Source of the DNA: Clostridiales bacterium
Lineage (GTDB): Bacteria > Bacillota > Clostridia > Monoglobales > WRBX01
Length of the DNA stretch: 64,000 nt
Reading direction: 5' to 3'
Assembly: GCA_031261985.1 (NCBI GenBank)
Contig: JAISIR010000011.1
Span: forward strand, 19,472-83,471
How positions within the stretch are numbered: the first letter of the stretch is position 1; the number at the start of each line of letters is the position of its first letter. Positions 1 through 64,000 of the stretch are shown here, one piece after another. Both the position numbers and the translations under genes were made by a program. The notes below the pieces were generated by a model. That model had not been told where the DNA came from and made no database searches. It saw nothing but the letters and a program-made list of their open reading frames with translations.

Positions 1-1
1 C

Positions 2-3000
2 ACAATATCTAATAGTAGCGAGCTAACAGCTTTGGCGAACGAATCGTTTGCAGATTTTAGTAGTGAATTTGAAAACTACTATGTAACGTTTAAAGAGGCA
101 GATGGCTCTACTATTTTAAGAGATGTACCTATTATAGATGGAAAGGTTTATGTGCAAGGGTTCTCGGACACAGTTGCTCGAGTAATTGTTCGAGATGATG
201 ATTATGTACAATATGTAGGAGTAACAATAGGGGATTATCCTGCAAGTGGTATTGAGTACACGGTTGCATCGGCAAATGATGTGCCTATTATAAATGGTAA
301 GGTAGAAGTTACATTTACCGACAACACTAAACAAGAATATAATACTTATGATGGTAAGATATATGGTGCAGAATTAGAAGATGTTAAAGTGGCTAGGGTG
401 TTTAGCTCGTCGGGTACTTTAGTAAGCAATGCAATGATTAGTGCGAATGTGGCTAATGGTGCAGGTTCTTCTACACTTAAAACACTTAATTTAGGCGGGC
501 AAGTAGGTATAGGTGGCGTGTTACCTACAAGTGGTACGGTAACCATATATAATGAAGCAAACGCTGCAATTGCTAGCTTGCCATTTAGTGGGACGAATGT
601 TTCTGGCGGGATAGCACTTGATGCAGAGCCTTCGTACGCGATTGTGCGTTCGCTATCTGGCATTCAATACTTAGATGCGATAGTTACATATAAATTAGCT
701 GGCGAAACTTATGGGCTGCCTGTTAAGGGTATGGTAAGTGTATATAATTATTCATCTAACCCTGCGGGTGTAGCTTTAGCTGGTGGTAAAATTAAAGTAG
801 GTGGCTCGCTTAAAGATGGGCAGGTAGATGAGGAGTTTATCGCTACAGATGCCAAAGGTAAAGCATTAATTGTAAGTGCCGATTATAAAAAGATGACAGG
901 TGAGGTTACAACTAACACCACAAAGGGTATTAGGATATATGACAGCAGTGAAAACTTGCTTGCGTTTGGACAAGCCACGATAAATGGGCAGATATTCCAA
1001 AGCGGTGGAGAAGCGACGTTGATGAATTTACCTAGCGTAGATAGTGATTTAACGTTGACTATTAAACGACCTTATACCAGCGATTACAGATATAGTGAAG
1101 AGATATCTAATGGGCGTATTGCATTGCCGCCAGACAAAATGCCACGCGCGGGTGATATTTTAATAGTAGAAGATGAAGCGGGGCTACAATATCCTGGCGT
1201 AGTGCTTGTAGGTAAAAATGGTGCGTTTGTATCGATGATAGAGACGGACGTTACAACAAGGGTATTAGACGAGGGCGGCTTAGTTGAAGAGCTTCCTGCA
1301 GGTAGCATAAGCGATTCTGAGCCTAAAGGTATTTTGAGCGTAGTGCGTGACAATGTTGAAGTTGCGACAAATGTATTGGTAGATAATGGATATGCTTACT
1401 TTAGTACTAGAGATAGCGTGCCGACAGAAGGCGACGAGGTGCATGTTAATAATAAGGCGTTCACTAGTGTGCCGATATCTGGCTGGAAGGTTACGAGTGA
1501 TAAAGGTGAAGTGTTTGAATCGGGTCAGTTATTTGTATTAGATGGATACGCAGCGGAATCGGGCGGGCAAAACATAGTTGTTAAGCCTAAGTTTAGTGAT
1601 GCTAACGAGCGTGTGATACCTTTAGTAAACGGTAAGGCTATCTTAACCGATGGTGAAATGTACACAGGCGAGGGCGGCATAATTATACTAGACGCTGCTA
1701 AGGCGCAGGTAGAAGGAACGTTTGATATCTATGAGCTTCCAGATAGTGGCGCAGGGGTTGACCTAGTTACAATTGGCGAAGTTAATGCCGAAAATATTGC
1801 CGGGAGTATAGAGATTACTTTAGGCTTAGCAGCTAAAGAGTTAACAAACGGGTCGCTTAGTATTTTAAAACGTCCGCAAGAGGGCGCGTATACCTACGCC
1901 GATAAATTAAAAGTATATGGCGATAGGGTGTATGTTGATTATATCCCAACAAGCGAAGCGTTTATGTACCAAAAAACAGCAGACGTTGCGCGTAATAGTA
2001 TAGAGGAAGTTGTTGAAAGCGTGGCGGTTGATGTAAACGACTTTACCGTGCCAAGGACGACACAGCTAACAACGCCTTTTGCTACCGAGACGATTGTGCA
2101 TGTTGATGGAGTGGCTTTAGGTACTTTTGGTGTAAAAACTCTAACAGCGGATGATATAACTGAAGTGAGTATTAAAGACGAGTATGCGGTTATTCCTGCT
2201 CCGTTAACTATAGAAGACTCAAGCGTAATACCAGTGCCAGATGAGGCAGGCTTGCCAGAAGAAGGCGCGCGCGTGTTTGCAAGTGATGCAGAGGGAAAGA
2301 ACCTTCCTGGAATAGAGATTGTTATAAGCAGCGTAAGTTATTATACTTCTAATGTGCCATACACCCAAGTTGATGTGTTAGAGAAGGTAGAAGTAGAGGC
2401 GCATGATGTTTTAGGGTGGAAAGGTTTAGTTGCCAACCAAATTATTGGTGGGCGTGTAAGCTTTAACCCAGGCGAAGATGATGCTGTCGATTATTATATC
2501 ACAGAAGATGATGGAAAGTATATAGTAGAGATTCCTAACGATTTTGAGCCTAGCATTACCGATTGGATGTGGATACTTGATAAATCTGGCAAGGTTATCG
2601 AACGTGCGTATATAACGTGGGGGCCAGAGGATATCGAATATGTATCGGCGACGCATGTTAAAGCTATGAGCGATGATGCGACAACGCCATTGGCTAATGG
2701 CGAGATTGCTTACACAAGCGAAGCAGGGGATGAAATTGTAATCTCGTTAAACGCGAATGGTGAGGCGGATGTGTTAGGTTGTAACTTGCCAAGCTATGAC
2801 GACCCAACTGAAGATGACGATGATGTTCTAGTTACAATAAGTGGCCCGGGTGAGGCAATAGCAAGCGGTGTTTATATTGCAGGATGTTATTATGGGGCTA
2901 AAGAACAACAGGTTAAGGTGCATGTAGGTGCTGGCGAATCTAACTTTAGCGGTGCGTATGTATACTTTGTAGATGCAACAGGCGAGACGGATTATCAGGA

Positions 3001-5890
3001 TAGTTATTTAGTAGATGCAAATGGCGATATAACACTAACTAGAGCTGATGCGACTGATTATTCTGAAGCGGTTGAAGCTGGGACTTATACATCTATGCTT
3101 ATTAAAGATGGGTTGTATATTGTAGACGAACCTATACGAATTTTAGGACGTCAATATGTTACTTCTAAATTAGTAACGGTGCAAGATACCACGACGTACC
3201 TAGATGCAGATGACGAAATCACCTTAATGCCGATTACTCAAGAAGACGAAGTTAGTGGTATGATTGTTAATGCAACGGTAGGTGTAGTTAAGGCGATGGT
3301 GGCACCTTTTGCTGAAGTGTCTGAAGGCGGGCAAACGTATAGAGTGTTTGACGATGTAGCGTTTGACAGAGCTATTATTAAAAAAGAATCTGTTGTAATG
3401 CCGAACGAAGTGATAAAAGTAGGTAGTTTGACAGGCGATATCAAGACATATAGAAGTGCCGATTTAGTAACTATCAAAAATGGTGATGCACCGCTTAAGG
3501 GAGCAGACCTTTACATTAACGCTAAAAAAATTGGGACGACTAATAGCTCAGGTGAGGTAATTGTTCCAGGTAGCAAGTTGCCACAAAGCTCTAGCGAAGT
3601 GGTGACGGTTAAGCAAGGTGCTTCGGCTGTGTTAGGGCTATCGGTTACAATTAATAGAATCGTGTTTACTACTTACGATGTTGCAGAGGGTAACTTGGTT
3701 CGTGTATATGATAATAGAGATGGCTCTACACCGGCTGACGGTGGTACGCTGGTTATAAATAGTGTGGAATATCCTATTAGTAGCCAAGGCGTTACATCTG
3801 TTCCTAGTGCTGTGGCAAAGGCTTTGACCGAGAAATCGATTATATTTGTGTATACCTCAGGCAAAGAGATTCTTCCGTTAGCTACTATAATTGTAGAGCA
3901 AGACGGGGATAAGACGACAACGATTAGGACTGCCGAGATTCCGTCTGAAATAACAGATGAGTATAAGCTAATTATAAACGGGAATACATTTGTATATAAA
4001 GATGGAATGTGTGTTGTTCCTGGTTATGCAATACCGTTAGACCCTGATGTTGACGAGGTAACGATTACCGATTTAGCAGGGGTAATACAAGTTGGTGCCA
4101 AAGTAATGCTTGGTAACAGAGAGTGGACCAGCAGCGCGCCAGAGGATTTAAGCGAGCTAGTTGAGTTTAAGCTTGGCAATGGTGGGCGTATAGATGTTGA
4201 GGCGGACGATGAAACGATATATGAGCTTAATGTGTTTGCAGCAAGCAATAATGCTAAAGGTAATGTTAATCGAATGATGTTGCCGATTAGCTTTAACACT
4301 CAAACAGTTGAAGTAACAGCAATTGATGCAAAAGGCGAGACGATGTTGACAGATAGCCATCCTTATTATCAGATTAGCGAGGCAGGGTTTGATGCCAGCG
4401 TTGTTAATGCGCGAGGAAGGGTATTGTTAACGACTACATTGCCAGATGATTATGCTAAATTTGACGAGCCTATATTTACAGTTAAGTTTAAGGCAAAAGC
4501 GGGCGATGCTATGCCGTTTGACCAAATAGTTCTGCCTAAGACTGGGTCGTTAAGTGCCGATGTTGCAGCGCAAATTGGTTTGGTAGGGCGTGATGAATTA
4601 TCGACCGTTAACTATAAGGCGCAGCTGAATAAGTTTGTGATAAACCTAGCCGATTACATGGTTAAAATTGTGCCGCTAAGTGCGGGTGAGCAAGCATCTG
4701 AGCTTAAATTTGATATCCAAGTTAAAAACGCAAGCGGTGACTTAGTTAATGCTTCTTCTGCCCAATTAAATGTAAGTGCTAGAGGTATTGATGATGGCAA
4801 CGTAAGTGCGATTGATGCAGATGGTGAGTTCACTTACACCCCTGGAGCAGGTGATGGTGTAGTAGATGAAGATGCTGTTCCGGTTATATTAGAAGCAACG
4901 TATGATGATGGCATTGCGCAACCTGTTTCTAGCACGGTTTCGGTTAATGTGGTATCGCTTAACGTACCGATATTTGATGACTTAAAGCCAGGGTATGATA
5001 GCGAAGAGCTTAACGATGTAGAAGTTGTTTACGGTGGCATTTTAGGTAGTGCGTTTGCCGAGGCGGGCGTTAAGTATAACGTAAAAACCTCTGGAGGGAC
5101 TCCTATATTTAGTTCGACCGGTAAGAGAATGTCGCTATCGTCGCTTCCTACCGAGACGGGGCTTAGGTTAAGCGTAGAAAGTGCGTATACCAACCCAGAC
5201 GGTTTAACAGTTGCAGCGTTTGGCAGCGGATTTAACGACGAAACCTGGGTTAAGCCATACACCTTTAACGTAGTTACTAATGGTGTTATAGAGGGGTATG
5301 TAAAACTTGGTAGTAAGGAAGAAAACTCTATACCAGCGTTTGGGTATTATCCTGCAGGCAGGAACTTCCATGGTGGAATATTAGTACAGTTAGTTAAGTA
5401 TAACGCAACTAGCGGGGCTATTGACTTAACTGGAGCTAAAGAGACTTACACCGATAGCAATGGTAAGTATAGGCTTTCACTTAAAGATATAAACTTAACA
5501 TCTAGTTTGCCAGATGGTTGGAGCTATGCGATTAAGTATTCTAGGCGTGGCGTTAGTGATTATAACACGCGCGAGGAGTATTATTTAGATAAGGTTATCC
5601 CGCTTAATATTGTAAACTATGAATTAGGCGATAACGTTACACTAAGCAATGGCATAGATAATGTAGATTATTTGGCGGCAGGTGCGTTTTATAACAACGA
5701 AGTTATAACCGCAGATGACTACAACAAGGTTAAGGGGCTAATAGGTGCAGGCGAGTTTAGCAAAGACTATGCTGATAACTTAGGTGTAGACATTAACGAG
5801 TACAATGGTATAGACGTCGGCGATTTGGTAATTGTAAGAGGTAACATGAACAAAACAATTTATCAACGTGGCGATGTAAGGGATATTTAA
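2..5890 (+). CDS. Giant cell-surface protein whose 5' end lies outside the window (at least 1962 aa visible). Tandem beta-sandwich modules, one cohesin-like module, and a C-terminal beta-sandwich plus dockerin-like tail.
   Basis: The frame is open from nt 2: TISNSSELTA precedes the TTG at 32 used by the ORF track, with no in-frame stop upstream. The visible N-terminus has no signal peptide, unlike the next three genes. The ORF runs 5.9 kb uninterrupted to TAA at 5888-5890. The antisense ORFs are short shadows. Confidence 0.9.
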   Translation, partial: TISNSSELTALANESFADFSSEFENYYVTFKEADGSTILRDVPIIDGKVYVQGFSDTVARVIVRDDDYVQYVGVTIGDYPASGIEYTVASANDVPIINGKVEVTFTDNTKQEYNTYDGKIYGAELEDVKVARVFSSSGTLVSNAMISANVANGAGSSTLKTLNLGGQVGIGGVLPTSGTVTIYNEANAAIASLPFSGTNVSGGIALDAEPSYAIVRSLSGIQYLDAIVTYKLAGETYGLPVKGMVSVYNYSSNPAGVALAGGKIKVGGSLKDGQVDEEFIATDAKGKALIVSADYKKMTGEVTTNTTKGIRIYDSSENLLAFGQATINGQIFQSGGEATLMNLPSVDSDLTLTIKRPYTSDYRYSEEISNGRIALPPDKMPRAGDILIVEDEAGLQYPGVVLVGKNGAFVSMIETDVTTRVLDEGGLVEELPAGSISDSEPKGILSVVRDNVEVATNVLVDNGYAYFSTRDSVPTEGDEVHVNNKAFTSVPISGWKVTSDKGEVFESGQLFVLDGYAAESGGQNIVVKPKFSDANERVIPLVNGKAILTDGEMYTGEGGIIILDAAKAQVEGTFDIYELPDSGAGVDLVTIGEVNAENIAGSIEITLGLAAKELTNGSLSILKRPQEGAYTYADKLKVYGDRVYVDYIPTSEAFMYQKTADVARNSIEEVVESVAVDVNDFTVPRTTQLTTPFATETIVHVDGVALGTFGVKTLTADDITEVSIKDEYAVIPAPLTIEDSSVIPVPDEAGLPEEGARVFASDAEGKNLPGIEIVISSVSYYTSNVPYTQVDVLEKVEVEAHDVLGWKGLVANQIIGGRVSFNPGEDDAVDYYITEDDGKYIVEIPNDFEPSITDWMWILDKSGKVIERAYITWGPEDIEYVSATHVKAMSDDATTPLANGEIAYTSEAGDEIVISLNANGEADVLGCNLPSYDDPTEDDDDVLVTISGPGEAIASGVYIAGCYYGAKEQQVKVHVGAGESNFSGAYVYFVDATGETDYQDSYLVDANGDITLTRADATDYSEAVEAGTYTSMLIKDGLYIVDEPIRILGRQYVTSKLVTVQDTTTYLDADDEITLMPITQEDEVSGMIVNATVGVVKAMVAPFAEVSEGGQTYRVFDDVAFDRAIIKKESVVMPNEVIKVGSLTGDIKTYRSADLVTIKNGDAPLKGADLYINAKKIGTTNSSGEVIVPGSKLPQSSSEVVTVKQGASAVLGLSVTINRIVFTTYDVAEGNLVRVYDNRDGSTPADGGTLVINSVEYPISSQGVTSVPSAVAKALTEKSIIFVYTSGKEILPLATIIVEQDGDKTTTIRTAEIPSEITDEYKLIINGNTFVYKDGMCVVPGYAIPLDPDVDEVTITDLAGVIQVGAKVMLGNREWTSSAPEDLSELVEFKLGNGGRIDVEADDETIYELNVFAASNNAKGNVNRMMLPISFNTQTVEVTAIDAKGETMLTDSHPYYQISEAGFDASVVNARGRVLLTTTLPDDYAKFDEPIFTVKFKAKAGDAMPFDQIVLPKTGSLSADVAAQIGLVGRDELSTVNYKAQLNKFVINLADYMVKIVPLSAGEQASELKFDIQVKNASGDLVNASSAQLNVSARGIDDGNVSAIDADGEFTYTPGAGDGVVDEDAVPVILEATYDDGIAQPVSSTVSVNVVSLNVPIFDDLKPGYDSEELNDVEVVYGGILGSAFAEAGVKYNVKTSGGTPIFSSTGKRMSLSSLPTETGLRLSVESAYTNPDGLTVAAFGSGFNDETWVKPYTFNVVTNGVIEGYVKLGSKEENSIPAFGYYPAGRNFHGGILVQLVKYNATSGAIDLTGAKETYTDSNGKYRLSLKDINLTSSLPDGWSYAIKYSRRGVSDYNTREEYYLDKVIPLNIVNYELGDNVTLSNGIDNVDYLAAGAFYNNEVITADDYNKVKGLIGAGEFSKDYADNLGVDINEYNGIDVGDLVIVRGNMNKTIYQRGDVRDI
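4150..4545 (+). other. Cohesin-like module in giant protein 1
   Basis: Segment ...LVEFKLGNGGRIDVEADDETIYELNVFAASNNAKGNVNRMMLPISFNTQTVEVTAIDAKG...PIFTVKFKAKAGDAMPF. It fits the cohesin pattern: strands ending in a hydrophobic-x-hydrophobic-x-F/Y-D/N-x-x-x-hydrophobic motif, about 130 aa in total. Manual motif call only. Confidence 0.45.
5657..5853 (+). other. Dockerin-like two-segment tail (first segment degenerate, second EF-hand-like)
   Basis: LAAGAFYNNEVITADDYNKVKGLIG ... DINEYNGIDVGDLVIVRGNMNK. The second segment has a 12-residue D-x-N-x-x-N-G-x-D-x-x-D loop followed by a helix. The segment is conserved in the next two genes. Confidence 0.45.
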
Positions 5891-5913
5891 TTGAGTAAAA
5901 AGTAAATATAAAT

Positions 5914-5955
5914 AAGAGGGTGCGGCATGATAAAAAAGCCGCGCCTTCTTTAATA
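5914..5955 (+). terminator. Rho-independent terminator-like hairpin after giant gene 1
   Basis: aagagggtgcggc / gccgcgccttctt forms a 13-bp stem (two G-U pairs) around an 11-nt loop, followed by a T-rich stretch. Confidence 0.55.
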
Positions 5956-6054
5956 TTTGGAAAGATTTAACACTGATAGAAACACGGATTTTCTTGATTA
6001 AATTCTACATTTTAACAAGTTTGTAACAAAATTATTACAAATTTCGATTTGCTA

Positions 6055-6083
6055 TTGCAATTTATAAAAAGTTTATCTATAAT
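6055..6083 (+). promoter_or_regulatory. Sigma-A type promoter for giant gene 2
   Basis: TTGCAA (6055-6060), a 17-nt spacer, then TATAAT (6078-6083), about 130 nt upstream of the ATG at 6214. Confidence 0.6.
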
Positions 6084-6213
6084 AGATTATGAGGCAGTAA
6101 AAATTCTTTTATTGTTTAAAAAGCCTTTTATTGATAAAGAATCTTTAGGTTGTTCGGCATAAAAAGCGTGTTAGTAATTGATTAATCAGTTCTAACAGAA
6201 GGGGCAATGTTTT

Positions 6214-9200
6214 ATGCGTATAAAATTTCTTCCCAAAAAAATAGTAGCCGTTATATTAGTTATAGCTATGGTTGTAGGTTTTTGTCCCGCTAATAGTTCT
6301 ATTAGTTATGCCGAGAATGCTGGAACACTAGGGGCTGACGTTAATTTTGGCGATTACATTAAGCTAAATAGTAATACTTGGCGAGTGGTTAGTAGCAGCG
6401 ATAAAGACTACTTAGGCGGTACATATTTAATGCTAGACCAGCCATTATCTTCAAAAAGAGAGTATGCAAAAACAGAAGTCTTTCAACAAAGCGGGATTGA
6501 CGAAACGGTTGAATATTATGAATCTGATTTATATACATATTTAAATAATAGTTTTAAAAGTAGTTATTTATATGGTAAAGCGGGGGAGCTTTTAGAAAAG
6601 AGCCATAATGTCGAGAATGTTAGCGGTTTAGCTGCTGCTGATACTTATGTTAGATTATTAGATAGAACCGAGGCGGAAGGGATAAATGCAGATGCTGCTA
6701 CTCCGCTTTATTATCGTGCAGGAACTTCTGCTGCTGCCAATGGATATTATGCCTTGGCGGGTAATTTAGATGTAACGAAGACAGAGCCAGAGGGCGAGCC
6801 AAAGACAAGTGAAGCTAAAAGATTGGCTGCTAATATTAACGGTGCCACTAAAGAGCTGACGTTTGAGCAAGTAAGCGAGGCTAAGGCGACCGAAACAGGC
6901 GTAGGGACAGACCAATATAATTATAGCGGCATATTTTATAACTATATTATTAGGCCAATTATAAAGGTAGATTTATCTACTATTATGTTTAAAACAGGTA
7001 ATGGCGTTGCGCCGACAACGGCGTACGATTCGATATCTGATGTATATGGCAAGATAAATGTGCCAAGTGAAGTAAGTGCAACTAGCGGCGTAATAATTGC
7101 ACGTGATAGTGACGGCAATGTTTTAAGCGAGATAGAATTTGCCGAGGGGACTAAATATATCCTTGACTATGATTATGATAATTATAGGCTTGGCGATGCG
7201 GAATTTGTAGAGATTAAAGATGCAAACGGAATAAATGCTTTACCGGCAGATAGTTTAAAGAACATAACTATAACAGATTTAGATGGGACAAGTTTAGGGG
7301 TAGGTAGTTTACCAATTTATGCACCGATATCGGTTGTTAGTAGCATAGATGGTGAGCCTATTGATGATGTTGATATTATAGAAAGAGCCTCTGATGCAGG
7401 CAGCGTAAGTGAAACACCTATAACAGTTGATAAAACAGAAGGCGATATAAGATATGTATCTAGCTATGCAACGGCGCCTTCGCAAGAGAGCGATATAATT
7501 GTTACTAACGAGGGGCAAAAGTACGAGTTTATATCTAATGCTAAAGTTATTATTGGTAATCGCAATTGGATAGGTTTAGGCGTTGTGCAAGTGCCAAGAC
7601 ATAATGATGATGGCACATATAAGTCTTTTGTATCGGTTACTATTAATGGGGAAGTTGCGCCGATTGTGCAAGCGGTAGATGAATCGACGGCTGCATATAT
7701 TACTATGGATAAACTTCCTAAGCAAAATGATATAAACACAATATTGCTATATTATAATGGTGCGCGCCAATATGCTCTTGGGGCAGGTAAACACATTACC
7801 GTTTATAATAGCGTAACAAAAGCTAACGATGAGTTTATTGTTAGCTCTAACCCTGAAATTGTTAATATAGCCTTAGTTGATGAGGATGATAATGTTGTTA
7901 CCACGCCGTCTTGGGTGCAAATTGGCGATGGTGGTTTATTGCCGATGACATCTGGTAAGGCGACTATATCGAAAGATATAGTAATTGATGATACCACTAT
8001 GATATTTGCTTATGGTGATAGTACTAAAGAAAATATATTAAGCGGGCTTTATTTAAAAAAGGGTACCGAGAAGTTTATTATTAGTGCGACGCTTAAGGTT
8101 AAAGATGTATCTAGCGGGGAAGAGGTTGATTGGCCGCAAACTGGCTTAGAAGATAATGCAGCGGGGGCGGTAATTAGTATAGATGGTACCGAAGTTGAAT
8201 TGCTACCTACAACGTTAGGGCTGGCTGGTAGTATAGCAAAAGATGTGACACTTACAAGCACGATTGTAGTATTAAATAATAATAAAACGATAGTTCAAAA
8301 TAAAGTTGTTTACATAAATGACATGAAGTTTGACAATACATCAAGTGTTATTTTAAAGGATAGGCTAGCGTTAGAGGTTACCCCAGCAGAGAGTTTGGAT
8401 AGCTTGCCAGTGGCGGCGCATGTGCCTAGTTTTGAACAAGATGTTATTGATATAGCTCAGAATAATGGTGTTTACAACATAGGCGTTTATGTTAAAAATA
8501 TATCTAACGTAAGTAGTATGCAATTACCATTTACTTTTGATTCTACTAAAATGCAGATTACGCAGATTAGAAAAGGATACAAGTTTAGCGGAGACCCTAT
8601 TTATCAGCGTGGCGAGAACGTAGATATTCAGTTTACTCCTAACGATGTAGGGCTGCACATGGTGGCGGAGGACGACCCTATAAATAAACAAGGGCAACTT
8701 ATTATTGGCTACTCGGCTTTTGACCAGAACGAGAATTATCCTGTAGATGTAACAGCTGGTGGTAATTTAGTTGCAGTTATTACAGTTAAGGCTTTAGCAG
8801 TCGCAGATAACTTTTTAAGTATGCAGATGATTAATCAAATTGCTGCACCATCGGTTACGCGTGAGGCGATAGAGGGAAGCGGCATAGTTCCTGTGTATTT
8901 TATAAATAGCGACTCGGTAGTTAGTAAAATTAAAATAGAAGAGAACGATGTATACATAAAGCTAGATTACGTTGATGCGCATGTCAACCAAAACGTTGGT
9001 AAGTTTACAATATCTGCGCGCAATAGCGATGATGGCACGTACGCTGATGACCAAACTGTAACAATTACTAATATGGTTTTAGGCGAGCCGAGTGCTATGG
9101 GGACGTTATCTAAAGTTGGTGAGCTATACACTTATGACCCATCGGCGACGATTAGTGGCGAGGAATATATTGGCGAGTGCGATATTATCTTTACCTTTAC

Positions 9201-10275
9201 AGGTTATGACTTAGTTAAGCATGTTAAATATCAGTCTATAGCTACAGAGTTAAGCAGCCCATGGAGTCAACGATTAAAAGGCAGAAATGTTTATGCACAT
9301 CGTTATTTGTTCGAGATATCACCTGTAATGGCTTCGATTAATATAGGGGATTTAGAAAATATCCCTGCGCAATTGATAGCGGGAGGGTTCGATTGGACGT
9401 TGCAAGAGATAGACTCTAGTGGCACGCCGATAGGTGGGCTTAAGCATAATCAGACTTCGACGATAGGTAACGAGAATATTTCATTTGATTTAACTAATGT
9501 TTTTAGCGAAGATGATTATAGAGAGCAAAGAAGATACAGAATAACTTTTGATATTGCGTTTGATAGTTCTAACCCGACGCTTTTAAGTAAGACATGGCAT
9601 AATTCGGTAGAGTTTAGGCTTCAAAAGGGTGAGACGTTAAGTGCTAATGTAAACTTAGGCGGTAAAGTAAGAGATAACAGTTGGTATATAATGGGGTGGG
9701 ATAAAAACCCTAATATAGACAAGGGGATAACTGTCGATTTGGTAGGAGTTAAAGTAGGGCAAGATGGATATGAAGTGGATATCATGAACTCGACGACGAC
9801 GGATATAGATGGCAATTATACACTGTTTACTAATAATTTAGAGGGTTACGATTTAAGCGACCCAGCTGATAAGGGCTATTTATATTATGCTGTTATGTAC
9901 TCGCGTAGGGGTGGCACAAGTGAGTTGCGTGATGAGCGTTACTTGTTGAATCTAATTAAGCTGGATACGTCTGGGTTAACAGGTGCAGAAGAGAGTGAGT
10001 TGCAAGATGGAAGTGGAAACCTGCTAACTACTACGTTATCGCCTGGTGCGTTTAGCGAATCGACCATTATAAAACCCGAAGATTATTATGCTGTTCGTGA
10101 CCGCATAGGAGCAGGGGCTAGTAATAGAGTTTACAAGACTTACTATGATATAAACGAAGTAAATGGTATTGACCCAAGCGATTTAGCTATAATGCGTATC
10201 AACTTAGGTAAAATGCTTAATTTTGATACTTTAGAGCCAGTTGTGCCTGTTGTAACATACCCGCCTACTGATTAA
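6214..10275 (+). CDS. Giant secreted surface protein (1353 aa) with a signal peptide, a cohesin-like module, and a C-terminal beta-sandwich plus dockerin-like tail
   Basis: ATG with GAAGGGG as SD. Signal peptide MRIKFLPKKIVAVILVIAMVVGFCPANSSISYA|E. The N-terminal region (WRVVSSSDKDYLGGTYLMLDQ ... VRLLDRTEAEG) resembles a widespread uncharacterised Firmicute surface-protein module. The C-terminus is homologous to genes 1 and 3. Confidence 0.92.
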   Translation: MRIKFLPKKIVAVILVIAMVVGFCPANSSISYAENAGTLGADVNFGDYIKLNSNTWRVVSSSDKDYLGGTYLMLDQPLSSKREYAKTEVFQQSGIDETVEYYESDLYTYLNNSFKSSYLYGKAGELLEKSHNVENVSGLAAADTYVRLLDRTEAEGINADAATPLYYRAGTSAAANGYYALAGNLDVTKTEPEGEPKTSEAKRLAANINGATKELTFEQVSEAKATETGVGTDQYNYSGIFYNYIIRPIIKVDLSTIMFKTGNGVAPTTAYDSISDVYGKINVPSEVSATSGVIIARDSDGNVLSEIEFAEGTKYILDYDYDNYRLGDAEFVEIKDANGINALPADSLKNITITDLDGTSLGVGSLPIYAPISVVSSIDGEPIDDVDIIERASDAGSVSETPITVDKTEGDIRYVSSYATAPSQESDIIVTNEGQKYEFISNAKVIIGNRNWIGLGVVQVPRHNDDGTYKSFVSVTINGEVAPIVQAVDESTAAYITMDKLPKQNDINTILLYYNGARQYALGAGKHITVYNSVTKANDEFIVSSNPEIVNIALVDEDDNVVTTPSWVQIGDGGLLPMTSGKATISKDIVIDDTTMIFAYGDSTKENILSGLYLKKGTEKFIISATLKVKDVSSGEEVDWPQTGLEDNAAGAVISIDGTEVELLPTTLGLAGSIAKDVTLTSTIVVLNNNKTIVQNKVVYINDMKFDNTSSVILKDRLALEVTPAESLDSLPVAAHVPSFEQDVIDIAQNNGVYNIGVYVKNISNVSSMQLPFTFDSTKMQITQIRKGYKFSGDPIYQRGENVDIQFTPNDVGLHMVAEDDPINKQGQLIIGYSAFDQNENYPVDVTAGGNLVAVITVKALAVADNFLSMQMINQIAAPSVTREAIEGSGIVPVYFINSDSVVSKIKIEENDVYIKLDYVDAHVNQNVGKFTISARNSDDGTYADDQTVTITNMVLGEPSAMGTLSKVGELYTYDPSATISGEEYIGECDIIFTFTGYDLVKHVKYQSIATELSSPWSQRLKGRNVYAHRYLFEISPVMASINIGDLENIPAQLIAGGFDWTLQEIDSSGTPIGGLKHNQTSTIGNENISFDLTNVFSEDDYREQRRYRITFDIAFDSSNPTLLSKTWHNSVEFRLQKGETLSANVNLGGKVRDNSWYIMGWDKNPNIDKGITVDLVGVKVGQDGYEVDIMNSTTTDIDGNYTLFTNNLEGYDLSDPADKGYLYYAVMYSRRGGTSELRDERYLLNLIKLDTSGLTGAEESELQDGSGNLLTTTLSPGAFSESTIIKPEDYYAVRDRIGAGASNRVYKTYYDINEVNGIDPSDLAIMRINLGKMLNFDTLEPVVPVVTYPPTD
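8430..8810 (+). other. Cohesin-like module in giant protein 2
   Basis: NGVYNIGVYVKNISNVSSMQLPFTFDSTKMQITQIRKG ... GGNLVAVITVKALA. It has the same signature as the modules in the other three proteins. Confidence 0.5.
10035..10213 (+). other. Dockerin-like tail of giant protein 2
   Basis: LSPGAFSESTIIKPEDYYAVRDRIG ... DINEVNGIDPSDLAIMRINLGK. Confidence 0.45.
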
Positions 10276-10411
10276 TCTAGTTAATATTATTAATGTTTAA
10301 TAAACTAAGATGAAGTTGTTTAAAAGTAGTTTTAGATTAGCGCTAATTTGTTTATTTTCCCTGATATATAATATATCTTGGATACCCAAGAATGAAAGGA
10401 TGTAATCTGTT

Positions 10412-13400
10412 ATGAGTACGTTACAAAGTGTTAAAAGAAGACTGACATCTATAGTTACAACAGGTGCAATGATGCTATCTATGTTTGCGCCTTTAGGATA
10501 TGTAAATGCAGAAGGCAATAATACATTGCCTATTGATGCGCCATTGAGCGCGCAAGCGGTCTCGCTTACTACTACACCCAATGTGGAATTTAAATTAGTT
10601 CCATTAAAAGATGCAGATGGTAATATCGTGGAGACTTTGGACCCGACATTGAATAAGACATATATCGATAAAAACCATGCGCCAAAGAAGTCGGACGGAA
10701 CGCTAGACAACGTGGCGGCAGCGGCGGTAGAAGAGGGCGACGGAGTTGAGGCTAAGGCTGCAACTTATGACAACACAGGTGTGTATGACATTGAGGTATC
10801 GCTTAAAGATATCGATAATGTATTTGCTTTTCAGTTACCATTACAGTTTGACCCTAAAACTGTGCAGGTTGATAGCGTTACGCTAAGCGATAAGTTCGCA
10901 GCAGGCGGTTGGGAGTTATTGCCATACTCTGAGGGCGAATTTGCGCCTTATGTGTTAAGCGGTGCTTCTGATAGTGTAATTGACCTTGGCACAATAGATG
11001 ATGCCGTTCAATCGGACATCAATGCAGACGGTAAAATGGTATTTAGTGTTGTGTGGAGTGGTGCGGATGATGCGAACCTTGACGATGACCCTAAAAATGC
11101 TGATATAGGCAATAATGAGGGCGCAGGCGAGAAGTTCTTTACCGTTAGGATTACATCTAACTTTACCGATTCTATGACAACGGAAGAAAGTTTGATTGAA
11201 GCGGCAGAAGATAAGGCTGATAAAGATGGCACGGATTTTGCAACTGCAAAAGACGCACTAGCGCTACTTGCTAGCACTTATGCAGAGAAACGTAATGATT
11301 ATTATACCGAGTTGGATAAAGGCGTTCTTGCTGATTTTGAAACACTAAAAACAAATTATGGCTTGTTTGTAACTGCAAGTAAGGCTTTAGATGCAGCTCG
11401 AATTGCTAATGGTTACTATCCTACAACTTTTGCAGGGCGTAACATGTATGCTCAAGAGGATGCGAACTCTATATTTGCAAAGGCGGATATAATTTCTGAC
11501 GATGGCACTATGGTTTCGTACACTAATCTATCTTATAATTTTGAAGTAGAGGGTAGTGACACTGTTAAGCCAATGCAAGTAGTTGAGTATAACGCAGGGA
11601 TATCTATTGATACTTTAGGTGAGGCAACTCTTGCTGATACTACAGAATATGGTATTGACCAAGAGGCTTACGATTTATTAATTACAAAAGGAAAGCAATT
11701 AAATAAAACATACATAACTACTAAAGTTGGCGATATTAATGATGACGGTGAGACTATAGATGAGGCTGGTTATGAACAAATTTTAGATTGGTATGTTGCG
11801 GTTCCAGAGAAAGTTGCCGACGATGATGATTTAGACTATAATTATAGGAGTTTGTTGTTTTATGACGACGGGATGTATTTATCCGAAGATTCGGATTTTG
11901 CAAAGGAATATGGTACGATAGCGTTGGAAACGTCAGGTACAAGTGCAATTTGGGAGTACACTCCTGGCACACACCAAGGGCAGATAGTGCTTGTAGCGGT
12001 TGCTAAAGGTAAACATAATACCCCAAAATCTAACTATGAAGTGCAACAAGCCATTACGCTTTATGGTGTAGGGTATTCGGTTTCTACATCTGTTGGTGAG
12101 CTAGCATTGCCAACGAGTGAAATAGGCATAAGAGATGTAGACGGTGTTCGCACAGGTATAATTGCCACAAGTATGTTGCAAGAGTCTGACGATTTAATAA
12201 TTTCTACAATTGGCGGAGCTGTGGCAGGCGACCAAACAGTTGAAACGGTTGACAAAACTAAATATGTTTCGGCTGGTGATTCTATCCCTGGTGCAACGGA
12301 CGACCAAGCGGGTGTTGCAGGTGATGATAACGAAGCGTTTGTAAGTGATGAGGGGCCTAAAACTACATATACATTAATCAAAAAAGGCGACGGTGGCACT
12401 TGGACGACAGAGACGGATGCAAAAACAATAGTGACAGACTCTGAAGGTGATTTTGGCAGGGGGATATCGCTAAAAAGTTTATTGACAACTAATAAAGGTG
12501 CGTTCTTGGCGTCAGACGGGACAACTCCTTCGACTGGTGTATATAAGCTAATTGTAACATCGGACGCGGGAAATGCAAATGGTTACTTAACCGAGCTTAG
12601 TGGCGTTAGAACAGGCATGGGCGTAGATGATGATACATGGACATACACCGTTTACTTTGAGTTAAAAGAAGAAGGTTCTATCCGTGGGCGCGTTATGTTA
12701 GAAGGTTATGATGGCAGAGGGCTCGAGCTTGGTTCACTTGAAGCAGAAGGCGCATTCCGCAAAGATGTGAATGTCAAGTTAGTAAGGGTTCCAGAGTCTC
12801 AAAGAGAGATGTTTGAATCGGGCGAAGTTTCGGACGACCCTTATATTGGTTATGATTACACAAAAGATAACGAAGAAATTGATATAATATCTAGTGTTAA
12901 AACAGATTCGACAGGATACTTTACAGTGTTCACACGCAATAATAATGATAAAGTAGATTATACTGATGGGAATCATTATTACTTATTGTTCGAGGCACGC
13001 AATTTAAATTATGTTTATAGCGGAGCGACGGGTAGCGAGCATGATGGAAATCGCATGTATTTGAGGAAGAAAATTAAACTTACTAATACAATAGGTGATT
13101 CGGACAATGATACGCAAATAGATAAAAACGTATTTATTGGTAATCTTGGGCAAACAGATGTAAACGATATTATTCTTTATGCTGGCGCGTTTACAGACGG
13201 TGAGGCAATTACAACCGAGAGCGATTATGCTAGAATAAGAGCTGTTGTAGGTAAGGCGGTTGAGCTTGAGGGTGACCAAGGCGCGAAGACATTGCCAGCA
13301 GCATACACTTATGATGATAAAGATATCAACTTAGATGCAAAAGTTGCTCCTGATGATTTAGCTAAGGTTAAAAAGAATGTTAACGAGAGGTCTTATGTGG

Positions 13401-13483
13401 CTGGCACCGCTGATGAGTATAACTTTAGTATGCTAGTTGAAGAACTTGCTCCAGTTGTTCCTGAAGATCCTGTAATAGACTAA
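10412..13483 (+). CDS. Giant secreted surface protein (1023 aa) with a signal peptide, an N-proximal cohesin-like module, and a C-terminal beta-sandwich plus dockerin-like tail
   Basis: ATG with an AAAGGA SD. Signal peptide MSTLQSVKRRLTSIVTTGAMMLSMFAPLGYVNA|E. No terminator is visible between gene 2 and this gene, so they may be co-transcribed. Confidence 0.92.
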   Translation: MSTLQSVKRRLTSIVTTGAMMLSMFAPLGYVNAEGNNTLPIDAPLSAQAVSLTTTPNVEFKLVPLKDADGNIVETLDPTLNKTYIDKNHAPKKSDGTLDNVAAAAVEEGDGVEAKAATYDNTGVYDIEVSLKDIDNVFAFQLPLQFDPKTVQVDSVTLSDKFAAGGWELLPYSEGEFAPYVLSGASDSVIDLGTIDDAVQSDINADGKMVFSVVWSGADDANLDDDPKNADIGNNEGAGEKFFTVRITSNFTDSMTTEESLIEAAEDKADKDGTDFATAKDALALLASTYAEKRNDYYTELDKGVLADFETLKTNYGLFVTASKALDAARIANGYYPTTFAGRNMYAQEDANSIFAKADIISDDGTMVSYTNLSYNFEVEGSDTVKPMQVVEYNAGISIDTLGEATLADTTEYGIDQEAYDLLITKGKQLNKTYITTKVGDINDDGETIDEAGYEQILDWYVAVPEKVADDDDLDYNYRSLLFYDDGMYLSEDSDFAKEYGTIALETSGTSAIWEYTPGTHQGQIVLVAVAKGKHNTPKSNYEVQQAITLYGVGYSVSTSVGELALPTSEIGIRDVDGVRTGIIATSMLQESDDLIISTIGGAVAGDQTVETVDKTKYVSAGDSIPGATDDQAGVAGDDNEAFVSDEGPKTTYTLIKKGDGGTWTTETDAKTIVTDSEGDFGRGISLKSLLTTNKGAFLASDGTTPSTGVYKLIVTSDAGNANGYLTELSGVRTGMGVDDDTWTYTVYFELKEEGSIRGRVMLEGYDGRGLELGSLEAEGAFRKDVNVKLVRVPESQREMFESGEVSDDPYIGYDYTKDNEEIDIISSVKTDSTGYFTVFTRNNNDKVDYTDGNHYYLLFEARNLNYVYSGATGSEHDGNRMYLRKKIKLTNTIGDSDNDTQIDKNVFIGNLGQTDVNDIILYAGAFTDGEAITTESDYARIRAVVGKAVELEGDQGAKTLPAAYTYDDKDINLDAKVAPDDLAKVKKNVNERSYVAGTADEYNFSMLVEELAPVVPEDPVID
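10760..11170 (+). other. Cohesin-like module in giant protein 3
   Basis: GVYDIEVSLKDIDNVFAFQLPLQFDPKTVQVDSVTLSDKF ... EKFFTVRITSNF. This is the best match of the four to the classical cohesin pattern. Confidence 0.55.
13176..13387 (+). other. Dockerin-like tail of giant protein 3
   Basis: LYAGAFTDGEAITTESDYARIRAVVG ... DINLDAKVAPDDLAKVKKNVNE. Confidence 0.4.
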
Positions 13484-13503
13484 ATAATTTTAAGTGATAA
13501 TAC

Positions 13504-13537
13504 AAAAAGCGAGGTGCGCGAAACGCCTCGTTTTTTT
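13504..13537 (+). terminator. Rho-independent terminator after giant gene 3
   Basis: The stem cgaggtg/cgcctcg is extended by A-run/T-run pairing and followed by seven T residues (13531-13537). Confidence 0.8.
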
Positions 13538-13820
13538 GTACATTTTTTTAGTGTGAAAGGCGAGTTTTCCTCTATATTATGTAATGACGAGAAATATCAC
13601 AGACAAAATATTATGCAATGTTACAGAATCTTTACATTTTATGTATTTTTATGTTGCAATTTGCAATTTACTATAGACGAATGTGATAAGCATTTAGTAT
13701 AATAAGAATGTGGCGGTGTATCTATTTTTAAATGCTGCCCGAATATAGGAAATGCAAAAAAAGTGAGTTGTAAACAGGGAAAAAAGATAATTAGTTAATG
13801 ATTAATAAGAGGTGTTTGGT

Positions 13821-16800
13821 ATGAATCCATTAAAAAATGTTTTAGCTGTTAGGGCGATATCTTTTGTACTAACATTAGGGGTAGTAATAAGCAGTTTTAC
13901 GCCTGTTACCCTTGTTAGTGCTGCGCAAGATTCATCTGCTAACCCAGAGGCTGCACCAGTTGTGGCGGCTGAAACTGGGGCGGCGGCAGCTGTTGACCCT
14001 GTAATCGCTGAGTATGAATCTTATGCTACTTATGACCCAGATTTAAACGCAGCAGAGAAGAATCAAATTTTAGTGGATGCGTATGCCGTTGATGGTAAGA
14101 CGCTTAACATGGCAGACGGGACTACTTATGCAGATAAAACTCCGTTGGCGGGCATGCAAAACATAGGTGTAGGCAGTATTGTTCGTGTAACGGTTGCGTT
14201 AAAAGATGTAGAGCGTTTAGGCGGGGCGAATTTGCCGCTATCGTATAATAACTCGGTGGCTACAGTTGTAGAAAAAGATACTTGGTTAGAGGCGCCTAAT
14301 AATATTTCTATGGAAAAAAATGGTGGCGCTTCGTTACTTAATAAATATATTTTTAAGGGTACGCTTTTAGGTGCAAGTGATGATAAAAGCTATGGATATG
14401 ATTTGCCGACAGGCGAGCCGGCACGTCCGTTTAATGAGTCTAACCTTCCAGAGATTACTAATAATGACGCAGATTTAGCTAGCTCTAATTGGGGTAAGGT
14501 ATCGCTAAGTGTAGAGGGGCGCAACGGCGCGACTACTTATTTTGGCGATGGTCCCTTAGATGGCGATGTAGTTGGTACGCAAAGTGTGTACTCGGTTTAT
14601 TTTAAGATAATTAGTGAGGGCGAGCCTAGCTTTAAACTTTTACAGCGGAGTGATTCGGTTACTCCCGACCAATTAACATGGCTTAGAACCTCTAATATAG
14701 ATGGTACAGGGAACAGAGTATTATCGGAGCGTGTGCCTGTGTATATCTCGCACGAGACAGCGACATTAAAGGTTAATAACAGCACGGTTTCGTATAATCC
14801 AGAGGAGTATAAAGTAGTTTCTAAAACAGATGCAGAAGATGCAAAGGAGACAAATGAGAACGTAATAGTGGGCGATAAATATGGACTGATTCCGCGTGCC
14901 GATTTAGAAGGGTTAGACGGGCTTAGTGTATATAGAATCAATCGCGCAAAATGGTTTTGCCCTGATTGGGATGGCGACCCTCAACCATCTAACTTTTTAA
15001 GTAGTGCAAGTTTTGGTGGGGTGTTGCTTCCTAGATTAAAGGCTAGTTATAAACCAACAGTTATGGATTTGCCGACGGTTATAAGCCGAGATAATGGCGA
15101 AACACACGATTTATATATAAGTGAGTTGCCCGAGACCGAGGAAAGTCCTGGTGTATACTCTGCTGATGTAGAGCCGATATTATATACCCCCAACGGAACT
15201 AGGCTTACGCTAGCTGATATTGCTGGTGAAACGTTTGGGCGCAACAGTAATGGTAGTTGGTATATACAAAATATCCCGGATAGCATATTCGCGCAGGACG
15301 AGCTACAACAGCTTAGTGTTGCGTTTAAAACCCCAGATGATGTGCTTAATACATACTCTGAGACAGATAAAGTTAAGGCAGAGGAGTTTTTTGCAGATGG
15401 CACTATGAGCGCGTATGTATCGCAAGATGAACCTTTTGGGACTAAAGTTGTTAATGTAGATGGTGATTCACTTGTTAGTGCTAAAGATAAGATTGCGTAT
15501 TTGAATATTCAAGCAGGGGCGTGGTTAGCTAACCGTGTAAAGATGTTATCATTTGATATAAATTATGATAGTGCGATAAGACATAATTATATGCTTGCCG
15601 AGAAATTAGGCGATGCGATAGAAGCTAGAGCTGATTATGAATTAGGAAGCAATTCTCTCAAATTTTCTGTCTATGGTATTAACATAGACGAAGTAAAGAC
15701 TAAGTATGATGTGATATCGATACCTTTTAATATTGATAAGACAAATGCAGACCCGATATTTACACTTTCGGGCGGTGAATTTTGCTCGAGCCCTACAATT
15801 GAGGATGTACTTATGGCGGGCGATATTACTTTTGGTGATGTAGATTTTGTCATTAAAAATGGTGAGGCTAAGGGTAGCGATGAGATATTTGTAATAGAGG
15901 AGCCTGCATCTAGAGAAGTGATAATCGGCGATGTTCCTGCAGGGAGTAAGGCGACTATTACTTTAAAAGAGACGGAAAGCGTTGCGGAAAAAGAGGTTGA
16001 AGTGTACTTTGTAGGCACGCAAGATGAGGCATTGACGCCTTCGACTGATGAAAAAATTTATGTGTATCAGCCAGGTGGATTAATTTATGTATATAAACTT
16101 CCTGATGGCTATGATTTTGTTAAAGTAGAGGTTGTAACACTTGAAACCGATGGCGATGGTAAGATAGAGCAGCCAGAGAAAGAGATTAGTGACCCGACGG
16201 TAATAGAGAATAAAAAAGAGGCGGTTATCACTTTAACAGAGGTGAATAGCATCCCCGATATAGTTGGGTTGACAAGCGGTGTTGACGCTGATGAACTACT
16301 TGAGATGTTGCCTAAAGAAGTAGGGGCGAAGATAGAGATAGCGACTGACGACGAAAAGCTTATGCGTGATGTTAAAATTAAGGTGGCGTCAGTTATAAAA
16401 AGTGGGTTGGGTAAAGAATCGGGCTGGTATGGAACAGTTGGGACTTTACCGATAGGTGCGTATGATTATGTTGGTGTGTTGGCACTTGATAGTCAAGTAG
16501 GGAACCCTAATAATCTAGTGGCAAATGTAAGGGTTAAGGTAGAAAAGACTAATCCTGACGATTTAACCGTGATACAAGATGAGAATGGTGGCGAGGCGGT
16601 AATTGGCGGCACCAGCGATGATGAGCCTACTGATTTAGAAGTGATAGTTACAGATGGGACGGACGAGCCTAAGATAAAGGTGCATGTTGTTCCGATTGGT
16701 AGGGGCGATAATGGCGAGAGGTTTAGTGTTGAGAAGCAAGGCGATAAAGTTGTTAGGATTCCTGTTGATATAGATAAAGATGGTAACTCTGATTTTTCAC

Positions 16801-19391
16801 TTTTCGATTCAAACGGTGACGGAAAAGTGGATGACGTTATCGCGCCTTATGGTGAAAAGATATCTGAAGTTTTATTCTTTGATAGTAATGATGATGCAAA
16901 GAGCGACCAGATATTAGTAGATATTGATGGTGATGCTATTTATGATTATATCTTTATAGATGAAAATGCAGATTTAACGCCAGAAATCATCATTAAAGAT
17001 GATGGTGATGACACGACGGCCTTAATAGGTAAGGATGTCGATGCTGACGGAGTAATAGATGAGACTGATAGCATGCTTATAGAGGGCGCAGGCGGTGATG
17101 GCTTAAATGCGGATATCCCTAAAGAAATTTGGGTAGTCAAATATGGTGATGAGGACCCTGTTATAGATATCCCTGATGGATTTGTTGTTATTGATGTTGG
17201 TGTGATTGTAGAAGACCCAGAGAATCCTGGTGAGGAGATTGTAATTAAGCCAGACCCTCCAGCTGGTGAAGAGCCAGGCGATAATGTTGGTTTGGGGCAG
17301 ATGATTATAGATACTGTCTACCCAATTGCAGACATAAGTGGTATTTATAAGGGGACTACTCTAATTGACCTTCCTTTGCCTAATAGTGTTATGGTTAAAG
17401 TTGCTATTAAAAAGCGCGATTCTCTAATATATAGAAATTATAACATCGACATACTAGAGAATGGCTGGAGTGGAGAGCATGAGAGCGAGTATCCTTTGCC
17501 GCTGGGGACGTATACCTTTAAAGGTGCTTTAAAACTACAGGATAAATATTATAACCCAGATAATGTGTTAGCAAGTGTCAATGTAAATGTAGACTTGGTA
17601 AAAGATGAAGACCATACCGTTATACAAGACGTAGGCTCGAGTGCTATAGTATTAGACAATATTGTAGCGGACTTGAATGTTGAGCTAACGTTGACGGGTA
17701 TTAAAAACATGCAGAGCTACACGCGAAAAGCGACCATTCATTTTGTAGATGATGCGAATGACCTTGAAGCTATGCAGACGGTCGACACAGATGGCGATGG
17801 AATTGATGATATCGAGATATGGGAGCTTGTGCCAGAGAATAATGTGTATACTTACGACCCTACAGATTATCCGCCAGGGGTTGCCGAAACTTTAATTAGC
17901 GCGCGTATGTGGAAGACTAAAAAAGACAGTGTAGGCGAGGATTATGTTACACCACCAATTGAGATAGAAGTAGGGCGAGGCGCGATTTTTGTCAGCAAGA
18001 TTCCGGCTATTAACATCAGCGTAGTGGAGGGGACGAAGGTAAGGGATGTTAATAGAGCTCTTCCTAGTTCGATTGCTGCGACGGTTTCGATTTTAAAGAA
18101 TAATGTTAAGACGGAAGCAGAGCGAGCATTTAATGCTAATGCGTGGGTATGGCAAAATAATGCGTTAAACTTAAATGACACTACAGAGCTAGAGCCAGGG
18201 CAATATATAATAAATGGTGCTTTAGATTTGACTGATACGCTGGTAACTAATCCGCAGAATTTAAAGGTTATTGCAAACATCAATGTATCTGAAAAAGCCG
18301 AGCAGCCAGGTGAAATACCGACTGATGATATAAGTAAATTACGTCAGGGTAGGGTATATGTAACACTAGCTGCTAAGACCCATGATACGATTACTCTAAA
18401 CCCAGCGGAGGGCGGAACTGAAGGAGCAGGCGAGTTTGTATATGGTATTTCGACCCAAGAAGGCGTTCTTCCCGCAACATGGCAGAGCGGGACAGGGTTT
18501 ACAGGCTTGCAAGCTAGCACCACTTATTACCTTTATGCAAAGCGTTTAGGGAACGAAACATACAAGGAATCTTCACCTTCTAGCCAATTGGCGGTTACAA
18601 CTAATGTTCAGCCTGGTGGCGGCGGTGGCGGTGGTGGCGGCGGTGCTAGCCCTAGCCCAGATGTTTCGCCTAAGCCTACACCTACTTCATCTAGTAGTGG
18701 AGGCGGCGAACCTAGCCCAATTCCTAGCGTGAAGCCAATTGAAAACCCAGACCCTGATGATAAGTTGCCTTATTTAACTTGGTATGAACATAATAGTTAT
18801 GTATCTGGGCGTGATGATGGTTCGTTTGACCCACAAGGTGCTATAAAGCGCGAGGAAATGTCGGCTATGTTATTTAGGTTATTAACTGCTCATAGTGTAG
18901 CCAAGTTTGATACTAAGTTAACAAAATTTAAAGATTCTCAAAGGCGTTGGAGTGAGGAATCTATTGCTACAATGCAAACGGCTGGCATAGTTAAAGGGTA
19001 CGAAGACGGAACCTTTATGCCAGATAGGGCTATAACTCGTGCCGAGTTCGCTACTATGTTGACTCGTTTAGGTAATAGTACTCAAGCGGTAAATGGTAAA
19101 ACTATTTTAAGTGATATGGAAGGACATTGGGCTATAGATAGTATGAGCTATGTAATTCAGCGTGGTTGGATGTCTGGCTATGACGATGGTACCTTTAGGC
19201 CGAATAGTCCTGTTAATAGGGCAGAGGTTGTTGTTACTTTGAACAGGTTAATGCACAGGAATATGTCGCCTGAGTTTATTGATGCTTTGCCTGAATTGCC
19301 TACATTTAGTGACGTGCCAAAGGGGCATTGGGCTTACTATTATGTAATGTCAGCTGCGACGACGGTGTGCCTTAAGAATATTAGTTTATAG
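13821..19391 (+). CDS. SLH-anchored giant surface protein (about 1857 aa): signal peptide, cohesin-like module, Ig-like repeats, Asp-rich Ca-loop cluster, poly-Gly/PT linker and three SLH repeats. Candidate anchoring scaffoldin.
   Basis: The ATG at 13821 is preferred over the GTG at 13812 because the SD AAGAGGTG ends 6 nt upstream of it. Signal peptide MNPLKNVLAVRAISFVLTLGVVISSFTPVTLVSA|A. The C-terminus carries SLH signatures. Confidence 0.93.
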   Translation: MNPLKNVLAVRAISFVLTLGVVISSFTPVTLVSAAQDSSANPEAAPVVAAETGAAAAVDPVIAEYESYATYDPDLNAAEKNQILVDAYAVDGKTLNMADGTTYADKTPLAGMQNIGVGSIVRVTVALKDVERLGGANLPLSYNNSVATVVEKDTWLEAPNNISMEKNGGASLLNKYIFKGTLLGASDDKSYGYDLPTGEPARPFNESNLPEITNNDADLASSNWGKVSLSVEGRNGATTYFGDGPLDGDVVGTQSVYSVYFKIISEGEPSFKLLQRSDSVTPDQLTWLRTSNIDGTGNRVLSERVPVYISHETATLKVNNSTVSYNPEEYKVVSKTDAEDAKETNENVIVGDKYGLIPRADLEGLDGLSVYRINRAKWFCPDWDGDPQPSNFLSSASFGGVLLPRLKASYKPTVMDLPTVISRDNGETHDLYISELPETEESPGVYSADVEPILYTPNGTRLTLADIAGETFGRNSNGSWYIQNIPDSIFAQDELQQLSVAFKTPDDVLNTYSETDKVKAEEFFADGTMSAYVSQDEPFGTKVVNVDGDSLVSAKDKIAYLNIQAGAWLANRVKMLSFDINYDSAIRHNYMLAEKLGDAIEARADYELGSNSLKFSVYGINIDEVKTKYDVISIPFNIDKTNADPIFTLSGGEFCSSPTIEDVLMAGDITFGDVDFVIKNGEAKGSDEIFVIEEPASREVIIGDVPAGSKATITLKETESVAEKEVEVYFVGTQDEALTPSTDEKIYVYQPGGLIYVYKLPDGYDFVKVEVVTLETDGDGKIEQPEKEISDPTVIENKKEAVITLTEVNSIPDIVGLTSGVDADELLEMLPKEVGAKIEIATDDEKLMRDVKIKVASVIKSGLGKESGWYGTVGTLPIGAYDYVGVLALDSQVGNPNNLVANVRVKVEKTNPDDLTVIQDENGGEAVIGGTSDDEPTDLEVIVTDGTDEPKIKVHVVPIGRGDNGERFSVEKQGDKVVRIPVDIDKDGNSDFSLFDSNGDGKVDDVIAPYGEKISEVLFFDSNDDAKSDQILVDIDGDAIYDYIFIDENADLTPEIIIKDDGDDTTALIGKDVDADGVIDETDSMLIEGAGGDGLNADIPKEIWVVKYGDEDPVIDIPDGFVVIDVGVIVEDPENPGEEIVIKPDPPAGEEPGDNVGLGQMIIDTVYPIADISGIYKGTTLIDLPLPNSVMVKVAIKKRDSLIYRNYNIDILENGWSGEHESEYPLPLGTYTFKGALKLQDKYYNPDNVLASVNVNVDLVKDEDHTVIQDVGSSAIVLDNIVADLNVELTLTGIKNMQSYTRKATIHFVDDANDLEAMQTVDTDGDGIDDIEIWELVPENNVYTYDPTDYPPGVAETLISARMWKTKKDSVGEDYVTPPIEIEVGRGAIFVSKIPAINISVVEGTKVRDVNRALPSSIAATVSILKNNVKTEAERAFNANAWVWQNNALNLNDTTELEPGQYIINGALDLTDTLVTNPQNLKVIANINVSEKAEQPGEIPTDDISKLRQGRVYVTLAAKTHDTITLNPAEGGTEGAGEFVYGISTQEGVLPATWQSGTGFTGLQASTTYYLYAKRLGNETYKESSPSSQLAVTTNVQPGGGGGGGGGGASPSPDVSPKPTPTSSSSGGGEPSPIPSVKPIENPDPDDKLPYLTWYEHNSYVSGRDDGSFDPQGAIKREEMSAMLFRLLTAHSVAKFDTKLTKFKDSQRRWSEESIATMQTAGIVKGYEDGTFMPDRAITRAEFATMLTRLGNSTQAVNGKTILSDMEGHWAIDSMSYVIQRGWMSGYDDGTFRPNSPVNRAEVVVTLNRLMHRNMSPEFIDALPELPTFSDVPKGHWAYYYVMSAATTVCLKNISL
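14140..14640 (+). other. Cohesin-like module in the SLH protein
   Basis: GVGSIVRVTVALKDVERLGGANLPLSYNNSVATVVEKD ... SVYSVYFKIISEGEPSF. Confidence 0.45.
16768..17070 (+). other. Cluster of Asp-rich calcium-binding-type loops
   Basis: DIDKDGNSDFSLFDSNGDGKVDDV ... FFDSNDDAKSDQILVDIDGDAIYDY ... KDVDADGVIDETD. These are repeated DxDxDG / DxNxDG loops. Confidence 0.5.
18766..19370 (+). other. Three S-layer homology (SLH) repeats
   Basis: ...GRDDGSFDPQGAIKREEMSAMLFRLL; FKDSQRRWSEESIATMQTAGIVKGYEDGTFMPDRAITRAEFATMLTRL; LSDMEGHWAIDSMSYVIQRGWMSGYDDGTFRPNSPVNRAEVVVTLNRL; trailing FSDVPKGHWAYYYV. They are preceded by G11 and a P/T/S linker (18606-18760). Confidence 0.85.
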
Positions 19392-19405
19392 TATATAAGC
19401 GATTT

Positions 19406-19440
19406 AAAAACCCCAATCTAAAAGGTTGGGGTTTTTGTTT
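19406..19440 (+). terminator. Rho-independent terminator after the SLH protein gene
   Basis: aaaaaccccaa / ttggggttttt hairpin followed by a T-run. Confidence 0.85.
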
Positions 19441-19504
19441 TAATGCAGAATTTAATCATGCAAAATTGCGCTTTATGTAATTTTTATAAAACAAAGGGGA
19501 GCTC

Positions 19505-19536
19505 GTCATTGCGGGCTTGACCCGCAATCTATACGC
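19505..19536 (+). repeat. Hairpin repeat family C, copy 1 (gtcattGCGGGcttgaCCCGCaatctatacgc)
   Basis: Two more copies, a variant and an inverted one, lie at 24332-24363 and 24397-24429. Confidence 0.8.
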
Positions 19537-19728
19537 TGATTTAAAATAAAAAACAAGTAGCGAATTCATTGCAAATATTTAAAGTATAATTAACTAATAT
19601 TTTTTAAAACAGGCAAGCCGCTCAATCAGGACGAGAAAAACGCTCTTTATTCATTCGCTTCCCTTGCCCATTTTAAAAAATATTGGTGGGTAAGCGTTTT
19701 AGAGGCGTTTAAAGCTCTAAATCTATTC

Positions 19729-19905
19729 AAGCTGCGTATTTTACGCTGCTCCGCTCGTTTTTCGCGATTTAATCCTAGCATTTTGACAGGATGTGTCAAG
19801 GCTGAAATGAATGGCGCAAAAGGCGCGCCAGCCTTGACAAATCCTTAATCAAAATGCAGATGTAAATCTCGGCGAAAAACTCATTCGGGCATGCGTAAAA
19901 AATAA
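19729..19905. repeat. Nested imperfect palindrome of about 177 bp (foldback element)
   Basis: The centre is a perfect 10-bp stem, gtcaaggctg (19795-19804) / cagccttgac (19829-19838). The flanks pair imperfectly: cgcgatttaatcctagcattttga with tcaaaatgcagatgtaaatctcggcg, and gcgtattttacgc with gcgtaaaaaata. Confidence 0.7.
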
Positions 19906-19964
19906 GACTACCCCAAAATAATGAAAATTTAACACAAATTTAACATAAACAGTTGCAAAAGGGC

Positions 19965-19993
19965 TTGATATATATATATATATATGTTATAAT
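19965..19993 (+). promoter_or_regulatory. Sigma-A type promoter of the possible lipoprotein gene, with an (AT)9 spacer
   Basis: TTGATA (19965-19970), a 17-nt spacer, then TATAAT (19988-19993). The SD AAAGGGAG and the ATG at 20038 lie downstream. Confidence 0.6.
19968..19985. repeat. (AT)9 dinucleotide microsatellite
   Basis: Read directly as atatatatatatatatat. It overlaps the -35 element and fills most of the promoter spacer. Confidence 0.95.
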
Positions 19994-20037
19994 TGTATTA
20001 GTAAGAGTAATTATAATACAAAAGGGAGATAAATATT

Positions 20038-21069
20038 ATGCCTAAATTTTCTGACTTAGCAAAGAAAGCTGTAGCAACAATCGCTGCGATATTTACAATA
20101 GGAAGTTCTGCCGCCTGCGTACCAGATGCGCCAGAGCAAGGAGGCGCGTCTCCGTATTCGCAAAGCCAGGAGACTTCTATGACTATTGAGCCAACTGTAG
20201 AAAACGACCAGGTTGTTACTAATGTTGAACAAGAGGTTGTATCGTCAACGGCCATGACAACCGTGCCGTCTGGTGCGCTTGTTCCTAATCCAGAGCAAGA
20301 GTTTGTATTGGAAACCGCGACGACCCCAGCGCCAAGCGAAACGATTGTGCCAACTGAAACGACTGTAGCAACTGGGACACAAACTGAACATTCGGGAGTT
20401 AAAATCCCTAACCTTGTCGATTCTGAAATGGGATATAATATTGCTTATTTTGCTGAGAGGGAAGAATTTCTAATTCAAAGAATAGAAACAGTGAAATCTG
20501 ATGGGGATTCTAATCTGTATATATATAACAATTTTCTTTCAGTAGACGCAGTTAAAGATTGCCTTGAAAACGAACAAATTGACGGTGTAAAAGTAACTGC
20601 TAATTCTGACAGAGACGATATTCTATTATATAAAGAGATAATGAGCATAGATGATAAAACTTTAGCCGAAGCGGGCTTGAAAACCCTTGGTGAGTATATG
20701 GTTTATAATCGCTCTAAAACTTATATATATTCGCCTGAAAATGAGCAATTTACTTGCACGGTTCAAACATCTATAGGCGTAGAACTGGATCAAAAATTAT
20801 CTAAAACAGATGTTGCCGATATTTTAAATAATAAAACCTATATGGGGGAAGCCTTGGATAGCCCTGCGAATTCTGTTGGCGGAAATAAGCTTATTATTGC
20901 CTTAGTGCAACAGATTCCTGAAAATTTTCTGATAGAGGCTGGTCTTAAAAAAGAAAGCTTGGCAAAGCAAATGGTCGCGGCGAAAGCTAATGCGTCTGGT
21001 GGTGAGCCGCCTATCAATGCTGCGCAACCCACCGCGGTCGCACCTGTGGCTACGCAACCTCAATTCTAG
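20038..21069 (+). CDS. Secreted protein or possible lipoprotein of unknown function (343 aa)
   Basis: N-terminus MPKFSDLAKKAVATIAAIFTIGSSAAC has a Cys after the hydrophobic core, but the lipobox is non-canonical (Ser at -3). A T/P/E/V-rich linker follows, then a globular C-terminal domain I do not recognise. Confidence 0.8.
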   Translation: MPKFSDLAKKAVATIAAIFTIGSSAACVPDAPEQGGASPYSQSQETSMTIEPTVENDQVVTNVEQEVVSSTAMTTVPSGALVPNPEQEFVLETATTPAPSETIVPTETTVATGTQTEHSGVKIPNLVDSEMGYNIAYFAEREEFLIQRIETVKSDGDSNLYIYNNFLSVDAVKDCLENEQIDGVKVTANSDRDDILLYKEIMSIDDKTLAEAGLKTLGEYMVYNRSKTYIYSPENEQFTCTVQTSIGVELDQKLSKTDVADILNNKTYMGEALDSPANSVGGNKLIIALVQQIPENFLIEAGLKKESLAKQMVAAKANASGGEPPINAAQPTAVAPVATQPQF

Positions 21070-21080
21070 GGGTTAAGTAA

Positions 21081-21120
21081 TAAACACGCTGCGCGCGAGT
21101 TAATCGCGCGCGCGTGTTTA
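21081..21120. terminator. Strong GC hairpin between convergent genes
   Basis: taaacacgc(t)gcgcgcga-GTTAA-tcgcgcgcgcgtgttta gives a 17-bp stem with one bulge. Confidence 0.7.
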
Positions 21121-21132
21121 TATATTAAATAT

Positions 21133-21167
21133 AAAAAAGGCAATCCGTTTAGGGATGCCTTTTTTTG
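21133..21167. terminator. Bidirectional terminator-like hairpin (A-run/T-run flanked)
   Basis: aaaaaaggcaatcc gttta gggatgccttttttt. Confidence 0.65.
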
Positions 21168-21199
21168 ATTTCGAGATGAGGATTGAATATATCTAAAAA

Positions 21200-22288
21200 C
21201 TAATAATCTGCATCTTGTATTTTTTGATACCTATACATAAATCCGTCGCTGAACACAAGGTAGATAATGGTACCGTCGTCGCTAAAATAACTATTTATAG
21301 CTTTATCGCCGCTAATGGCAATCTTAAGCAACTCGTCAAAACTGGTTACCTTAACCTGGATAACCTTACGCGCATCTGGCATTGATTGCAATTTAACAAT
21401 GTTTCTGCCATAGTGACGCTCTATCATTTTATCTTCGTTATATTTATTTTCTTTTTTAGTACTTTTGCCGCCCTTGCGTTTTAGGCTTTTAACGCCAACG
21501 ATGATAACACAAGTTGCACTTGCAATTATTATGCACATAAGGAAGGTTGCGCCTAAAGGTAGGCTGCGAGAGGTTTTTGCACCTTCATCTAATGCAATGG
21601 TAGGTGCGCCAGAATATGTTACGCTATACACCTCGTTGGTTAAAGGTATGGTAACGGTGCGTGAAAGAGTTTTGTTTAAGTTATTTTTAGCGTTAACAAA
21701 AGTATATTCAAAGGTTAAGACTAATTGGGCTGAGAAGCTAGGGCTGCGGCTAAAAATAAGGTTACGATTTTTAATCATTTTACTTTCTTCTTGTAAAAAC
21801 GAGTTATATGTTTTAATAAATTGGTATGGGTCGATGCTATAAGAACCGCCAGGCTCGGCGCCATGGTTAGGTTTAAAGCTAAAATCTTTACCGTTGGCGG
21901 TTTGAGTTACGGTTTTAAGCGGATAAACGACATTTAATACTTGAGTAGGGGTTGTAGAGTTGCCGCTATCGTAATTTATAATTAAATTTTGGTATGCGTT
22001 GTAAGAATAAGTAACATCCATAGCTTTATCGAGATTTAAATTTAAGCTGTCATTAACTTGTATATAATCGGTATAGCTAAGTAAGTAAGAGCCTTTGATA
22101 TTATCTTGAATTTTATTTTGTGTGAAGGATGTGTTGGGCTTATAAACTACATTATGACCAACTGTTTGTGTTGCGGTACCTTTAACTGATTGCGTGTTAA
22201 ATAAGAACATGTAGCTAAACGCCAATGTTAATGTGGTAATTATTAATAAAAACGATATAGCAATGGAAAGAATCGTTTTTTTCCTCAT
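21200..22288 (-). CDS. Bitopic membrane protein, last gene of the fibre operon (362 aa). N-terminal anchor, about 230-aa extracytoplasmic domain, second TM, about 95-aa cytoplasmic tail. Possibly DUF5305-like.
   Basis: TM1 is ILSIAISFLLIITTLTLAF and TM2 is LPLGATFLMCIIIASATCVIIVGV, followed by the basic stretch KSLKRKGGKSTKK. The gene is on the same strand as, and 57 nt downstream of, the peptidase gene. The DUF5305 assignment is from memory of operon context and is untested. Confidence 0.85.
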   Translation of the reverse strand: MRKKTILSIAISFLLIITTLTLAFSYMFLFNTQSVKGTATQTVGHNVVYKPNTSFTQNKIQDNIKGSYLLSYTDYIQVNDSLNLNLDKAMDVTYSYNAYQNLIINYDSGNSTTPTQVLNVVYPLKTVTQTANGKDFSFKPNHGAEPGGSYSIDPYQFIKTYNSFLQEESKMIKNRNLIFSRSPSFSAQLVLTFEYTFVNAKNNLNKTLSRTVTIPLTNEVYSVTYSGAPTIALDEGAKTSRSLPLGATFLMCIIIASATCVIIVGVKSLKRKGGKSTKKENKYNEDKMIERHYGRNIVKLQSMPDARKVIQVKVTSFDELLKIAISGDKAINSYFSDDGTIIYLVFSDGFMYRYQKIQDADY

Positions 22289-22345
22289 AAGCCACGCATT
22301 CTCCTAATTTAAATTAAGTAACCGCTGAACTTAAAAACTTGTTGA

Positions 22346-23542
22346 TTAAAACTGTTGTAGCATAATTGTGGGGTAGCCTATCAATGGTATATGGGCAGAA
22401 GCTATGCCCAAAATTTTGTCTTTTGTGACTGGCTCGGTATCGGCTTTTGGATTATTATCGCCTTTGGTAATATATAGTGTTTCGCCATTTTCGTTTCCAG
22501 TTATTTCTATTACTCGGTGTATAACTTCTGTTTTACCCTTAGAGTAATCTATTACATCGCCTACTTGGACGTAGCCTTCAATTTTTTTAGGGTTAATTTT
22601 TTTGATAAACACAAGTGCTCCACGTGATATTGCGGGTTTCATACTATTACTTGCCACCGCGGCAGGGAAGTATGGTAGTGACTTTGTTGCGAACAAAACC
22701 ACAAGTAAAATTATGCTTAACGATATTACGCTGCTTCGTATTGGGTGTTTTACCTCCCAACGCATGCCATGACGGCGTGCGCGAGATTTGCGGCGCATTA
22801 TCCTAGGAGTAAATAAAAACTTATTATATAAAAAGTAGATGACAAATAGTGAAAGGTAAATTACAATCGCCCAAAGTATTCTTTTTACATTTGGTAAAAT
22901 AGGCGATAAAATTGAGGTTAAGGTAAATATAATGTTTAAAATTATACACCCAAGAGGCACGCTATAGCTTGCAATTGGTATTAGTATAATGTTTAGTATA
23001 AGGTTAGGCATTACCGAGGTTATAATGTAATCTACTCTCTGTTGCGTAGCGTATCCAATAAACGACGAAAGGGTTTCGGCGCGGATAAAGGTGAAAACAA
23101 CGACGATTACTGAATAGAGAACCGCACGTTGGTTAAAAGTATATTGCTTTGATGTTTTAACAAGGTATACTCTAAAATATTCTTGTGCTATTACAAAAGG
23201 TACATACACCCAAATATTGTTAAGCCATACATTAAAGCTTGGCGTAGTTGCATTTGCACCTGCTCCAAAAATGAGTATGCAAATAAATAGAGCAAAGTAG
23301 TAAATAATTGCGCTACATATAGCCAAAATAATGCTGTCGTAGCCTTTTAGCTCGGTTGTATCGTGGTGCAATTTAAGCGATAAAAATACAACCAAACCTG
23401 TTATATATACAAGCGGGCGGATTATTAATAAATATATATTATTTGCATCAGGTGGCAAAAAAATGGAAAACAGATGAAATATTGCCATGAATGCTAATAT
23501 TAAATATTTGGTTCTTAATCTATCCATGCTTATAACGTCCAA
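22346..23542 (-). CDS. Fusion protein (398 aa): about 8-TM N-terminal domain plus a SipW/Sec11-type (S26B) signal peptidase I
   Basis: The C-terminal 125 aa read AVASNSMKPAISRGALVFIKK ... GDVIDY ... VIHRVIEI ... YITKGDNNPKADTEPV. The catalytic Ser codon is at 22643-22645, His at 22517-22519, and the GDNN box is typical of SipW/archaeal/ER-type peptidases. The N-terminal 270 aa contain 8 hydrophobic helices, then the basic loop RRKSRARRHGMRWEVKH, then the peptidase's own anchor helix. Confidence 0.85.
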   Translation of the reverse strand: MDVISMDRLRTKYLILAFMAIFHLFSIFLPPDANNIYLLIIRPLVYITGLVVFLSLKLHHDTTELKGYDSIILAICSAIIYYFALFICILIFGAGANATTPSFNVWLNNIWVYVPFVIAQEYFRVYLVKTSKQYTFNQRAVLYSVIVVVFTFIRAETLSSFIGYATQQRVDYIITSVMPNLILNIILIPIASYSVPLGCIILNIIFTLTSILSPILPNVKRILWAIVIYLSLFVIYFLYNKFLFTPRIMRRKSRARRHGMRWEVKHPIRSSVISLSIILLVVLFATKSLPYFPAAVASNSMKPAISRGALVFIKKINPKKIEGYVQVGDVIDYSKGKTEVIHRVIEITGNENGETLYITKGDNNPKADTEPVTKDKILGIASAHIPLIGYPTIMLQQF

Positions 23543-24291
23543 TTAAAATTCGGAGCGATATCCGAAGTGAAAATTATTTTAAATACAATATTATTCTCGT
23601 GATTTTGGGCATTCTCGGTATAATAATAAGGCAAGTAAAACTCTAACGCGTCGGTAACACTTGGGTCGATTTTACCTTTAAAGTTAAGTGTAAGCCTGCC
23701 GTTAGAATCGGCATAAATATAATCGGCAGCTGTGATATTGTACTTAGAGTTAAATAGCGAGTTAGGGCTGCCATTGGGTGCGGAAAACTGTGTATTTATA
23801 ACGCCGTCGCCAATTGTTTTGGTAAACTTGTCGGCGGGGGTAAGTGCCCATACATCTTTAGTTGGGTTGGTAATAACAAAGTTTAGAGATAAATCGCCAG
23901 CTTTACTTATAGCTGATTTTTTATCTAGCGTTAGATAAAAGGTATTACCTTGCCAATATTGGTTTAATACTTTAAGCCCGTCTAGTTCGGGCTCGATAGG
24001 CACAAAGACTATTCCTTTGCTAGTGGTTGCCGTTATACTTTGGCTAGAAGACTCTGCTATGGGTTCATCGATAGATTCGTCTAATGCAATAAGTGAATCG
24101 CCCTGTTCTTCCTCGGTTGGTTCTTCTTCTACAAAGTCGACGCCTTCGGCTAGCATAACAATAGGTGTAGATGCGGATTCTGGAACAGAAGCCGCACCTT
24201 CAAAACCCATTGCATATTCTTGAGAGGCATATACCACGCCGACACATAATATGAATATGGCGTACGACCATAACATTACTTGCTTAAGCAT
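23530..24291 (-). CDS. Secreted TasA-like accessory protein (253 aa); TapA-like role is hypothetical
   Basis: Signal peptide MLKQVMLWSYAIFILCVGVVYA|S, then an acidic linker (EEEPTEEEQGD), then a beta-rich domain with AGDLSLNFVITNPTKDVW, similar to the PGD...F.v.N.G box of the two upstream subunits. Its stop overlaps the peptidase start by 13 nt, indicating translational coupling. Confidence 0.85.
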   Translation of the reverse strand: MLKQVMLWSYAIFILCVGVVYASQEYAMGFEGAASVPESASTPIVMLAEGVDFVEEEPTEEEQGDSLIALDESIDEPIAESSSQSITATTSKGIVFVPIEPELDGLKVLNQYWQGNTFYLTLDKKSAISKAGDLSLNFVITNPTKDVWALTPADKFTKTIGDGVINTQFSAPNGSPNSLFNSKYNITAADYIYADSNGRLTLNFKGKIDPSVTDALEFYLPYYYTENAQNHENNIVFKIIFTSDIAPNFNWTL

Positions 24292-24331
24292 AGAAATACC
24301 TCCTGAAAAATTAAATTTTAATTAACAATTT

Positions 24332-24429
24332 GTCATTCCGCGCTTGACGCGGAATCTATACGCAATGTCGGAATTGATTGATATCATTCTTAATTAGCGT
24401 GTAGATTGCGGGTCGGAGCCCGCAATGAC
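24332..24429. repeat. Inverted pair of family C hairpin repeats inside the operon
   Basis: gtcattccgcgcttgacgcggaatctatacgc (24332-24363) and gcgtgtagattgcgggtcggagcccgcaatgac (24397-24429, inverted orientation). They lie in the 167-nt gap between the subunit genes and the accessory genes. Confidence 0.8.
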
Positions 24430-24458
24430 GGACTTTAGATATAGCTTTTTTGGCTAAA

Positions 24459-24968
24459 TTACACGCCTTGTGCAGATGTTGCCTCGTAGTCTATTTGAAT
24501 TGAGAATGTGTTAGCACCTGTTTTTACAGCTAACTCTTCTGCTGGCCATGTTAGAACAACGGTTTTACCGTCTATGCTAGCGCCTTTTGCAATTGCTTGA
24601 CCTTCTAGCTCGGTGTACGTGCCTGTTACTTCGATATCGTCGTTATTTGTTACTGTAATGTCGGTAATAGTAGCAGATGCGTTACCTACGTTGTCTACAT
24701 TAAAAGTTACGTAAGCTGTGTCGCCTGGCTCTTCCATTGTTGCTGTAAGTGTTAAAGTGTTGTTTTCGTTAGATATAACAGCTGAGCTAATGATAGCTTC
24801 GTCGCTGCTAACGGCGTCAGTAATGTCTAGGTTAATGTTCTCAGAAACTGTCGTTGTACCGGTAATGGTTAAATAGCCAGATGTTACGGCGTAAACTATC
24901 CCTGCAAGTGCTAGTAAAGCAATGATCGCAAGAATAATAGCGGTGGTTTTTCTTTTTGAGTTTGTCAT
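24459..24968 (-). CDS. TasA/camelysin-like fibre subunit candidate 2 (169 aa)
   Basis: N-terminus MTNSKRKTTAIILAIIALLALAGIVYAVTSGYLTITGTTTV. The internal box EPGDTAYVTFNVDNVGNASATI matches, from memory, B. subtilis TasA LKPGDKLTKDFQFENNGSLAIKEV and B. cereus CalY LKPGDSVKKEFLLQNSGSLTIKDV. SGYLTI can be compared with TasA ASGTLDL. Confidence 0.85.
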   Translation of the reverse strand: MTNSKRKTTAIILAIIALLALAGIVYAVTSGYLTITGTTTVSENINLDITDAVSSDEAIISSAVISNENNTLTLTATMEEPGDTAYVTFNVDNVGNASATITDITVTNNDDIEVTGTYTELEGQAIAKGASIDGKTVVLTWPAEELAVKTGANTFSIQIDYEATSAQGV

Positions 24969-25041
24969 TTAAAAACTCTCCTTTTTAAAAAAATATTTAT
25001 AATATAAAATTATACGAAGTAATGATAATGCGGATTTACCT

Positions 25042-25551
25042 TTAATCTGCCTGTGTATAAGGTATGGTAACGCTAAAGGTATAATCGCCGCCAGGGATTT
25101 CTGTGTCGTTAATCCAAGTTATATCGATGGCTTCGTTATCGCGAGTTTCTCCTGGTGCAATTGTAATCGGCAATTGATATGCGTTATCGTTAAAACTTGT
25201 TTTAATGTTAACGGTGTTAGGTGGGAAGTCGCTAGTTATGGTTCCTGTAGTAGAAATAACTGCCGAGACGGAACCAACATTTTCTATTGTAAAAGGAATG
25301 TGAAAGGTACGCGCGGCAGAGAAATCGATATCGAAGGTAATGGTATCGCCATTTCCGCTAATTTCGTAAGGAACTCTATTACCCCAAGTGTTATACTCTG
25401 CAGGGATGCCGAGGTCTAAATCTAATGATGAGGCGACGCTGGCGGTACCACCTAATTGTAGATTGCCTGAAAGGGCAGCATAAGCCACGCCGGTGATGGC
25501 GAATATTACTAAAAATACAAGAATAACTGTAGCATCTATTCGTCTTTTCAA
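25042..25551 (-). CDS. TasA/camelysin-like fibre subunit candidate 1 (169 aa), paralog of 24459..24968
   Basis: TTG start with a GAGGTG SD. N-terminus MKRRIDATVILVFLVIFAITGVAYAALSGNLQLGGTASV. Internal box FHIPFTIENVGSVSAVIS. It has the same length and the same motif order as the paralog. Confidence 0.85.
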   Translation of the reverse strand: MKRRIDATVILVFLVIFAITGVAYAALSGNLQLGGTASVASSLDLDLGIPAEYNTWGNRVPYEISGNGDTITFDIDFSAARTFHIPFTIENVGSVSAVISTTGTITSDFPPNTVNIKTSFNDNAYQLPITIAPGETRDNEAIDITWINDTEIPGGDYTFSVTIPYTQAD

Positions 25552-25642
25552 AATTTAAACACCTCGATTATAAACCGTTCGATATCGTCTAGATTGTACA
25601 TGAATAGGCTTCAAATAAAAATGCGGAAATCTATTCGCCTTA

Positions 25643-25670
25643 ATTATAACCTACCACTTATTTTTGTCAA
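25643..25670 (-). promoter_or_regulatory. Consensus sigma-A promoter of the fibre operon
   Basis: On the minus strand: TTGACA (25670-25665), a 16-nt spacer, then TATAAT (25648-25643), about 90 nt upstream of the TTG start at 25551. Confidence 0.7.
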
Positions 25671-25779
25671 TAAAAAATAACAAATTTCATCAAATTGTAA
25701 TAAAATCTTAATCAATTGTAATATTTTTGTAACATTGAAGCTAGCATACTAATTTAGAAAATTTTACATTAATTTAATA

Positions 25780-25808
25780 TTGACTATTTTAAATTAGTGT
25801 GATACAAT
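25780..25808 (+). promoter_or_regulatory. Sigma-A promoter with an extended -10 for the divergent membrane protein gene
   Basis: TTGACT (25780-25785), a 17-nt spacer ending in TGa, then TACAAT (25803-25808). Confidence 0.6.
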
Positions 25809-25841
25809 GTTGATGCTAAGATATACTAGGAGGTTGTGTTA

Positions 25842-27245
25842 ATGGTCATTATTAAAGAAGATGCGCCAAAACCGTCTAAAATTTCGCTAAAGTTTAGGCA
25901 CTTTTTTACACACATTAAACCCGAATCGGTGTTTTTACTTTTAGCTATACTTGTTATTATACCAATTTTTATTATACCAATTGCTCAGCCGTCAAATGGT
26001 GCGCTTTTTGCCTCGTTTAAAAGTATGGGCATGTATGCTACCGAGAATCCGCTTAAATATGGATGGCTTGGGCGCGCTGCCGTTTTACCTATACCGTACA
26101 CTGTTTTAGGGTATATAACGTTTTTTATACACAAAGTTATCCCTGCTGGGAGTGTTTTAGATTCGCGTGTATTAGGTGCAATTTATTGCATATTATTGCT
26201 GATTTGCGTTTTTAATACTTGCAAGGGCTTTAATACAATAAAGCACAGGTGGACCAATTACTTATTTGCCTTGCTTTGCGTATTAATATTATGCGATTAT
26301 TCTAACTTAGCCTTTTTTAACACATTATTTAGCTTGCCAATTTTATTTGTATCGTTAATGGCAATTATCGCTATATTTATATCTGTAATAAAGGGCGGAA
26401 GCATACGTTATTGGCAGATGGCATTATTGCTGATTATTGGTGTATCCTTAGCGTTTTTAGGTGATAAATTAAGTGCGTGGCTAGCGGTTGTGATTGGCGT
26501 TTTAGCGTATGCGTTTTTAGCTAGGCATACTCGAACTCCTGATAAAAGCTTTATTTTAGGCTTCTTTATAATACTTATTATAGCTAGTGGTGGGTACAAC
26601 GCGTTTTTTGTCCAAGGGGCGAGTTATAAGCAAGATTTATACAACAGTGTATTTTTTGGTATAACTGATGTTACATCGGTTGAGAGTATTGCGCTGCCGG
26701 ATAGTTTTAATGGGTATGCCGAGCATTTTTACTCGTCTGATAATCCAATTGACAACGGGTTCTACAAAGTTGCGAACTATAAAAGTATTATTACTTATTA
26801 TTTGCGTAACCCAAGTGATTTATTCAGTGAAATTAAGTATTCGGTTCAAAATGCGTTCGGCATGCGAGGGCTGGATATAAGTGGAGAAGCACCTGGAAAT
26901 TTTAGGTTATATGCGCTGCTAAAATCTATTTTTGCGCCTGCCACACGCTCAATGATGGTATTGTTTTTATTAATATATTTTGGAGTTTCGATATATGTAT
27001 CGTCCGACCGAACACGGAAGGACTCGACTAGGCAATTTGCAGGGTTGCTTGCGTGTTTAAGCGTGATAGAGTTTTTAGCTTTAGTTGCGCCGATAGTTTT
27101 AACGGGAAGATTTTTGGTTAATTATAATACATCGTTGGCAGGGATTATATTTGATATCTTAGTGTTATTTGGAATTGTCGGTGGAATTAGGATTTTGCTA
27201 GAGAATAATGACAGGAACAAAGAAAAGTTTGGGATAGAAGAGTAG
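25842..27245 (+). CDS. Polytopic integral membrane protein of unknown function (about 467 aa, at least 10 TM)
   Basis: The ATG at 25842 lies 9 nt after GGAGG (25828-25832); the track's GTG at 25836 is too close to the SD. The protein is hydrophobic throughout and I recognise no catalytic motif. Confidence 0.85.
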   Translation: MVIIKEDAPKPSKISLKFRHFFTHIKPESVFLLLAILVIIPIFIIPIAQPSNGALFASFKSMGMYATENPLKYGWLGRAAVLPIPYTVLGYITFFIHKVIPAGSVLDSRVLGAIYCILLLICVFNTCKGFNTIKHRWTNYLFALLCVLILCDYSNLAFFNTLFSLPILFVSLMAIIAIFISVIKGGSIRYWQMALLLIIGVSLAFLGDKLSAWLAVVIGVLAYAFLARHTRTPDKSFILGFFIILIIASGGYNAFFVQGASYKQDLYNSVFFGITDVTSVESIALPDSFNGYAEHFYSSDNPIDNGFYKVANYKSIITYYLRNPSDLFSEIKYSVQNAFGMRGLDISGEAPGNFRLYALLKSIFAPATRSMMVLFLLIYFGVSIYVSSDRTRKDSTRQFAGLLACLSVIEFLALVAPIVLTGRFLVNYNTSLAGIIFDILVLFGIVGGIRILLENNDRNKEKFGIEE

Positions 27246-27259
27246 GAAAATTAATAATA

Positions 27260-27295
27260 AAAAACAGGAGCGCATATGATGCACTCCTGTTTTTA
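27260..27295. terminator. Bidirectional terminator between convergent genes
   Basis: aaaaacaggagcgc ... gcactcctgttttt. Confidence 0.7.
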
Positions 27296-27338
27296 TACCA
27301 TAATTATATATACATCTTATTATATCTACATTTCACGT

Positions 27339-28724
27339 CTACATCGTTAATGTTCCATCTTCGCTTTCAATTAACACTAAAATTTTGCGTTCGGCGCCAG
27401 TTAGGGCATCGATATACACCAAGTAATTATGGTCGGCGACGTTGCCTCTAATTTCGTAACACAAAAGCTCGGTGCCAGAATCGTCGGGGATAACGGCTAG
27501 CTTAATATTATCTATCTTCAAATCGCTTGACATTTTGGCGCGAGCATCTTCTTGCGTTAGAATAGGTGTGGCAAGGCTACGCTGATAATGATTCATTATA
27601 TAGCTGTGTGCTTCATAGCCGATTATTCCGCCATCGTCTAGTGCTACCCTAACTTTAATAAGGTCGGGGTAATAGGTTACTTGCTCGTATTTATAGGCAA
27701 AATTAACCAAAACGGTATTGTTTTGCACCTCAAAATAAGTTGGAGCCATGCCGATTATGCCGCTGGAATCTAAAAATTCTTGCGCTTTAATCTCGGCTTG
27801 CTCGGCGTTTAAATTAGCGTTTTCGCTGGTGCGATTATCTAGAACCATTAGAACCTCGCCGCCGCGTTTGGTGACTGTTGCGCTAATCTCTCGCGCGTCA
27901 TCGTCGGGCAAGGTAATATCGAAGGAGTAGGCAGGGATAGAGCCTGCGACCTCGCTGCCTAGGGTAATGGTTACATCGTTATTAAGGCGCATGAAGGCGC
28001 GCAATTTAGCTTCTGCCTCGGCGACGCTTACATCGGCTTTATCCTTAATAAATATAGCCTCGCGACCATACATGTGTTGAGAGAATGGGCCGTCGTAAAT
28101 TAGGCTTGGATAATTAGAGAATTCTGCTTGGAGTTTTTCCATCTCGGAATTAAAAGTAGGGCTTTGGCTATTGGCAGAGGCGCTTGCTTTTTTTGTATCG
28201 CCAAAGTGGATGACGCCGCTGGCTAATTCGCTTTCTATTTGCTGCACGCTTGTATTTATGGTAGTAGAGTAATCTGCCAAAGTTTTAAGGCTGGCTCTAT
28301 CCTCATCGCTTAAATATTCACCAGATGATACCTTGCGTGATAGGCTATAGGTGTAATCGCCCACTTGAGTTAGGTATTTAGCGATATTCTCGGTGTCGAC
28401 GCTATTTAAGGGGAGTTGCCCTAGCGAGCTTTGTGCGAAGGCGGCGTTGCGAAACAGCTCGACGGACAGGGCGGATAATTGTTTAGGGTCGCGGCTTAGC
28501 ATGACTTTAGCAAGAGAGGTATCGACGTTGTTTATATAATCGGACATCTCGAAAAAAGCGCGTTGGTAATTACTTTCGGCTAGGTTTTTGTAATCGACGC
28601 TACGTTTATATTGGTATATAGCAATGGCAGAAATTATAGCTAGAACAATTAATGTAGCACTATATATATGCCTATCTTGAAGTTTAGATTTAAAGTCTAT
28701 TAATTTTTGACGAAACTTAGTCAT
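27339..28724 (-). CDS. ypeB: Spore germination protein YpeB
   Basis: N-terminal TM, then NYQRAFFEMSDYINNVDTSLAKVMLSRDPKQLSALSVELFRNAAFAQSSLGQLPL, which matches the conserved YpeB N-domain. PepSY-type repeats follow at the C-terminus. The gene lies directly downstream of sleB. Confidence 0.85.
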   Translation of the reverse strand: MTKFRQKLIDFKSKLQDRHIYSATLIVLAIISAIAIYQYKRSVDYKNLAESNYQRAFFEMSDYINNVDTSLAKVMLSRDPKQLSALSVELFRNAAFAQSSLGQLPLNSVDTENIAKYLTQVGDYTYSLSRKVSSGEYLSDEDRASLKTLADYSTTINTSVQQIESELASGVIHFGDTKKASASANSQSPTFNSEMEKLQAEFSNYPSLIYDGPFSQHMYGREAIFIKDKADVSVAEAEAKLRAFMRLNNDVTITLGSEVAGSIPAYSFDITLPDDDAREISATVTKRGGEVLMVLDNRTSENANLNAEQAEIKAQEFLDSSGIIGMAPTYFEVQNNTVLVNFAYKYEQVTYYPDLIKVRVALDDGGIIGYEAHSYIMNHYQRSLATPILTQEDARAKMSSDLKIDNIKLAVIPDDSGTELLCYEIRGNVADHNYLVYIDALTGAERKILVLIESEDGTLTM

Positions 28725-28756
28725 GTTTTAAATGCTCCTTTTTATATTATTCAAAT

Positions 28757-29224
28757 TTATATAGCAAAGTTGTGCTTACCTATTGTTAGCTGAATCTGGC
28801 GGGACCATATCCAACTACTTGTAGCAGTTGAGGGATTATAGTAATAAATGCAACCATTAGTTGGGTCGCTGCCTGCCATTGCTTCGGCGCAGGCTTTATA
28901 TATGCTACTGTTCTCGTCTATGGGGACGTTAATTTGACCATCGCTGACGGCGGTGAAAGCACCTGGCTGATATATAACGCCAGAGATAGTGTTGGGGAAT
29001 GATGCGTGTTTAACACGATTTAGAATAACAGCTGCGACGGCTACCTGACCTTTATATGGCTCGCCGCGCGCCTCGCCATTTACGCAGCGGGCTAGCAATT
29101 GGGTATCGTTGTTAGAGCTAGAATTGCTTGCCGAGATATTATCGGTTGATAGTGATAAAAGGCTTATGAACAGGGCAAGAGCTGCAAAGCAACAAAGGGT
29201 TTTTAAGTAAATATTTTTGTTCAT
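28757..29224 (-). CDS. sleB: Spore cortex-lytic enzyme / cell wall hydrolase of the SleB family
   Basis: LLARCVNGEARGEPYKGQVAVAAVILNRVKHASFPNTISGVIYQPGAFTAVSDG is the Hydrolase_2 signature. The start is set at ATG 29224 (GGAG upstream, signal peptide MNKNIYLKTLCCFAALALFISLL) rather than at 29251. Confidence 0.85.
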   Translation of the reverse strand: MNKNIYLKTLCCFAALALFISLLSLSTDNISASNSSSNNDTQLLARCVNGEARGEPYKGQVAVAAVILNRVKHASFPNTISGVIYQPGAFTAVSDGQINVPIDENSSIYKACAEAMAGSDPTNGCIYYYNPSTATSSWIWSRQIQLTIGKHNFAI

Positions 29225-29344
29225 AGTTGTAAGAGTCACTCCAATATTCATGTAAATTTAACCAATTTAAGTTATTTTTGTCAGAATTAAAAAAATTTAT
29301 TCATAACTATTGACATTTTTAGTAAAATATAGTAACATGGATTA

Positions 29345-29503
29345 TAGTAACCACCGAATAACTCTCGTTTGTGCTTTTCGGTTAAAATTCCGTTTTAGTG
29401 CGTCAGCCTCGTAAAGCAGGCGTCAGCCTTGCTTTCCTCGTTTCCTTCTAAAACAAAATTTTATCTCGAAAATCCCTAAACGCGAGTTAATCAGTGCTTA
29501 CTA
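29345..29503. repeat. 159-bp imperfect foldback element (family F, long form)
   Basis: The termini tagtaaccaccgaataactctcg and cgcgagttaatcagtgcttacta are inverted. The inner arms cttttcggttaaaattccgttttag and ctaaaacaaaattttatctcgaaaat are also inverted. The centre carries the direct repeat gcgtcagcct twice. A 34-bp short form lies at 45353-45386. Confidence 0.75.
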
Positions 29504-29550
29504 TATAAGTATGGTGAATGTTCACCATAACTTTTTAAGGAGGCTTTATA

Positions 29551-30333
29551 ATGATAAACGTACCAGTTTCAACGTTTCGTGCGCGTGCGCGTGAAGATTT
29601 AAAAGGCAGATGGGGTTCTGCTATAGGTGCCCTTGTTCTGTTTGTAATTAGTGGTGTTGTTATCAATTTTATTTGTACCTTTGTTGCCAATATTTTTGGT
29701 GGGCAAGAAAATTTAGTAGGATTATTTGTATTACAACTATTGACATTCCTGCTTTCTGTTCCGATAGCGTTTGGTTTTATTATGTTTATGCTTAATTTTG
29801 CGCGTAAAGATAAAGACGTTGCAGCGACAGATATTTACAACGGTTATAATTATTTTGTGCCTGTAGTTGTGTTGAACATTTTACTTAATATATTCATTCT
29901 ATTATGGACGATGCTTTTAATTATCCCTGGTATAATCAAGAGTATCGAATATTCGCAGGCACAATTTATTTTGGCAGATGACCCAACAATTGCGCCTATC
30001 GAAGCTATTAATGAGAGTAAAAAGATGATGTATGGCAATAAAATGAAATACTTCCTTTTAAACCTTAGCTTTATAGGCTGGGGGATACTAACCGTGATTA
30101 CTTTTGGTATAGCGGCTATTTGGGTAGGGCCATATATGCAAACAGCTTTAGCAGAGTTTTATTTAGAAGTAAGTGGTAAGGGTGGCGCAGAGGCTTCTGG
30201 TGATGCTACTTCATCTTCTTCTGCAATCGCAAATAGTGTAATTGTAGAGGATAAAAAGGCTCCTGTTGAACCAGTTGTAAAGGCAGATTCTGAAGCAGAG
30301 AAAGGTGCCGAAGTTACTTCTGACGACGAGTAG
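29551..30333 (+). CDS. DUF975-like integral membrane protein (260 aa)
   Basis: The N-terminus FRARAREDLKGRWGSAIGALVLFVI and the 4-5 TM layout are typical of DUF975. The C-terminal tail is acidic and Ser-rich. SD is AAGGAGG. Confidence 0.75.
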   Translation: MINVPVSTFRARAREDLKGRWGSAIGALVLFVISGVVINFICTFVANIFGGQENLVGLFVLQLLTFLLSVPIAFGFIMFMLNFARKDKDVAATDIYNGYNYFVPVVVLNILLNIFILLWTMLLIIPGIIKSIEYSQAQFILADDPTIAPIEAINESKKMMYGNKMKYFLLNLSFIGWGILTVITFGIAAIWVGPYMQTALAEFYLEVSGKGGAEASGDATSSSSAIANSVIVEDKKAPVEPVVKADSEAEKGAEVTSDDE

Positions 30334-30444
30334 ACTTCTGCTCTGAGTAAAGAGTTTTAATCACATATATATCATATAAAGCCGGTGTTATAGAATGTTG
30401 CTTAGTTAAGAGATTTTCTATAATGCTTGGCTTTATATGCTTTT

Positions 30445-30521
30445 GTGTCCGTAGCTCAATTGGATAGAGCGTCAGATTCCGGTTCTGAAGGTTGCAGGTT
30501 CAAGTCCTGTCGGGCATGCCA
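30445..30521 (+). tRNA. tRNA-Arg (anticodon CCG), 77 nt with encoded CCA
   Basis: Manual cloverleaf: acceptor GTGTCCG/CGGGCAT (two G-U pairs), D arm GCTC-AATTGGATA-GAGC, anticodon arm TCAGA-TTCCGGT-TCTGA, variable loop AGGTT, T arm GCAGG-TTCAAGT-CCTGT, discriminator G, then CCA. Confidence 0.9.
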
Positions 30522-30547
30522 TGCAAATGGCGAAGCCATTTGCAACT

Positions 30548-30716
30548 AAGTGCGCCCTTGGCGCGTGAAGTTATCTTCGATAGTGAAGTGCGCTACGCGC
30601 GTGAAGTGTGCCTAGCGGCACGTTGAAAAGCACTTAACTTCACTTAGCGTTTGCGCTATACTTCACTGTTGGCTGAAAGCCAACAACTTCACTTTATGCG
30701 CAGCATGAAACTTCAC
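30548..30716. repeat. Array of 3 GTGAAGT and 4 ACTTCAC heptamers interleaved with short GC hairpins
   Basis: GTGAAGT occurs at 30565, 30583 and 30601. ACTTCAC occurs at 30637, 30660, 30686 and 30710. The interleaved hairpins are gcgcc-ctt-ggcgc, gcgc-tac-gcgc, gtgcc-tagc-ggcac, tagcg-tttg-cgcta, gttggc-tgaaa-gccaac and atgc-gca-gcat. Confidence 0.85.
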
Positions 30717-30782
30717 TGATTACATCTTTTTAGGAGCAAGTTTGGTAATGAACGATGAATAATTAATGGGGGGAGTTTATTT

Positions 30783-31679
30783 ATGAATCCTATTCTAAAC
30801 AAGAATCAGCGTAGGGGGATATTTGATATTGACCAAGACCTTACTTATGATGAAAGAAATATCAATGCCTTGGGCATAGATTCTACAGGGTGCGCGGCGA
30901 AGATAAATATAATTGGTGAGAAGTATCCTTACGTTAACGTAAGACTAAATGGGAGCACCGATGGGCGCGTTAACTTTACCACGGATATAGAGAACGGGAA
31001 GCTAAAGATTAAATTAGAGCTTGAATTAAGGTACCCTTTAAACGATAGGTCTAGCTTTGAGTTTTACACGTCTACAGCGTTGTCGTCTAATATGCGAGTA
31101 GAAGAAGGTAAGTTAACGCATAATGGTGTTAACGATGTAACGTTAGATGTTTATATCCCTAAAAAGGTGCTAGATAGTTTAGATATTGAGACGATAAGTG
31201 GGGATGTTAAGCTAGAAAAAATTGCGGCGCGGCAAATGGATTTGGCTATAGAAGGTAAGAGTAACTTGGATATGAACAATACTAATGCAGAGCGTTTAGA
31301 TGTAAGGATTGCTGATGGTCATGTTTTGGGTGAAAGATTGGATATAGACGAGATTACTTCTATTAGCGGGAATGGGTTTCAGGAATATAACGGGAGCTTT
31401 AAGCAATTAGATTTAAAAGCTAGTGTGGGGAATATACATGTAGAAACTGTCGCGCAAAATGATATGACGATAAATGCGATAACCAGGCGGGGGAATGTAA
31501 GTGCTAAGCTGGGGAATATTGGGGAATCGGATGTTGAGCTTATTGCACCGCGAGATGGGGCGAATAATTCACCTGCTAAATTAGGAGGGGATTATGCCGC
31601 GCGAGGCAGCTTAAAGACTTATGACGGGCTGGTTTATTATGCCGCTCAGAAATATTTTGTGCCAGAGCTTGTGCGATAA
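30783..31679 (+). CDS. DUF4097-like putative beta-helical adhesin-type protein (298 aa)
   Basis: Repetitive strand pattern GDVKLEKIAARQMDLAIEGKSNLDMNNTNAERLDVRIADGHV ... VGNIHVETV ... RGNVSAKLG. No signal peptide. SD is GGGGGAG. Confidence 0.6.
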   Translation: MNPILNKNQRRGIFDIDQDLTYDERNINALGIDSTGCAAKINIIGEKYPYVNVRLNGSTDGRVNFTTDIENGKLKIKLELELRYPLNDRSSFEFYTSTALSSNMRVEEGKLTHNGVNDVTLDVYIPKKVLDSLDIETISGDVKLEKIAARQMDLAIEGKSNLDMNNTNAERLDVRIADGHVLGERLDIDEITSISGNGFQEYNGSFKQLDLKASVGNIHVETVAQNDMTINAITRRGNVSAKLGNIGESDVELIAPRDGANNSPAKLGGDYAARGSLKTYDGLVYYAAQKYFVPELVR

Positions 31680-31699
31680 ATTGTGATACATTAAATAAA

Positions 31700-31780
31700 A
31701 ACGCTTCGGTGGAGTGAATCTGCGAAGCGTTAAATTTATTATAGCAAATTGCTGATAAGCCGGCAATTTGTTTGTTTTTT
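31700..31780 (+). terminator. Two tandem hairpins, the second with a T-run (terminator of the DUF4097-like gene)
   Basis: acgcttcggtgga-GTGAA-tctgcgaagcgt (31700-31731), then caaattgc tgataagc cggcaatttg followed by tttgtttttt (31746-31780). Confidence 0.65.
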
Positions 31781-33680
31781 ACTTTTTAGCTCCTACTAAG
31801 TTCAACACACCGTTGGCAAGTTGAGTTGCGCCGATAACTACTCCTGCAATTGCACCTGCTTTACCTAAAGCATCTATAGCTTTATTTTTATGCGCATTAT
31901 CAGTTGATGTTTGTATCCCTGCGCTGGCTAATACCTTGCCTGAATACAATGTTGAAGCTATCGTTAACAATCCTTGAACGACCTCTGTTTTACTAGAAAC
32001 ATCGGCAATCCTTTTAGCTATATTATCAAGCGAAGCTACTTGTTTTAGCAAACGTGTCGTGATATCATCTTCGGTAATTGTGTAGCAACCTTTGTTATGC
32101 GCTATAGGTTTTACATTTAACGAGTGCTGAAGTTGCACCTGTTGCGCATACGCTTTAGCAAACCTACCGTTACCAAAATCGGGGAATAGTTTTGCAATAT
32201 TAAATATATTTATCAATTTTTGTCTAGCGCGCGATGTCACAATAAAATGCTTATTATATTTTTTCATACGTTTATTGAATATAGCATATAATTGCTCGGC
32301 GTTATAATCTTTGATATTAACAATATAAGGCATTCTCGATTGGAAACCTGGGTCTGCTTTAATCAAGTCTTTCATTACCCCTGGGTACCCTACCATTACG
32401 CTACAAGGCGATAGTTCTAAAATCTTCAGCAACCTCATTATTCCATCCTTGCTACCTAAAGCGCCTTGAACTTCGTCGATAAATAGCAAACCTTTTTTTG
32501 AAACTCTAATTACGTCTTCAACAAAATCACTATTGTCGTTAGATGCAATTTGTTGACCTGTTAGTCTAAAAATTTTATCTTCCTCAATTTTACCCGAGCG
32601 GAATAACGAGTTAGAAATATAAGGCGCGAGCATTGTTTTACCACATCCAGGGTTGCCGGTTAGAACAATGCTAATATTATCGTCATCGACCACGCCTAAT
32701 TTTTTATTGACTTTGCTACTTCTATTAATATCGGCAAGTGCTTTTTTAACAGGGGCTAAATCGACTAATTCTTCGATATCCGTTCCATCGTAGTTAACCT
32801 CGGCTAATAAAACGCCTAAATCGTTTTTGTTTATATATTTAAATAAATTTTGTATCCCTTTAGGAATCTCATCAACCGACATTACCTCGTTATTATCGCT
32901 ATGATTACTCCAATAAATTTTAGCAAGCTCATCGGCAAAATTGTTTAATACTTCAGGGTCTTTATAAATTTTATCCCAGCTTGAGGAATCAATCAAAAGC
33001 GATTCGATGCGTTTTTGCCCAGCTTGGTCTATTTTGATACCCTCTTTTGCTAATTTTTCTGAAATAATTTCTGCCTTTTTTGTATTGTCGTTTTCCGCCT
33101 TCTTAATAATTTTTGCGATATAAGAATGAGGCACAATACCGTTTGACATTATATGGTCGATAGTTTCGCCTTTGCCAAATAAAACAGTCGGAGCTTCTAG
33201 GTTTGTAGCCTCTTTTAGAATGTGTGAAAGGATTCGAGTTTTTTCTTCATCTTTATTATTAGTGCTATCGTTTCCACTGAAACTATTATAAATAGAATCA
33301 AAATGGGCACGCATTCGCATATTGGATGTACTATTAGACTGTGGCTTGGAATCGTAAGAAACGCCCTTGATAATCAACAGTTGCCCTTTTTTTATATTCT
33401 CAAGACGCTTGGTTAAGCTTTTTAAAATTTGGTCAGAATTGCCAATATCAAAATCTGCAAAATCGAGAACAATAGGTTCTGCATCGTTTGCTAAGCCTTG
33501 TGATTTATATTTTTCGGTAATTTCTTGTATCATTTTACCTTGTTCTTCGGAATCTAAACCCGTTAGAGCAATATTATTGTGGAAAATCCTACCCGTTTTG
33601 TTTTGCCTGCGTGATAGCATTTGAAGATAGCTTTCAAAATCTTGTCGGATAATATTTAGTTCTTTGCTCATCGGAATCAC
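31779..33680 (-). CDS. SpoVK/CbbX-type AAA+ ATPase with an extended N-terminal region and a Gly/Ala-rich C-terminal tail (633 aa)
   Basis: Walker A is VLTGNPGCGKT and Walker B is LLFIDEVQG. The box GYPGVMKDLIKADPGFQSRMPYIVNIKDYNAEQL matches the SpoVK/CbbX family signature (AGY...NPGL.SRF). The tail reads GKAGAIAGVVIGATQLANGVLNLVGAKK. Confidence 0.75.
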   Translation of the reverse strand: MIPMSKELNIIRQDFESYLQMLSRRQNKTGRIFHNNIALTGLDSEEQGKMIQEITEKYKSQGLANDAEPIVLDFADFDIGNSDQILKSLTKRLENIKKGQLLIIKGVSYDSKPQSNSTSNMRMRAHFDSIYNSFSGNDSTNNKDEEKTRILSHILKEATNLEAPTVLFGKGETIDHIMSNGIVPHSYIAKIIKKAENDNTKKAEIISEKLAKEGIKIDQAGQKRIESLLIDSSSWDKIYKDPEVLNNFADELAKIYWSNHSDNNEVMSVDEIPKGIQNLFKYINKNDLGVLLAEVNYDGTDIEELVDLAPVKKALADINRSSKVNKKLGVVDDDNISIVLTGNPGCGKTMLAPYISNSLFRSGKIEEDKIFRLTGQQIASNDNSDFVEDVIRVSKKGLLFIDEVQGALGSKDGIMRLLKILELSPCSVMVGYPGVMKDLIKADPGFQSRMPYIVNIKDYNAEQLYAIFNKRMKKYNKHFIVTSRARQKLINIFNIAKLFPDFGNGRFAKAYAQQVQLQHSLNVKPIAHNKGCYTITEDDITTRLLKQVASLDNIAKRIADVSSKTEVVQGLLTIASTLYSGKVLASAGIQTSTDNAHKNKAIDALGKAGAIAGVVIGATQLANGVLNLVGAKK

Positions 33681-33773
33681 TCCTTAAACGTTCCGTTTAA
33701 TCGAATGTGTCTATTATAAAGTAACTTTTTTGTGACACAATCTTTCTACATGCCTATATCTTTATTATACCAT

Positions 33774-33808
33774 AAAAAGTGACGGATTTCAATAGAGAAA
33801 TCCGTCGT
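33774..33808 (-). terminator. Rho-independent terminator of lon
   Basis: On the minus strand: gacggattt ctctattga aatccgtc, followed by actttttat. Confidence 0.7.
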
Positions 33809-33862
33809 TATGTTAAGGAAATGTTAAATTTTTTGGTATATTGCTAATTTCAGACGATGAAT

Positions 33863-36337
33863 CTAGTTAGTATTTGCTAAATTCCCATCGCTTGGCATAT
33901 AATCGGTCATAGGGGTGGGGGGTACGCTAAGTGCGGTGGGTTTTTGCTCATCGTGCATATGCGCAATTATATAAGGGTTAATATTTAGTGCTTGAGGCAA
34001 CACTTCGTCCATATTTTGCACACATATAAATTCAAGATTATCGCGGACCTCTTGAGGGACATCGTCGATATCTTTTTTATTTTCGGCGGGCAGGATTATT
34101 GTTTTAACGCCTGCGGTGTATGCGCCAAGGGCTTTTTCTTTGAATCCGCCAATGGGTAGCACGCGGCCACGGATAGAGACCTCGCCTGTTAGGGCTACAT
34201 TATGGCGGGTGGGTATATTTGCAAGTGCAGAAATTATGGCGGTAGCAATTGCAGAGCCAGCAGAAGGACCGTCTTTTGGAGTAGCACTTTGAGGTGCGTG
34301 GACGTGGATATCGGTATTTTTATAGAACTCATCGTCTAGACCTAGGCGTGGGGCAATGCTACGAACGTAGCTTAGGGCGGCTTTAACGCTTTCATCCATA
34401 ATTTTGCCAAGGTTGCCAGTTATTTGAAGCTTGCCGGTGCCTTTTACAACGTTAACCTCGATAGGCAGAATGCATCCACCAACGCGCGTCCAGGCAAGAC
34501 CATTAATTAAGCCAATTTGGTCGGTTTTAGGGATTAAGTCTAGCGTATATTTGCGTTTGCCTAAAAAATCGGCAATGTTTTTATTAGTAATTTTAAAGGT
34601 TTTAGCCTGGTTCTCGATTAATTTGCGCGCGCATTTTCGGCAAATTTTACTTATAGAGCGTTCTAGATTTCGGACGCCAGATTCGCGTGTGTAATAGTTA
34701 ATAATCTCGTCTATTGCGGTAAGATTTATGGATAGTTGTTTAGCTGTTAGGCCGGCAAAAGTGCGTTGTTTAGGGATTAGGAAACCTTTGGCGATGGCGT
34801 GCTTCTCTTGCGGAGTATATGTTGAAAGCTCGACGATTTCTAATCTATCTAGCAGTGGGCGGGGGATAGTATCTAGCGTATTGGCGGTGGCGATAAAGAA
34901 GATATCGCTTAAATCGACAGGGATTTCGATATAGTGGTCTTTAAAGGTGGTGTTTTGCTCGGCATCTAAAACTTCTAGCAGGCTAGACGCAGGGTCGCCG
35001 CGGAAATCACTACTCATTTTATCAATCTCGTCTAGTAAGATAACGCAATTATCGGTTTTAGCGGAGGTTAGGGCTTTGATGATTCTACCTGGCATGGCAC
35101 CGATATAAGTGCGACGGTGGCCGCGGATTTCTGCCTCGTCACGAACGCCACCTAGCGAAACTCTAGCAAAATTGCGGTTCATAGCTTTGGCGATAGTAGA
35201 TGCAACCGAAGTTTTACCCGTCCCAGGAGGACCGACCAGGCATAGGATTTGACCGCGTTTATGTGCCGAAAGCTGACGGACTGCTAAGAATTCAAGGACG
35301 TGTTGATTGACATCTTCCATACCATAATGGGCTTTTTTAAGGATAGATTCGGTGTGAGAAAGGTTAGTATTCTCGGTAGTTTTTTTGCCAAAGGGAAGTT
35401 CTAAAATGGTATCTAAGTAATTGCGAATAACGCTACTATCAGGAGAATTTGGCATCATTTTATTCAGACGTGATAAGTCTTTATTTAGTTTTTCTTTACT
35501 TTCTTCACTTATATTTAGTTCGTCAATTTTAGCTTTATACTCGGTAATTTCAGAATCTTGGGTAAAGGGGTCGGTATCTTCGCCTAGCTCGCGCTTGATT
35601 ATGTTCATTTGCTCCCTTAAAAAGTATGCGCGCTCGTTCTCGCGTAATTTATCGCTGGTTTTGCGCATTACGCTAGCACCTACTTCTAAAAGCGAGTTCT
35701 CGTACTCTAAAAACTCGATAACTTTAATAATGCGTGTTTTTGCGTTAAGCGTAGACAGAATTTTTTGCTTAGTTTCTGCATTTGCGATAACGGCTGACAT
35801 AATTTTATCGGCAATTCTTCCTGCGTCATTATGCGAAAACACTTCGGTGATGATTTCTTGAGGGATTTTTGCTAGAAGTTCGCAATATTGTTCAAACTCG
35901 TCGTGTGCTTTGCGGATTAAGCCTTTAACCTCGATAGTGTTGCGTGCATGATGCTCGGTTATGGGTTTAGCGGTTGCTTGTAAAAATGGCTTGGACTGAG
36001 TAATATCTAGCACTTTAGCACGACAAAGGCCGCGGACTAAAACGCGGACGCCGCCATTGGCTAATTTGACTAATTGCTTAATCTCGGCGATTACTCCGAA
36101 ATCGTATAAATCGTCGGGCGAGGGGTGCTTTGCATCAGTTTTTTGGGACAGTAACAGAACCCTTTGTGTATTGCGCATGGCAAAGTTTAGGGCTTTAATA
36201 GATTCCTCGCGTGCGACATCGAAGTGAAGGGGGATAAGGGGGAAGATGCACAGCCCGTTAAGAGGGGCGACGGGGAGGGTTTCGGTATATGTGGTTTTTA
36301 ATTCTTTGTTTGGGGTATTGGGGTTGGTATTTTTCAA
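33863..36337 (-). CDS. lon: ATP-dependent Lon protease
   Basis: LON N-domain, Walker A GPPGTGKTS, and the Ser-Lys protease motif PKDGPSAGSAIATAIISAL. TTG start with a TAAGGA SD. Confidence 0.95.
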   Translation of the reverse strand: MKNTNPNTPNKELKTTYTETLPVAPLNGLCIFPLIPLHFDVAREESIKALNFAMRNTQRVLLLSQKTDAKHPSPDDLYDFGVIAEIKQLVKLANGGVRVLVRGLCRAKVLDITQSKPFLQATAKPITEHHARNTIEVKGLIRKAHDEFEQYCELLAKIPQEIITEVFSHNDAGRIADKIMSAVIANAETKQKILSTLNAKTRIIKVIEFLEYENSLLEVGASVMRKTSDKLRENERAYFLREQMNIIKRELGEDTDPFTQDSEITEYKAKIDELNISEESKEKLNKDLSRLNKMMPNSPDSSVIRNYLDTILELPFGKKTTENTNLSHTESILKKAHYGMEDVNQHVLEFLAVRQLSAHKRGQILCLVGPPGTGKTSVASTIAKAMNRNFARVSLGGVRDEAEIRGHRRTYIGAMPGRIIKALTSAKTDNCVILLDEIDKMSSDFRGDPASSLLEVLDAEQNTTFKDHYIEIPVDLSDIFFIATANTLDTIPRPLLDRLEIVELSTYTPQEKHAIAKGFLIPKQRTFAGLTAKQLSINLTAIDEIINYYTRESGVRNLERSISKICRKCARKLIENQAKTFKITNKNIADFLGKRKYTLDLIPKTDQIGLINGLAWTRVGGCILPIEVNVVKGTGKLQITGNLGKIMDESVKAALSYVRSIAPRLGLDDEFYKNTDIHVHAPQSATPKDGPSAGSAIATAIISALANIPTRHNVALTGEVSIRGRVLPIGGFKEKALGAYTAGVKTIILPAENKKDIDDVPQEVRDNLEFICVQNMDEVLPQALNINPYIIAHMHDEQKPTALSVPPTPMTDYMPSDGNLANTN

Positions 36338-36368
36338 TTTTAAAACATCCTTAATTCTGCATTCTCAA

Positions 36369-37631
36369 TTATTCATTGCTTTTCCCTATATCTGTTCTAT
36401 AGTGCATATCTTCAAAGCTAATTTTTTTAACGCCAGAGTATGCGTGAGTGGCGGCATCTGCTAAAGTTTCACCTTGACCGACAACGCATAACACACGTCC
36501 GCCAGAAGTAACTGGCTTGCCATTTTGCTCTAACGCACCGCTTATGTACACCTTGTTGTTATTGGCAGTGGCATCGTCTATTCCAAAAATCTCTTTACCT
36601 GTTTGATATTTTTTAGGGTATCCGCCGCTTGCCATAACAACGCACATAGTAGGTGAGTTGTTCCACTTAATATCAATACTATCTAGTTTTTCATCTACAA
36701 TTGCCTCAAAAATTTCGAGTAAATCGGTTTGTAATTGTGGAAGGATAACTTGAGTTTCGGGGTCGCCAAAGCGTGAGTTATACTCGATTACTTTTAAGCC
36801 ATTATCGGTTAAAATAAGCCCGAAGTATAGCACGCCTTTGAACTTAATGCCTTCGCTGTTGAGCGCGTTTAGTGTAGGGGTGAAAATCTCGTCCATTGCC
36901 TTAGCTTTTAGCGCGGGAGTAAAGATAGGGCTGGGCGAATACGCTCCCATGCCGCCGGTGTTTAAGCCTTGGTCGTTATCTAGCGCGCGCTTATGGTCTT
37001 GGCTAGAGGGCATAAGTTTTAGAGTAGTGCCGTCGGTAAATGCAAGGACGGTGATTTCGCGTCCTGATAAAAATTCTTCGATAACTACGCGATTGCCAGC
37101 TTCACCAAAGGCTTTGTCTAGCATGATATCTTTTATAGCAATATTTGCCTCTTCAAAATTTTGCGCGATGATAACGCCTTTGCCTAACGCTAAACCTTCG
37201 GCTTTAATAACGATAGGGAAGGTTTGAGTTTTAAGGTATTCTATTGCGTCATCGGCAGAATCGAAAGTTTCGTAAGTGGCGGTGGGGATATTATATTTTT
37301 TCATTAAATTTTTGGAATAAACCTTGCTCCATTCGATTTTTGCGGCAAGGCGAGTAGGACCAAAGGCGCGAATGCCAGCGGCGGTTAACATATCGACTAA
37401 GCCTAGGGCAAGCGGGTCGTCGGGAGCGACGATGACAAAATCGATAGCGTTAGATTTAGCAAAATCGACTATTGCAGGGACGTCGGTGGGGGAGATATCA
37501 ATAGGGATTGCTATTTTATTTGTGCCATAGTTGCCTTTGGTTATGTAGAGGGTGGTGCATTTGGGGCTGCTGGCTATTTTATCGGCAATGGCATGCTCGC
37601 GCCCACCGTTGCCTATTAGTAGGATGTTCAT
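36369..37631 (-). CDS. purD: Phosphoribosylamine-glycine ligase
   Basis: N-terminus MNILLIGNGGREHAIA, an ATP-grasp core, and 420 aa collinear with GAR synthetase. Confidence 0.93.
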   Translation of the reverse strand: MNILLIGNGGREHAIADKIASSPKCTTLYITKGNYGTNKIAIPIDISPTDVPAIVDFAKSNAIDFVIVAPDDPLALGLVDMLTAAGIRAFGPTRLAAKIEWSKVYSKNLMKKYNIPTATYETFDSADDAIEYLKTQTFPIVIKAEGLALGKGVIIAQNFEEANIAIKDIMLDKAFGEAGNRVVIEEFLSGREITVLAFTDGTTLKLMPSSQDHKRALDNDQGLNTGGMGAYSPSPIFTPALKAKAMDEIFTPTLNALNSEGIKFKGVLYFGLILTDNGLKVIEYNSRFGDPETQVILPQLQTDLLEIFEAIVDEKLDSIDIKWNNSPTMCVVMASGGYPKKYQTGKEIFGIDDATANNNKVYISGALEQNGKPVTSGGRVLCVVGQGETLADAATHAYSGVKKISFEDMHYRTDIGKSNE

Positions 37632-37762
37632 GGATGTTTCACTCCGGATTTTATTTGTGATTTTTTAATTCTATCATACATTAAAACTAAAATCAAGTGT
37701 ATTTTTTGGTAATTAAATGGTAAAATCTAGCAGGCATTGCTGATAGTTGTTTAGTGATTGCT

Positions 37763-38620
37763 TTACTTTTTGTCGTAATCGCGATGTGAGATTATTACGT
37801 TATGCCCATTTTCTTTAAGGTAAGCGTATAAACCTTCGGCAATGGTTACCGAGCGATGACGTCCGCCTGTGCAACCGATAGACACGATTAGCTGAGCCTT
37901 GCCTTCGTCTATATAATGTGGTATTAAGTAGGTAATCATATCTATTAATTTAGCAAGGAAGTTTTGGCTTTGAGAGTAGCCCATAACGTAATCGCTAACT
38001 TCTTGGTTCATGCCAGTTAGTTTTTTAAGCTCGGGGATATAAAATGGGTTGGGTAAAAAACGGACGTCGAATACAAGGTCGCTATCGAGCGGGATTCCGT
38101 ATTTAAAGCCAAAAGTAACAATGTTAATAAACAGCTTGCCGCTTTTAGATTCGGGCGAGAATATGCCTGCGATTTCGCTACGTAATTGTTGAGGGAGTTT
38201 ATCGCTGGTATCGATTATATGTGTAGCCTTCTTTTTAATAGCTTTTAGCATAGCGCGTTCGTGGATAATAGCCTCGGATAACAACTCTTCGTTAGAGAAG
38301 GGGTGTTTACGACGAGTTTCTTTAAAACGTTTTATTAAGACATCATCGCGCGCATCTAAGAATAGAACTTCGTAATTATAGCCATTCTCGGTTAACTCGT
38401 CTAGCTGATTAAACAGTTGGTTAAATAGCTCGCCGCCGCGGACGTCGCACACAAGGGCGACTTTATCAAGCTTACCCTGAGATGAATAGCAGATTTCGGC
38501 AAACTTTGATATAAGGGCGGGGGGCATGTTATCTATGCAATAGTAGCCGATATCCTCTAGGCTGCGGACGGCATTGGTTTTGCCTGCACCAGATAGACCT
38601 GTGATAATAACAAAGCGCAT
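37763..38620 (-). CDS. rapZ: RNase adapter protein RapZ (YvcJ family P-loop protein)
   Basis: MRFVIITGLSGAGKT Walker A and the C-terminal motif IGCTGGRHRSV. Confidence 0.9.
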   Translation of the reverse strand: MRFVIITGLSGAGKTNAVRSLEDIGYYCIDNMPPALISKFAEICYSSQGKLDKVALVCDVRGGELFNQLFNQLDELTENGYNYEVLFLDARDDVLIKRFKETRRKHPFSNEELLSEAIIHERAMLKAIKKKATHIIDTSDKLPQQLRSEIAGIFSPESKSGKLFINIVTFGFKYGIPLDSDLVFDVRFLPNPFYIPELKKLTGMNQEVSDYVMGYSQSQNFLAKLIDMITYLIPHYIDEGKAQLIVSIGCTGGRHRSVTIAEGLYAYLKENGHNVIISHRDYDKK

Positions 38621-38645
38621 AATAATTTCTCCTATAATCGATTTT

Positions 38646-39482
38646 TTAACTTATGGTAATCATTTCTTCTTGTAAATTAATATTATATTTATCTTTTACT
38701 TTTTGTTTAATGGTTTTAACAAGAGTGGTAACATCACGTGCGGTTGCGCCACCTAGGTTGACAATAAAACCGCTATGTTTGGTAGAAACTTGGGCACCAC
38801 CACATTTTACGCCGCGCATGTTAACGCCGTCGATATATTTATAGACAGCCTCGCCATTTATGCGCTTAAAAGTGCTGCCGCAATTAGGGTGGTTAAGTGG
38901 TTGAGAGGCGACGCGCAAGGCTATAAGCTGCGACATTTTTGCTTTAATATCGTTTGCATTGCCATTACTTAGTTTAAGCGTGGCTTGAAGGATTATACCA
39001 CCATCTGTTTTGAACTGACTGGAGCGATAGCTAAAACTGGGGGATGTAGTTGACATAACCTTACCGTTTTTAAGGTAGGTGACCGAGTGGATAATATCGG
39101 CAAACTCGCCACCATGTGCGCCGGCGTTCATAAAAATTGCACCGCCTAAGCGGCCGGGGATTCCGTACGAAAACTCTAGCCCAGTAAGTGAATATTTGAG
39201 AGCTACTTGGTTAAGCTTTGCAAGGTGGACGCCACAATCGGCTGTTATAGTATTATTAGTTACAGATATATTTTTAAGGTGGTTGGTTAGGATTAAGGGG
39301 GTGGTAAGAGGGGAATCGGGGAAGAGGATTTTAGAGCCGTTGCCAAGGATAATAGCGTTTGGGTAGGTGGTGGCGATATCTATTAGTTCATCGATATTTT
39401 GAGGTATGTATATATCTTTTGCTATGCCGCCGATGTTGAAGGTTGAGTATTGGGCAATGGGCGCGTTGGTTAGATGAAGCAT
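38646..39482 (-). CDS. murB: UDP-N-acetylenolpyruvoylglucosamine reductase
   Basis: Motifs FNIGG, GNGSKILF and GIPGRLGGAIFMNAGAHGGE. The start is moved to ATG 39482 (AAGGTGGTG SD); the 34 upstream codons of the track ORF lack homology-like sequence. Confidence 0.9.
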   Translation of the reverse strand: MLHLTNAPIAQYSTFNIGGIAKDIYIPQNIDELIDIATTYPNAIILGNGSKILFPDSPLTTPLILTNHLKNISVTNNTITADCGVHLAKLNQVALKYSLTGLEFSYGIPGRLGGAIFMNAGAHGGEFADIIHSVTYLKNGKVMSTTSPSFSYRSSQFKTDGGIILQATLKLSNGNANDIKAKMSQLIALRVASQPLNHPNCGSTFKRINGEAVYKYIDGVNMRGVKCGGAQVSTKHSGFIVNLGGATARDVTTLVKTIKQKVKDKYNINLQEEMITIS

Positions 39483-39676
39483 AGGGAACACCACCTTTTT
39501 TGGGATGACAGAATGCGTGTTTGCGGGAAGCTTTTTGAATAACTGATTTCTATATTTTAGGCTATCAGCAAGGCAAATTGGCAAAACCGCTCAGTCAGGA
39601 TAAAGAAAATCACTTTATATTCCTTCGCTTAGTTTCGCCACTTTGTCTTGCTGATATTGACATTAATTCTCAATTC

Positions 39677-40603
39677 TCAATTATCTTTTTTCATGTTTTC
39701 CATCAATTTTTTGTTGAGTTCAGAGGCGGCGTTGTAGCCCTGCATTTTAATACGATTATTAATGGTAGCGACTTCGATAATTATAGCCAAATTGCGCCCT
39801 GATTTAACCGGGATATGCAGGCAAGGGATTTTTATGCCAAGCAACTCATCGTAAGTTTTGTCTAGCCCTAGACGGTCGTAGGTATCGGTATTTTCCCACT
39901 GTTTAAGGTGAATAACTAATGTAATAGGGATGCTATCGATAACAGCGCTGGCACCAAAAATAGTGCGGATGTCGACAATGCCTATGCCACGTAACTCTAG
40001 CAAGTTTTTTATAACAGGTGGGGCGGTGCCGATTACCTGGTTGTTTGCATTTAGTGTGATATCGACATTATCGTCTGAAACTAGGCGGTAACCACGTTTG
40101 ATAAGCTCTAGAGTGGTTTCGCTTTTACCGATTCCGCTTTCGCCCATTAGAAGCACGCCTTCGCTATGAAGTTCTAGCAGCACGCCATGCACGCTAGAAC
40201 GAGGGGCAAAATATTCTTTAATATATGTATAATATTCGCTTCTAAAAACAGAACAAGACAATTGCGTATTATAGCAATTAATATTAGAATTCTTGATTAA
40301 ATCTAGGCTATCGGGCGGTAAGTTTGCATCATTAGTGACGATTAAGCCTGGCATACCCGCGTTTAAAAAATTAGTTAGGTTGGTATGGCGGGTGCGAGTA
40401 TCAAGCGAGCGGAGGTAATCGCCCTCGACGCGACCTATAATTTGCATTCGGCGATTGTTATAATCGACTAAAAAGCCTGCAAGGGGCAAGCCGCAACGGT
40501 TTATATTAGGGGTGTAGATAAAGGATTCGTCGGGGTTATTTGGTTGGTTTATAACTTGGAGGTTAAAATGTTTGATTATCTCGCTTAGTGAAATCTGTTG
40601 CAT
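39677..40603 (-). CDS. hprK: HPr kinase/phosphorylase
   Basis: The signature GVLLELHSEGVLLMGESGIGKSETTLELIKRGYRLVSDDNV. Confidence 0.93.
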   Translation of the reverse strand: MQQISLSEIIKHFNLQVINQPNNPDESFIYTPNINRCGLPLAGFLVDYNNRRMQIIGRVEGDYLRSLDTRTRHTNLTNFLNAGMPGLIVTNDANLPPDSLDLIKNSNINCYNTQLSCSVFRSEYYTYIKEYFAPRSSVHGVLLELHSEGVLLMGESGIGKSETTLELIKRGYRLVSDDNVDITLNANNQVIGTAPPVIKNLLELRGIGIVDIRTIFGASAVIDSIPITLVIHLKQWENTDTYDRLGLDKTYDELLGIKIPCLHIPVKSGRNLAIIIEVATINNRIKMQGYNAASELNKKLMENMKKDN

Positions 40604-40642
40604 ATTGATTGCCCCCTTTTATGATATTTGGCACTTAGTTAA

Positions 40643-43600
40643 TTAGTTAAAAAAAGATATTTGGTTACTCTCGTCCATACCGTCTAGGCAGCCATGCTCG
40701 CGGAATAGTTCTATAACAGTTTTGTTTACTTTGCCGCGAATGCGTAAATCTTCTATGCTACTAAAGGGTTCTTCGTTGCGTGCGGCAACGATGCTTTCGG
40801 CTGCGCTGCCGCCTAAACCTGCAAAGGCATTAAGCGGAAGGCGAATGGCACCGTCTTCGGGTAAGAACTTTTTACTATCCGATTTATAAAGGTCTATAGG
40901 TAAAAATTTAAAGCCGCGGGCGAACATCTCTCTAACTAATTGGCAGATGGTAAGGACGTTTTTATCTTTAGCGTTAAGAGTGTTCTCTTGAGGTTCGAGT
41001 GTTCGGATAGTATTATTTAGTTTTAAAGGTGTAGCCATAAGGTTAGCATCAAACTCGTCGGCGCGGACGGTTAAGTAGGTAAGGTAGAAAGCCAATGGGT
41101 AGTGCACCTTAAACCAAGCTATTTTAAATGCCATAGTGACATATGCAACGGCGTGGGCTTTAGGGAACATGTACTGAATTTTATTGCAGCTATCTATATA
41201 CCATTGTGGAACATTATATATTTTCATTAGTTCTTCGTCATCGGGGGTTAACTGTTTACCTTTACGCACACGCTCCATAATATCGAAGGCATTTTTGGCA
41301 GGCAAACCTTTATGAAGTAAGAAGAGCATGATATCATCGCGAGTACATATACAATCTTTAAGCGGGACGATGCCATCTTTTATAAGCTGCTGCGCGTTAT
41401 TAAGCCAAACGTTGGTGCCATGAGATAGCCCAGATATGCGGACCAGCTCGGAAAAAGTAGTGGGCTGGGTATCCATCAGCATTTGACGGACGAATTTAGT
41501 GCCAAACTCGGGCACGCCTAGCGAGCCAATTTCGCTATTAATGCTTTCTGGCTCGATATTTAGGGCAAGGGTAGATGTAAACAGGCTCATGGTTTCGGGG
41601 TCGTCAATGGGTATAGTTTTAGCCGAGACACCGGTTAAATCTTCTAGCATACGAATAACGGTAGGGTCGTCATGACCTAGGATATCGAGTTTAAGCAGGC
41701 GGCCGCTGATAGAATGATAATCGAAGTGAGTGGTAAATACGTTTTTATCCTTATCGTCGGCAGGATGTTGAAATGGAGTGAATTCGTGGATATCGCGACC
41801 TTTAGGCACGACCATAACGCCGCCTGGATGTTGACCCGTGGTGCGTTTTATGCCTGTGCAGCCTGCAACTAATTGATTGATGCGTGCGCTATTTGTAATT
41901 ATATTACGTGCTTCGAGATATTTTTTAACAAAGCCATAGGCTGTTTTAGATGCGATGGTGGCAATGGTACCTGCGCGGAAAATATAGCCTTCGCCGAATA
42001 ATTCCTCGACAAATTTATGGGCGGTAGATTGATAATCGCCACTGAAGTTTAAGTCGATATCGGGTTCCTTATCGCCTTCAAAGCCTAAAAAGGTTTCAAA
42101 GGGGATATCGTGACCGTCTTTTTGAAGTGGCCTGCAGCAATGAGGGCATTCTTTATTAGGCATATCCACACCAGATGAGTAGGTGCCATCGGTTATAAAC
42201 TCGCTATAGTTACAATGAGGGCAAATATAGTGTGGAGGAAGGGCGTTAACCTCGGTAATTCCGCATAAAAAGGCGATGAAAGATGAACCGACAGAGCCAC
42301 GCGAGCCTACAAGGTAGCCATCGGAATTAGATTTTTGGACTAATTTTTGTGCGATGTAATACATCACCGAGAAGCCATATTTTATAATTTTTTCTAGTTC
42401 TTTATCAATGCGTTTTTGGACAATATCGGGGAGCGGGTCGCCATAGATTTGCTTAGCCTTCGCCTTGCTTCCGTCGACGATTGCCTCGATACTACCGTCT
42501 AGCTCTGGTGGGCAAGTTTCGTCGGGGATTGGTTTAATTTTGTCTATACTATCGGCGATTTTTTGAGGGTTATGTATAACAATTTTTTCGGCAACATCTG
42601 GTGGTAGATAATTAAACTCGTCTAGCATTTCTTTAGTAGTGCGGAAGTAAAGTGGGGCTTGGTTGTCGGCGTCTGAATATCCGATGCCCGCTTGCAGAAT
42701 GGCGCGGAATTGGCTATCGGCTTTATCCATAAAATGAACGTCGCCAGTGGCAACAACAAGCTTACCCATTTTATCGCCTAGGGCGATTATTTTTTTATTA
42801 ATCTCTTTTAATTGGTTAATAGTAGCCGTGCCATTTTCGACCATGAACTTATTGTTGCCAAGTGGCATGACTTCAAAATAATCGTAGAAGCTAGCAATTT
42901 CCTCGATTTTACTTTGGGGCATGTCGTCTAATATAGCGCGATAAAGCTCGCCAAGCTCGCAGGCAGAGCCGATTATCAGTCCATCGCGGTGCTGGGTTAG
43001 GATATTGCGAGGGATTCTAGGTTTTTTATAGAAGTTTTGAGTATGCGAATAAGTAATAAGCTTATACAAATTTTGCAGCCCGACATAGTTTTTTGCAAGA
43101 ATAATGATATGATTGCTTGCTTGTTTAGAGCCTACTTCGATATCTGACTCGGGCAGTTGGGTTAAATACCCTTCGACGCCATAGATTATTTTGAAGTCGT
43201 CGGGTGCATTTTTAGCAGCAATATGTGCATCAGGGAAGGCTTGGACAACGCCATGGTCGGTAATTGCGACGGCTTTATGACCCCAATATATTGCGCGAGA
43301 GACTAAATCTTTTACATTTGACACGCCGTCCATAGAACTCATTTTAGTATGCAGGTGAAGTTCGACGCGTTTGTTTTCTGCCATGTCTTGACGCACGGGA
43401 GGGGTAGGGATTTCTTTGATTCCTGTGATATTTACAACCGTCTCGCGAGAGTATTTATCGTATTGCGCATCACCACAAGCGCGGAACGATTTACCCATTT
43501 TTAGCTTGCCGTCGAGGTCGTTCTTTTTTGCGGTGGCGGTGGATAGCTTGATTTTGCAGCTTATGGCGGTATTGTCAATCCCTGCGATATCGAACTTATA

Positions 43601-44068
43601 AAGCATTGTGCCGGCAAAAATTTCGCGTTTATCGGGCTTTGCAAACAGTTTACCTTCAAAAATGCAACTCCCGGTCATATCGGTGATTTGACCACAAGAG
43701 ACAGCATTGCCCTCTTTTAATGAGCCATAAATGCAATCGCCTGTTGTAGGAGTTTCGCCTGACGAGGTGCGCTTGTAACCGCCGCCATTGTTACGTCTGT
43801 AATTGTTGCCGCCACCGCCTGCGCCACCACCATAGCCGCCATAACCACCATTGCCACCATTGCCATAGCCGCTTTTGCCACCATATTTGCTGCCATAGTT
43901 GCTACCGCCATAGTTTTGAGAGTTGTATCCGCCACCAAAACTATCGTAATTGGGGCTATAGTTTTTATTGCCATAGCCATTTGAACCCTCGCGTTTGGGC
44001 GAGGGTTTGTATGAAGGGAATAGATTTCGTTCTTGTTCTTTTTTATAATTATCGTAAGTGGTAGACAA
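40643..44068 (-). CDS. polC: DNA polymerase III alpha subunit, PolC-type. Atypical: 1141 aa, no exonuclease insertion, low-complexity N-terminus.
   Basis: OB domain, PHP motif VELHLHTKMSSMDG ... ITDHGVVQAFP, Zn module CPHC...CPHC, and palm/fingers motifs GSRGSVGSS and PDIDLNF. TTG start with a GGAGG SD 7 nt upstream. Confidence 0.9.
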   Translation of the reverse strand: MSTTYDNYKKEQERNLFPSYKPSPKREGSNGYGNKNYSPNYDSFGGGYNSQNYGGSNYGSKYGGKSGYGNGGNGGYGGYGGGAGGGGNNYRRNNGGGYKRTSSGETPTTGDCIYGSLKEGNAVSCGQITDMTGSCIFEGKLFAKPDKREIFAGTMLYKFDIAGIDNTAISCKIKLSTATAKKNDLDGKLKMGKSFRACGDAQYDKYSRETVVNITGIKEIPTPPVRQDMAENKRVELHLHTKMSSMDGVSNVKDLVSRAIYWGHKAVAITDHGVVQAFPDAHIAAKNAPDDFKIIYGVEGYLTQLPESDIEVGSKQASNHIIILAKNYVGLQNLYKLITYSHTQNFYKKPRIPRNILTQHRDGLIIGSACELGELYRAILDDMPQSKIEEIASFYDYFEVMPLGNNKFMVENGTATINQLKEINKKIIALGDKMGKLVVATGDVHFMDKADSQFRAILQAGIGYSDADNQAPLYFRTTKEMLDEFNYLPPDVAEKIVIHNPQKIADSIDKIKPIPDETCPPELDGSIEAIVDGSKAKAKQIYGDPLPDIVQKRIDKELEKIIKYGFSVMYYIAQKLVQKSNSDGYLVGSRGSVGSSFIAFLCGITEVNALPPHYICPHCNYSEFITDGTYSSGVDMPNKECPHCCRPLQKDGHDIPFETFLGFEGDKEPDIDLNFSGDYQSTAHKFVEELFGEGYIFRAGTIATIASKTAYGFVKKYLEARNIITNSARINQLVAGCTGIKRTTGQHPGGVMVVPKGRDIHEFTPFQHPADDKDKNVFTTHFDYHSISGRLLKLDILGHDDPTVIRMLEDLTGVSAKTIPIDDPETMSLFTSTLALNIEPESINSEIGSLGVPEFGTKFVRQMLMDTQPTTFSELVRISGLSHGTNVWLNNAQQLIKDGIVPLKDCICTRDDIMLFLLHKGLPAKNAFDIMERVRKGKQLTPDDEELMKIYNVPQWYIDSCNKIQYMFPKAHAVAYVTMAFKIAWFKVHYPLAFYLTYLTVRADEFDANLMATPLKLNNTIRTLEPQENTLNAKDKNVLTICQLVREMFARGFKFLPIDLYKSDSKKFLPEDGAIRLPLNAFAGLGGSAAESIVAARNEEPFSSIEDLRIRGKVNKTVIELFREHGCLDGMDESNQISFFN

Positions 44069-44154
44069 AATTAAACCTCCGGATAAGGCAAGTAATAAAA
44101 GATGAATGAAAAATGATAAATTAAGGCAATAAATTTTCGCTAACGCTCGAGTTT

Positions 44155-44313
44155 AATCGTTTTCATCGCCGTCGCCATCATCGTCATCTATATGCTTGCT
44201 GTAAATAGGGCAAGAGACATAGCTAGAAGTATCGCACATGCCTTCGATTTTGCTTTCGAGTAGGCGGCGACCAGAAATTTCACAAAATATATCATCAAGA
44301 TAAGGGCACATAA
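44155..44313 (-). CDS. Small Cys-rich protein with a poly-acidic tail (52 aa). Below the ORF-track size cut-off.
   Basis: Translation by hand gives MCPYLDDIFCEISGRRLLESKIEGMCDTSSYVSCPIYSKHIDDDDGDGDEND. An AAGGA SD lies about 10 nt upstream. It is on the same strand as polC, 86 nt upstream of it. Confidence 0.4.
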
Positions 44314-44335
44314 AGAATTATCCTTTTGTTTTTAA

Positions 44336-44490
44336 TATAAATACGCTTCAGCGGAATGAATCCGCTTTCGCTCGTCGCAACTGCTTCACGTGGCTTGTTT
44401 TTGCTAAAAACGCAAAAACTTTGCGCGTGTTTCGCGTTGCTCCTCTTATCCCACAAAACGGAAAACGCGTTTTGTGGGACCCCTTTTGTT
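44336..44490 (+). repeat. Dispersed multi-hairpin repeat family A, copy 1
   Basis: The core ctcgtcgcaactgcttcacg...gtttttgctaaaaacgcaaaaac...gcgttgctcctcttatcccacaaaacggaaaacgcgttttgtggg aligns at an estimated 80-85 percent (by eye) with 59271-59387 and 63900-64000. Confidence 0.85.
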
Positions 44491-44563
44491 ATTTGGATAT
44501 TTTCGGCGACAAGCTGCCGAAAATTCTAAGCATTAACTTTAAATTTAAGTAAGCAATAATTAC

Positions 44564-45316
44564 CTAAGCGTTAACAGGGGAAGGGATAGTTGGAGCAACC
44601 TCGTTAGGCACGAAGAAGTAGCCCATACCACGTTTAGTTACGATATAGCGTGGGTTAGAAGGGTCGATTTCTAGCTTTTCACGCAAGCGGCGGACGGTTA
44701 CATCGACGGTGCGGACATCGCCATAATATTCGTAACCCCATACTTTTTCGAGTAATTCCTCACGCGTGAAGATGGATTCGGGGCGAGTAATTAAAAAGCG
44801 TAATAGCTCGAACTCGCGCAGGGTAAGGTCTATAACATCGCCAGCTTTTGTGATTATATAGCGTTGTAAATCCATAGTAATATCGCCCTGTTTAAGGATG
44901 TTTGCGTTAGATATAGTATGAGAGGTTGATGGATTCTCATCATCTTTTATAATAGATGTGCGGCGTAAATTAGCTTTTACACGTGCCATAAGCTCGCGGA
45001 TAGAGAAAGGTTTGGTTATGTAATCGTCGGCACCTAGTTCTAGACCAAGTACTTTATCGACTTCTTCTTCGCGGGCGGTAAGCATAATGATAGGTATCTC
45101 GGTCTTATCGCGGATTTTGCGGCAGGCAGTGAAGCCATCGGTTATAGGAAGCATAACGTCTAGTAAGATAAGGTCGGGTGATTGAGAAAGTGCTATATTT
45201 ATAGCCTCCTCGCCGTCGTAAGCCTCGATAACTTCGTAACCTTCTTTTTTTAGGTTAAAGCTGAGAATATCAACGATGGGTGTTTCGTCATCTACAACTA
45301 GGATTTTTTTTGACAT
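44564..45316 (-). CDS. OmpR/PhoB-family response regulator
   Basis: Receiver domain MSKKILVVDDE...DLILLDVMLP and winged helix LTLREFELLRFL...VWGYEYYGDVRTVDVTVRRLREKLE. The start is set at ATG 45316 (GGAG SD). Confidence 0.9.
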   Translation of the reverse strand: MSKKILVVDDETPIVDILSFNLKKEGYEVIEAYDGEEAINIALSQSPDLILLDVMLPITDGFTACRKIRDKTEIPIIMLTAREEEVDKVLGLELGADDYITKPFSIRELMARVKANLRRTSIIKDDENPSTSHTISNANILKQGDITMDLQRYIITKAGDVIDLTLREFELLRFLITRPESIFTREELLEKVWGYEYYGDVRTVDVTVRRLREKLEIDPSNPRYIVTKRGMGYFFVPNEVAPTIPSPVNA

Positions 45317-45352
45317 GTGAATTACTCCAATCTGTTTCATCATTTGTGACCA

Positions 45353-45386
45353 TAGTAACCACTGAATATTTAATCAGTGCTTACTA
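45353..45386. repeat. Family F foldback, 34-bp short form
   Basis: tagtaaccactgaatatttaatcagtgcttacta has the same termini as the 159-bp element at 29345-29503. Confidence 0.75.
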
Positions 45387-45395
45387 CCATTACGA

Positions 45396-47102
45396 TTACA
45401 AGTAGAGGTTAGGGTCGACGAACTGACCGTTCTTGCGGACTTCAAAATGCAAGTGGGGGCCTGTGCTTCGGCCTGTGCTACCTGTTTTTGCTATTAACTC
45501 GCCCTGCTTAACTACTTGACCTTCTTTAACTAAAAGTTGGCTACAATGGGCGTAAATTTCGATTAATCCATTGCCACTATCTATCCTTACACATTTACCA
45601 TAGTTTCCGTTATAATCTGACATTATTACGCGGCCGCCTATTGCGGCATAGATATTAGTGCCATAAGGTGGAGAGAAGTCGATTCCTGTATGGAACTCGC
45701 CGCCTGAGCGTGAGCCATAACCAGAGTAAACAACGCCAGAAGTAGGACGAATCATAGTTTTTGAACCGGCAGGGACTTGGTCGCTAGTTTCGGCCTTAGC
45801 TAACGCTACGTTTGTGCCAATGCGAGATACTTGATTTTGAACAGGCTTAGCAACTTCTTCTGAGACGATAACTCGGTCTTGCTCGGCACCGTTGATGCGT
45901 GTAACGCTGGCGGTTACTTTGTTTTCGCCATTGATGCCTTTTTTGATAATTTCTTCCTTACCTTTGGCAAGGGTGTTATCGTCGGTCGATTCTGTAGAAA
46001 AAGCGATGGTTTGGGTATATTCTTCTAGCATTTTAGTTTCGACATGAACGACAGCCTCGGTTTTAACTATATTTACCTTTTGACCGATTGGTACATTGCT
46101 GTTTAACGCAGGGTTTAGTTGAGTTATTTGCTCTAATGTCATACCAAAACGCTCGGCTATATTATATAGTGTATCGTCTATTGCAGAAGTATAAATTTCG
46201 CTATGTTGACTATCGCCACTTAGTGCGCCAACAACTTCGTCTGTGCTTAAAATTTGTGTTAATGGAACAAGTTCTGGGCGGACGGCGATGGTATCTATAA
46301 ATTCGGCAGAAACGATGTTTTTGCCGATAGAGTACTCGGTTTTTACTTTATCTAGCGCGAAAAACGCGTCGGTTTCGTTAACTGTGGCACAAATAAGGCG
46401 AGAGTTTACATAAATAGCGTAGGCGTCGACCATTTTTTCGCATCCAGCGAGAAGTTTTTGCCTAAGCTCGAAATCGCTTGTTATTTGCGTTGCTTTTATA
46501 ACACGAGGTACAAAATCTACATTAAAGCTAGTAGAATTTGTGCCAGTTTCGGAGGCTAAAGCCTCTAGATTTTTAACGTCGTTAAGAGTAGAGTAGAAGT
46601 CGTTTTTATCGCCTACGAAGCCGATAGATGCACCGTTTACGATTATCTCGCTACCTAGGCGTAGTTGGAAGTAGTAAAAGGTAGAGGTAACCATTAAAAC
46701 TAGAATGACGAAACAAGCGGCGGCTTTGCTGATTTTTTTGATGACTTGCATAGGGGACAGGATTTGTTTAACGTAGGTTGAGCCATCGGTTTTTGATGAT
46801 GTTACATTGTAAGTATCTATTTTATTAGATTTACTTTTTAGCGCTTTATTTTTTTTATGGAAGAACATGTTGAAGCTAAAACGCTTATACAGTCGAGGTT
46901 TTATCTTTAAATTAGAGCCGAAATTAAGCTTAAAAGAGGGTATGCGTGGCTTTAATTTGCTTGATTTTAAGTTATTAGACGAAGAAATATGTTTAGCAAA
47001 AGGGTTTTTAAATTTATATTGCGGTAGGTTAAGGTTTAGCCTACTATCGAGAGATTTTTGGTTATTGTTTTTATTGAAAAGGTTATTCAAAAATTTTAAC
47101 AA
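45396..47102 (-). CDS. LysM and G5-like domain M23 family metallopeptidase (membrane-anchored)
   Basis: LysM is TLYNIAERFGMTLEQITQLNP...GQKVNI. M23 motifs are FHTGIDF and GSTGRSTGPHLHFEV. The N-terminus is Lys/Asn-rich, so the true start is uncertain. Confidence 0.88.
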   Translation of the reverse strand: MLKFLNNLFNKNNNQKSLDSRLNLNLPQYKFKNPFAKHISSSNNLKSSKLKPRIPSFKLNFGSNLKIKPRLYKRFSFNMFFHKKNKALKSKSNKIDTYNVTSSKTDGSTYVKQILSPMQVIKKISKAAACFVILVLMVTSTFYYFQLRLGSEIIVNGASIGFVGDKNDFYSTLNDVKNLEALASETGTNSTSFNVDFVPRVIKATQITSDFELRQKLLAGCEKMVDAYAIYVNSRLICATVNETDAFFALDKVKTEYSIGKNIVSAEFIDTIAVRPELVPLTQILSTDEVVGALSGDSQHSEIYTSAIDDTLYNIAERFGMTLEQITQLNPALNSNVPIGQKVNIVKTEAVVHVETKMLEEYTQTIAFSTESTDDNTLAKGKEEIIKKGINGENKVTASVTRINGAEQDRVIVSEEVAKPVQNQVSRIGTNVALAKAETSDQVPAGSKTMIRPTSGVVYSGYGSRSGGEFHTGIDFSPPYGTNIYAAIGGRVIMSDYNGNYGKCVRIDSGNGLIEIYAHCSQLLVKEGQVVKQGELIAKTGSTGRSTGPHLHFEVRKNGQFVDPNLYL

Positions 47103-47140
47103 AAAATCACTCCTTTAACACAGATATAAGTTAAAAAAAT

Positions 47141-47581
47141 TTAATTGCGCTTGCTTTCAGAGTTGCGTTTAGCATCACGCAGATTTTCTTCGCTATTTTT
47201 AAGGAATTTATTCATCATTTTTTCAAAGTCAGAAAGTTCTTCTTTTTTAGGCTTTCCTTTTTTAAAGTTAGAACCAGGACGGTATGAGTTGGCGGAATTA
47301 TCGCCTTCGGGCTTGGGTTCAGATTGCTTAATAGAAAAACTCCACTTACCTTTTTCGTCTTTAGCTAAAACCTTAACCTTAACCTCGTCGCCTACAGAAT
47401 AAACATCGGCGATGTTAGTTACAAACGAGTGCGAAACTTCGGAAATATGGACTAATCCGCTGGTATTGTCGGATAGCGTGACAAAGATTCCGAAATTGGT
47501 TATACCTGTTATTTTGCCGGTTAGTATGGCACCGACTTCTGCCTTTTGAACTGCATCGAGGCTACTAATTGGTTCTGACAA
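47141..47581 (-). CDS. S1 RNA-binding domain protein (YabR-like)
   Basis: GKITGITNFGIFVTLSDNTSGLVHISEVSHSFV...GDEVKVKVL. Confidence 0.85.
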   Translation of the reverse strand: MSEPISSLDAVQKAEVGAILTGKITGITNFGIFVTLSDNTSGLVHISEVSHSFVTNIADVYSVGDEVKVKVLAKDEKGKWSFSIKQSEPKPEGDNSANSYRPGSNFKKGKPKKEELSDFEKMMNKFLKNSEENLRDAKRNSESKRN

Positions 47582-47641
47582 ACAATTCCACTCCTATTTG
47601 TAATCTATTTTTTATGATATGAATTTATAACAATAATAAAG

Positions 47642-48025
47642 TCATTTTTTTGCATTATCCTCGGCTAGGACGTTTACAAATATAACTTCGGTTGGTAAAA
47701 CAAGACCGTCACGCTGACGAGCAATTTGAGTTTTATACTCGGGCGTATCAATTTTTTGCATGGTTTGTTTAAGTTGGTCGTTTTTAATTTGCTCTGCTAC
47801 AATTTTGCTGTTTAAATCAGCAATTTTCTTAGAATTATCAGATATAGTCATGGCTGTGGTAGCAAAGGCAGAAATTATATATACAGAAAAAGCAAGTATG
47901 ATAAAGGTCATAAGTAGACGGATATCTTTATTCTTTTGCATAGTATTGCTTTTTACTTTGCTTGAATGCTTGCTATTCTTTTTGGTATTAATATGATTAT
48001 GCTTTCTTTGCATAGTCAAGACCAC
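47642..48025 (-). CDS. Septum formation initiator (FtsB/DivIC family)
   Basis: A single TM is followed by the coiled coil KIADLNSKIVAEQIKNDQLKQTMQKI and the conserved tail ARQRDGLVLPTEVIF. The exact start is uncertain. Confidence 0.75.
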   Translation of the reverse strand: MVLTMQRKHNHINTKKNSKHSSKVKSNTMQKNKDIRLLMTFIILAFSVYIISAFATTAMTISDNSKKIADLNSKIVAEQIKNDQLKQTMQKIDTPEYKTQIARQRDGLVLPTEVIFVNVLAEDNAKK

Positions 48026-48042
48026 CTTACAAATTTTTAGAA

Positions 48043-50118
48043 TTACAAAGTAGCCTTATGTGATAGGTTGTACCTACCCTGGGCATCTACTTCCATAAGT
48101 TTAACACTAATGCTATCGCCAAGTTTTACAACGTCTTCAACCTTCTCAACACGCTCTTTAGCAAGCTGAGAGACGTGGATAAGACCTTCTTTACCTGGAG
48201 CGAATTCGGCAAAGGCTCCAAAGTTCATTATACGTACGATGGTAGCATTATATGTCTTGCCAACTTCTGGCTCGTCGGTAATAGATTTAACGATATCTAA
48301 GGCTTTTTGACCTTTTTCTAAATCGGATGATAGGATAAGAACGCGACCGTCTTCTAAAATATCTATTTTAACATCGGTTTCTGCAATAATTTTTTGGATA
48401 GTTTTGCCACCAGGCCCTATTACGTCGCGGATTTTATCTACATCGATGGTAGTGGTGATAACACGAGGTGCATAAGGAGATAAATCGGCGCGAGGGGAAG
48501 CAATAGCATCGTGCATAACACCGTCGATGATTCCATAGCGTGCATCACGAGTTTTGTATATAGCCTCGCGAATGATTTCTGGCGTTAGACCGTCTATTTT
48601 TAAGTCCATTTGAATGGCGGTGATGCCCTTTTTGGTGCCACCTACTTTAAAGTCCATATCGCCAAAGAAGTCTTCTATACCTTGGATATCTAGCATGGTT
48701 ACAAATTGGTCGCCTTCGGTTACTAAGCCAACAGAAATACCTGCGACGGGGGCTTTAATTGGAACACCAGCGTCCATTAGAGCAAGGGTGCTACCGCAAA
48801 TGCTACCTTGAGATGTAGAACCGTTAGACGATAATACTTCGGAAACAAGGCGGATTGCATAAGGGAACTCGTCCTCGGAAGGGATAACGGGTTCTAAAGC
48901 ACGCTCGGCTAGTGCGCCATGACCGATTTCGCGACGACCAGGGCCACGTGATGGGCGGGTTTCGCCTACGCTATAAGAAGGGAAGTTGTAGTGGTGCATG
49001 TAGCGTTTTTCTTCCTCGTGGTCTAAACCGTCAAGACGTTGAACATCGCCTAACGCACCCAAAGTTGCAATAGTTAGCACTTGAGTTTGACCGCGAGAGA
49101 ACATTCCGCTGCCATGAACGCGTGGAAGGATGCCGACATCGGCTGAAAGCTCGCGAATAGTATTTAAATCACGTCCATCAACACGCTTGCCGTCGTGGAA
49201 TATCCAGTTGCGGACTACCTTTTTTTGAAGTTTGTATAAGCACTCGCCAAGTTTTGACTCACTATCGGGGTAGGTTTCAGCAAAATGCTCTTTAACCTCG
49301 CGCTCGACGGCGTTAACAGCCTGGTCGCGGGTTTCTTTATCGGCATTGTCTAGAGCTATTTTGATTTTATCGGTAGCAAAAGCGGCAACATCGGCGAACA
49401 TATCGGCAGGGACTTCTTGAGATTCGTATGAAGTTTTAGGAACACCGATTTCTGCACGAATATTTTCGATAAACTCGCACATTTTTTTAATCTCGTCGTG
49501 TGCTAGGGTGATTGCCTCGATAATTTTATCGTCGTCGACTTCGTTAGCGCCTGCTTCTATCATAACTACCTTGTTTTTAGTGCCGGCAACGGTTAGGGCG
49601 AGGTCAGAGTTTTGACGCTGAACTTCGGTAGGGTTAAGCACAAGCTCGCCATCTACCAAGCCAACAGAAACGCCTGCGATAGGGCCGTTGAAGGGTATTT
49701 TAGAGATGGTAGTTGCAGCAGAGCAACCAATCATCGCAGCAATTTCAGGAGAATTATCTTGCTCGACAGATAAAACAAGTGAAACAAGGCTGACGTCGTT
49801 GCGTAAATCTTTAGGGAAAAGAGGACGCATGGGGCGGTCTATCATTCGGCTAGTAAGGATGGCCTTTTCGGACGGACGACCCTCGCGTTTTAGAAAACCG
49901 CCAGGGATTTTGCCGACAGAGTAAAGACGTTCTTCGTAATCTACACTTAATGGAAAGAAATCGATTCCGTCACGAGGTTTATCGGACATTGTAGCGTTAC
50001 AAAGCAGAACTGTGTCGCCATAACGAACAAGGCAAGAGCCGCTTGCTAGTTGTGCCATTTTTCCTGTTTCTATGGTTAGTTCTCTACCTGCAAAGGTAGT
50101 GGTAAATTTATTTGTCAT
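48043..50118 (-). CDS. pnp: Polyribonucleotide nucleotidyltransferase (PNPase)
   Basis: Two RNase PH domains, a KH domain and an S1 domain; 691 aa, collinear with PNPase. It lies downstream of rpsO, as in most bacteria. Confidence 0.96.
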
Positions 50119-50186
50119 TAGTTATAATATTCTCCTTAAAATTAGTGCAATATAATAGGTAGTTATATAGATGTTTTAGTAAAAAA

Positions 50187-50450
50187 CTATTTACGAATAC
50201 CTAGTCTTGCAATTATAGAACGGTAACGCTCGATATCATTTTTAGTTAGGTAATTAAGCAGATTGCGACGTTTACCTATCATTTTTAACAAACCGCTTCG
50301 AGAGTGATTATCTTTTTTATGAATTTTAAGATGCTCGGTAAGCTCGTTAATTCTTGCGGTTAAAATAGCAATTTGGACTTCGGGAGAACCGGTATCCGTC
50401 TCGCTTAGGCGATAATCTTTGATAATTTGTTGCTTTTCTTGTGGTAACAT
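50187..50450 (-). CDS. rpsO: 30S ribosomal protein S15
   Basis: 87 aa, with [49 protein letters not shown]. Confidence 0.97.
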
Positions 50451-50642
50451 GTAGTAAACATTCCTTTATAAAATAATCCAAAATCCACGCAAAACGCTAG
50501 GTTTGTAGTAAACTAAGCCGAGTGCCTAGACTATGGTCGGTTATATTATATCACTAAAGAGGTTGGTTTGTCAAGAGGAAAACAGAAAATAATGCAAAAT
50601 TGCGGTTTGTCCATTGTTGCTCCACATTTTTTATCAAAAGCC

Positions 50643-50671
50643 TTGACAAGATTAATTAGTTGTGATATACT
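50643..50671 (+). promoter_or_regulatory. Sigma-A promoter (extended -10) of ppdK
   Basis: TTGACA (50643-50648), a 17-nt spacer ending in TGa, then TATACT (50666-50671). Confidence 0.65.
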
Positions 50672-50728
50672 CACTTATGTTGGAAAAATTTTGTTTTTAA
50701 ACTTAGATAAATTAGGAGGAGTAACAAA

Positions 50729-53377
50729 ATGTCAAAAAAGTATGTTTACCTTTTTAGTGAAGGCGACGGAGGAATGCGCAACCTTTTAGGTGGCAAAGGC
50801 GCTAACTTAGCCGAGATGACTCGTTTAGGTTTGCCAGTTCCACAAGGGTTTACCGTTTCTACCGAGGCTTGTACTAAGTATTACGAAGATGGAAAAGTGA
50901 TTTCTGAAGATATTCTAGAGCAAATTAATGTTGCTTTAGCAAATACGGAAGAGCTTTTAGGCAAGAAGTTTGGCGATGTAGAGAATCCGCTTTTAGTTAG
51001 CGTTCGTTCTGGTGCGCGCGCGTCTATGCCAGGAATGATGGATACTATCCTTAACCTTGGGCTTAACGACCAAGTGGTAGAGGGGTTATCTAGGCTTACT
51101 AATAATCCACGTTTTGCTTATGATAGCTATCGTAGGTTTATTCAAATGTTTGCCGATGTTGTTATGGAGCTTCCAAAATCTAGATTTGAAGTTATCATTG
51201 ACGAGATGAAAGAGGCTCGTGGCGTTAAGCAAGACACCGAGCTTACAGCCGAAGATTTAAAAGAGCTTATTACTAAATTTAAAGCTTTTTATAAAGAGCA
51301 ATTGGGTAGCGACTTCCCTCAAGAGCCTAAGATGCAAATGATAGAAGCAGTTAAGGCTGTGTTCCGTTCGTGGGATAACCCTAGGGCTAATGTGTACAGA
51401 ATGATGAATGATATCCCTTATTCTTGGGGGACAGCTGTTAACGTTCAAGCAATGGTATTTGGTAACATGGGCGAGACTTCTGGCACAGGCGTTGCGTTTA
51501 CTCGCGACCCATCTGTTGGAACAAAGGCGCTTTATGGCGAGTACTTAATGAACGCACAAGGCGAAGATGTTGTTGCCGGGATTCGTACTCCTCAACCAAT
51601 ATCTACATTAAAAGATGTTATGCCTGAAGTGTATGAGCAATTTGTAAAGGTAGCTAATACTTTAGAGAATCACTTTAAAGATATGCAAGACATGGAGTTT
51701 ACTATTGAGCGTGGTAAGTTATTTATGCTTCAGACGCGTAACGGTAAGCGCACAGCTCAAGCTGCTATTAAAATTGCTGTTGATTTAGTAGAAGAAGGCA
51801 TGGCTACTAAAGAAGAAGTTATGAACAAGGTTGATGCTAAGCAATTGGATACTTTGTTACATCCTACTTTTAACCCAGATAAATTAAAGAGCGCGACACC
51901 TATTACAACTGGGTTGGCGGCTTCACCTGGGGCGGCTTATGGCGCAGTTTACTTTACAGCCGAGGCAGCAGTTGCAGCGGCAGAGGGTGGCAAAAAAGTT
52001 ATATTAGTTCGTATGGAGACATCTCCTGAAGATATCGAAGGTATGAACGCGGCGCAAGGTATTATGACGGCGCGCGGGGGCATGACCTCGCACGCAGCGG
52101 TAGTTGCACGTGGCATGGGTACATGTTGTGTAGCTGGTTGTGGCGCAATTAAAGTTGTAGAAGAAGAGAAGTATTTTGAGCTAAATGGTAAAAGATACAA
52201 TCAAGGCGATATAATTTCGCTTGATGGTAGCACAGGTAATGTTTACGAGGGCGCTATCGAAACTCAGGAAGCTGAGATGACTGGTGATTTTGGTAAGTTC
52301 ATGGCTTGGGTAGACGAGATTCGTACCCTTAACGTTCGTGCTAATGCTGATACTCCTAAAGATGCTGCAACAGCTGTTAAGTTTGGTGCAGAGGGTATTG
52401 GTTTATGTCGCACAGAGCATATGTTCTTTGAAGCCGACAGGATTAAAGCTGTTCGCGAGATGATAGTTGCTACCGATGTTGAAGGTCGCGAAAAGGCTTT
52501 GGCTAAGTTGCTTCCTATACAACGTGGCGATTTTGAGGGATTATTCGAGGCGATGGGCGCACGTCCAGTTACTATTCGCTTGTTAGACCCACCGTTGCAC
52601 GAGTTCCTTCCTCATAAAGATGAAGAGATTCGCGAATTGGCAGCTGATTTAGGCATTACTTTTGAATCACTAAAAGGCACAGTTGAGAGCCTACACGAGT
52701 TTAACCCAATGCTTGGGCATCGTGGTTGTCGTTTAGATGTTACTTACCCAGAAATTGCTGTTATGCAGGCGCGTGCTATAATAGAGGCTGCTATAAATGT
52801 TAACAAAAAGGGTATGAATGTTGTTCCAGAGATTATGATTCCGCTAGTTGGCGAAGTTAAAGAGCTTAAATATGTTAAAGATGTTGTAGTTAAAACAGCT
52901 GACGAAGTTATCGCTAATAGTGGCGTTAACCTAACTTATAAAGTTGGTACAATGATAGAGGTTCCTCGCGCGGCGGTAACAGCTGATGAGATTGCTACCG
53001 AGGCAGAGTTCTTCTCTTTTGGAACTAACGATTTAACACAGATGACATTTGGTTTCTCACGCGATGATGCAGGTAAGTTCTTGAATGATTACTATACTAA
53101 GAAGATATTCGAGAGCGACCCATTTGCTAGATTAGACCAAGTTGGTGTTGGTCAATTAGTTAAGATGGCTGCTGAAAAAGGCCGCAAGACGCGTCCTGAC
53201 ATTAAGCTTGGTATTTGTGGTGAGCATGGTGGCGACCCATCTACAGTTGAGTTCTGCTACAATATTGGCTTGAACTATGTATCTTGTTCGCCTTATCGTG
53301 TACCGATTGCAAGATTGGCGGCTGCACAAGCAGTTGTGAACGATAAAGCTTCTAAGAAAGAAGAAAAAAGCGCGTAA
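50729..53377 (+). CDS. ppdK: Pyruvate, phosphate dikinase
   Basis: N-terminus MSKKYVYLFSEG...LLGGKGANLAEM, catalytic His loop GGMTSHAAVVARGMG, and a PEP-utilising TIM barrel at the C-terminus; 882 aa. Confidence 0.96.
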   Translation: MSKKYVYLFSEGDGGMRNLLGGKGANLAEMTRLGLPVPQGFTVSTEACTKYYEDGKVISEDILEQINVALANTEELLGKKFGDVENPLLVSVRSGARASMPGMMDTILNLGLNDQVVEGLSRLTNNPRFAYDSYRRFIQMFADVVMELPKSRFEVIIDEMKEARGVKQDTELTAEDLKELITKFKAFYKEQLGSDFPQEPKMQMIEAVKAVFRSWDNPRANVYRMMNDIPYSWGTAVNVQAMVFGNMGETSGTGVAFTRDPSVGTKALYGEYLMNAQGEDVVAGIRTPQPISTLKDVMPEVYEQFVKVANTLENHFKDMQDMEFTIERGKLFMLQTRNGKRTAQAAIKIAVDLVEEGMATKEEVMNKVDAKQLDTLLHPTFNPDKLKSATPITTGLAASPGAAYGAVYFTAEAAVAAAEGGKKVILVRMETSPEDIEGMNAAQGIMTARGGMTSHAAVVARGMGTCCVAGCGAIKVVEEEKYFELNGKRYNQGDIISLDGSTGNVYEGAIETQEAEMTGDFGKFMAWVDEIRTLNVRANADTPKDAATAVKFGAEGIGLCRTEHMFFEADRIKAVREMIVATDVEGREKALAKLLPIQRGDFEGLFEAMGARPVTIRLLDPPLHEFLPHKDEEIRELAADLGITFESLKGTVESLHEFNPMLGHRGCRLDVTYPEIAVMQARAIIEAAINVNKKGMNVVPEIMIPLVGEVKELKYVKDVVVKTADEVIANSGVNLTYKVGTMIEVPRAAVTADEIATEAEFFSFGTNDLTQMTFGFSRDDAGKFLNDYYTKKIFESDPFARLDQVGVGQLVKMAAEKGRKTRPDIKLGICGEHGGDPSTVEFCYNIGLNYVSCSPYRVPIARLAAAQAVVNDKASKKEEKSA

Positions 53378-53417
53378 TAACGCTTGAAATTAAGAAAGAT
53401 TTTTAAAGATAAAAAAG

Positions 53418-53451
53418 AGGTTGCCATGGGTTATCGTGGCAGCCTTTTTTT
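53418..53451 (+). terminator. Rho-independent terminator of ppdK
   Basis: gaggttgcca tgggttatcg tggcagcc followed by ttttttt. Confidence 0.8.
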
Positions 53452-53584
53452 AATGGAGAATTTATTAAAGAGGCTAGTCGGCACTAGTTCATTCGCTGCG
53501 CCGCTAGCCCTTACTTGTGTCCTAAGCCCACAAAAAAGATTTTTTGCGGAATTTTAATTACAAACAAGTAAAATAGGGTGTATT

Positions 53585-54331
53585 TTAATTTTTAATAGCC
53601 CATTTGCACCAGACGCATTTATCGCAAGAGAGGTGAGAGTAACGTTCGTCGGTTTGGGCGAGATATGATATGCACTTGGTATAATCGAGCGAGTATTCGC
53701 CTAGAGCGTGGGTGGGGCAGCGGTTTAGGCACTCGCGGCAATGGGTGCAGCCAGAGGCGATGGGTGAGGTGGGGGCGATATCGAGGTTAGTGACGATAAG
53801 ACCGAGGTAGCACTCGAAACCAAAGCGTGGGTTGTACAAAAGGTTGTTCATGCCTATCCAGCCCAAGCCTGCAATTTTGGCGATATGGCGTTCGTGAAGA
53901 CGTCCAGAATCGACCAGGAATTTTGCTTTAAAAGAAGTAGCGGCGCCAGGTGCGAGGTTTGGATTAGGTTCGGGGTCGCAAGTAATTTGAGATTCAATTT
54001 TACTCCATAAAAGTTTAAGGCGGTCTTTGCAAATATTGCGATAATTACCGCCGCGGCGGAATTTAGGGAGGGTGTCGTCGCTTGGGGCAGGAATATAATC
54101 GGGTTGATTACAAAGGTAGCCAAAGGCGAGGGCGATGATACTTTTGGCATCGGGCAGCACTAAAAAGGGGTTGATGCGTTGCTGGATATCGGCACGGACA
54201 AAGGGGGTGGGGCGGGCGTGCAAAATAGGCTCGAGCTCGGTAAAAACTCGCGCTTGTGCCACGCCTACTTGTGCGTTAAGATGTAGGGAGTTGGCGATGG
54301 ATTGGATTGTGGATGGGGATAGTTGGTTCAT
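53585..54331 (-). CDS. queG: Epoxyqueuosine reductase (QueG)-like 4Fe-4S protein, short form (248 aa)
   Basis: GLGWIGMNNLLYNPRFGFECYLGLIVTNLDI and the ferredoxin motif CTHCRECLNRCPTHAL. It is shorter than canonical QueG. Its start overlaps the mtaB stop by 4 nt. Confidence 0.6.
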   Translation of the reverse strand: MNQLSPSTIQSIANSLHLNAQVGVAQARVFTELEPILHARPTPFVRADIQQRINPFLVLPDAKSIIALAFGYLCNQPDYIPAPSDDTLPKFRRGGNYRNICKDRLKLLWSKIESQITCDPEPNPNLAPGAATSFKAKFLVDSGRLHERHIAKIAGLGWIGMNNLLYNPRFGFECYLGLIVTNLDIAPTSPIASGCTHCRECLNRCPTHALGEYSLDYTKCISYLAQTDERYSHLSCDKCVWCKWAIKN

Positions 54332-55575
54332 ATTATCACATCGACGATAGAGTTTTGTGGGTAAATTTTGCCATCATCTAAGTTTACATAAATGTAGTTA
54401 GGAGTATAGCCACCGTTGTCTTTCTCTACTAATATACTAGATTTTTTTCCCTTTTGAGATAGCAGAAATTGCGATTCCATACTAATGCCAAGCTGGCGCA
54501 TTTCTTTCGCGCGAGTAGTTTTTATGATATCTGGAACCAATCCGCCGTTTTGTTCGATAAAACTTGGCGTGGCGGCGCGGGTGCCTTGGCGAAGAGAGTA
54601 AGGAAAGACATGGACTTTGCCAAAACCACATTTTTTAACGTTTTCCATACTTTCTTGATGCTCTAATTCCGTCTCGCCGATGAAGCCGACAATTACATCG
54701 GTAGTGATATTTACGTTAGGCATTGCGGATTGAAGTAGGCGGATAGCGGCTAGGTATTGAGGGAAATCGTAGTGGCGGTTCATGCGTTTTAAGGTAGTAG
54801 AGCAGCCGCTTTGGAGTGAGATATGGAAGTGCGGGCAGAGTTTGGGGATAGAGGCGGCGCGGGCGGCAAATTGCTCTGTTATAATATTAGGCTCGAGCGA
54901 GGAAAGGCGGATGCGTTTTATAGTGGGGATTTCGGCGATCGCTTGAGTTAAATCCAGCAGAGCAGGGTGGTTGTCATTGCAGAAGTGTGATAGGTTGATG
55001 CCGACTAGGACAATTTCGTTATATCCCTGTGAGGCAAGGGTATGCGCCTCGGTAAGGCAATCGTTGAAGGGGCGAGAAGTTTCGCGGCCGCGGGCGTGAG
55101 GGATAATGCAATAGGAACAGAAATTGTTGCAACCGTCTTGGATTTTTAGGTATGCGCGAGTATGATGCTCGGTGTTTTGGAATTGCGCAGAAGTGGCAGG
55201 CATGGTGGGAGTGGTAGGATTCGAGCCAGGGATATCATGCTTGCTTAAAAATTCGCAAACGGTATCGACTATATGAGATTTATCTTTACCGAATACTAAA
55301 TCGGCGTTAATATCGTTTGGCGAAAGCTCGGTGTAACAGCCTGTGACTACTAGGATAGCGGTGGGGCTGATTTTGCGTGCTTTTGCAACTGCTTGACGTG
55401 ATTTAGCCGAGCTTATAGAAGTGACGGCGCAGGTGTTGATGATGCAGATATCTGCAGGGGAAGTGTGTGGAACAACAATAAAGCCACGAGAGGCAAAGGC
55501 TTCTTGAAGCTTAGTTGTTTCGTATGAATTGACTTTGCAGCCAAGAGATGTAAAGGATATTTTATAATTTGACAT
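54328..55575 (-). CDS. mtaB: tRNA methylthiotransferase of the MiaB-like family, MtaB type
   Basis: MTTase N-domain FTSLGCKVNSYET and radical-SAM motif CNNFCSYCIIP. Confidence 0.85.
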   Translation of the reverse strand: MSNYKISFTSLGCKVNSYETTKLQEAFASRGFIVVPHTSPADICIINTCAVTSISSAKSRQAVAKARKISPTAILVVTGCYTELSPNDINADLVFGKDKSHIVDTVCEFLSKHDIPGSNPTTPTMPATSAQFQNTEHHTRAYLKIQDGCNNFCSYCIIPHARGRETSRPFNDCLTEAHTLASQGYNEIVLVGINLSHFCNDNHPALLDLTQAIAEIPTIKRIRLSSLEPNIITEQFAARAASIPKLCPHFHISLQSGCSTTLKRMNRHYDFPQYLAAIRLLQSAMPNVNITTDVIVGFIGETELEHQESMENVKKCGFGKVHVFPYSLRQGTRAATPSFIEQNGGLVPDIIKTTRAKEMRQLGISMESQFLLSQKGKKSSILVEKDNGGYTPNYIYVNLDDGKIYPQNSIVDVII

Positions 55576-55766
55576 AGGTAAAAGTTAAAACAGCAAAACA
55601 TGGATTGTGTATTTTTGCATCATTGTTACTTTGTGTTTTGCTTTAATGAAGAATTGAGAATGCAGAAAACAAATTCGAGATTCTGCTAAAATTAATTACG
55701 CGTAGTAGCTTGCAACCAAAATTTGTTCGCGAAAAACACGCTCCAAATTTATGGGCAAGCCTTGCG

Positions 55767-55823
55767 TTCGCTTTGCCAGCCAAAAACGCTGCGCCTATCG
55801 GCTTGCTTTTTTGGGGCAAACCT
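55767..55823. repeat. Repeat family B (terminator-like cassette), copy 1, abutting the glmS stop
   Basis: ttcgctttgccagccaaaaacgctgcgcctatcggcttgcttttttggggcaaacc is nearly identical to 59515-59571. The internal stem is aaaacgc/gcgtttt-like. Confidence 0.8.
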
Positions 55824-57671
55824 TTACTCTACAGTAACCGATTTTGCTAAATTGCGGGGTTTATCTACATCGCAACCGCGGGCGGCGGCTACGTAATAAC
55901 CAAACAATTGCAAAGGAACAACTGCGAGTGAGGCTGCTAAAAGTGGGTCGCATTTAGGTATAGTTATTACATAATCGGCAACTTCCGAGGCGGTATCCAT
56001 ACCTTCTTGAACAATAGCTAGCACAACGGCACCGCGCGCTTTGACCTCTTTTATATTACTTAATAATTTATCGTAAAGCCGAGGTTGAGTTGCAAGGGCA
56101 ATAACTAAAGTGCCATCTTCGATTAGGCTGATTGGACCATGTTTAAGCTCGCCGGCGGCATACGCTTCGCTATGGATATAGCTGATTTCTTTTAGTTTAA
56201 GTGAGCCTTCTAGACCGATTGCATAGTCTAGACTTCTGCCGATGAAAAATATATCTTTTGCGTTGTAGAACTTAGATGCTAAGTACTGAATATCGGTGCA
56301 ATTTTTTAGCATATCTTGAATTTTGGCAGGGATAAGTTGCAAGTTTTGAAGAAGTTCGTCGGTATCTTTTTGCGTCATCTCGCCCTTTTGCTGAGCTAAG
56401 TATTGCGATAAAAGGTAGACGACGGATAGCTGAGTGCTATATGCTTTAGTGGTGGCAACAGCAATCTCGGGGCCTGCCCAAGTGTACAAAATATCGTCAC
56501 TCTCGCGTGCGATAGATGAGCCGACAACGTTAACGATAGAAAGTATGCGCGCGCCTAGGCGTTTAGCCTCGCGAAGGGCGCAAAGGGTATCTAACGTCTC
56601 GCCCGATTGGCTTATAATTACAACCAAAGTATTTTTAGTTATTATCGGCGAGCGATAGCGGAACTCGCTGGCTAAATCTACCTCGACGGGGATGCGTGCT
56701 TGAGATTCGATTATATATTTTCCGACAACGCCGACGTGATATGCGCTGCCACAAGCTACAATGTAAATTTTATCTAGGTTATTTATATCTTCTTTAGTAA
56801 GTTTAACATCGTCTAATACTATTTGCCCGTTTTTAATGCGTGGGCTAATGGTTTCGGTTATGGCGTCTGGCTGTTCCATAATCTCTTTAAACATAAAATG
56901 TTCATAGCCGCCTTTTTCGGCACTAGACACGTCCCAATCGACTATATAGACCTCTTTTTTAATAGGCTCGCCATCGATGTTATAAATTGCAACGTTATCT
57001 TTAGTTAGAACGACGATTTCTTTATCTTCTAACAGATAAACATTGCGCGTGTAAGGTAAAATGGCAGGGATATCGGACGCTATAAAGTTACCTATTTTGG
57101 CAAGACCCACAATTAAAGGGCTATCCTTGCGGACGGCGTAGATATGCTCGGGGTCGTTATTAAACATAATGCCTAGTGCAAACGAGCCCTCTAGTTTGTT
57201 TATAGTCTTTTTGACGGCTTCCATTGAATTGCCATTGGTAGATTGATAGAAATAATCGACTAATTGAGCTACCACTTCGGTATCGGTATCGGAAACAAAG
57301 TTATATCCACGTGTTTGAAGATATTTTTTAAGGTCGATATAGTTTTCGATAATTCCGTTATGCACGACGGCGACATTATCGGAACCGTTGGTACCACCTA
57401 CATGAGGGTGTGAATTTATGTAGTTAGGCTCGCCATGGGTTGCCCAACGGGTATGGCCTATGCCCATCTCACCTTTTATAGATTTACCGCCATCTACTTT
57501 TTCTTCTAATACTTTAAGGCGGCCTTTGCATTTTTCGACCGTTATATTATTTTTATCTGTAAAAACAGCGATGCCTGCCGAGTCGTATCCGCGATATTCT
57601 AGTTTGCTTAGACCTTGAAGTAATACAGGAGCCGCTTGTTGGCGACCGACGAAACCTACTATACCACACAT
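55824..57671 (-). CDS. glmS: Glutamine-fructose-6-phosphate aminotransferase
   Basis: MCGIVGFVG Ntn nucleophile, two SIS domains, and the C-terminal KSVTVE. Confidence 0.97.
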   Translation of the reverse strand: MCGIVGFVGRQQAAPVLLQGLSKLEYRGYDSAGIAVFTDKNNITVEKCKGRLKVLEEKVDGGKSIKGEMGIGHTRWATHGEPNYINSHPHVGGTNGSDNVAVVHNGIIENYIDLKKYLQTRGYNFVSDTDTEVVAQLVDYFYQSTNGNSMEAVKKTINKLEGSFALGIMFNNDPEHIYAVRKDSPLIVGLAKIGNFIASDIPAILPYTRNVYLLEDKEIVVLTKDNVAIYNIDGEPIKKEVYIVDWDVSSAEKGGYEHFMFKEIMEQPDAITETISPRIKNGQIVLDDVKLTKEDINNLDKIYIVACGSAYHVGVVGKYIIESQARIPVEVDLASEFRYRSPIITKNTLVVIISQSGETLDTLCALREAKRLGARILSIVNVVGSSIARESDDILYTWAGPEIAVATTKAYSTQLSVVYLLSQYLAQQKGEMTQKDTDELLQNLQLIPAKIQDMLKNCTDIQYLASKFYNAKDIFFIGRSLDYAIGLEGSLKLKEISYIHSEAYAAGELKHGPISLIEDGTLVIALATQPRLYDKLLSNIKEVKARGAVVLAIVQEGMDTASEVADYVITIPKCDPLLAASLAVVPLQLFGYYVAAARGCDVDKPRNLAKSVTVE

Positions 57672-57771
57672 AAATGTTACCTCCGAAATTTTGCAATTAA
57701 GTGCGACAAACAGAAATTTTAAGATTGTGATGTTAAAAAACCGTTAATTGCAAATTTTAAATTTGATAAAA

Positions 57772-59118
57772 TTACGCCAATTTTTGTTCAATATAATCGG
57801 CTAAAATTTTCGCTTCGTTGCGAATATAATCTACATCTGCGCCCTCTAGCATAACGCGCACTAAAGGCTCGGTGCCACTTGGACGGATTAAAACCCTACC
57901 GTTACCCTGCATTTTCTTCTCTAAAAGAGAGATTTTTTTAGAGATATCGGCATCGGTCGAAAGGTTGAACTTTTTATCGTTAGGAACTTTTGCGTTTACT
58001 AAGACTTGGGGGAGAATGGTCATAACCTCGGATAACTCGCTTAGTTTTTTATTAGACGCGACGATGGTAGAAGCTAGTTGAAGGGCGGTTAGAAGCCCAT
58101 CGCCTGTTGTGTTATAATCAAGGAAGATAATATGCCCCGATTGCTCGCCGCCTAAACAATGGTTGCCACGCAACATCTCGGCTATAACGTAGCGGTCGCC
58201 TACATCGGTAGTGGCGATTGAAATGTTTTGCTCTTTAGCTGCAATGGTAAGGCCTAAATTACTCATAACGGTGGCGACGATTGTGTTGTTTTTTAGCTTG
58301 CCTGCGCGTTTTAAATGCCCGCCACAAATCATCAAAATTTGGTCGCCATCTACTTCGGTGCCATTTTCGTCGACGGCTAGCATTCTATCGGCATCGCCAT
58401 CGAAGGCGAAGCCATAGTTGCAACAATTTTGCGTGACGCACATTTTAAGCGGGGCAAGGTGGGTAGAGCCACAGCGAAGGTTGATATTCTCGCCACTTGG
58501 CTGGTTATTTATTTGAATAACCTCGGCGCCTAAATCGGTAAAAATTTTGGCGGCTATGTAACTGCTCGCACCGTTTGCACAATCGAGAGCTATTTTTTGA
58601 CCGAATAGTGAAACGTTAATTGTACTTTTTAAGAAGTCGATATATTCGTCTAAAAGGATGGGACGGTTGACGATTCTGCCTACTTCCACGCCTGTTTTAC
58701 GTTCGACGTCTTTTTTATTTAAAATTATATCTTCGATTTCGCTTTCTAATGCGTCGTCTAGCTTATAACCATGACGATTGAAGAACTTAATGCCATTGTA
58801 CTCGACAGGGTTATGGCTAGCCGAGATAACTACGCCGGCATCGAACCCTAGTTTGCGTGTTAGGTAGCTAATGGCGGGGGTGGGGGCGACGCCGACTAGC
58901 ACGGCCTCGGCACCTACTGAGCAAATGCCTGCCGAAAGGGCTGCCTCTAACATGCCAGATGATATGCGAGTATCGTTTCCTATTAATATGCGTGGTTTAT
59001 GATGTTCCTGCTCGCCTAAAACGGTGCTTCCTGCTTGACCGAGTGAGAACGCGAGCTCGGGAGTTAATTCGGTGCCAACTACCCCACGGACACCGTCTGT
59101 TCCAAATAATTTACCCAT
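57772..59118 (-). CDS. glmM: Phosphoglucosamine mutase
   Basis: [13 protein letters not shown] and the phosphoserine loop SASHNP; 448 aa. Confidence 0.96.
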
Positions 59119-59235
59119 AATGTATTACCTCGTTTTAAGTTTTATAAATACGCTGCGCGCGAATAAATCGCGCTTCGCTTCTAAAGCTATTTTGTGCAAA
59201 TTGCCGACAAGCTGGCAATTTGTTTGTTTTTATTA

Positions 59236-59387
59236 TATAAATACGCTACAGCGGAGTGAATCCGCCTGCGCTCGTCGCAACAGCTTCATTCGGCTAATTT
59301 TTGCCAAAAGCGCAAAAACGTCGCCTTATTTCGCGTTGTTCCTCTTTTTCCCAAAAAGTAAAACCAACTTTTTGGGAGCCCTTTTTA
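59236..59387 (+). repeat. Repeat family A, copy 2
   Basis: tataaatacgctacagcggagtgaatccgcctgcgctcgtcgcaacagcttca...tttttgccaaaagcgcaaaaac...gcgttgttcctct...tcccaaaaagtaaaaccaactttttggga. Confidence 0.85.
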
Positions 59388-59514
59388 ATAAAGCCTAGGC
59401 ACTCCGGCGTGAGTAAATCACGCCTGCGTTGCTAAAGTGATAAAGTAATAAAATTGCATAAACCGCAATTTTATACAAATAACACGGAAATCGCGTTTTG
59501 CGGGAACCCTTTTG

Positions 59515-59571
59515 TTTGCTTTGCCAGCCTAAAACGCTGTGCCTATCGGCTTGCGTTTTTTGGGCAAACCT
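59515..59571. repeat. Repeat family B, copy 2, abutting the stop codon of the LCP gene
   Basis: tttgctttgccagcctaaaacgctgtgcctatcggcttgcgttttttgggcaaacc. Confidence 0.8.
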
Positions 59572-60459
59572 TCACTTCGTTATAAAATATTGTGTTCTTA
59601 ATGCGTCCATTTTTTCGACATCTGCTACCCAATAGCTTACGCCGCCTATCATTTGAGGCTCGCCCGGCACTTGAACTTGTGTAATAGTAGAGGTGTCTAT
59701 CCCTTTAAGTATATGCGCATAGCCTAGAATATCATTCATTGTTAAATTAGTGGTTACATTGGATTTTACTTCGTTATATATATCTTTTGCACGGGTTATA
59801 TTGCCAAGTGTTAGCTTTTGCTGAATAAGGGCTTTTAAGAAGTCTTGCTGAGCATGAACGCGACCGATATCACCTTCTGCATAGCCAGCGCGATATCTAA
59901 CGAACATCTCGGATTGCTTACCGTCTAAATGTTGAAGACCTTTTTTTAGGTTGATATGCAAGTTTTGTTCGGGGTCGTTATAATACATGTTCATAGGCAC
60001 GTCGATATCGACACCGCCTAGGACATCGATTATATTGCGGAAGCCCTCGAAATTAACACGTGCGTAGTAGTTAATGGGTATGCCGGTTAGGGCTATAACG
60101 GTATCGATTGTTGTTTGCTCGCGACCTTTATGGCCAATGGCCGAGTTGATTTTTGCGTAGTAGCCATCTATTTTAACGCGGGTATCGCGCGGGATAGAGA
60201 GCATGGAAATGGTTTTGGTTTTAGTATCTAGGCTGGCGATAATCATGGTATCGCTTAAATTTGTAGAGCCGTCGACACCTAGCAATAGCACGTTTACGCG
60301 ACCGTTAGTGATGGGTTTGGTAGTTACTTCTGAGCCGTCATCTGTATAGGCGGGGTTAAACGATGATGAAAAGGAGGTTGCGACATATACACCGCCGACA
60401 ACGCTGACGCATATTAAAAGAGATGTTATTATTAAAATTAAAATTTGCTTTGCGGACAT
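59572..60459 (-). CDS. LytR-CpsA-Psr (LCP) family cell-wall glycopolymer transferase
   Basis: N-terminal TM, then LLLGVDGSTNLSDTMIIASLD...LSIPRDTRV...NFEGFRNIIDVLGGVDIDV. Confidence 0.9.
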   Translation of the reverse strand: MSAKQILILIITSLLICVSVVGGVYVATSFSSSFNPAYTDDGSEVTTKPITNGRVNVLLLGVDGSTNLSDTMIIASLDTKTKTISMLSIPRDTRVKIDGYYAKINSAIGHKGREQTTIDTVIALTGIPINYYARVNFEGFRNIIDVLGGVDIDVPMNMYYNDPEQNLHINLKKGLQHLDGKQSEMFVRYRAGYAEGDIGRVHAQQDFLKALIQQKLTLGNITRAKDIYNEVKSNVTTNLTMNDILGYAHILKGIDTSTITQVQVPGEPQMIGGVSYWVADVEKMDALRTQYFITK

Positions 60460-60698
60460 GGAAAGACCCCATTGTTATTAATACATTTCTAAAAGTAGTT
60501 CGGATATTTTCGCGGACTAGCACGCAAAAATTTACTTTTATAATACAAACTAAATCTATCATATCTAATTATATTCTAAAGCGGGAGCGTTGTCAAGAGC
60601 AATAATTGGAAAAATATAAATTTTGTAGAAAAATGTAGGAAAAAGTTAAGGTAAAATGTTTTGATGTAAAATTATATATAAAAAAATTAAAAAAGTGC

Positions 60699-60727
60699 TT
60701 GCAATTATTTTAGTAATAATATATAAT
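60699..60727 (+). promoter_or_regulatory. Sigma-A promoter upstream of apbE-trxB
   Basis: TTGCAA (60699-60704), a 17-nt spacer, then TATAAT (60722-60727). Confidence 0.6.
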
Positions 60728-60754
60728 GATATAACAAGGGGAAATTTGCGTTAA

Positions 60755-61711
60755 ATGGCGGTGATTATAATGAAGTTTAAATGGGCAGGAGCTTTATTTT
60801 TGTTAGTGTTTGTTTTGCTAATTATTTTAATTGCCAACAACCCTTTTGATTATAAAAAAACCGGGACAGCTATGGATACAATGTATAATATCACGGCGCA
60901 TGGATTAAATGCCGAACGCGCGGTTACTAAAGGTATCGATAAAATTACCGAGGTAGAGAATAGAATGTCGGCGACGATTTTGGATTCTGATATATATAAG
61001 CTTAACAATGGTGGGCAAACGTGGGGTAACCACGATACCATTAGAGTTATCAACAGAAGCAGGTATTTTAGTTGGCTATCGGGCGGGATATTTGATGCTA
61101 CGATTAAGCCGATAGTCGATTTATATGCTAATGATTCTAACCCAAAGGCGGCGGATATTGCCTTGGCTAGGGCTAAAGTGGATTATAAAAAACTGGTGGA
61201 GAATCAGCCGCTTAGTAATGGCATGCAGTTAGATTTAGGGGCGATAGCTAAGGGGTATGCAGTTGATGAAGTTGCTTTGATTTTGCGGCAAGAGGCTATG
61301 ACTAATTACATAATAGATATTGGTGGCAATGTATCGGTTTATGGCAAGAAGTATAAAGTAGGGATACGTGACCCGTTTGGCGATGCGGATGATACTTTTG
61401 CGACGATAACGGCGAGTAATGCTAATATTGCGACGAGTGGTAAGTACGAACGTGGCGAGCATATATATGATACAAAGACGGGGCTGCCGATAGATAATAA
61501 TGTGGCAAGTGCTACCGTTATGGCGGGTTCGGCGATGGATGCTGATGCGATGTCTACTATTCTTTATATAATGGGGGAGAATGGGCTTAAATTAGTGGAA
61601 CAGCAGAATGCAAAGGGGATACTTGTGTTAGATGATGGGACGGTTGTGCTTACATCTAATATGAAGCCGGAAGAGATAAAGATAAGTAATAATAAGTTTA
61701 AGTTGAGGTAA
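60755..61711 (+). CDS. apbE: FAD:protein FMN transferase (ApbE family)
   Basis: MDTMYNITA, FDATIKPIVDLY and LDLGAIAKGYAVDE. An alternative start exists at ATG 60770. Confidence 0.88.
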   Translation: MAVIIMKFKWAGALFLLVFVLLIILIANNPFDYKKTGTAMDTMYNITAHGLNAERAVTKGIDKITEVENRMSATILDSDIYKLNNGGQTWGNHDTIRVINRSRYFSWLSGGIFDATIKPIVDLYANDSNPKAADIALARAKVDYKKLVENQPLSNGMQLDLGAIAKGYAVDEVALILRQEAMTNYIIDIGGNVSVYGKKYKVGIRDPFGDADDTFATITASNANIATSGKYERGEHIYDTKTGLPIDNNVASATVMAGSAMDADAMSTILYIMGENGLKLVEQQNAKGILVLDDGTVVLTSNMKPEEIKISNNKFKLR

Positions 61712-61748
61712 GAGTGTTGAAGATTAACAATTTAAGGGTGGTATTATT

Positions 61749-62669
61749 TTGCATTATCAAGTGGCAATAATAGGTGCGGGGGCGGCAGGGCTTTCGGCTA
61801 GTATATATGCGCGGCGAGCAGGTTTAAGCGTTGCAATTTTTGAGAAGATTATGCCAGGCGGGCAAGCGGCAACGACACCGGATATTGACAATTACATCGG
61901 ATTCCCTGATGAAATTAGTGGTATGGAACTTATGGAGAGATTTTATAATCATGCTATGAAATTTGAGCCAGAGCTAATTTACGAAGAAATCTGCTCGATA
62001 GATTTTGATGCTGTGCCTAAAAAAATCTGCACCGATAATAAAGAGTACACAGCCGATAGTATTATTATTGCATCGGGGGCGACACCGCGTGAGCTTGGGG
62101 TAGAGGGCGAGAGGCGGTTGCGTGGGCGTGGGGTAAGTTATTGTGCCACTTGCGATGGTATGTTTTTTAAAGGTAAAAATGTTGCGGTAATAGGTGGGGG
62201 GAACACCGCCGCGGAGGATGCTTTGTACCTGGTTAATCTATGCGAGAAAGTATATATAGTGCATCGTCGTGATGAGTTAAGGGCGGATAAAAGCTTGGTG
62301 GCGCGCGTACTAGATTGTGTTAAAATCCAGCCGGTGTGGAATGCTAAAGTGTCGGAGATAGTTGGGCAGGATAGTGTTGAGGGGATAGTGCTAGACACAG
62401 GCGAGAAGCTAGATGTAAGCGGTGTATTTGTTGCCGTGGGGGTAACGCCTAGTAATTGCTTGGTGCGTAATGTGCTTGAGCTAGATGGCGGCGGTTTTAT
62501 TATAACAGATGAGAAGATGCAGACGAGTGTGCCGGGTGTGTTTGCGTGCGGGGATGTGAGGAATACTCCTTTGCGACAAGTTATAACGGCGGCAAGTGAT
62601 GGGGCTGTGGCGGCAAGCGCTGCGAGTGAATATGTTAGGGATAATGTGGAAAAACAAGTGTCTGAATGA
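61749..62669 (+). CDS. trxB: Thioredoxin-disulfide reductase
   Basis: FAD motif IIGAGAAG, redox motif CATCDG and NADPH motif GGGNTAAEDA. TTG start with an AAGGGTGG SD. Confidence 0.93.
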   Translation: MHYQVAIIGAGAAGLSASIYARRAGLSVAIFEKIMPGGQAATTPDIDNYIGFPDEISGMELMERFYNHAMKFEPELIYEEICSIDFDAVPKKICTDNKEYTADSIIIASGATPRELGVEGERRLRGRGVSYCATCDGMFFKGKNVAVIGGGNTAAEDALYLVNLCEKVYIVHRRDELRADKSLVARVLDCVKIQPVWNAKVSEIVGQDSVEGIVLDTGEKLDVSGVFVAVGVTPSNCLVRNVLELDGGGFIITDEKMQTSVPGVFACGDVRNTPLRQVITAASDGAVAASAASEYVRDNVEKQVSE

Positions 62670-62718
62670 TATGTAGCACTTTAATTATAAATACTTGTAC
62701 TAAAAGAGGGATTTGCAC

Positions 62719-63807
62719 ATGCTTATTATAAACGCACACATACTTCCGATTAATCAACAAGAGATTAAGCGTGGGTTCATATTTTTTGACCAAGGGAAGA
62801 TAATTGCTCTTGGGGATATGAAAGATGCGCCTAAGTGGCAGAAGGTGTACGATGCCAAGGGGCAATATGCTTTGCCAGGGTTTATCGATGCGCACACGCA
62901 TTTAGGGTTGTTCCGTGCCGATGGAGATAACGAGGCGGGCGAGGATGCGCTTTCGATTGCTCCGCACTTGCGTGCGATAGATAGTGTCGATTTTAGTGAC
63001 CCTTACTTTAGGACTGCTCTGAAAAATGGGGTGACTTCGGCTGCGATTAGTCCAGCGAGTGTTAGTGTATTTGGCGGTCAGATTGCAATGGTTAAGACGA
63101 GTGGCGAAGTAATGAGCGAGAATATAGGTGTAAAGGTTGCGTTGGGGGATAATCCTAAACATAAAAATGGTACGCCATCGACTAGAATGGCGGTGGTGGC
63201 GTTGATTCGCGAGGCTTTGGCTAAGGCGAAGAAGTATGCGACCAAGCGGAATAAAGATGTTGATTTAGCTAGCGATGCGTTGCTTGATATTATTAATAGG
63301 AAGAAACCGCTATATGTACATTGCCATACCCAGGGCGATATTCGTGCAATTTTTCGTGTAGCAGATGAGTTTAACATTGATATAAAGCTGATTCATGCGA
63401 CGGATTCTAGTGATATGGCATCAGAGATAAAAGAGCGTGGGGTAGACGTAATTTGTGGGCCGCAATTATGTCATAAGAATAAGCTTGAGTTAGCGGGGCA
63501 TGACCCAGCGTTGGCGGCGTACCTTACAGTTAATGGTGTTAAGTGTGCGATAACGACCGACCACCCCGAGACGACGGCGGAGAATTTAGCGTTATGTGCC
63601 AGCCTTGCCATGCGTGATGGATTGGCGCCGCTTGATGCGTTATGTTCTATAACTATCAACGCGGCAGAGGTATGTGGCGTGGCGGATAGGGTAGGGAGTA
63701 TTGAGCCGGATAAGGACGCGGATATTTTATTATTCGATAAGTTCCCGCTAGAGATTTGTGCTAGGCCGACGGCGGTGTTTGTTGGCGGGAAGATGTTGAA
63801 AAGATAA
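62719..63807 (+). CDS. Amidohydrolase-family metal-dependent hydrolase
   Basis: GFIDAHTHLG metal-binding motif and the C-terminal aspartate region TTDHPE. The ATG at 62719 is preferred (AAAGAGGG SD 8 nt upstream) over the TTG at 62713. Confidence 0.85.
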   Translation: MLIINAHILPINQQEIKRGFIFFDQGKIIALGDMKDAPKWQKVYDAKGQYALPGFIDAHTHLGLFRADGDNEAGEDALSIAPHLRAIDSVDFSDPYFRTALKNGVTSAAISPASVSVFGGQIAMVKTSGEVMSENIGVKVALGDNPKHKNGTPSTRMAVVALIREALAKAKKYATKRNKDVDLASDALLDIINRKKPLYVHCHTQGDIRAIFRVADEFNIDIKLIHATDSSDMASEIKERGVDVICGPQLCHKNKLELAGHDPALAAYLTVNGVKCAITTDHPETTAENLALCASLAMRDGLAPLDALCSITINAAEVCGVADRVGSIEPDKDADILLFDKFPLEICARPTAVFVGGKMLKR

Positions 63808-63854
63808 GGCGAAAATGTGAGTAATACATTTTTAATTTATAACCCTTTGCAGGA

Positions 63855-64000
63855 AAATGTCAGGGCTGAAATGAACTACGCTACGCGTCGACCTTGACAC
63901 TCGTCGCAACAGCTTCACGTAGCTCGTTTTTGCTAAAAGCGCAAAAACATCGCTCGTGTTTTGCGTTGCTCCTCTTATCCCACAAAACGAAAAGCGCGTT
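63855..64000 (+). repeat. Repeat family A, copy 3 (cut by the window edge), preceded by a gtcaRggctg...ccttgac hairpin module
   Basis: 63900-64000, ctcgtcgcaacagcttcacgtagctcgtttttgctaaaagcgcaaaaac...gcgttgctcctcttatcccacaaaacg, matches copy 1. 63855-63899 resembles the centre of the palindrome at 19795-19838. Confidence 0.8.

Follow-up and report, generated by a model that had tools for sequence, protein, structure and literature searches.

Do four neighbouring genes for giant surface proteins encode a cellulosome-style assembly that works without enzymes, and is one of them the wall anchor of the other three? This is the question raised by the window, the whole 64-kb stretch of DNA that was analysed, taken from an uncultured gut bacterium of the Clostridia, in which four consecutive open reading frames (ORFs) on the + strand encode the giant secreted proteins g1 to g4. 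The four same-strand genes described in an earlier note on this DNA, and the lengths of their products, are borne out by the window ORFs and their translations:

2..5890, + strand: g1, 5'-truncated in the window, 1962 codons (ORF and translation)
6214..10275, + strand: g2, 1353 aa, secreted (ORF and translation)
10412..13483, + strand: g3, 1023 aa, secreted (ORF and translation)
13504-13536: strong terminator-like hairpin 3' of g3
13812..19391, + strand: g4, 1859 aa with a GTG start, 1856 aa in the public gene call
19405-19437: terminator-like hairpin 3' of g4

Signal peptides are present in the quartet proteins, including the full g1, which has 2189 aa with its signal peptide in a public contig (L005, P0004); an identical copy of g2 is deposited as 'hypothetical protein LBM38_03990, MAG Clostridiales bacterium'. 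The quartet is a closed set of four genes, with BioY and SpoVA genes upstream on the opposite strand and a terminator-like hairpin downstream, and a family profile scan of the 64-kb window gave no further cohesin or dockerin beyond it. In g1, a long orphan N-terminal part is followed by a cohesin-like module, a beta-sandwich and a dockerin-like tail. The same three modules follow an orphan N-terminal part of ~730 aa in g2, and in g3 the cohesin-like module is N-terminal, with the orphan part in the middle, before the beta-sandwich and the tail. The order in g4 is signal peptide, putative N-terminal cohesin, a stalk of ~1250 aa, a glycine run, a P/T/S linker and three SLH repeats. Both a plug (dockerin-like) and a socket (cohesin-like) are thus found on each of the giants g1, g2 and g3, a combination whose consequence the earlier note had overlooked.

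The cohesin-like motifs quoted in that note were located in all four proteins (g1 aa1407, g2 aa753, g3 aa124 and g4 aa123), and the corresponding modules are as follows:

4178..4723, + strand: g1 cohesin-like module, window aa ~1393-1574; 22.5 bits with the relatives-only cohesin profile
8422..8865, + strand: g2 cohesin-like module, aa ~737-884; Pfam Cohesin E=4.4e-4, 20.9 bits (isolated segment)
10730..11269, + strand: g3 cohesin-like module, aa ~107-286; 53 bits with the relatives-only profile
14097..14819, + strand: g4 putative N-terminal cohesin of the anchor class, aa ~96-336; Pfam Cohesin E=3.7e-4, 21.1 bits (isolated segment)

The Pfam check that had been proposed gave a divided answer. 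Pfam and NCBIfam scans of the full-length quartet found no cohesin or dockerin, the Pfam families being absent even at E<=1. The isolated segments of g2, g3 (E=0.018, 15.7 bits) and g4 did match Pfam Cohesin: of 24,736 models, it was the highest-ranking or the sole family to be listed, all three scores lying below its gathering cut-off of 24.1 bits. The g1 segment alone had no Pfam Cohesin match among the same models; its 93.8 bits with the A5 family profile only mark boundaries, because A5 contains the g1-g3 segments, and by direct evidence the putative g1 cohesin is the weakest of the four. The relatives-only profile, built from distant relatives without window sequences, also recovers the g2 module, with 39 bits. 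When g4 is compared with a profile of four syntenic anchor cohesins from which it was left out, it scores 24.2 bits, the best of 5000 shuffles reaching 11.8. Against the PDB, the top 10 matches of the anchor-cohesin profile including g4 are all cohesins (best E=4.9e-10), and so are the best three of the giant-cohesin profile (E=0.0016); the best matches of the g4 class are type II or anchor cohesins of C. thermocellum and A. cellulolyticus. The giant and g4 classes were aligned by hhalign over only 42 columns, with 89% probability. Moreover, PF00963 is matched by 12 of 17 family cohesin segments, and the full-length relatives P0006 and P0010 exceed the gathering cut-off with 33.2 and 36.7 bits. 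Sub-threshold Pfam matches, together with family profiles that match only solved cohesins, support the earlier assignment of divergent cohesins to all four proteins.

At the other end of the giants, the quoted tail motifs were also found (g1 aa1930, g2 aa1312, g3 aa971), each tail being preceded by a spacer:

5282..5674, + strand: g1 beta-sandwich spacer in the X-module position, conserved with g2, g3 and 24 relatives
5657..5869, + strand: g1 dockerin-like tail, ...GAFYNNEVITADDYNKVKGLIG...DINEYNGIDVGDLVIVRGNM...; family tail profile to solved dockerins, E=2.3e-6
9631..10032, + strand: g2 beta-sandwich spacer in the X-module position; strands here in a low-confidence AF2 model
10030..10227, + strand: g2 dockerin-like tail, ...PGAFSESTIIKPEDYYAVRDRIG...DINEVNGIDPSDLAIMRINLG...; family tail profile, E=2.3e-6
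12674..13168, + strand: g3 beta-sandwich spacer in the X-module position, conserved across the family
13166..13402, + strand: g3 dockerin-like tail, ...AGAFTDGEAITTESDYARIRAVVG...DINLDAKVAPDDLAKVKKNV...; dockerin matches of the tail profiles

The top 20 PDB matches of the family tail profile are all dockerins, the best being the CipB X-dockerin (5k39_B, E=2.3e-6), and it also matches the CipA X-Doc chains 2b59_B and 3kcp_A with E about 1e-4; a profile of the three window tails alone already puts dockerins first. The A6 profile, which contains the window tails, gives 72.9 bits on the g1 ORF and 52.2 bits on the g3 tail. PF00404 is matched by 8 of 25 family tails (best E=1.3e-11), and Pfam Dockerin has no match on the isolated tails of g1, g2 and g3. 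A two-fold internal repeat (I-T-x-x-D-Y-x-x-I-K-x-x-V-G and I-D-x-G-D-L-x-x-V-x-x-x-x-G), typical of dockerins, runs through the tails, and the second calcium loop forms the family signature DINEYxGIDxxD. In the window tails, the first calcium loop is degenerate, with the position-1 Asp missing in all three, and the second is short of one canonical ligand; therefore, calcium-dependent folding or binding may be altered or lost. The spacer has only weak PDB matches (Bap B-repeats and the SusC N-terminal domain) and no detected sequence similarity to known X modules. Two AlphaFold models were too low in confidence for use (pLDDT 31.7 and 38.9), the one for g2 placing helices over both predicted helix segments of the tail. 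The profile matches support the proposed identity of the g1-g3 tails as divergent dockerins, preceded by a beta-sandwich.

The candidate anchor, g4, has three further features, from its stalk to its C-terminus:

16767..17069, + strand: aa 986-1086, an acidic stretch that contains five loops of the DxDxDG type (motif count)
18615..18776, + strand: G10 run and P/T/S-rich linker (direct reading)
18777..19388, + strand: three SLH repeats and a C-terminal partial SLH-like segment (PF00395, E=2.4e-34, 3 stretches)

The three SLH repeats and the linker agree with what had been described, and the glycine run has ten residues rather than the eleven given before. The acidic stretch has no family match and is possibly a calcium-binding part of the stalk. 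Taken together, the N-terminal module and these repeats support the description of g4 as a cohesin and SLH protein.

When 1.84 billion representatives were scanned exhaustively with HMMER, 24 distant relatives emerged, each a singleton cluster, and the module set was seen in only 27 proteins. Those relatives that have a name come from Oscillospiraceae MAGs, and the layout of cohesin, beta-sandwich and C-terminal tail recurs in most of the longer relatives. The tail is always at the extreme C-terminus and is the best-conserved part of proteins otherwise only ~20-25% identical, with invariant or nearly invariant D, I-N, G and D-L positions, and the cohesin core motifs are conserved as well. Two other Oscillospiraceae MAG loci have readable context, L002 (927 aa + 552 aa) and L003 (725 aa + 550 aa), and in both of them SLH proteins that carry a cohesin at the N-terminus come directly after tail-bearing proteins. 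Including the window, SLH-cohesin proteins adjoin tail-bearing proteins in three of three readable loci. This synteny gives independent support to the earlier view of the SLH protein as a wall anchor, its binding being predicted.

Concerning enzymes, sequence searches of the quartet against Pfam, NCBIfam and the PDB detected neither a catalytic nor a CBM domain, in line with the earlier failure to recognise a catalytic motif, and g1 has no Pfam or NCBIfam family at all. None of the 20 relatives scanned has such a domain either; theirs are of binding type only (LRR/BspA, Big_2, InlB B-repeat, FG-GAP, PMP and DUF6273). The scanned window ORFs contain no GH, CBM or other enzyme domain, and CarboxypepD_reg (PF13620), which had also been suggested, was not detected in the window proteins. 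The claim of an enzyme-free complex extends no further than this cluster: the cohesins of the giants could serve enzymes with dockerins that are encoded in other parts of the genome. No homology is detectable for about 4500 aa of the giants, in which a new enzyme fold could lie hidden.

We think that the quartet probably encodes a non-cellulosomal cohesin-dockerin surface assembly with g4 as anchor and g1-g3 as cargo, a reading supported by the cohesin and tail profiles, the synteny, the SLH repeats and the lack of enzyme domains. As an anchoring scaffoldin, g4 would bind a wall polymer non-covalently through its three SLH repeats, and the stalk, glycine run and linker would keep its single cohesin off the cell. 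The dockerins of g1, g2 and g3, which are secreted, acidic, beta-rich and adhesin-like proteins without detectable catalytic module, would plug into this cohesin. Since each giant carries one cohesin of the second class, it could capture the dockerin of another giant, and growth past one giant per anchor would give short chains or a layered coat. Rather than hydrolysing polysaccharides, the assembly would likely serve adhesion or form a surface coat in a gut habitat. We infer the plug-socket pairing, its calcium dependence, the chain formation and the adhesive role; with two cohesin classes and one dockerin class in the window, the assignment of partners is ambiguous.

The same logic is known from C. 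thermocellum, in which anchoring scaffoldins attach through SLH repeats and CipA, a large non-catalytic protein, plugs its C-terminal X-DocII into the cohesin(s) + SLH anchors SdbA, OlpB and Orf2p. To load enzymes, however, CipA has a set of nine type I cohesins together with a CBM3, whereas each of g1-g3 has a single cohesin and neither a CBM nor visible enzyme partners. The earlier note could match this architecture to no described system, which goes too far, as CipB (PMC5141474) and Amy4 (PMC4611034) are precedents. C. thermocellum CipB (Cthe_1806), which has 2177 aa, modules of unknown function and an X-module with a type II dockerin, attaches to type II cohesins on the cell-surface anchoring scaffoldins ScaB, ScaC, ScaE, ScaF and ScaH (PDB 5k39, 5m0y; PMC5141474). 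Like g1-g3, it is a secreted giant ending in a beta-sandwich (X module) and a dockerin, and its X-dockerin is the best solved-structure match of their tail profile. It nevertheless belongs to the cellulosome system of a cellulolytic organism and is described without a cohesin, whereas here each giant has one, anchor and cargo are encoded together in a four-gene cluster dedicated to them, cellulosomal enzymes are not in sight, the spacer does not resemble known X modules in sequence and the calcium loops are degenerate. The second precedent comes from R. bromii, which shares a broad clostridial group with the named Oscillospiraceae relatives. Its amylosome protein Amy4, a GH13 amylase, has cohesin and dockerin on one polypeptide, and the dockerin recognises its own cohesin, so that self-aggregation is possible; wall attachment occurs via Sca2, which resembles the R. 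flavefaciens ScaE anchor, and not via SLH repeats (PMC4611034). Amy4 shares with g1-g3 the presence of both modules on one chain, but no enzyme domain was detected in them, and outside the module families their sequences show no detectable relationship to Amy4. A 2009 survey by Peer et al. reportedly found cohesin and dockerin modules to be widespread outside cellulolytic systems, often in enzyme-free proteins and sometimes on the same chain. Those modules were detectable by sequence, whereas the present subfamily is missed by whole-protein Pfam annotation and has an SLH-cohesin neighbour.

The quartet might instead provide the scaffold for a genuine cellulosome- or amylosome-like enzyme complex, in which the giants are monovalent adaptor scaffoldins whose cohesins recruit dockerin-bearing glycoside hydrolases encoded elsewhere and g4 anchors everything. 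The difference between the two cohesin classes would fit, as in cellulosomes two classes usually mean a second specificity tier; so would the origin of one related MAG from termite gut, a lignocellulose-digesting habitat, and just 64 kb of the genome (an 89-kb contig) are in view. Single-cohesin proteins organise amylases in R. bromii (PMC4611034). We consider this reading unlikely, since no enzyme domain was detected in the quartet, the scanned window ORFs or the scanned relatives and the module set is rare. Moreover, most longer members have cohesin and tail on one chain, a pattern indicative of partners within the family.

That conserved feature and the Amy4 precedent could also mean that the cohesin of each giant pairs with that giant's own dockerin, either inside one molecule, as a clasp, or across several copies, in homotypic aggregation, with g4, whose cohesin is of a separate class, as an independent S-layer-associated protein with another partner. 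The neighbourhood of SLH-cohesin and tail-bearing proteins in all readable loci argues against it, as do the closest structural relatives of the tail, which are X-dockerins with anchor cohesins as their partners; in our opinion, this pairing is quite improbable. Equally doubtful is that the modules are decayed relics or generic beta-sandwich or helical linkers that no longer bind, in four independent surface adhesins or S-layer-associated proteins from paralogous expansion. Sub-threshold Pfam scores, the degenerate first calcium loop and the low-confidence models are compatible with decay, but the conservation of tail, cohesin core and neighbourhood, and the constant C-terminal place of the tail, indicate selection on an interaction.

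The assembly of g4 with g1-g3, which we prefer, would be a known assembly principle in divergent form, without a new principle. Its module subfamily escapes standard whole-protein Pfam annotation, and the conserved SLH-cohesin neighbour makes it a specific and testable assembly.

We think it probable that an SLH-anchored, non-enzymatic cohesin-dockerin assembly with adhesin-like cargo is encoded by four consecutive genes at the start of the window (19.4 kb), the first three of which (g1-g3) are called here the giants and the fourth (g4) the anchor.

2-5890, plus strand: g1, open reading frame of 1962 codons, 5'-truncated in the window
6214-10275, plus strand: g2, open reading frame of 1353 aa
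10412-13483, plus strand: g3, open reading frame of 1023 aa
13812-19391, plus strand: g4, 1859 aa with GTG as start codon (1856 aa in the public gene call)

Public annotation lists the proteins as 'hypothetical protein, MAG Clostridiales bacterium'. In the public copy of the same contig (L005), full-length g1 has 2189 aa with an N-terminal signal peptide, and signal-peptide-like N-termini are also present on g2, g3 and g4. Upstream of g1 this contig carries BioY on the opposite strand, then SpoVAD and SpoVAC, and terminator-like strong hairpins follow 3' of g3 (13504-13536) and g4 (19405-19437). The opposite-strand BioY and SpoVA genes and the hairpins mark the four genes as a closed set. The proteins of the quartet are acidic, with 14-17% D+E, and have nearly no cysteine. 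By BLASTP, g1 and g2 have their C-terminal ~600 aa in common (E=1e-15), g3 resembles both in a cohesin-like core and in its final ~200 aa, and self-comparison reveals no internal repeats in g1-g4. A DUF6273 domain at the N-terminus of g2, as found in the relative P0005, was ruled out by the lack of BLASTP similarity. Every motif quoted in the earlier note, which had read the quartet from the sequence alone, was found in the gene to which it had been assigned, the sole slip being the glycine run of g4, which is G10 rather than G11.

Standard annotation gives little on these proteins. When the four whole proteins were scanned with hmmscan against Pfam and NCBIfam, only the SLH of g4 was reported, Cohesin and Dockerin being absent even at E<=1. 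Likewise, phmmer of each protein against all PDB sequences gave nothing real (the scFv matches of g4 are due to its glycine linker), and word-indexed searches of 5.8 billion proteins with g3, g4 without its SLH part and a 22-sequence alignment (A4) returned solely the public copies of the queries. The whole-protein scan was among the checks proposed with the earlier reading, and, taken literally, its outcome would have refuted cohesins and dockerins; deeper analysis of segments, relatives and profiles reversed this verdict. The cohesin signal hidden in the whole-protein scan is revealed by isolated segments of 195-241 aa (E about 4e-4), and segment-wise scanning may be needed for long orphan multidomain proteins. 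A HMMER search of 1.84 billion representative proteins with a profile of the shared regions recovered 27 sequences, that is, the three giants and 24 distant relatives (P0005-P0028). The tail match of each relative stops no more than 35 residues short of the C-terminus, and in 15 of them a cohesin-like module lies upstream of the tail. Ten relatives were looked up; each forms a singleton cluster seen on one contig, and the named ones come from Oscillospiraceae MAGs. With 27 representatives in all, these proteins are near-orphans.

From the sequence comparisons, we consider it very likely that these modules are indeed cohesins and dockerins. Regarding the former, the isolated segments of g4 (21.1 bits, E=3.7e-4), g2 (20.9 bits, E=4.4e-4) and g3 (15.7 bits, E=0.018) match PF00963 below its gathering score of 24.1 bits, no other Pfam family ranking above Cohesin in any of them, and the g1 segment gives no PF00963 match. 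The cut-off is exceeded by the relatives P0006 (33.2 bits) and P0010 (36.7 bits), whose cohesin-like segments align with those of g1-g3, the Cohesin match of P0006 falling on the stretch that fits the window profile; overall, PF00963 is matched by 12 of the 17 family cohesin segments. A cohesin profile built from the relatives alone scores 53 bits on g3, 39 on g2 and 22.5 on g1, with just 6.3 on g4. The giant-class profile (A5) finds cohesins as its best three PDB matches, 5lxv_A (E=0.0016) followed by 4uyp_A and 3l8q_A. The g4 cohesin aligns instead with N-terminal parts of SLH proteins encoded at two related loci and, judged from these alignments, is a second class, apart from that of the giants. 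An anchor profile of four sequences without g4 scores 24.2 bits on g4, compared with at most 11.8 bits in 5000 shuffles, and when g4 is included (A10) the top 10 PDB matches are all cohesins, mostly of type II or anchor type (best 3l8q_A, E=4.9e-10). The two classes appear only loosely related to each other, hhalign joining them over 42 columns with 89% probability. Homology to accepted and solved cohesins is therefore given through intermediate sequences, namely the relatives, A5, A10 and the anchor profile without g4, and with the sub-threshold segment scores it bears out the cohesin modules first proposed by eye. The AF2 model of g4 aa 60-340, from an alignment of four paralogues only, has a pLDDT of 31.7, too low for use in judging the nine-stranded jelly-roll beta-sandwich that defines the cohesin fold.

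The dockerin-like tails of the giants are likewise divergent. The three isolated window tails do not match PF00404 at E<=10; 8 of the 25 family tails do (best E=1.3e-11), and sub-threshold whole-protein matches were obtained for P0008 (E=0.0018) and P0027 (E=5.9e-4). A profile of just the three window tails places dockerins first in the PDB (2jnk, 2vn5, 2vn6, 4u3s; E=0.01-0.07), spanning both repeat segments. With the profile of all 25 family tails (A6) the top 20 PDB matches are all dockerins, of type I and X-Doc type II, the best being 5k39_B (2.3e-6), 2vn6_B (6e-6) and the CipA X-Doc 2b59_B (7.9e-5). These profile searches establish homology to solved dockerins, and the tails can keep the name that the earlier note gave them. 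Dockerins are characterized by two tandem segments of ~22 residues, each with a 12-residue calcium loop (ligands at 1, 3, 5, 9 and 12) plus a helix, and the duplicated loop-helix pattern is visible in the tail alignment. The second loop carries the family signature D-I-N-E-Y-x-G-I-D-x-x-D; its ligand positions are kept at 1, 3, 9 and 12 in g1 and g2 (Tyr or Val at 5) and at 1, 3, 5 and 12 in g3. Position 1 of the first loop is Ala in all three window tails, and some relatives keep a canonical first loop, e.g. GDYDGNGTIASAD in P0008. An AF2 model of the g2 tail from a paralogue-only alignment (pLDDT 38.9) has strands over the module preceding the tail and helices at both predicted dockerin helices; a Foldseek search of this low-confidence model against the PDB gave nothing below E=0.05 and unrelated folds only. 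The orphan middle of g3 (aa 441-452, window ~11732-11767) contains a further loop, DINDDGETIDEA, which resembles those of EF-hands or dockerins and is far from the C-terminal tail.

Directly before the tail, in the position of an X-module, lies a conserved beta-rich module of ~130-165 aa. In the PDB its profile finds Bap B-repeats (E=2.6e-4) and, at E about 0.3-0.5, the SusC N-terminal domain, with no known X modules among its matches; the alignments of A6 with 5k39_B and 2b59_B run on by a few residues into their X-Doc junctions. CarboxypepD_reg (PF13620), suggested previously for these proteins, is absent from the whole proteins and from the isolated pre-tail segments (E<=10), the sole hint in its direction being the marginal PDB resemblance to SusC/TonB N-terminal domains.

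As for the anchor, its C-terminus matches SLH (PF00395) with E=2.4e-34 and 117.5 bits over three stretches, so that the three tandem repeats recognized earlier are confirmed above the family cut-off. Its stalk contains an acidic stretch (aa 986-1086, window 16767-17069) with five DxDxDG-type loops, another such loop being at aa 1325; no family matches the stretch, which could bind calcium as a region of FG-GAP- or EF-hand-like type. Three modules of ~110 aa were also noticed by eye in g4:

16224-16556, plus strand: aa 805-915
17274-17606, plus strand: aa 1155-1265
17970-18302, plus strand: aa 1387-1497

Each ends in NPxN(L/V)-x-A-x-V-x-V-x-V and looks like a bacterial Ig-like domain of the Big_4 type, a likeness undetected by Pfam or by BLAST self-comparison.

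The neighbourhoods of related genes give the strongest independent support for the idea that the SLH protein anchors the dockerin-tailed giants. Two related loci were uncovered with a tight tail alignment when a single genome of each GTDB species was searched, and a metagenome scan found no locus beyond the contig of the second one.

L002, MAG Oscillospiraceae Roe453_bin121: 1130-aa protein with DUF6273, cohesin, beta-sandwich and tail, then two SLH proteins
L003, MAG Oscillospiraceae Lab288P1bin2: 789-aa tail-bearing protein, then a 349-aa g4-like cohesin protein, a 725-aa SLH protein and a 550-aa cohesin+SLH protein

The 1130-aa protein of L002 is identical in length and domain matches to P0005; one of its SLH neighbours (927 aa) has a g4-like N-terminal cohesin and the other (552 aa) combines a Pfam Cohesin match of 23.7 bits with three SLH repeats. 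In L003, a termite-gut MAG whose sample code Lab288 is listed for Labiotermes labralis (PMC7024585), a phage-type integrase gene (3542-4648) immediately precedes the cluster, a gene for a protein with five HTH_3 domains (16387-17967) follows downstream, and the cassette may be on an integrative element; unlike it, the window cluster is not flanked by integrase or HTH-type genes. Including the window, tail-bearing proteins are thus paired with cohesin+SLH proteins in all three loci with readable context. An anchor made of a cohesin plus C-terminal SLH close to a dockerin-bearing partner is a feature of type II anchoring systems, and it is found in g4, L002 and L003. The anchoring logic of the earlier note holds in this respect, and the predicted docking of the giants on g4, for which the conserved neighbourhood is indirect evidence, is, in our view, reasonably likely.

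No glycoside hydrolase, CE, PL or other catalytic family and no CBM was detected in the quartet with Pfam and NCBIfam, in agreement with the earlier reading, and the 20 relatives scanned show no enzyme or CBM domain. Their modules are all of binding type: BspA-type and other LRRs, Big_2, InlB B-repeats, FG-GAP, PMP repeats and DUF6273. Family profiles run on the six-frame translation of the window found no further cohesin or tail. The scanned window ORFs are housekeeping, sporulation and surface genes, including, outside the cluster, Lon, PurD, DNA polymerase III alpha subunit, PNPase, PPDK, GlmS, a phosphoglucosamine-mutase-like protein, YpeB and a cell-wall hydrolase. A mobile element or foreign DNA was ruled out for the cluster, whose GC lies inside the range of the window, the remainder being chromosomal housekeeping and sporulation genes. 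Several neighbouring genes deserve mention:

L005 36-1461: SpoVAC and SpoVAD, upstream of the cluster on the public contig
20038-21069, plus strand: 343-aa probable lipoprotein directly downstream of g4, with an N-terminal ...GSSAAC lipobox-like motif and a T/P-rich linker; no family match
21200-22288, minus strand: DUF5305 protein, in a candidate SipW locus
22346-23542, minus strand: archaeal/SipW-type signal peptidase I (TIGR02228, E=1e-27)
within 21200-25551, minus strand: 253-aa ORF and two 169-aa secreted beta-rich proteins, in the candidate SipW locus
25836-27245, plus strand: WsfD-like glycan hexose transferase (NF051875, E=1.3e-36)
27339-29251, minus strand: YpeB and cell-wall hydrolase (Hydrolase_2 family), downstream of the cluster

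The minus-strand genes at 21200-25551 form a candidate SipW-dependent fibre or matrix locus adjoining the cluster; its two 169-aa proteins have like N-termini (a TM segment, then A-V/L-T/S-S-G-x-L...G-T) and one has a weak UpsA-pilin match. The WsfD-like transferase puts genes for surface or S-layer glycosylation near the SLH protein. Since sporulation-associated families stand on both sides of the cluster, the host is probably an endospore-forming member of the Clostridia.

In the assembly that we propose, g4 would act as an anchoring scaffoldin held on the wall by its SLH repeats, its long stalk, with the three putative Ig-like modules and the acidic five-loop stretch, presenting one cohesin. 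The giants would be adhesin-like cargo that docks through the beta-sandwich-dockerin tails. As each giant has its own cohesin, and cohesin and tail co-occur throughout the family, the giants may also capture each other's tails through their own-class cohesins, which would extend the assembly. For the cargo, we consider the case for an adhesive or structural role to be evenly balanced. A self-extending enzyme-free chain, in which the C-terminal dockerin of one giant would sit in the internal cohesin of the next and the SLH protein, with its cohesin and without a dockerin, would tie the chain to the wall, is a tentative and rather doubtful extension. If true, the plug and socket of the cellulosome would have been repurposed for a polymeric adhesive fibre or coat of interchangeable adhesin cassettes, as which the LRR, Ig-like and InlB-repeat heads of the relatives may be seen, and the cohesin/dockerin subfamily would be a distinct, previously unannotated one confined to gut Oscillospiraceae-like Clostridia.

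The same modules could be read in other ways. The quartet might be a scaffold for enzymes encoded elsewhere in the genome; ~4500 aa of the giants are without detectable homology, so 'enzyme-free' is a claim on what is detectable within the window and the relatives. Dockerin-bearing carbohydrate-active enzymes and a CBM on the scaffoldin were absent from the quartet, the 20 relatives and the scanned window ORFs, and we regard such a scaffold as unlikely. Self-association of the giants alone, with g4 independent, would agree with the cohesin and tail carried by each giant and with the separate class of the g4 cohesin, and the recurrent pairing with cohesin+SLH proteins speaks for g4 as partner; we hold this to be quite improbable. 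Equally improbable, in our opinion, is that the modules are decayed and non-interacting: the first calcium loop is degenerate in all three window tails, and the tail, always placed at the extreme C-terminus, the cohesin core motifs and the gene neighbourhood are conserved.

Against this background, a wall-anchored assembly with g4 as scaffoldin can be compared with known systems. Non-cellulosomal cohesin and dockerin modules are reportedly a recognised phenomenon, according to the survey of Peer et al. The closest known system is CipB (Cthe_1806) of C. thermocellum, whose X-dockerin is the best PDB match of the family tail profile. CipB has 2177 aa, with modules of unknown function and an X module plus type II dockerin that binds type II cohesins of cell-surface anchoring scaffoldins (PMC5141474). 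R. bromii Amy4 is an example of a chain that bears both a cohesin and a dockerin and can associate with itself through them (PMC4611034). With these two precedents, the earlier claim that the architecture had none fails as written. What sets the window cluster apart is its dedicated anchor-plus-cargo genes, the socket and plug on every cargo protein, the lack of visible enzymes and modules too divergent for whole-protein Pfam annotation. Since the enzymes and the CBM of a strict cellulosome were looked for and not detected in the quartet, the relatives scanned and the scanned window ORFs, the quartet does not qualify as one; by analogy, its mode of action would be that of a cellulosome's type II anchoring tier.

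If true, this would add two subtypes of cohesin and a very divergent dockerin subtype (DINEYxGIDxxD, its first calcium loop degenerate). As whole-protein Pfam annotation misses these subtypes, metagenomes probably contain more systems of this kind than are counted. For protein-assembly engineering, new orthogonal pairs of cohesin and dockerin would also be useful parts. Should the assembly work as proposed, cohesin-dockerin recognition would be a general, enzyme-independent system for surface display or adhesion in non-cellulolytic or uncultured gut Clostridia.

Follow-up and report, generated by a model that had tools for sequence, protein, structure and literature searches.

The window analysed here, a 64-kb stretch of a Clostridiales metagenome-assembled genome (MAG), contains a five-gene operon on the minus strand, which extends from about position 25670 to 21085 and whose genes we designate A to E. 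Gene A (25551..25042, TTG start, with the ribosome-binding site GAGGTG upstream) and gene B (24968..24459, ATG start) each code for a putative AbpX-like fibre subunit of 169 aa. Both reading frames were confirmed, as were the exact N-terminal strings quoted for them in the original prediction. They are followed by gene C (23530..24291), coding for a putative accessory subunit of 253 aa; gene D (22346..23542), which overlaps gene C by 13 nt and codes for a polytopic signal peptidase I of 398 aa; and gene E (21200..22288), coding for a DUF5305 protein of 362 aa. Neither a sortase nor an LPXTG or SLH anchor was found in the operon, and no LPXTG was present near the C-terminus in 19 family representatives of at least 250 aa; sortase/isopeptide pili were rejected on these grounds.

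Several candidate regulatory elements were identified on the same strand. A promoter-like TTGACA-16-TATAAT site (25643..25670) precedes gene A by about 92 nt and, as a consensus match only, agrees at 12 of 12 positions and was the best site in a 5-kb scan. After gene E, a consensus scan alone pointed to a terminator-like hairpin (21085..21097) that is common to a convergent gene. In addition, the B-C spacer contains two GC-rich hairpins that lack a U tract (24335..24426, fold z-score -2.9), which were not called by the terminator scan. These hairpins may uncouple expression of the subunits from that of the machinery, either as partial attenuators or by stabilising the mRNA. The possibility that they are copies of a repeated element was rejected, as each sequence is unique in the window.

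Judged by BLASTP (28% identity across 149 aa, E=6e-9), A and B are paralogues over their whole length, and the earlier view that the two proteins are diverged beyond the N-terminus did not hold. Their N-terminal 22-residue strings are identical at 10 positions. Signal peptides were predicted at aa 1-25 in A, leaving a mature protein of 144 aa with a pI of 4.05, and at aa 1-27 in B. The mature forms of both proteins have a pI of about 4.05, with D+E contents of 12.5% for A and about 14.7% for B (pI and D+E of B were computed on a form cut after residue 26, one before the predicted site at residue 27), and cysteines are absent from both. With family HMM scores of 154 bits for B and 121 bits for A, B is nearer the family consensus. 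A division into a major and a minor subunit is plausible. Stable pairs of A-type and B-type orthologues were considered and rejected, as A and B have a common best match (at locus L014); related loci carry one to four paralogues.

Neither A nor B is covered by a Pfam or NCBIfam model, and a PHROGs search gave no meaningful match. A profile built from A and B and used in a HMMER scan of 1.84 billion representatives detected 700 proteins at E<=1e-3, each representing a 50%-identity cluster, and 43 at E<=1e-10. A homologue search with B as the query returned only B itself, and one with a 122-sequence profile returned only nine proteins. When genome contigs were scanned with the degenerate DNA pattern YAAxxGxLTFxGT, 16 loci were found, three of which (L007, L011 and L014) contained family members by HMM and another (L013) a marginal one only. 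The other pattern loci (Burkholderiales, Streptomyces and others) look like chance matches.

In both A and B, a Sec signal ends in Y-A and is followed by SGxLx[LI]xGT. The predicted donor strand of A (ALSGNLQLGGTASV, aa 26-39, 25435..25476) comes directly after a predicted AYA↓ cleavage site (arrow, scissile bond), and that of B (VTSGYLTITGTTTV, aa 28-41, 24846..24887) after a predicted VYA↓ site. We scored this region in 149 cluster representatives, these being the sequences with an anchorable N-terminal cleavage site among 155 (the best 150 of the 1.84-billion scan and five more). Position -3 was V, G or A, -2 was Y in 90% and -1 was A in 96%. On the mature side, +1 was A in 71%, +3 was S or T, +4 was G in 56%, +6 was L in 92%, +8 was I or F in 85%, +10 was G in 95% and +11 was T or S in 84%. 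Pairwise identity among the scored sequences is about 25%, and conservation of the motif is far above chance level; the original prediction does not fall for want of conservation in homologues.

The window has 40 ORFs that reach 120 aa, and of these only A, B and C have a hydrophobic core that closes with [VIAG][VIAGT]YA; in the window, the family HMM was matched by these three proteins alone. Their signals have a common c-region, G-[VI]-[VA]-Y-A, preceded by a basic n-region and a hydrophobic core. The original prediction tentatively set this signal apart from those of canonical SipW substrates, and it is indeed distinct from the curated SipW-cognate class: TIGR04088 scored 38 bits on TasA (cutoff 19) and gave no match at E<=10 to the N-termini of A and B. 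Two other types of signal were rejected. The Tat consensus is S/T-R-R-x-F-L-K, which the n-region of A does not fit despite its RR (within KRRIDAT). Type IV pilins and pseudopilins were dismissed as the cleavage site is on the C-terminal side of the hydrophobic core instead of ahead of it.

Gene D encodes about nine hydrophobic helices followed by an extracytoplasmic catalytic domain of the ER/archaeal type (Ser300, His342, Asp362). The protein matched TIGR02228 at 1.2e-27 (96.7 bits, cutoff 51.85) and SEC11A at 1.7e-10; in the latter alignment the SxSM, HR and GDNN motifs coincided, SNS300MKP, IH342RV and GD362NN of D pairing with SGSMEP, VHRV and GDNN. These catalytic motifs are invariant in six homologues of D and, together with the model matches, identify it as an ER/archaeal-type signal peptidase I (Sec11/SipW type). 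The product of gene E matched PF17231 at 1.6e-10 (41.2 bits, cutoff 29) and has two TM helices (segments 6-24 and 248-266). By analogy with DUF5305 proteins for which a signal-peptidase accessory role has been proposed (PMC11821415; bioRxiv 10.64898/2026.01.04.697558), it is a putative, TafG-like accessory subunit.

The association of these genes is conserved. At six independent loci (L001/2, L003/4, L005, L007, L011 and L014), family genes adjoin a gene for a polytopic D-like peptidase of 385-411 aa. Five of the six peptidases were matched by D in phmmer searches, and the one at L005 gave a faint Peptidase_S26 match only. DUF5305 was present at L001/2, L003/4, L005 and L011, which are the four related loci that extend past the peptidase gene. 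Minor subunits and a tip protein have been described at Bacillota abpX loci, along with DUF5305 and a polytopic SPase I (bioRxiv 10.64898/2026.01.04.697558), and by gene content the layout of the A-E operon matches these loci. Given this linkage, cleavage of A and B probably depends on D and E. The V/A-x-A site is compatible with the general -3/-1 rule as well, and a housekeeping SPase I could cut it.

Profile comparisons placed A and B close to a protein of known structure. Against the PDB, the 122-member family profile matched AbpX at E=7.5e-10 (9sj2, chain C) and 1.6e-8 (9rhp, chain A), the match to TasA (0.011) being some seven orders of magnitude weaker, and hhalign aligned the family with AbpX over the core (Prob 95%, E=1.8e-8). 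On this evidence A and B are homologous to AbpX, a matrix-fibre protein of the archaeon Pyrodictium abyssi and a member of the TasA superfamily. The hmmalign register was IGLTYA↓QWSETLSLSATI for AbpX, TGVAYA↓ALSGNLQLGGTA for A and AGIVYA↓VTSGYLTITGTT for B. In this register the donor segment of A is aligned to AbpX Q1-T14, and S-G-x-L-x-[LI]-x-G-T falls on residues S3..T11, within the donor strand W2-I12 seen by cryoEM, in which W2, L6, L8, A10 and I12 are buried (bioRxiv 10.64898/2026.01.04.697558); A has L2, L6, L8, G10 and A12 at these positions. According to the same preprint, the AbpX precursor reads ...GLTYA↓QWSETL (supplement), recombinant AbpX starting right after Y-A forms donor-strand fibres, and AbpX homologues have a pI of about 4.0 and about 15% D+E. 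The profile match and the register both suggest that a cut after Y-A would place the predicted donor strand of A and B at the new N-terminus. This central idea of the original prediction stood, with the dedicated peptidase as the probable agent; the comparison with TasA through which it had been argued was wrong.

An AF2 model of A based on 122 sequences was confident (pLDDT 88.5; with two sequences only, a poor 61) and consisted of a helix at residues 7-27, a coil at 28-44 and then a beta-sandwich. In monomeric AbpX, a disordered segment has likewise been reported ahead of the beta-sandwich (bioRxiv 10.64898/2026.01.04.697558). The single continuous helix takes in Y-A, as would be the case if the hydrophobic segment were an uncleaved signal anchor that tethers the proteins to the membrane next to a conserved juxtamembrane motif, a reading to which the title of the original prediction points. 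We consider this highly improbable: the residues at -1 and -3 are classic cleavage determinants, a signal peptidase is encoded within the operon and AbpX assembles when it begins after Y-A.

When the monomer model was compared with the PDB by Foldseek, no significant match was found; neither AbpX nor TasA appeared in the 50 matches listed, which were generic beta-sandwiches only. In addition, about 10% of family members had weak matches to CARDB, DUF11, DUF7507 and choice-of-anchor models. These results, and a cleavage site that obeys the generic A-x-A rule, fit the view that A and B are non-polymerising Ig-like (CARDB/DUF11-like) surface proteins, secreted or wall-bound and cut by housekeeping SPase I, with the motif as their first beta-strand. 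However, the motif is unstructured in the confident model, it aligns with the experimentally observed donor strand of AbpX, linkage to a dedicated peptidase appears strict in the six loci (and to DUF5305 in the four extending past it), and general SPase I specificity does not explain a near-invariant Tyr at -2. We consider this view unlikely.

The relationship to TasA required correction in several respects. Membership of the TasA superfamily and the presence in the operon of a SipW-like signal peptidase (ER/archaeal type), both claimed earlier, are supported by the profile homology and by TIGR02228, respectively. However, the peptidase is not SipW itself: D, although it matches the SipW model at 5e-17, reached only 62.1 bits with NF046067 against a cutoff of 190 and has an additional domain of roughly eight TM helices. 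It had been assumed that the TasA donor strand is SGTLDL, about 10 residues into the mature protein. In fact it comprises residues 28-38, directly at the N-terminus generated by SipW (PMC9674648), and since it also starts there, exposure of the donor strand at the N-terminus does not distinguish the present family. Nor is an intervening segment absent from A and B: hhalign (Prob 75%, E=2.4e-5) paired YA↓A with WA↓A of TasA and aligned PGD...N.G, with about 15 extra residues in the family. The conserved N-x-G is 65 residues away from the cleavage site in the family, 46 in TasA and 74 in AbpX. In a manual alignment, ASGTLDLS of TasA was paired with the second element of A (ASSLDLDL) and with STGSLDVDI of AbpX.

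This weak relatedness is what would be expected if A and B were TasA/CalY-family (Peptidase_M73) matrix proteins cut by a true SipW orthologue. Three of the 122 family members matched PF12389 at E<=0.01, weakly (best 3e-4), and one matched the TasA model. A and B themselves gave no match to PF12389 or NF046066 at E<=1, and no TapA homologue was detected. Together with the result for TIGR04088, the score of D on the SipW model and the far better match of the family to AbpX, these findings make such an assignment decidedly unlikely. The proposal of a distinct, undescribed subclass was likewise overtaken, as the AbpX clade and its loci are already in a January 2026 preprint (bioRxiv 10.64898/2026.01.04.697558).

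Gene C, which was absent from the original prediction, is a clearer candidate for an accessory subunit than either member of the A/B pair. Its product has a VVYA↓ site, a donor-strand-like segment (SQEYAMGFEGAASV, aa 23-36, 24184..24225) that keeps M6, F8, G10, A11, A12 and V14, an acidic linker about 65 residues long and, at the C-terminus, an unrelated domain. A homologue occupies the equivalent operon position in L007. Comparison of C with the family by hhalign detected the signal and donor strand only (E=1.7e-4; 9.8e-6 with the L007 homologue), and a diverged AbpX-like fold was rejected for this reason.

We consider it likely that the A-E operon builds an extracellular, non-covalent fibre of the AbpX/TasA type, linked by donor strands and served by a dedicated peptidase. 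A, B and C would be made with Sec-type signal peptides, and D, probably together with E, would cut after Y-A. The resulting N-terminus would begin with an amphipathic strand, whose residues Leu6, Ile/Phe/Leu8, Gly10 and Thr11 hardly vary across the family, and this strand would enter the open beta-sandwich groove of a neighbouring subunit (donor-strand complementation). Acidic subunits (pI about 4) would in this way be joined into a linear polymer, with A and B as repeating or minor subunits. C, with its donor-like strand, long acidic linker and different globular domain, probably has a role like that of TapA or of a tip protein, in capping, nucleating or adapting the fibre.

The first residues of the mature proteins differ from those of AbpX. 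Positions +1 to +4 are A-L-S-G in A and V-T-S-G in B, with no aromatic residue at +2 and no acidic residue at +4, two features regarded as critical in the AbpX study. Both features occurred together in just 11 of 149 representatives, and Gly at +4 without an aromatic residue at +2 in 82; across two sequence sets, +4 was G in 56-65% and D or E in 6-8%. In the alignment, the family does not conserve the AbpX Ca-site residues D46, D48, E52 and E142, which suggests that the site is largely absent and makes calcium-triggered assembly of A and B doubtful. The YA↓A-x-S-G-x-L-x-[FI]-x-G-T proteins appear to form a large Bacillota clade without a Pfam or NCBIfam model. Tentatively, and with somewhat more doubt than belief, we propose that this clade exchanged the Trp clamp and Ca-binding Glu of the donor strand for small residues and an invariant Gly10. 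Assembly in this clade would then be calcium-free and follow its own donor-strand rule, and the near-invariant Tyr at -2 and Ala at -1 would form a specificity code that is recognised by the polytopic SPase-DUF5305 complex and not by the housekeeping enzyme.

Our analysis assigns an unannotated operon of a Clostridiales MAG and several hundred model-less protein clusters to the AbpX branch of TasA-like fibres. It also provides a search signature for subunits and accessory partners: a hydrophobic core, [VG]-Y-A↓, L6, a hydrophobic residue at 8 and G10-T11. Many members of the AbpX branch lack the residues proposed for the calcium response of AbpX, which bears on the generality of the calcium-triggered model and on the choice of members as self-assembling materials.

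Among known systems, the Tafi pili of haloarchaea and the DUF1102 clusters of Thermococcales and Archaeoglobales (PMC11821415, PMC12337348) resemble the A-E operon in having a dedicated signal peptidase with DUF5305, several small subunits, a larger accessory subunit and donor-strand assembly (for A-C, a predicted property). The common machinery (a TafD-like peptidase, and TafG, which is DUF5305) and similar gene content (two to three small subunits and a larger one) could imply that a Tafi-type (DUF1102, TafA/TafE) pilus was transferred from archaea. We regard this as extremely improbable. DUF1102 had no match among 122 family members, and the best solved relative of the family is AbpX. The signals of A and B are Sec-type with K/R-rich n-regions, whereas haloarchaea use Tat export. 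In TafD, which has four TM helices, the catalytic domain is N-terminal (PMC11821415); in D, by contrast, it is C-terminal and follows roughly nine helices.

The TasA/SipW/TapA system of Bacillus subtilis (PDB 8AUR, 5OF1) has in common with the A-E operon an ER-type peptidase in the operon, cleavage behind an aromatic-Ala pair (TWA↓AF in TasA, VYA↓A. as the predicted site here), a donor strand, predicted for A and B, that starts at the new N-terminus and a PGD...F.F.N.G core. TapA, like C, appears to be an accessory protein that shares only a donor-strand-like N-terminus, although C has no detectable homology to it. A and B differ from TasA in the lack of a Peptidase_M73 or TIGR04088 match, in an N-terminal region about 15-20 residues longer in their family and in an overall length about 90 residues shorter.

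The closest likeness is to AbpX. In both cases the signal ends in Y-A, the donor strand (predicted in A and B) follows directly with L6, hydrophobic 8, small 10 and T11 in register, a second strand LD[LV]D[IL] comes next and a PG(D/A)...F.[VL].N.G core is present. The subunits are acidic, of about 145-165 residues and a pI of about 4, and the loci, of a clade reported in Bacillota, encode additional AbpX-like subunits and another accessory subunit, together with a polytopic SPase I and DUF5305. The differences are that A and B have L or T in place of the aromatic clamp at +2 and Gly in place of the Ca-binding acidic residue at +4, that AbpX has a disulfide and A and B have no cysteines, that the signal peptide is 54 residues in AbpX and 25-27 in A and B, and that D has about nine hydrophobic helices compared with 10. 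Published bacterial abpX loci also have an LPXTG or SLH anchor, a kinase and a c-di-GMP gene, none of which occurs in the A-E operon. The AbpX system has already been described in the 2026 preprint, and the A-E operon is not a new kind of system; its subunits, which lack the Trp clamp and the Ca-binding Glu, are a modest variant of AbpX.

The two 169-aa candidate fibre subunits, A and B, are encoded in a compact cluster of five genes (A-B-C-D-E) on the minus strand of the window. Genes A (25551..25042; TTG start, ribosome-binding site GAGGTG) and B (24968..24459) are followed by those for an accessory subunit, C (24291..23530, 253 aa), a signal peptidase, D (23542..22346, 398 aa, overlapping C by 13 nt), and a DUF5305 protein, E (22288..21200, 362 aa). 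A promoter-like site with a perfect consensus match (TTGACA-16-TATAAT) was present at 25670..25643 (minus strand), and a consensus scan placed a terminator-like hairpin 3' of E (~21097..21085, minus strand). The 167-nt spacer between B and C contains two GC-rich hairpins without U tracts (24335-24426, minus strand; fold z-score -2.9), each unique in the window, which may tune the mRNA ratio of subunits to machinery. A and B shared 28% identity over 149 aa (E = 6e-9) and are thus full-length paralogues, related beyond the N-terminus.

The N-terminal strings of A and B quoted in the original prediction are exact. An exhaustive HMMER scan with an A+B profile yielded 700 cluster representatives at E ≤ 1e-3 (43 at E ≤ 1e-10), mostly 160-200 aa long. 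An n-region rich in K/R leads into a hydrophobic core and then into the cleavage motif, with the consensus G/S-[VI]-[VGA]-Y-A↓A-x-[ST]-G-x-L-x-[IF]-x-G-[TS]-[AV] (↓, predicted cut, from which positions are counted). The cleavage site was anchored in 149 of 155 sequences (the 150 best of the scan and five others), in which the motif, as had been expected of homologues, has near-invariant positions: Y -2 (90%), A -1 (96%), L +6 (92%), I/F +8 (85%) and G +10 (95%); overall identity to A is only ~25%. Within the 64-kb window, matches to the family HMM were confined to A, B and the N-terminal part of C, and of the 40 ORFs with 120 aa or more, these three alone had a hydrophobic core with [VIAG][VIAGT]YA at its end. 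The motif of A and B is beyond chance. Some representatives (P0065, P0101, P0113, P0148 and others) are 300-1100 aa long: their signal, donor strand and first domain are those of the family, and long extensions come after these. Their C-termini contained no LPXTG motif, and such proteins could represent tip or adhesin versions.

No model in Pfam, NCBIfam or PHROG covered A or B, and 122 family members gave only weak CARDB, DUF11 or DUF7507 matches and three weak Peptidase_M73 matches. Among PDB sequences, the 122-member profile detected AbpX of Pyrodictium abyssi (9sj2, E = 7.5e-10; 9rhp, 1.6e-8) and, far more weakly, TasA (8aur, 0.011; 5of1, 0.027). A preprint of January 2026 on AbpX reports a cryoEM fibre held by donor-strand complementation (donor strand W2-I12) with Ca2+ at the strand-groove interface, and places AbpX-like proteins, present in Thermoproteota, Bacillota and Chloroflexota, as one clade within the TasA superfamily (bioRxiv 10.64898/2026.01.04.697558). 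A and B, proposed as a possible new subclass, belong to a clade already described. The AbpX precursor in the preprint's supplement reads ...AIGLTYA↓QWSETLSLSATISTGSLDVDIK. When AbpX (IGLTYA↓QWSETLSLSATIST-GS-LDVDI), A (TGVAYA↓ALSGNLQLGGTASV-AS-SLDLDL) and B (AGIVYA↓VTSGYLTITGTTTV-SE-NINLDI) were aligned to the family model with hmmalign, the Y-A pair was thus common to all three. The conserved SGxLx[LI]xGT falls on the experimentally seen donor strand of AbpX, whose buried residues W2, L6, L8, A10 and I12 correspond to L2, L6, L8, G10 and A12 in A. With the 122-sequence alignment, AF2 confidently modelled A (pLDDT 88.5) as a helix at 7-27 (signal peptide), an unstructured stretch at 28-44 and then a beta-sandwich; the same unstructured N-terminus ahead of the fold was reported for monomeric AbpX, and the predicted mature A and B (pI ~4.05, Asp+Glu 12.5-14.7%) match the values for AbpX homologues (bioRxiv 10.64898/2026.01.04.697558).

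[quoted passage not shown] An N-terminal donor strand is therefore a superfamily rule, not the peculiarity of A and B that the original prediction saw in it. Nor is an intervening segment absent from A and B, as had been argued: hhalign placed YA↓A of the family on WA↓A of TasA, with nothing missing and ~15 residues in the family that TasA lacks. Counted from the cleavage site, the conserved N-x-G lies 65 residues on in A, against 46 in TasA and 74 in AbpX. In a manual alignment, ASGTLDLS of TasA corresponded to the second conserved element (ASSLDLDL in A, STGSLDVDI in AbpX), not to SGNLQL. That the signals of A and B are not of the curated SipW-cognate type was borne out, as TIGR04088 scored 38 bits on TasA and did not match A or B.

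Family genes adjoined a polytopic D-like peptidase gene in each of six independent loci with family members, namely two metagenome contigs (L001/L002), Clostridiales oral taxon 876 (L003/L004), Clostridium sp. (L005), and MAGs of Peptococcaceae (L007), Bacillota (L011) and Oscillospiraceae (L014). Five of the six peptidases matched D by phmmer, and the L005 gene (385 aa) had only a faint Peptidase_S26 match. DUF5305 was found in the four loci reaching past the peptidase gene (L001/2, L003/4, L005 and L011). Each locus carries one to four paralogues, and the best match of both A and B in these loci was in L014, so stable A-type/B-type orthologue pairs do not exist; B is nearer the family consensus (154 bits against 121 for A). 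Accessory genes differ between loci: in L001 (14400-16500), genes for a PrsW-type protease and for an ECF-type sigma factor come after that for DUF5305, and a T2SSE-family ATPase adjoins the peptidase in L005 (8578-9654). Published bacterial abpX loci have anchor, kinase and c-di-GMP genes (bioRxiv 10.64898/2026.01.04.697558), whereas the window operon contains none of these. L003 (KE993496.1, 300-13500), with four paralogues of AbpX-type start (GYA↓AWTD...), two DUF5305 genes and two-component regulators, is nearer to the published loci than the window operon is.

Peptidase D passes the ER/archaeal signal-peptidase model TIGR02228 (96.7 bits, cutoff 51.85) and falls below the SipW equivalog (62 bits, cutoff 190). 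Human SEC11A aligned with its last ~110 residues (E = 1.7e-10), its catalytic Ser, His and Asp motifs coinciding with SNS300MKP, IH342RV and GD362NN. About nine hydrophobic helices precede the catalytic domain. The ~8-TM domain fused before the peptidase (22750-23542, minus strand), also seen in L001, L003, L005, L011 and L014, had no Pfam match; across six homologues the N-terminal domain has, in D numbering, an invariant P43 (after R or K, in 'RPL') and G93, an E-x-x-R motif (E125/R128) and a second invariant Pro, P213. Protein E passes DUF5305 (41.2 bits, cutoff 29), and its two TM segments on either side of a ~220-residue domain form the architecture described for TafG and the AbpX accessory protein; abpX loci encode AbpX-like minor subunits, a tip protein, an unusual ten-TM SPase I and a DUF5305 accessory protein (bioRxiv 10.64898/2026.01.04.697558).

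In C, the family-like site VVYA↓ is followed by SQEYAMGFEGAASV, which retains M6, F8, G10, A11, A12 and V14. The hhalign match of C to the family was confined to the signal and donor-like strand (E = 1.7e-4; 9.8e-6 with C and its L007 homologue aligned together). This homologue is likewise third in its operon; its site is a clean IAYA↓AQANNLGVLGTAQV, and a W-x-G-x-TFYL...NPT core is common to it and C. C is thus a third protein that bears a donor strand. An acidic linker of ~65 residues and a globular domain different from that of A and B complete the protein, which, by analogy with TapA (PMC9674648) or the predicted abpX tip proteins (bioRxiv 10.64898/2026.01.04.697558), probably serves to cap, nucleate or adapt the fibre.

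Beyond the operon promoter region, a divergent gene (25836-27245, plus strand) encodes a 469-aa polytopic protein that matches the WsfD subfamily of glycan-biosynthesis hexose transferases (NF051875, 1.3e-36, above cutoff); the related loci showed no WsfD-like gene. Given a Ser+Thr content of 21-25%, glycosylation of the fibre subunits is conceivable. The convergent neighbour (20038-21069, plus strand) encodes a 343-aa protein without family match, in which a candidate lipoprotein signal (…GSSAAC) was noted by eye. Four very large consecutive ORFs (32-19391, plus strand; 1952, 1353, 1023 and 1859 aa) are probably cell-surface proteins; three had no Pfam family at E ≤ 1e-5, and the last (1859 aa) has SLH domains (2.4e-34).

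The original observation on A and B is confirmed, and the overall mechanism proposed from it stands, whereas its TasA-based argument and the claim of a novel subclass do not. Homology and gene linkage are the grounds for predicting polymerisation, the site of cleavage and its dependence on the peptidase. A and B differ from AbpX at +2, which is L (A) or T (B) in place of the Trp clamp, and at +4, which is G in both in place of a Ca-binding Glu; an acidic +4 occurs in only 6-8% of the family, by sequence set counted. Of the other Ca ligands of AbpX, D18 alone is often acidic in the family (56%): E52 is acidic in 18% of members, Ser mostly replaces D48, and the alignment has D46 and E142 in insert columns. 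The Gly(+4)/non-aromatic(+2) form was found in 82 of 149 representatives and the AbpX form in only 11; the latter is present in L003 and L005 proteins (GYA↓AWTDKITL...). The window operon, whose predicted donor strand is without the calcium and clamp residues of AbpX, is one more member of the AbpX-like/TasA-superfamily fibre systems.

Follow-up and report, generated by a model that had tools for sequence, protein, structure and literature searches.

How does a polymerase of the PolC type edit its products if the proofreading exonuclease that is an integral part of most of its relatives is missing? This question is raised by a gene in a 64-kb stretch of DNA (the window) taken from a contig of a metagenome-assembled genome (MAG) of a Clostridiales bacterium.

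A PolC-type polymerase from the Clostridia

The product of the open reading frame (ORF) is identical to NCBI entry MDR0930905.1, "PolC-type DNA polymerase III [Clostridiales bacterium]". It scores above the equivalog threshold of TIGR01405 (1377.6 bits; cut-off 1043.45) and above that of NF001688, the NCBIfam PolC equivalog (1477.4 bits; cut-off 873). The latter model matches in two stretches, the second of which joins query residues 314-1140 to model positions 610-1444. Pfam detects the PHP, DNA_pol3_alpha, finger, and HHH_6 families in the ORF, and the parts are arranged as in other PolCs (Table 1). Specifically, OB strands at residues 133-220 precede the PHP domain, which begins at residue 236, and the HHH_6 region and the NQISFF motif close the protein. 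The OB domain thus sits N-terminal to PHP, as the PolC type requires, and there is no C-terminal OB domain or CTD. Although the OB domain is not detected by Pfam, Foldseek matches this region to the OB folds of SSB and aaRS proteins.

The residues expected of a working enzyme are also in place. The catalytic residues D670 and D672 (in PDIDLNF) and D795 lie in invariant alignment columns, the GSRGSVGSS motif is found at residue 588, and the four zinc-module cysteines (C616, C619, C641, and C644) are invariant across 42 PolCs. Furthermore, the position of NQISFF agrees with that of the clamp motif described for PolC (PMC3919608). An AlphaFold2 (AF2) model of the protein has a mean pLDDT of 82.6. 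From these features, the window PolC is predicted to be an active, clamp-dependent polymerase.

The TTG start codon is backed by a conserved N-terminal motif, Y-x-x-[YF]-K-x-E-Q-E, also found in relatives whose starts lie one to three residues earlier. Housekeeping genes flank polC on both sides. One flank holds pnp, divIC, and genes for an M23 peptidase and for an OmpR-type regulator; the other holds hprK, murB, rapZ, purD, and lon. A small Cys-rich ORF upstream of polC has no Pfam match and no homologue in any of 80 fetched loci. The spore genes ypeB and sleB are also present in the window. The closest homologues of the protein come from Clostridia MAGs and from Acetivibrio and Caloramator. 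Judged by its sequence, the ORF is a chromosomal gene that encodes the alpha subunit of a PolC-type DNA polymerase III, and its host is an uncultured member of the Clostridia that forms spores.

Table 1. Features of the polC locus, with coordinates in the window
Feature	Coordinates	Strand	Basis
polC ORF, 1141 aa	40643..44068	(-)	TTG start; stop codon 40643-40645; ORF call, PolC family and PDB alignment
Shine-Dalgarno sequence GGAGG	44076..44080	(-)	7 nt upstream of the TTG start; read from the sequence
N-terminal helix, residues 2-15, TTYDNYKKEQERN	44024..44065	(-)	DSSP on AF2 model; N-terminus alignment
Low-complexity linker, residues 29-103	43760..43984	(-)	28 G, 13 N, 12 Y, and 9 S out of 75; predicted disordered
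OB-fold domain, about residues 112-222	43403..43735	(-)	beta-strands 133-220 (AF2); 3F2B OB alignment from query residue 148
PHP domain, about residues 236-470	42659..43363	(-)	Pfam PF02811 at residues 236-395; nine metal ligands
Site of the absent exonuclease, residues 294-327	43088..43189	(-)	strand IIYGVEGY, 19-residue loop LTQLPESDIEVGSKQASNH, strand IIILAKN
Pol III alpha core (palm, thumb, fingers), about residues 500-1045	40934..42571	(-)	Pfam PF07733 and PF17657
PolC-specific zinc module, CPHC (616-619)...CPHC (641-644)	42137..42223	(-)	motif positions
Tandem helix-hairpin-helix, residues 1052-1134	40667..40915	(-)	Pfam PF14579 HHH_6, E 1.6e-15
C-terminal beta-clamp-binding motif NQISFF, residues 1135-1140	40649..40666	(-)	Q1136 invariant; F1140 at least 90% conserved

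The integral exonuclease is absent

The original prediction, that the DEDDh exonuclease normally inserted in the PHP domain is missing from this PolC, is borne out by every approach taken. When 120 homologues are aligned with MAFFT, 101 PolCs have 208-215 aa between the two strands that bracket the insertion, whereas the other 19 have 11-42 aa; the query has 19 aa. The coordinates initially proposed for the junction (about nt 43095-43200) are close to those found (43088-43189), but the loop is somewhat shorter than the 22 residues first given. In the AF2 model, strands 293-303 and 319-325 are linked by this short loop, with no inserted domain. Likewise, the alignment of the query with a full-length PolC (9qpc) stops at residue 430 of that chain and picks up again at 610, and its alignment with a PolC structure from which Exo was removed (3F2B) matches that chain end to end.

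A hidden or divergent Exo domain was considered and rejected. Pfam finds neither RNase_T (PF00929) nor any other exonuclease family in the ORF even at E<=1, and regular expressions for the motifs D.E[TS][TS]G, H.A..D, [FVIL]D.ET, and N..FD give zero matches in it. An HMM trained on the Exo domains of 101 PolCs likewise finds no such domain in the ORF, and a fold search with the AF2 model returns no exonuclease fold.

The N-terminal domain is also missing

The same prediction held that all other PolC hallmarks are intact. This is true of the polymerase, PHP, zinc, HhH, and clamp motifs, but the claim as a whole is wrong because the N-terminal domain (NTD; NI and NII, about 190 aa) is absent as well. 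Residues 1-235 give no Pfam match at E<=1, whereas protein P0039 yields NI, NII, and OB in the same run. The NTD is physically absent from six close relatives too, in which only 154-176 aa lie ahead of PHP. According to the N-terminus alignment, the helix at residues 2-15 is the counterpart of a linker helix that full-length PolCs have after their NTD.

The place of the lost domain is occupied by the G/N/Y/S-rich linker, which holds short 9/18-nt tandem repeats at 43826-43865 and falls within a region (residues 13-109) where the AF2 pLDDT is <50. Its Gly/Asn/Tyr/Ser low complexity resembles that of the disordered linkers of bacterial SSBs. An unrelated exo-less PolC, encoded in a genome of 4.9 Mb, has an analogous G/S/N/W-rich segment in this place.

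Repeated loss of the exonuclease among clostridial PolCs

PolCs of this kind are not new. In 2014, Timinskas et al. described PolCs without the Exo insertion, which made up 6% of the total and came exclusively from Clostridia or Negativicutes that also carry DnaE1 (PMC3919608); these proteins were accepted as PolCs on phylogenetic grounds. The window protein, in which Exo is absent and which carries a Clostridiales label at NCBI, is a further example of this clostridial type. The original prediction correctly described a PolC-type polymerase without a DnaQ-type exonuclease and listed sensible options for proofreading, but the architecture is not unusual and had already been catalogued.

The survey of relatives shows how often this architecture recurs. 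Exo-less PolCs number 56 among 191 sequences; the architecture is seen in 19 of the 120 best database matches and in 37 of the 71 species-representative loci, the latter being those of the 80 fetched loci with a polC complete enough to score. Of the best-matching representatives of clusters formed at 50% identity, 150 in number, 29 align in one stretch over the junction. In a neighbor-joining tree of the 191 PolCs, the exo-less proteins split into nine separate clades, and Fitch parsimony gives 7-10 state changes in all 53 bootstrap replicates; these counts are those of neighbor-joining rather than maximum likelihood trees. A single origin is rejected by this range, which holds in every replicate, and by the fact that the two largest clades never merged. 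At least seven independent losses of Exo are indicated. The query belongs to a 12-member exo-less clade, recovered in 43 of the 53 replicates, whose sister group consists of exo-containing clostridial PolCs. In six related genomes, the Exo domain is kept and all five of its catalytic residues are lost.

Within that one 12-member clade, a series of losses can be traced from Exo to NII to NI. It is tempting to view the lineage as the end point of a stepwise minimization of PolC, with PHP left as the sole proofreader on the enzyme and the linker having taken over replisome tethering from the NTD. As a complete account, this seems very doubtful to us.

Probable editing in cis by the PHP domain

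The nine metal ligands of the PHP site are all present in the window PolC (H238, H240, D247, H272, E299, H320, C370, D443, and H445; the counterparts in Geobacillus kaustophilus (Gka) PolC are H346, H348, D355, H380, E405, H620, C670, N743, and H745; Barros 2013, Table 1). The full set, HHDHEHCDH, is found in 56 of 56 exo-less PolCs and in all six with a dead Exo domain. However, the same nine residues are kept in 101 of 101 Exo-containing clostridial PolCs, so that their retention cannot be read as a response made specifically to the loss of Exo. A search for convergent compensatory substitutions among the independent exo-less clades gave only four weak positions (541, 668, 694, and 1109), none in the PHP site. 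The PHP domain of clostridial PolCs has been classed as "active" (PMC12926913), and we found no measurement in the literature of exonuclease activity for the PHP domain of any PolC.

Genetic evidence comes from Clostridium thermocellum, in which the PolC mutation C669Y increases the mutation rate by a factor of 30 or more although the Exo domain is intact (bioRxiv 10.1101/2021.07.30.454558). The altered residue is the PHP metal-ligand cysteine equivalent to C370 of the query, although its effect could have a structural rather than a catalytic cause. Because the nine ligands are intact in the query and in the 56 exo-less relatives, and because this ligand mutant is a mutator, we infer that 3′-5′ editing is most likely carried out in cis by the PHP domain.

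The overall picture is as follows. The DnaQ-type (DEDDh) exonuclease inserted in PHP has been lost in a known subgroup of clostridial PolCs, to which the window protein belongs, and the lineage represented in the window has lost the N-terminal domain in addition. The remainder (short helix, disordered linker, OB, PHP, Pol3 core, HhH, and clamp motif) corresponds to the engineered PolC-deltaN-deltaExo form that is fast in vitro. Its PHP domain would edit 3′-5′ in cis, much as the PHP domains of Mycobacterium tuberculosis DnaE1 and Thermus Pol III do. Perhaps Exo was expendable in Clostridia because PolC there, like the co-resident DnaE1, retained an active-type PHP site. Taken as a whole, the reading of this protein as an exo-less clostridial PolC that has also lost its NTD, is an active polymerase, and edits in cis through PHP is in our judgment probably correct.

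Alternatively, the window PolC might function without any editing, either in a reduced or accessory role while DnaE1, which has its own PHP proofreader, replicates most of the genome, or at a lower fidelity that is tolerated with mismatch repair as a backup. The accessory option was raised by Timinskas et al. for bacteria with both PolC and DnaE1; some Clostridia have DnaE1 only, and exo-less PolCs occur only in PolC+DnaE1 systems (PMC3919608). Clostridial PolC is reported always alongside a DnaE1 with an intact PHP site, and the shares of PolC and DnaE1 in bulk synthesis are debated in the literature. For this reason, the earlier statement that the protein looks like "the functional replicase" cannot be deduced from the window. 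Furthermore, the lost N-terminal domain is the proposed tether of PolC to the clamp loader, such that a reduced or specialized role could follow, and the six genomes with a catalytically dead Exo, together with the NTD loss, are consistent with a relaxed need for PolC-borne DnaQ editing. Regardless, the residues of the polymerase, zinc, HhH, and clamp motifs are as conserved as in full-length PolCs, and the nine PHP ligands are kept in 62 of 62 Exo-deleted or Exo-dead proteins across those independent losses, a pattern that one would not expect if the gene were decaying or the site served no purpose. In addition, because C669Y alone makes C. thermocellum a mutator, PolC contributes substantially to genome synthesis in that relative. 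We therefore regard a PolC without editing as unlikely.

Another possibility is editing in trans, in which a DnaQ-like exonuclease of the epsilon type, the product of a separate gene, would bind to the window PolC in the way that epsilon binds to E. coli DnaE. Bacterial proteomes contain more than three stand-alone DnaQ homologues on average (PMC12926913), and our search for one covered 64 kb of the genome. Among the window ORFs of 40 aa or more, none matches the PolC Exo HMM at E<=10, even though this HMM detects E. coli DnaQ at E=3e-29. Moreover, in the 80 fetched loci the HMM matches polC ORFs only, so that no DnaQ-like neighbor lies beside an exo-less polC. C. thermocellum, a relative with PolC and DnaE1, is reported to lack an epsilon subunit (bioRxiv 10.1101/2021.07.30.454558), and published surveys name no canonical DnaQ as the partner of PolC in Clostridia. 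Editing in trans is thus quite improbable. An HMM derived from PolC likewise found no second C-family polymerase, DnaE included, in the window, and none lies next to the exo-less polC genes of the 80 fetched loci.

Finally, although the window comes from a MAG contig, it is extremely improbable that the absence of the domain stems from faulty assembly or annotation (a collapsed region or a pseudogene), because the architecture is shared by 56 independent assemblies, including the 4.9-Mb complete chromosome OW818693.1, with the deletion at the same structural position and with differing loops of 11-42 aa; the junction is also in frame within an 1141-codon ORF bearing a Shine-Dalgarno site, and the closest relatives, at 59-63% identity, share the deletion.

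Because exo-less PolCs were catalogued in 2014, the window PolC alone adds little. What makes it useful is that it shows the minimal PolC-deltaN-deltaExo architecture cleanly in a natural protein. Along with the repeated independent losses and the dead-Exo variants of related genomes, it supports the view that Clostridia can do without the DnaQ-type editor of PolC, and exo-less PolCs offer test cases both for proofreading by the PolC PHP domain and for the division of labor between PolC and DnaE1 in bacteria that have both. These proteins are also relevant to PolC-targeted antibiotics and to estimates of mutation rate in gut and rumen Clostridia.

Comparison with known polymerases

Relative to canonical PolCs (Bacillus/Geobacillus type; 9qpc), the window protein is 53-66% identical over the common domains, with identical catalytic, zinc, and clamp motifs, but it is without the DEDDh exonuclease (about 195 aa) and without NI and NII. 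Bacillus PolCs in our set read HHDHEHCNH, with N at PHP position 8, in contrast to the full HHDHEHCDH of the window PolC.

With the exo-less PolCs of Clostridia and Negativicutes (PMC3919608), it shares the OB, PHP, Pol3, and HhH parts, the absence of Exo, and a conserved PHP metal site. That study treats undetected N-terminal domains as probably diverged, whereas the NTD is physically absent here and a 75-aa low-complexity insert is carried instead.

The complete nine-residue trinuclear PHP site and the lack of an integral DnaQ domain are also features of M. tuberculosis DnaE1 and Thermus Pol III alpha. These, however, are DnaE-type enzymes of another lineage, with a C-terminal OB domain and about 20% identity, and it is for them, and not for any PolC, that PHP exonuclease activity has been demonstrated.

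Another counterpart is the engineered G. kaustophilus PolC-deltaN-deltaExo (PDB 3F2B/3F2C), which has the same domain content and order. The AF2 model superposes on 3F2B with a TM score (target) of 0.93 and an rmsd of 2.9 Å, and the alignment is continuous over query residues 148-1140, with a natural loop where the construct has an artificial GSGSG linker. PHP position 8 is D in the window PolC and N743 in the Gka construct. The window protein, known here from its sequence, is natural and keeps a native N-terminal helix and a disordered linker. The corresponding Staphylococcus aureus construct, Sau-PolC-deltaN-deltaExo, polymerizes at 330 s^-1 (PMC3656037). As modeled, the window PolC is a natural copy of the engineered PolC-deltaN-deltaExo.

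Absence of the exonuclease domain

As the original prediction had claimed, the window PolC lacks the built-in DEDDh-type 3′-5′ exonuclease (Exo) that is inserted in the PHP domain of canonical PolCs. Its Pfam matches are PHP (residues 236-395), DNA_pol3_alpha, the finger domain, and HHH_6, and neither RNase_T nor any other exonuclease family is matched even at E≤1. Against the NCBIfam PolC equivalog NF001688, the protein reaches 1477 bits (cut-off 873) in a split match, with residues 314-1140 corresponding to model positions 610-1444. Similarly, alignment to the full-length PolC 9qpc breaks at chain residue 430 and resumes at 610. Alignment to 3F2B, a comparison that had been proposed earlier, runs in one piece over residues 148-1140. 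3F2B is a crystallization construct of Geobacillus kaustophilus PolC that was made without the N-terminal and Exo domains.

When the best 120 database homologues were aligned with the window protein, the segment from the YG.E strand to the (I/V)(I/V)L(A/V)KN strand spanned 208-215 residues in 101 proteins and 11-42 in the 19 that are exo-less. The window PolC has 19 residues here (LTQLPESDIEVGSKQASNH), which corrects a slight miscount of 22, and the deletion had been placed (about nt 43095-43200) near the measured junction. A motif search agreed with the earlier reading that the whole ORF is free of DEDDh-type motifs. In an AlphaFold2 model (mean pLDDT 82.6, pTM 0.75), strands 293-303 and 319-325 are connected through a short loop. 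This model superimposes on 3F2B with a TM-score of 0.93 (normalized to the target) and an rmsd of 2.9 Å, and a fold search with it matched no exonuclease fold.

Genomic context

The protein is 100% identical to the NCBI entry MDR0930905.1, "PolC-type DNA polymerase III [Clostridiales bacterium]", which derives from an 89-kb MAG contig. Its gene is flanked by housekeeping genes. In a 42-sequence alignment, the catalytic residues D670, D672, and D795, the four zinc cysteines, GSRGSVGSS, and the clamp-motif glutamine Q1136 all fall in invariant columns. Furthermore, the in-frame Exo deletion recurs with differing loop sequences in 56 independent assemblies, one of which is a complete 4.9-Mb chromosome. 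Given these observations, an assembly artefact or a pseudogene is very unlikely.

Features of the window
Feature	Position (nt)	Strand	Details
Four consecutive giant ORFs	32-19391	plus	1952, 1353, 1023, 1859 aa
Gene cluster	21200-25551	minus	DUF5305 protein, weak signal-peptidase S26 match, 253-aa ORF, two adjacent 169-aa ORFs
ypeB and SleB-type cell-wall hydrolase	27339-29251	minus	YPEB_N, PepSY; Hydrolase_2
polC neighbors, one side			pnp, S1-domain gene, divIC, M23/LysM/G5 peptidase, OmpR-type regulator
polC neighbors, other side			hprK (39 nt downstream), murB, rapZ, purD, lon
polC ORF	40643-44068	minus	1141 codons, TTG start
Exo-loss junction	43088-43189
Low-complexity segment in place of N-terminal domain	43760-43984	minus	75 residues (29-103): 28 Gly, 13 Asn, 12 Tyr, 9 Ser
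Conserved short helix, PolC N-terminus			residues 2-15
polC ribosome-binding site			GGAGG, 7 nt upstream of the TTG start
52-codon ORF	44153-44311	minus	between response-regulator gene and polC; AAGGA-type ribosome-binding site

Several other genes were also noted. The peptide encoded by the 52-codon ORF (MCPYLDDIFCEISGRRLLESKIEGMCDTSSYVSCPIYSKHIDDDDGDGDEND) is rich in Cys, ends in an acidic tail, and has no Pfam match and no homologue among the 80 fetched loci. The giant ORFs presumably encode cell-surface proteins; the first three have no Pfam matches, and the fourth matches only C-terminal S-layer homology (SLH) repeats. The 21200-25551 cluster, whose 253-aa and 169-aa ORFs are without Pfam matches, recalls SipW-type dedicated signal-peptidase/secreted-fiber operons in its gene layout. 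The spore-cortex lysis genes ypeB and sleB-type hydrolase indicate that the organism is an endospore former.

Loss of the N-terminal domain

It had also been proposed that all other PolC hallmarks are intact. This holds for the polymerase, zinc, GSRGSVGSS, and clamp features, but the N-terminal domain (NTD, made of NI and NII) is missing. Only 235 residues precede PHP, compared to a median of 337 in full-length PolCs and 154-176 in the closest relatives. Residues 1-235 have no Pfam match at E≤1, while the same run yields NI, NII, and OB in the long N-terminus of P0039, which is an exo-less relative. Thus, the NTD is absent. A low-complexity segment takes its place, and disorder is predicted there (pLDDT <50 over residues 13-109 of the AlphaFold2 model). 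The OB fold that follows has no Pfam match and is supported by structure and the 3F2B alignment.

Because both NTD and Exo are absent, the window PolC is a naturally occurring counterpart of the engineered PolC-deltaN-deltaExo, whose Staphylococcus aureus version polymerizes at 330 s^-1 (PMC3656037). Replacement of the lost NTD by a low-complexity segment is a small novelty. A G/S/N/W-rich run (GNSGGWGGGSGKSGGSAGGGSSWNGGNGGGGNGWNGGNGG) occupies the same NTD-OB linker position in P0078 (L081:10001-13903), an unrelated exo-less PolC on the 4.9-Mb chromosome OW818693.1; among 191 PolCs, only P0115 is otherwise weakly similar.

Prevalence and evolution of exo-less PolCs

The exo-less architecture has already been described, and the window protein is a further example (Timinskas et al., PMC3919608). 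Those authors found that exo-less proteins, 6% of PolCs, are confined, bar one extra Thermotogae copy, to Clostridia and Negativicutes, in which PolC coexists with DnaE1; for PolC+DnaE1 systems, the share in their summary table is 16%. Our counts are consistent with theirs. The proposed survey of relatives revealed exo-less PolCs in 37 of 71 GTDB species-representative loci (80 fetched, 71 with polC complete enough to score), many from MAGs of ruminant-gut Clostridia and Oscillospiraceae. Among the best 150 cluster representatives at 50% identity, 29 align over the junction without a break.

On a neighbor-joining tree (191 PolCs, 878 core columns, Bacillus root), the 56 exo-less PolCs form nine clades. 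Parsimony requires 7-10 changes in Exo state in each of the 53 bootstrap replicates, none of which joins the two largest exo-less clades. The clade of the window PolC (43/53 replicates) has 12 exo-less members and an Exo-containing sister group. Within it, P0008 and P0012 keep only a weak NI-like subdomain, and P0009 (no NI match) and P0019 (outside the Pfam scan) have N-termini of similar length. The whole NTD is lost in a seven-member group (43/53 replicates) comprising the window PolC, P0002-P0006, and L001. These differences suggest a stepwise reduction.

Six species-representative Clostridia MAGs (L045, L060, L062, L064, L065, and L068; e.g., L062:1365-5600) encode a PolC with a full-length Exo insert (209-232 aa) in which all five DEDDh catalytic residues are replaced (SRTTE, TRTTE, CRTSE, or DKKSN; DEDHD in 129 other PolCs). 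Their nine PHP ligands are intact. These proteins are arguably more novel than the exo-less PolC of the window.

Candidate sources of proofreading

The window PolC has the full set of nine PHP metal ligands (H238, H240, D247, H272, E299, H320, C370, D443, and H445). In 3F2D, their G. kaustophilus counterparts (H346, H348, D355, H380, E405, H620, C670, N743, and H745) bind one Zn and two Mn ions (Barros et al. 2013, Table 1). The HHDHEHCDH set is retained in 56/56 exo-less PolCs, and sites of this kind are classed as "active" in a 2026 survey of bacterial polymerases, which gives three candidate proofreaders as usual for Clostridia: the PHP of PolC, that of DnaE1, and the DnaQ of PolC (PMC12926913). 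The most direct support for PHP editing is genetic. In Clostridium thermocellum, a PolC+DnaE1 organism reportedly without an epsilon subunit, PolC C669Y alone increases the mutation rate by a factor of at least 30 with Exo intact (bioRxiv 10.1101/2021.07.30.454558). C669 is the PHP ligand cysteine and aligns with C370 of the window PolC, although its mutator effect could be structural rather than catalytic. Because 101/101 Exo-containing clostridial PolCs share the same nine residues, PHP-site conservation is an ancestral trait and did not arise in response to the loss of Exo. A search for substitutions common to independent exo-less clades yielded nothing convincing, and our literature search found no measured exonuclease activity of a PolC PHP domain.

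Position 8 of the PHP site is Asn (HHDHEHCNH) in 7/7 Bacillus-type PolCs (Bacillus/Neobacillus loci L056, L059, L061, L063, L067, L069, and L079), as is G. kaustophilus N743, and Asp in 183/184 non-Bacillus PolCs of the set, including all 56 exo-less proteins. L070 differs at position 4 only (HHDKEHCDH).

It is unlikely, in our estimation, that PolC is instead reduced to a non-editing or accessory polymerase and that DnaE1 is the main replicase. This idea was put forward by Timinskas et al. (PMC3919608), and the NTD loss fits it. However, the PHP site and all polymerase and clamp features are strictly kept through many independent losses, and the C. thermocellum mutator phenotype also argues against decay. 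No second C-family polymerase is encoded within the 64-kb window. Slightly more doubtful still is editing in trans by a separately encoded DnaQ. An HMM built from 101 PolC Exo domains, which detects E. coli DnaQ at E=3e-29 in the same search space, matches nothing at E≤10 among all window ORFs of at least 40 aa, nor, at the fetched loci, anything next to an exo-less polC gene. These negatives weaken the idea, with the window being a small part of the genome.

Given the intact ligands, the "active" class, and the C669Y mutator, we favor the view that 3′-5′ editing would probably be performed in cis by the PHP domain of the window PolC itself. Such an arrangement would resemble that of Mycobacterium tuberculosis DnaE1 and Thermus Pol III, where PHP editing has been shown.
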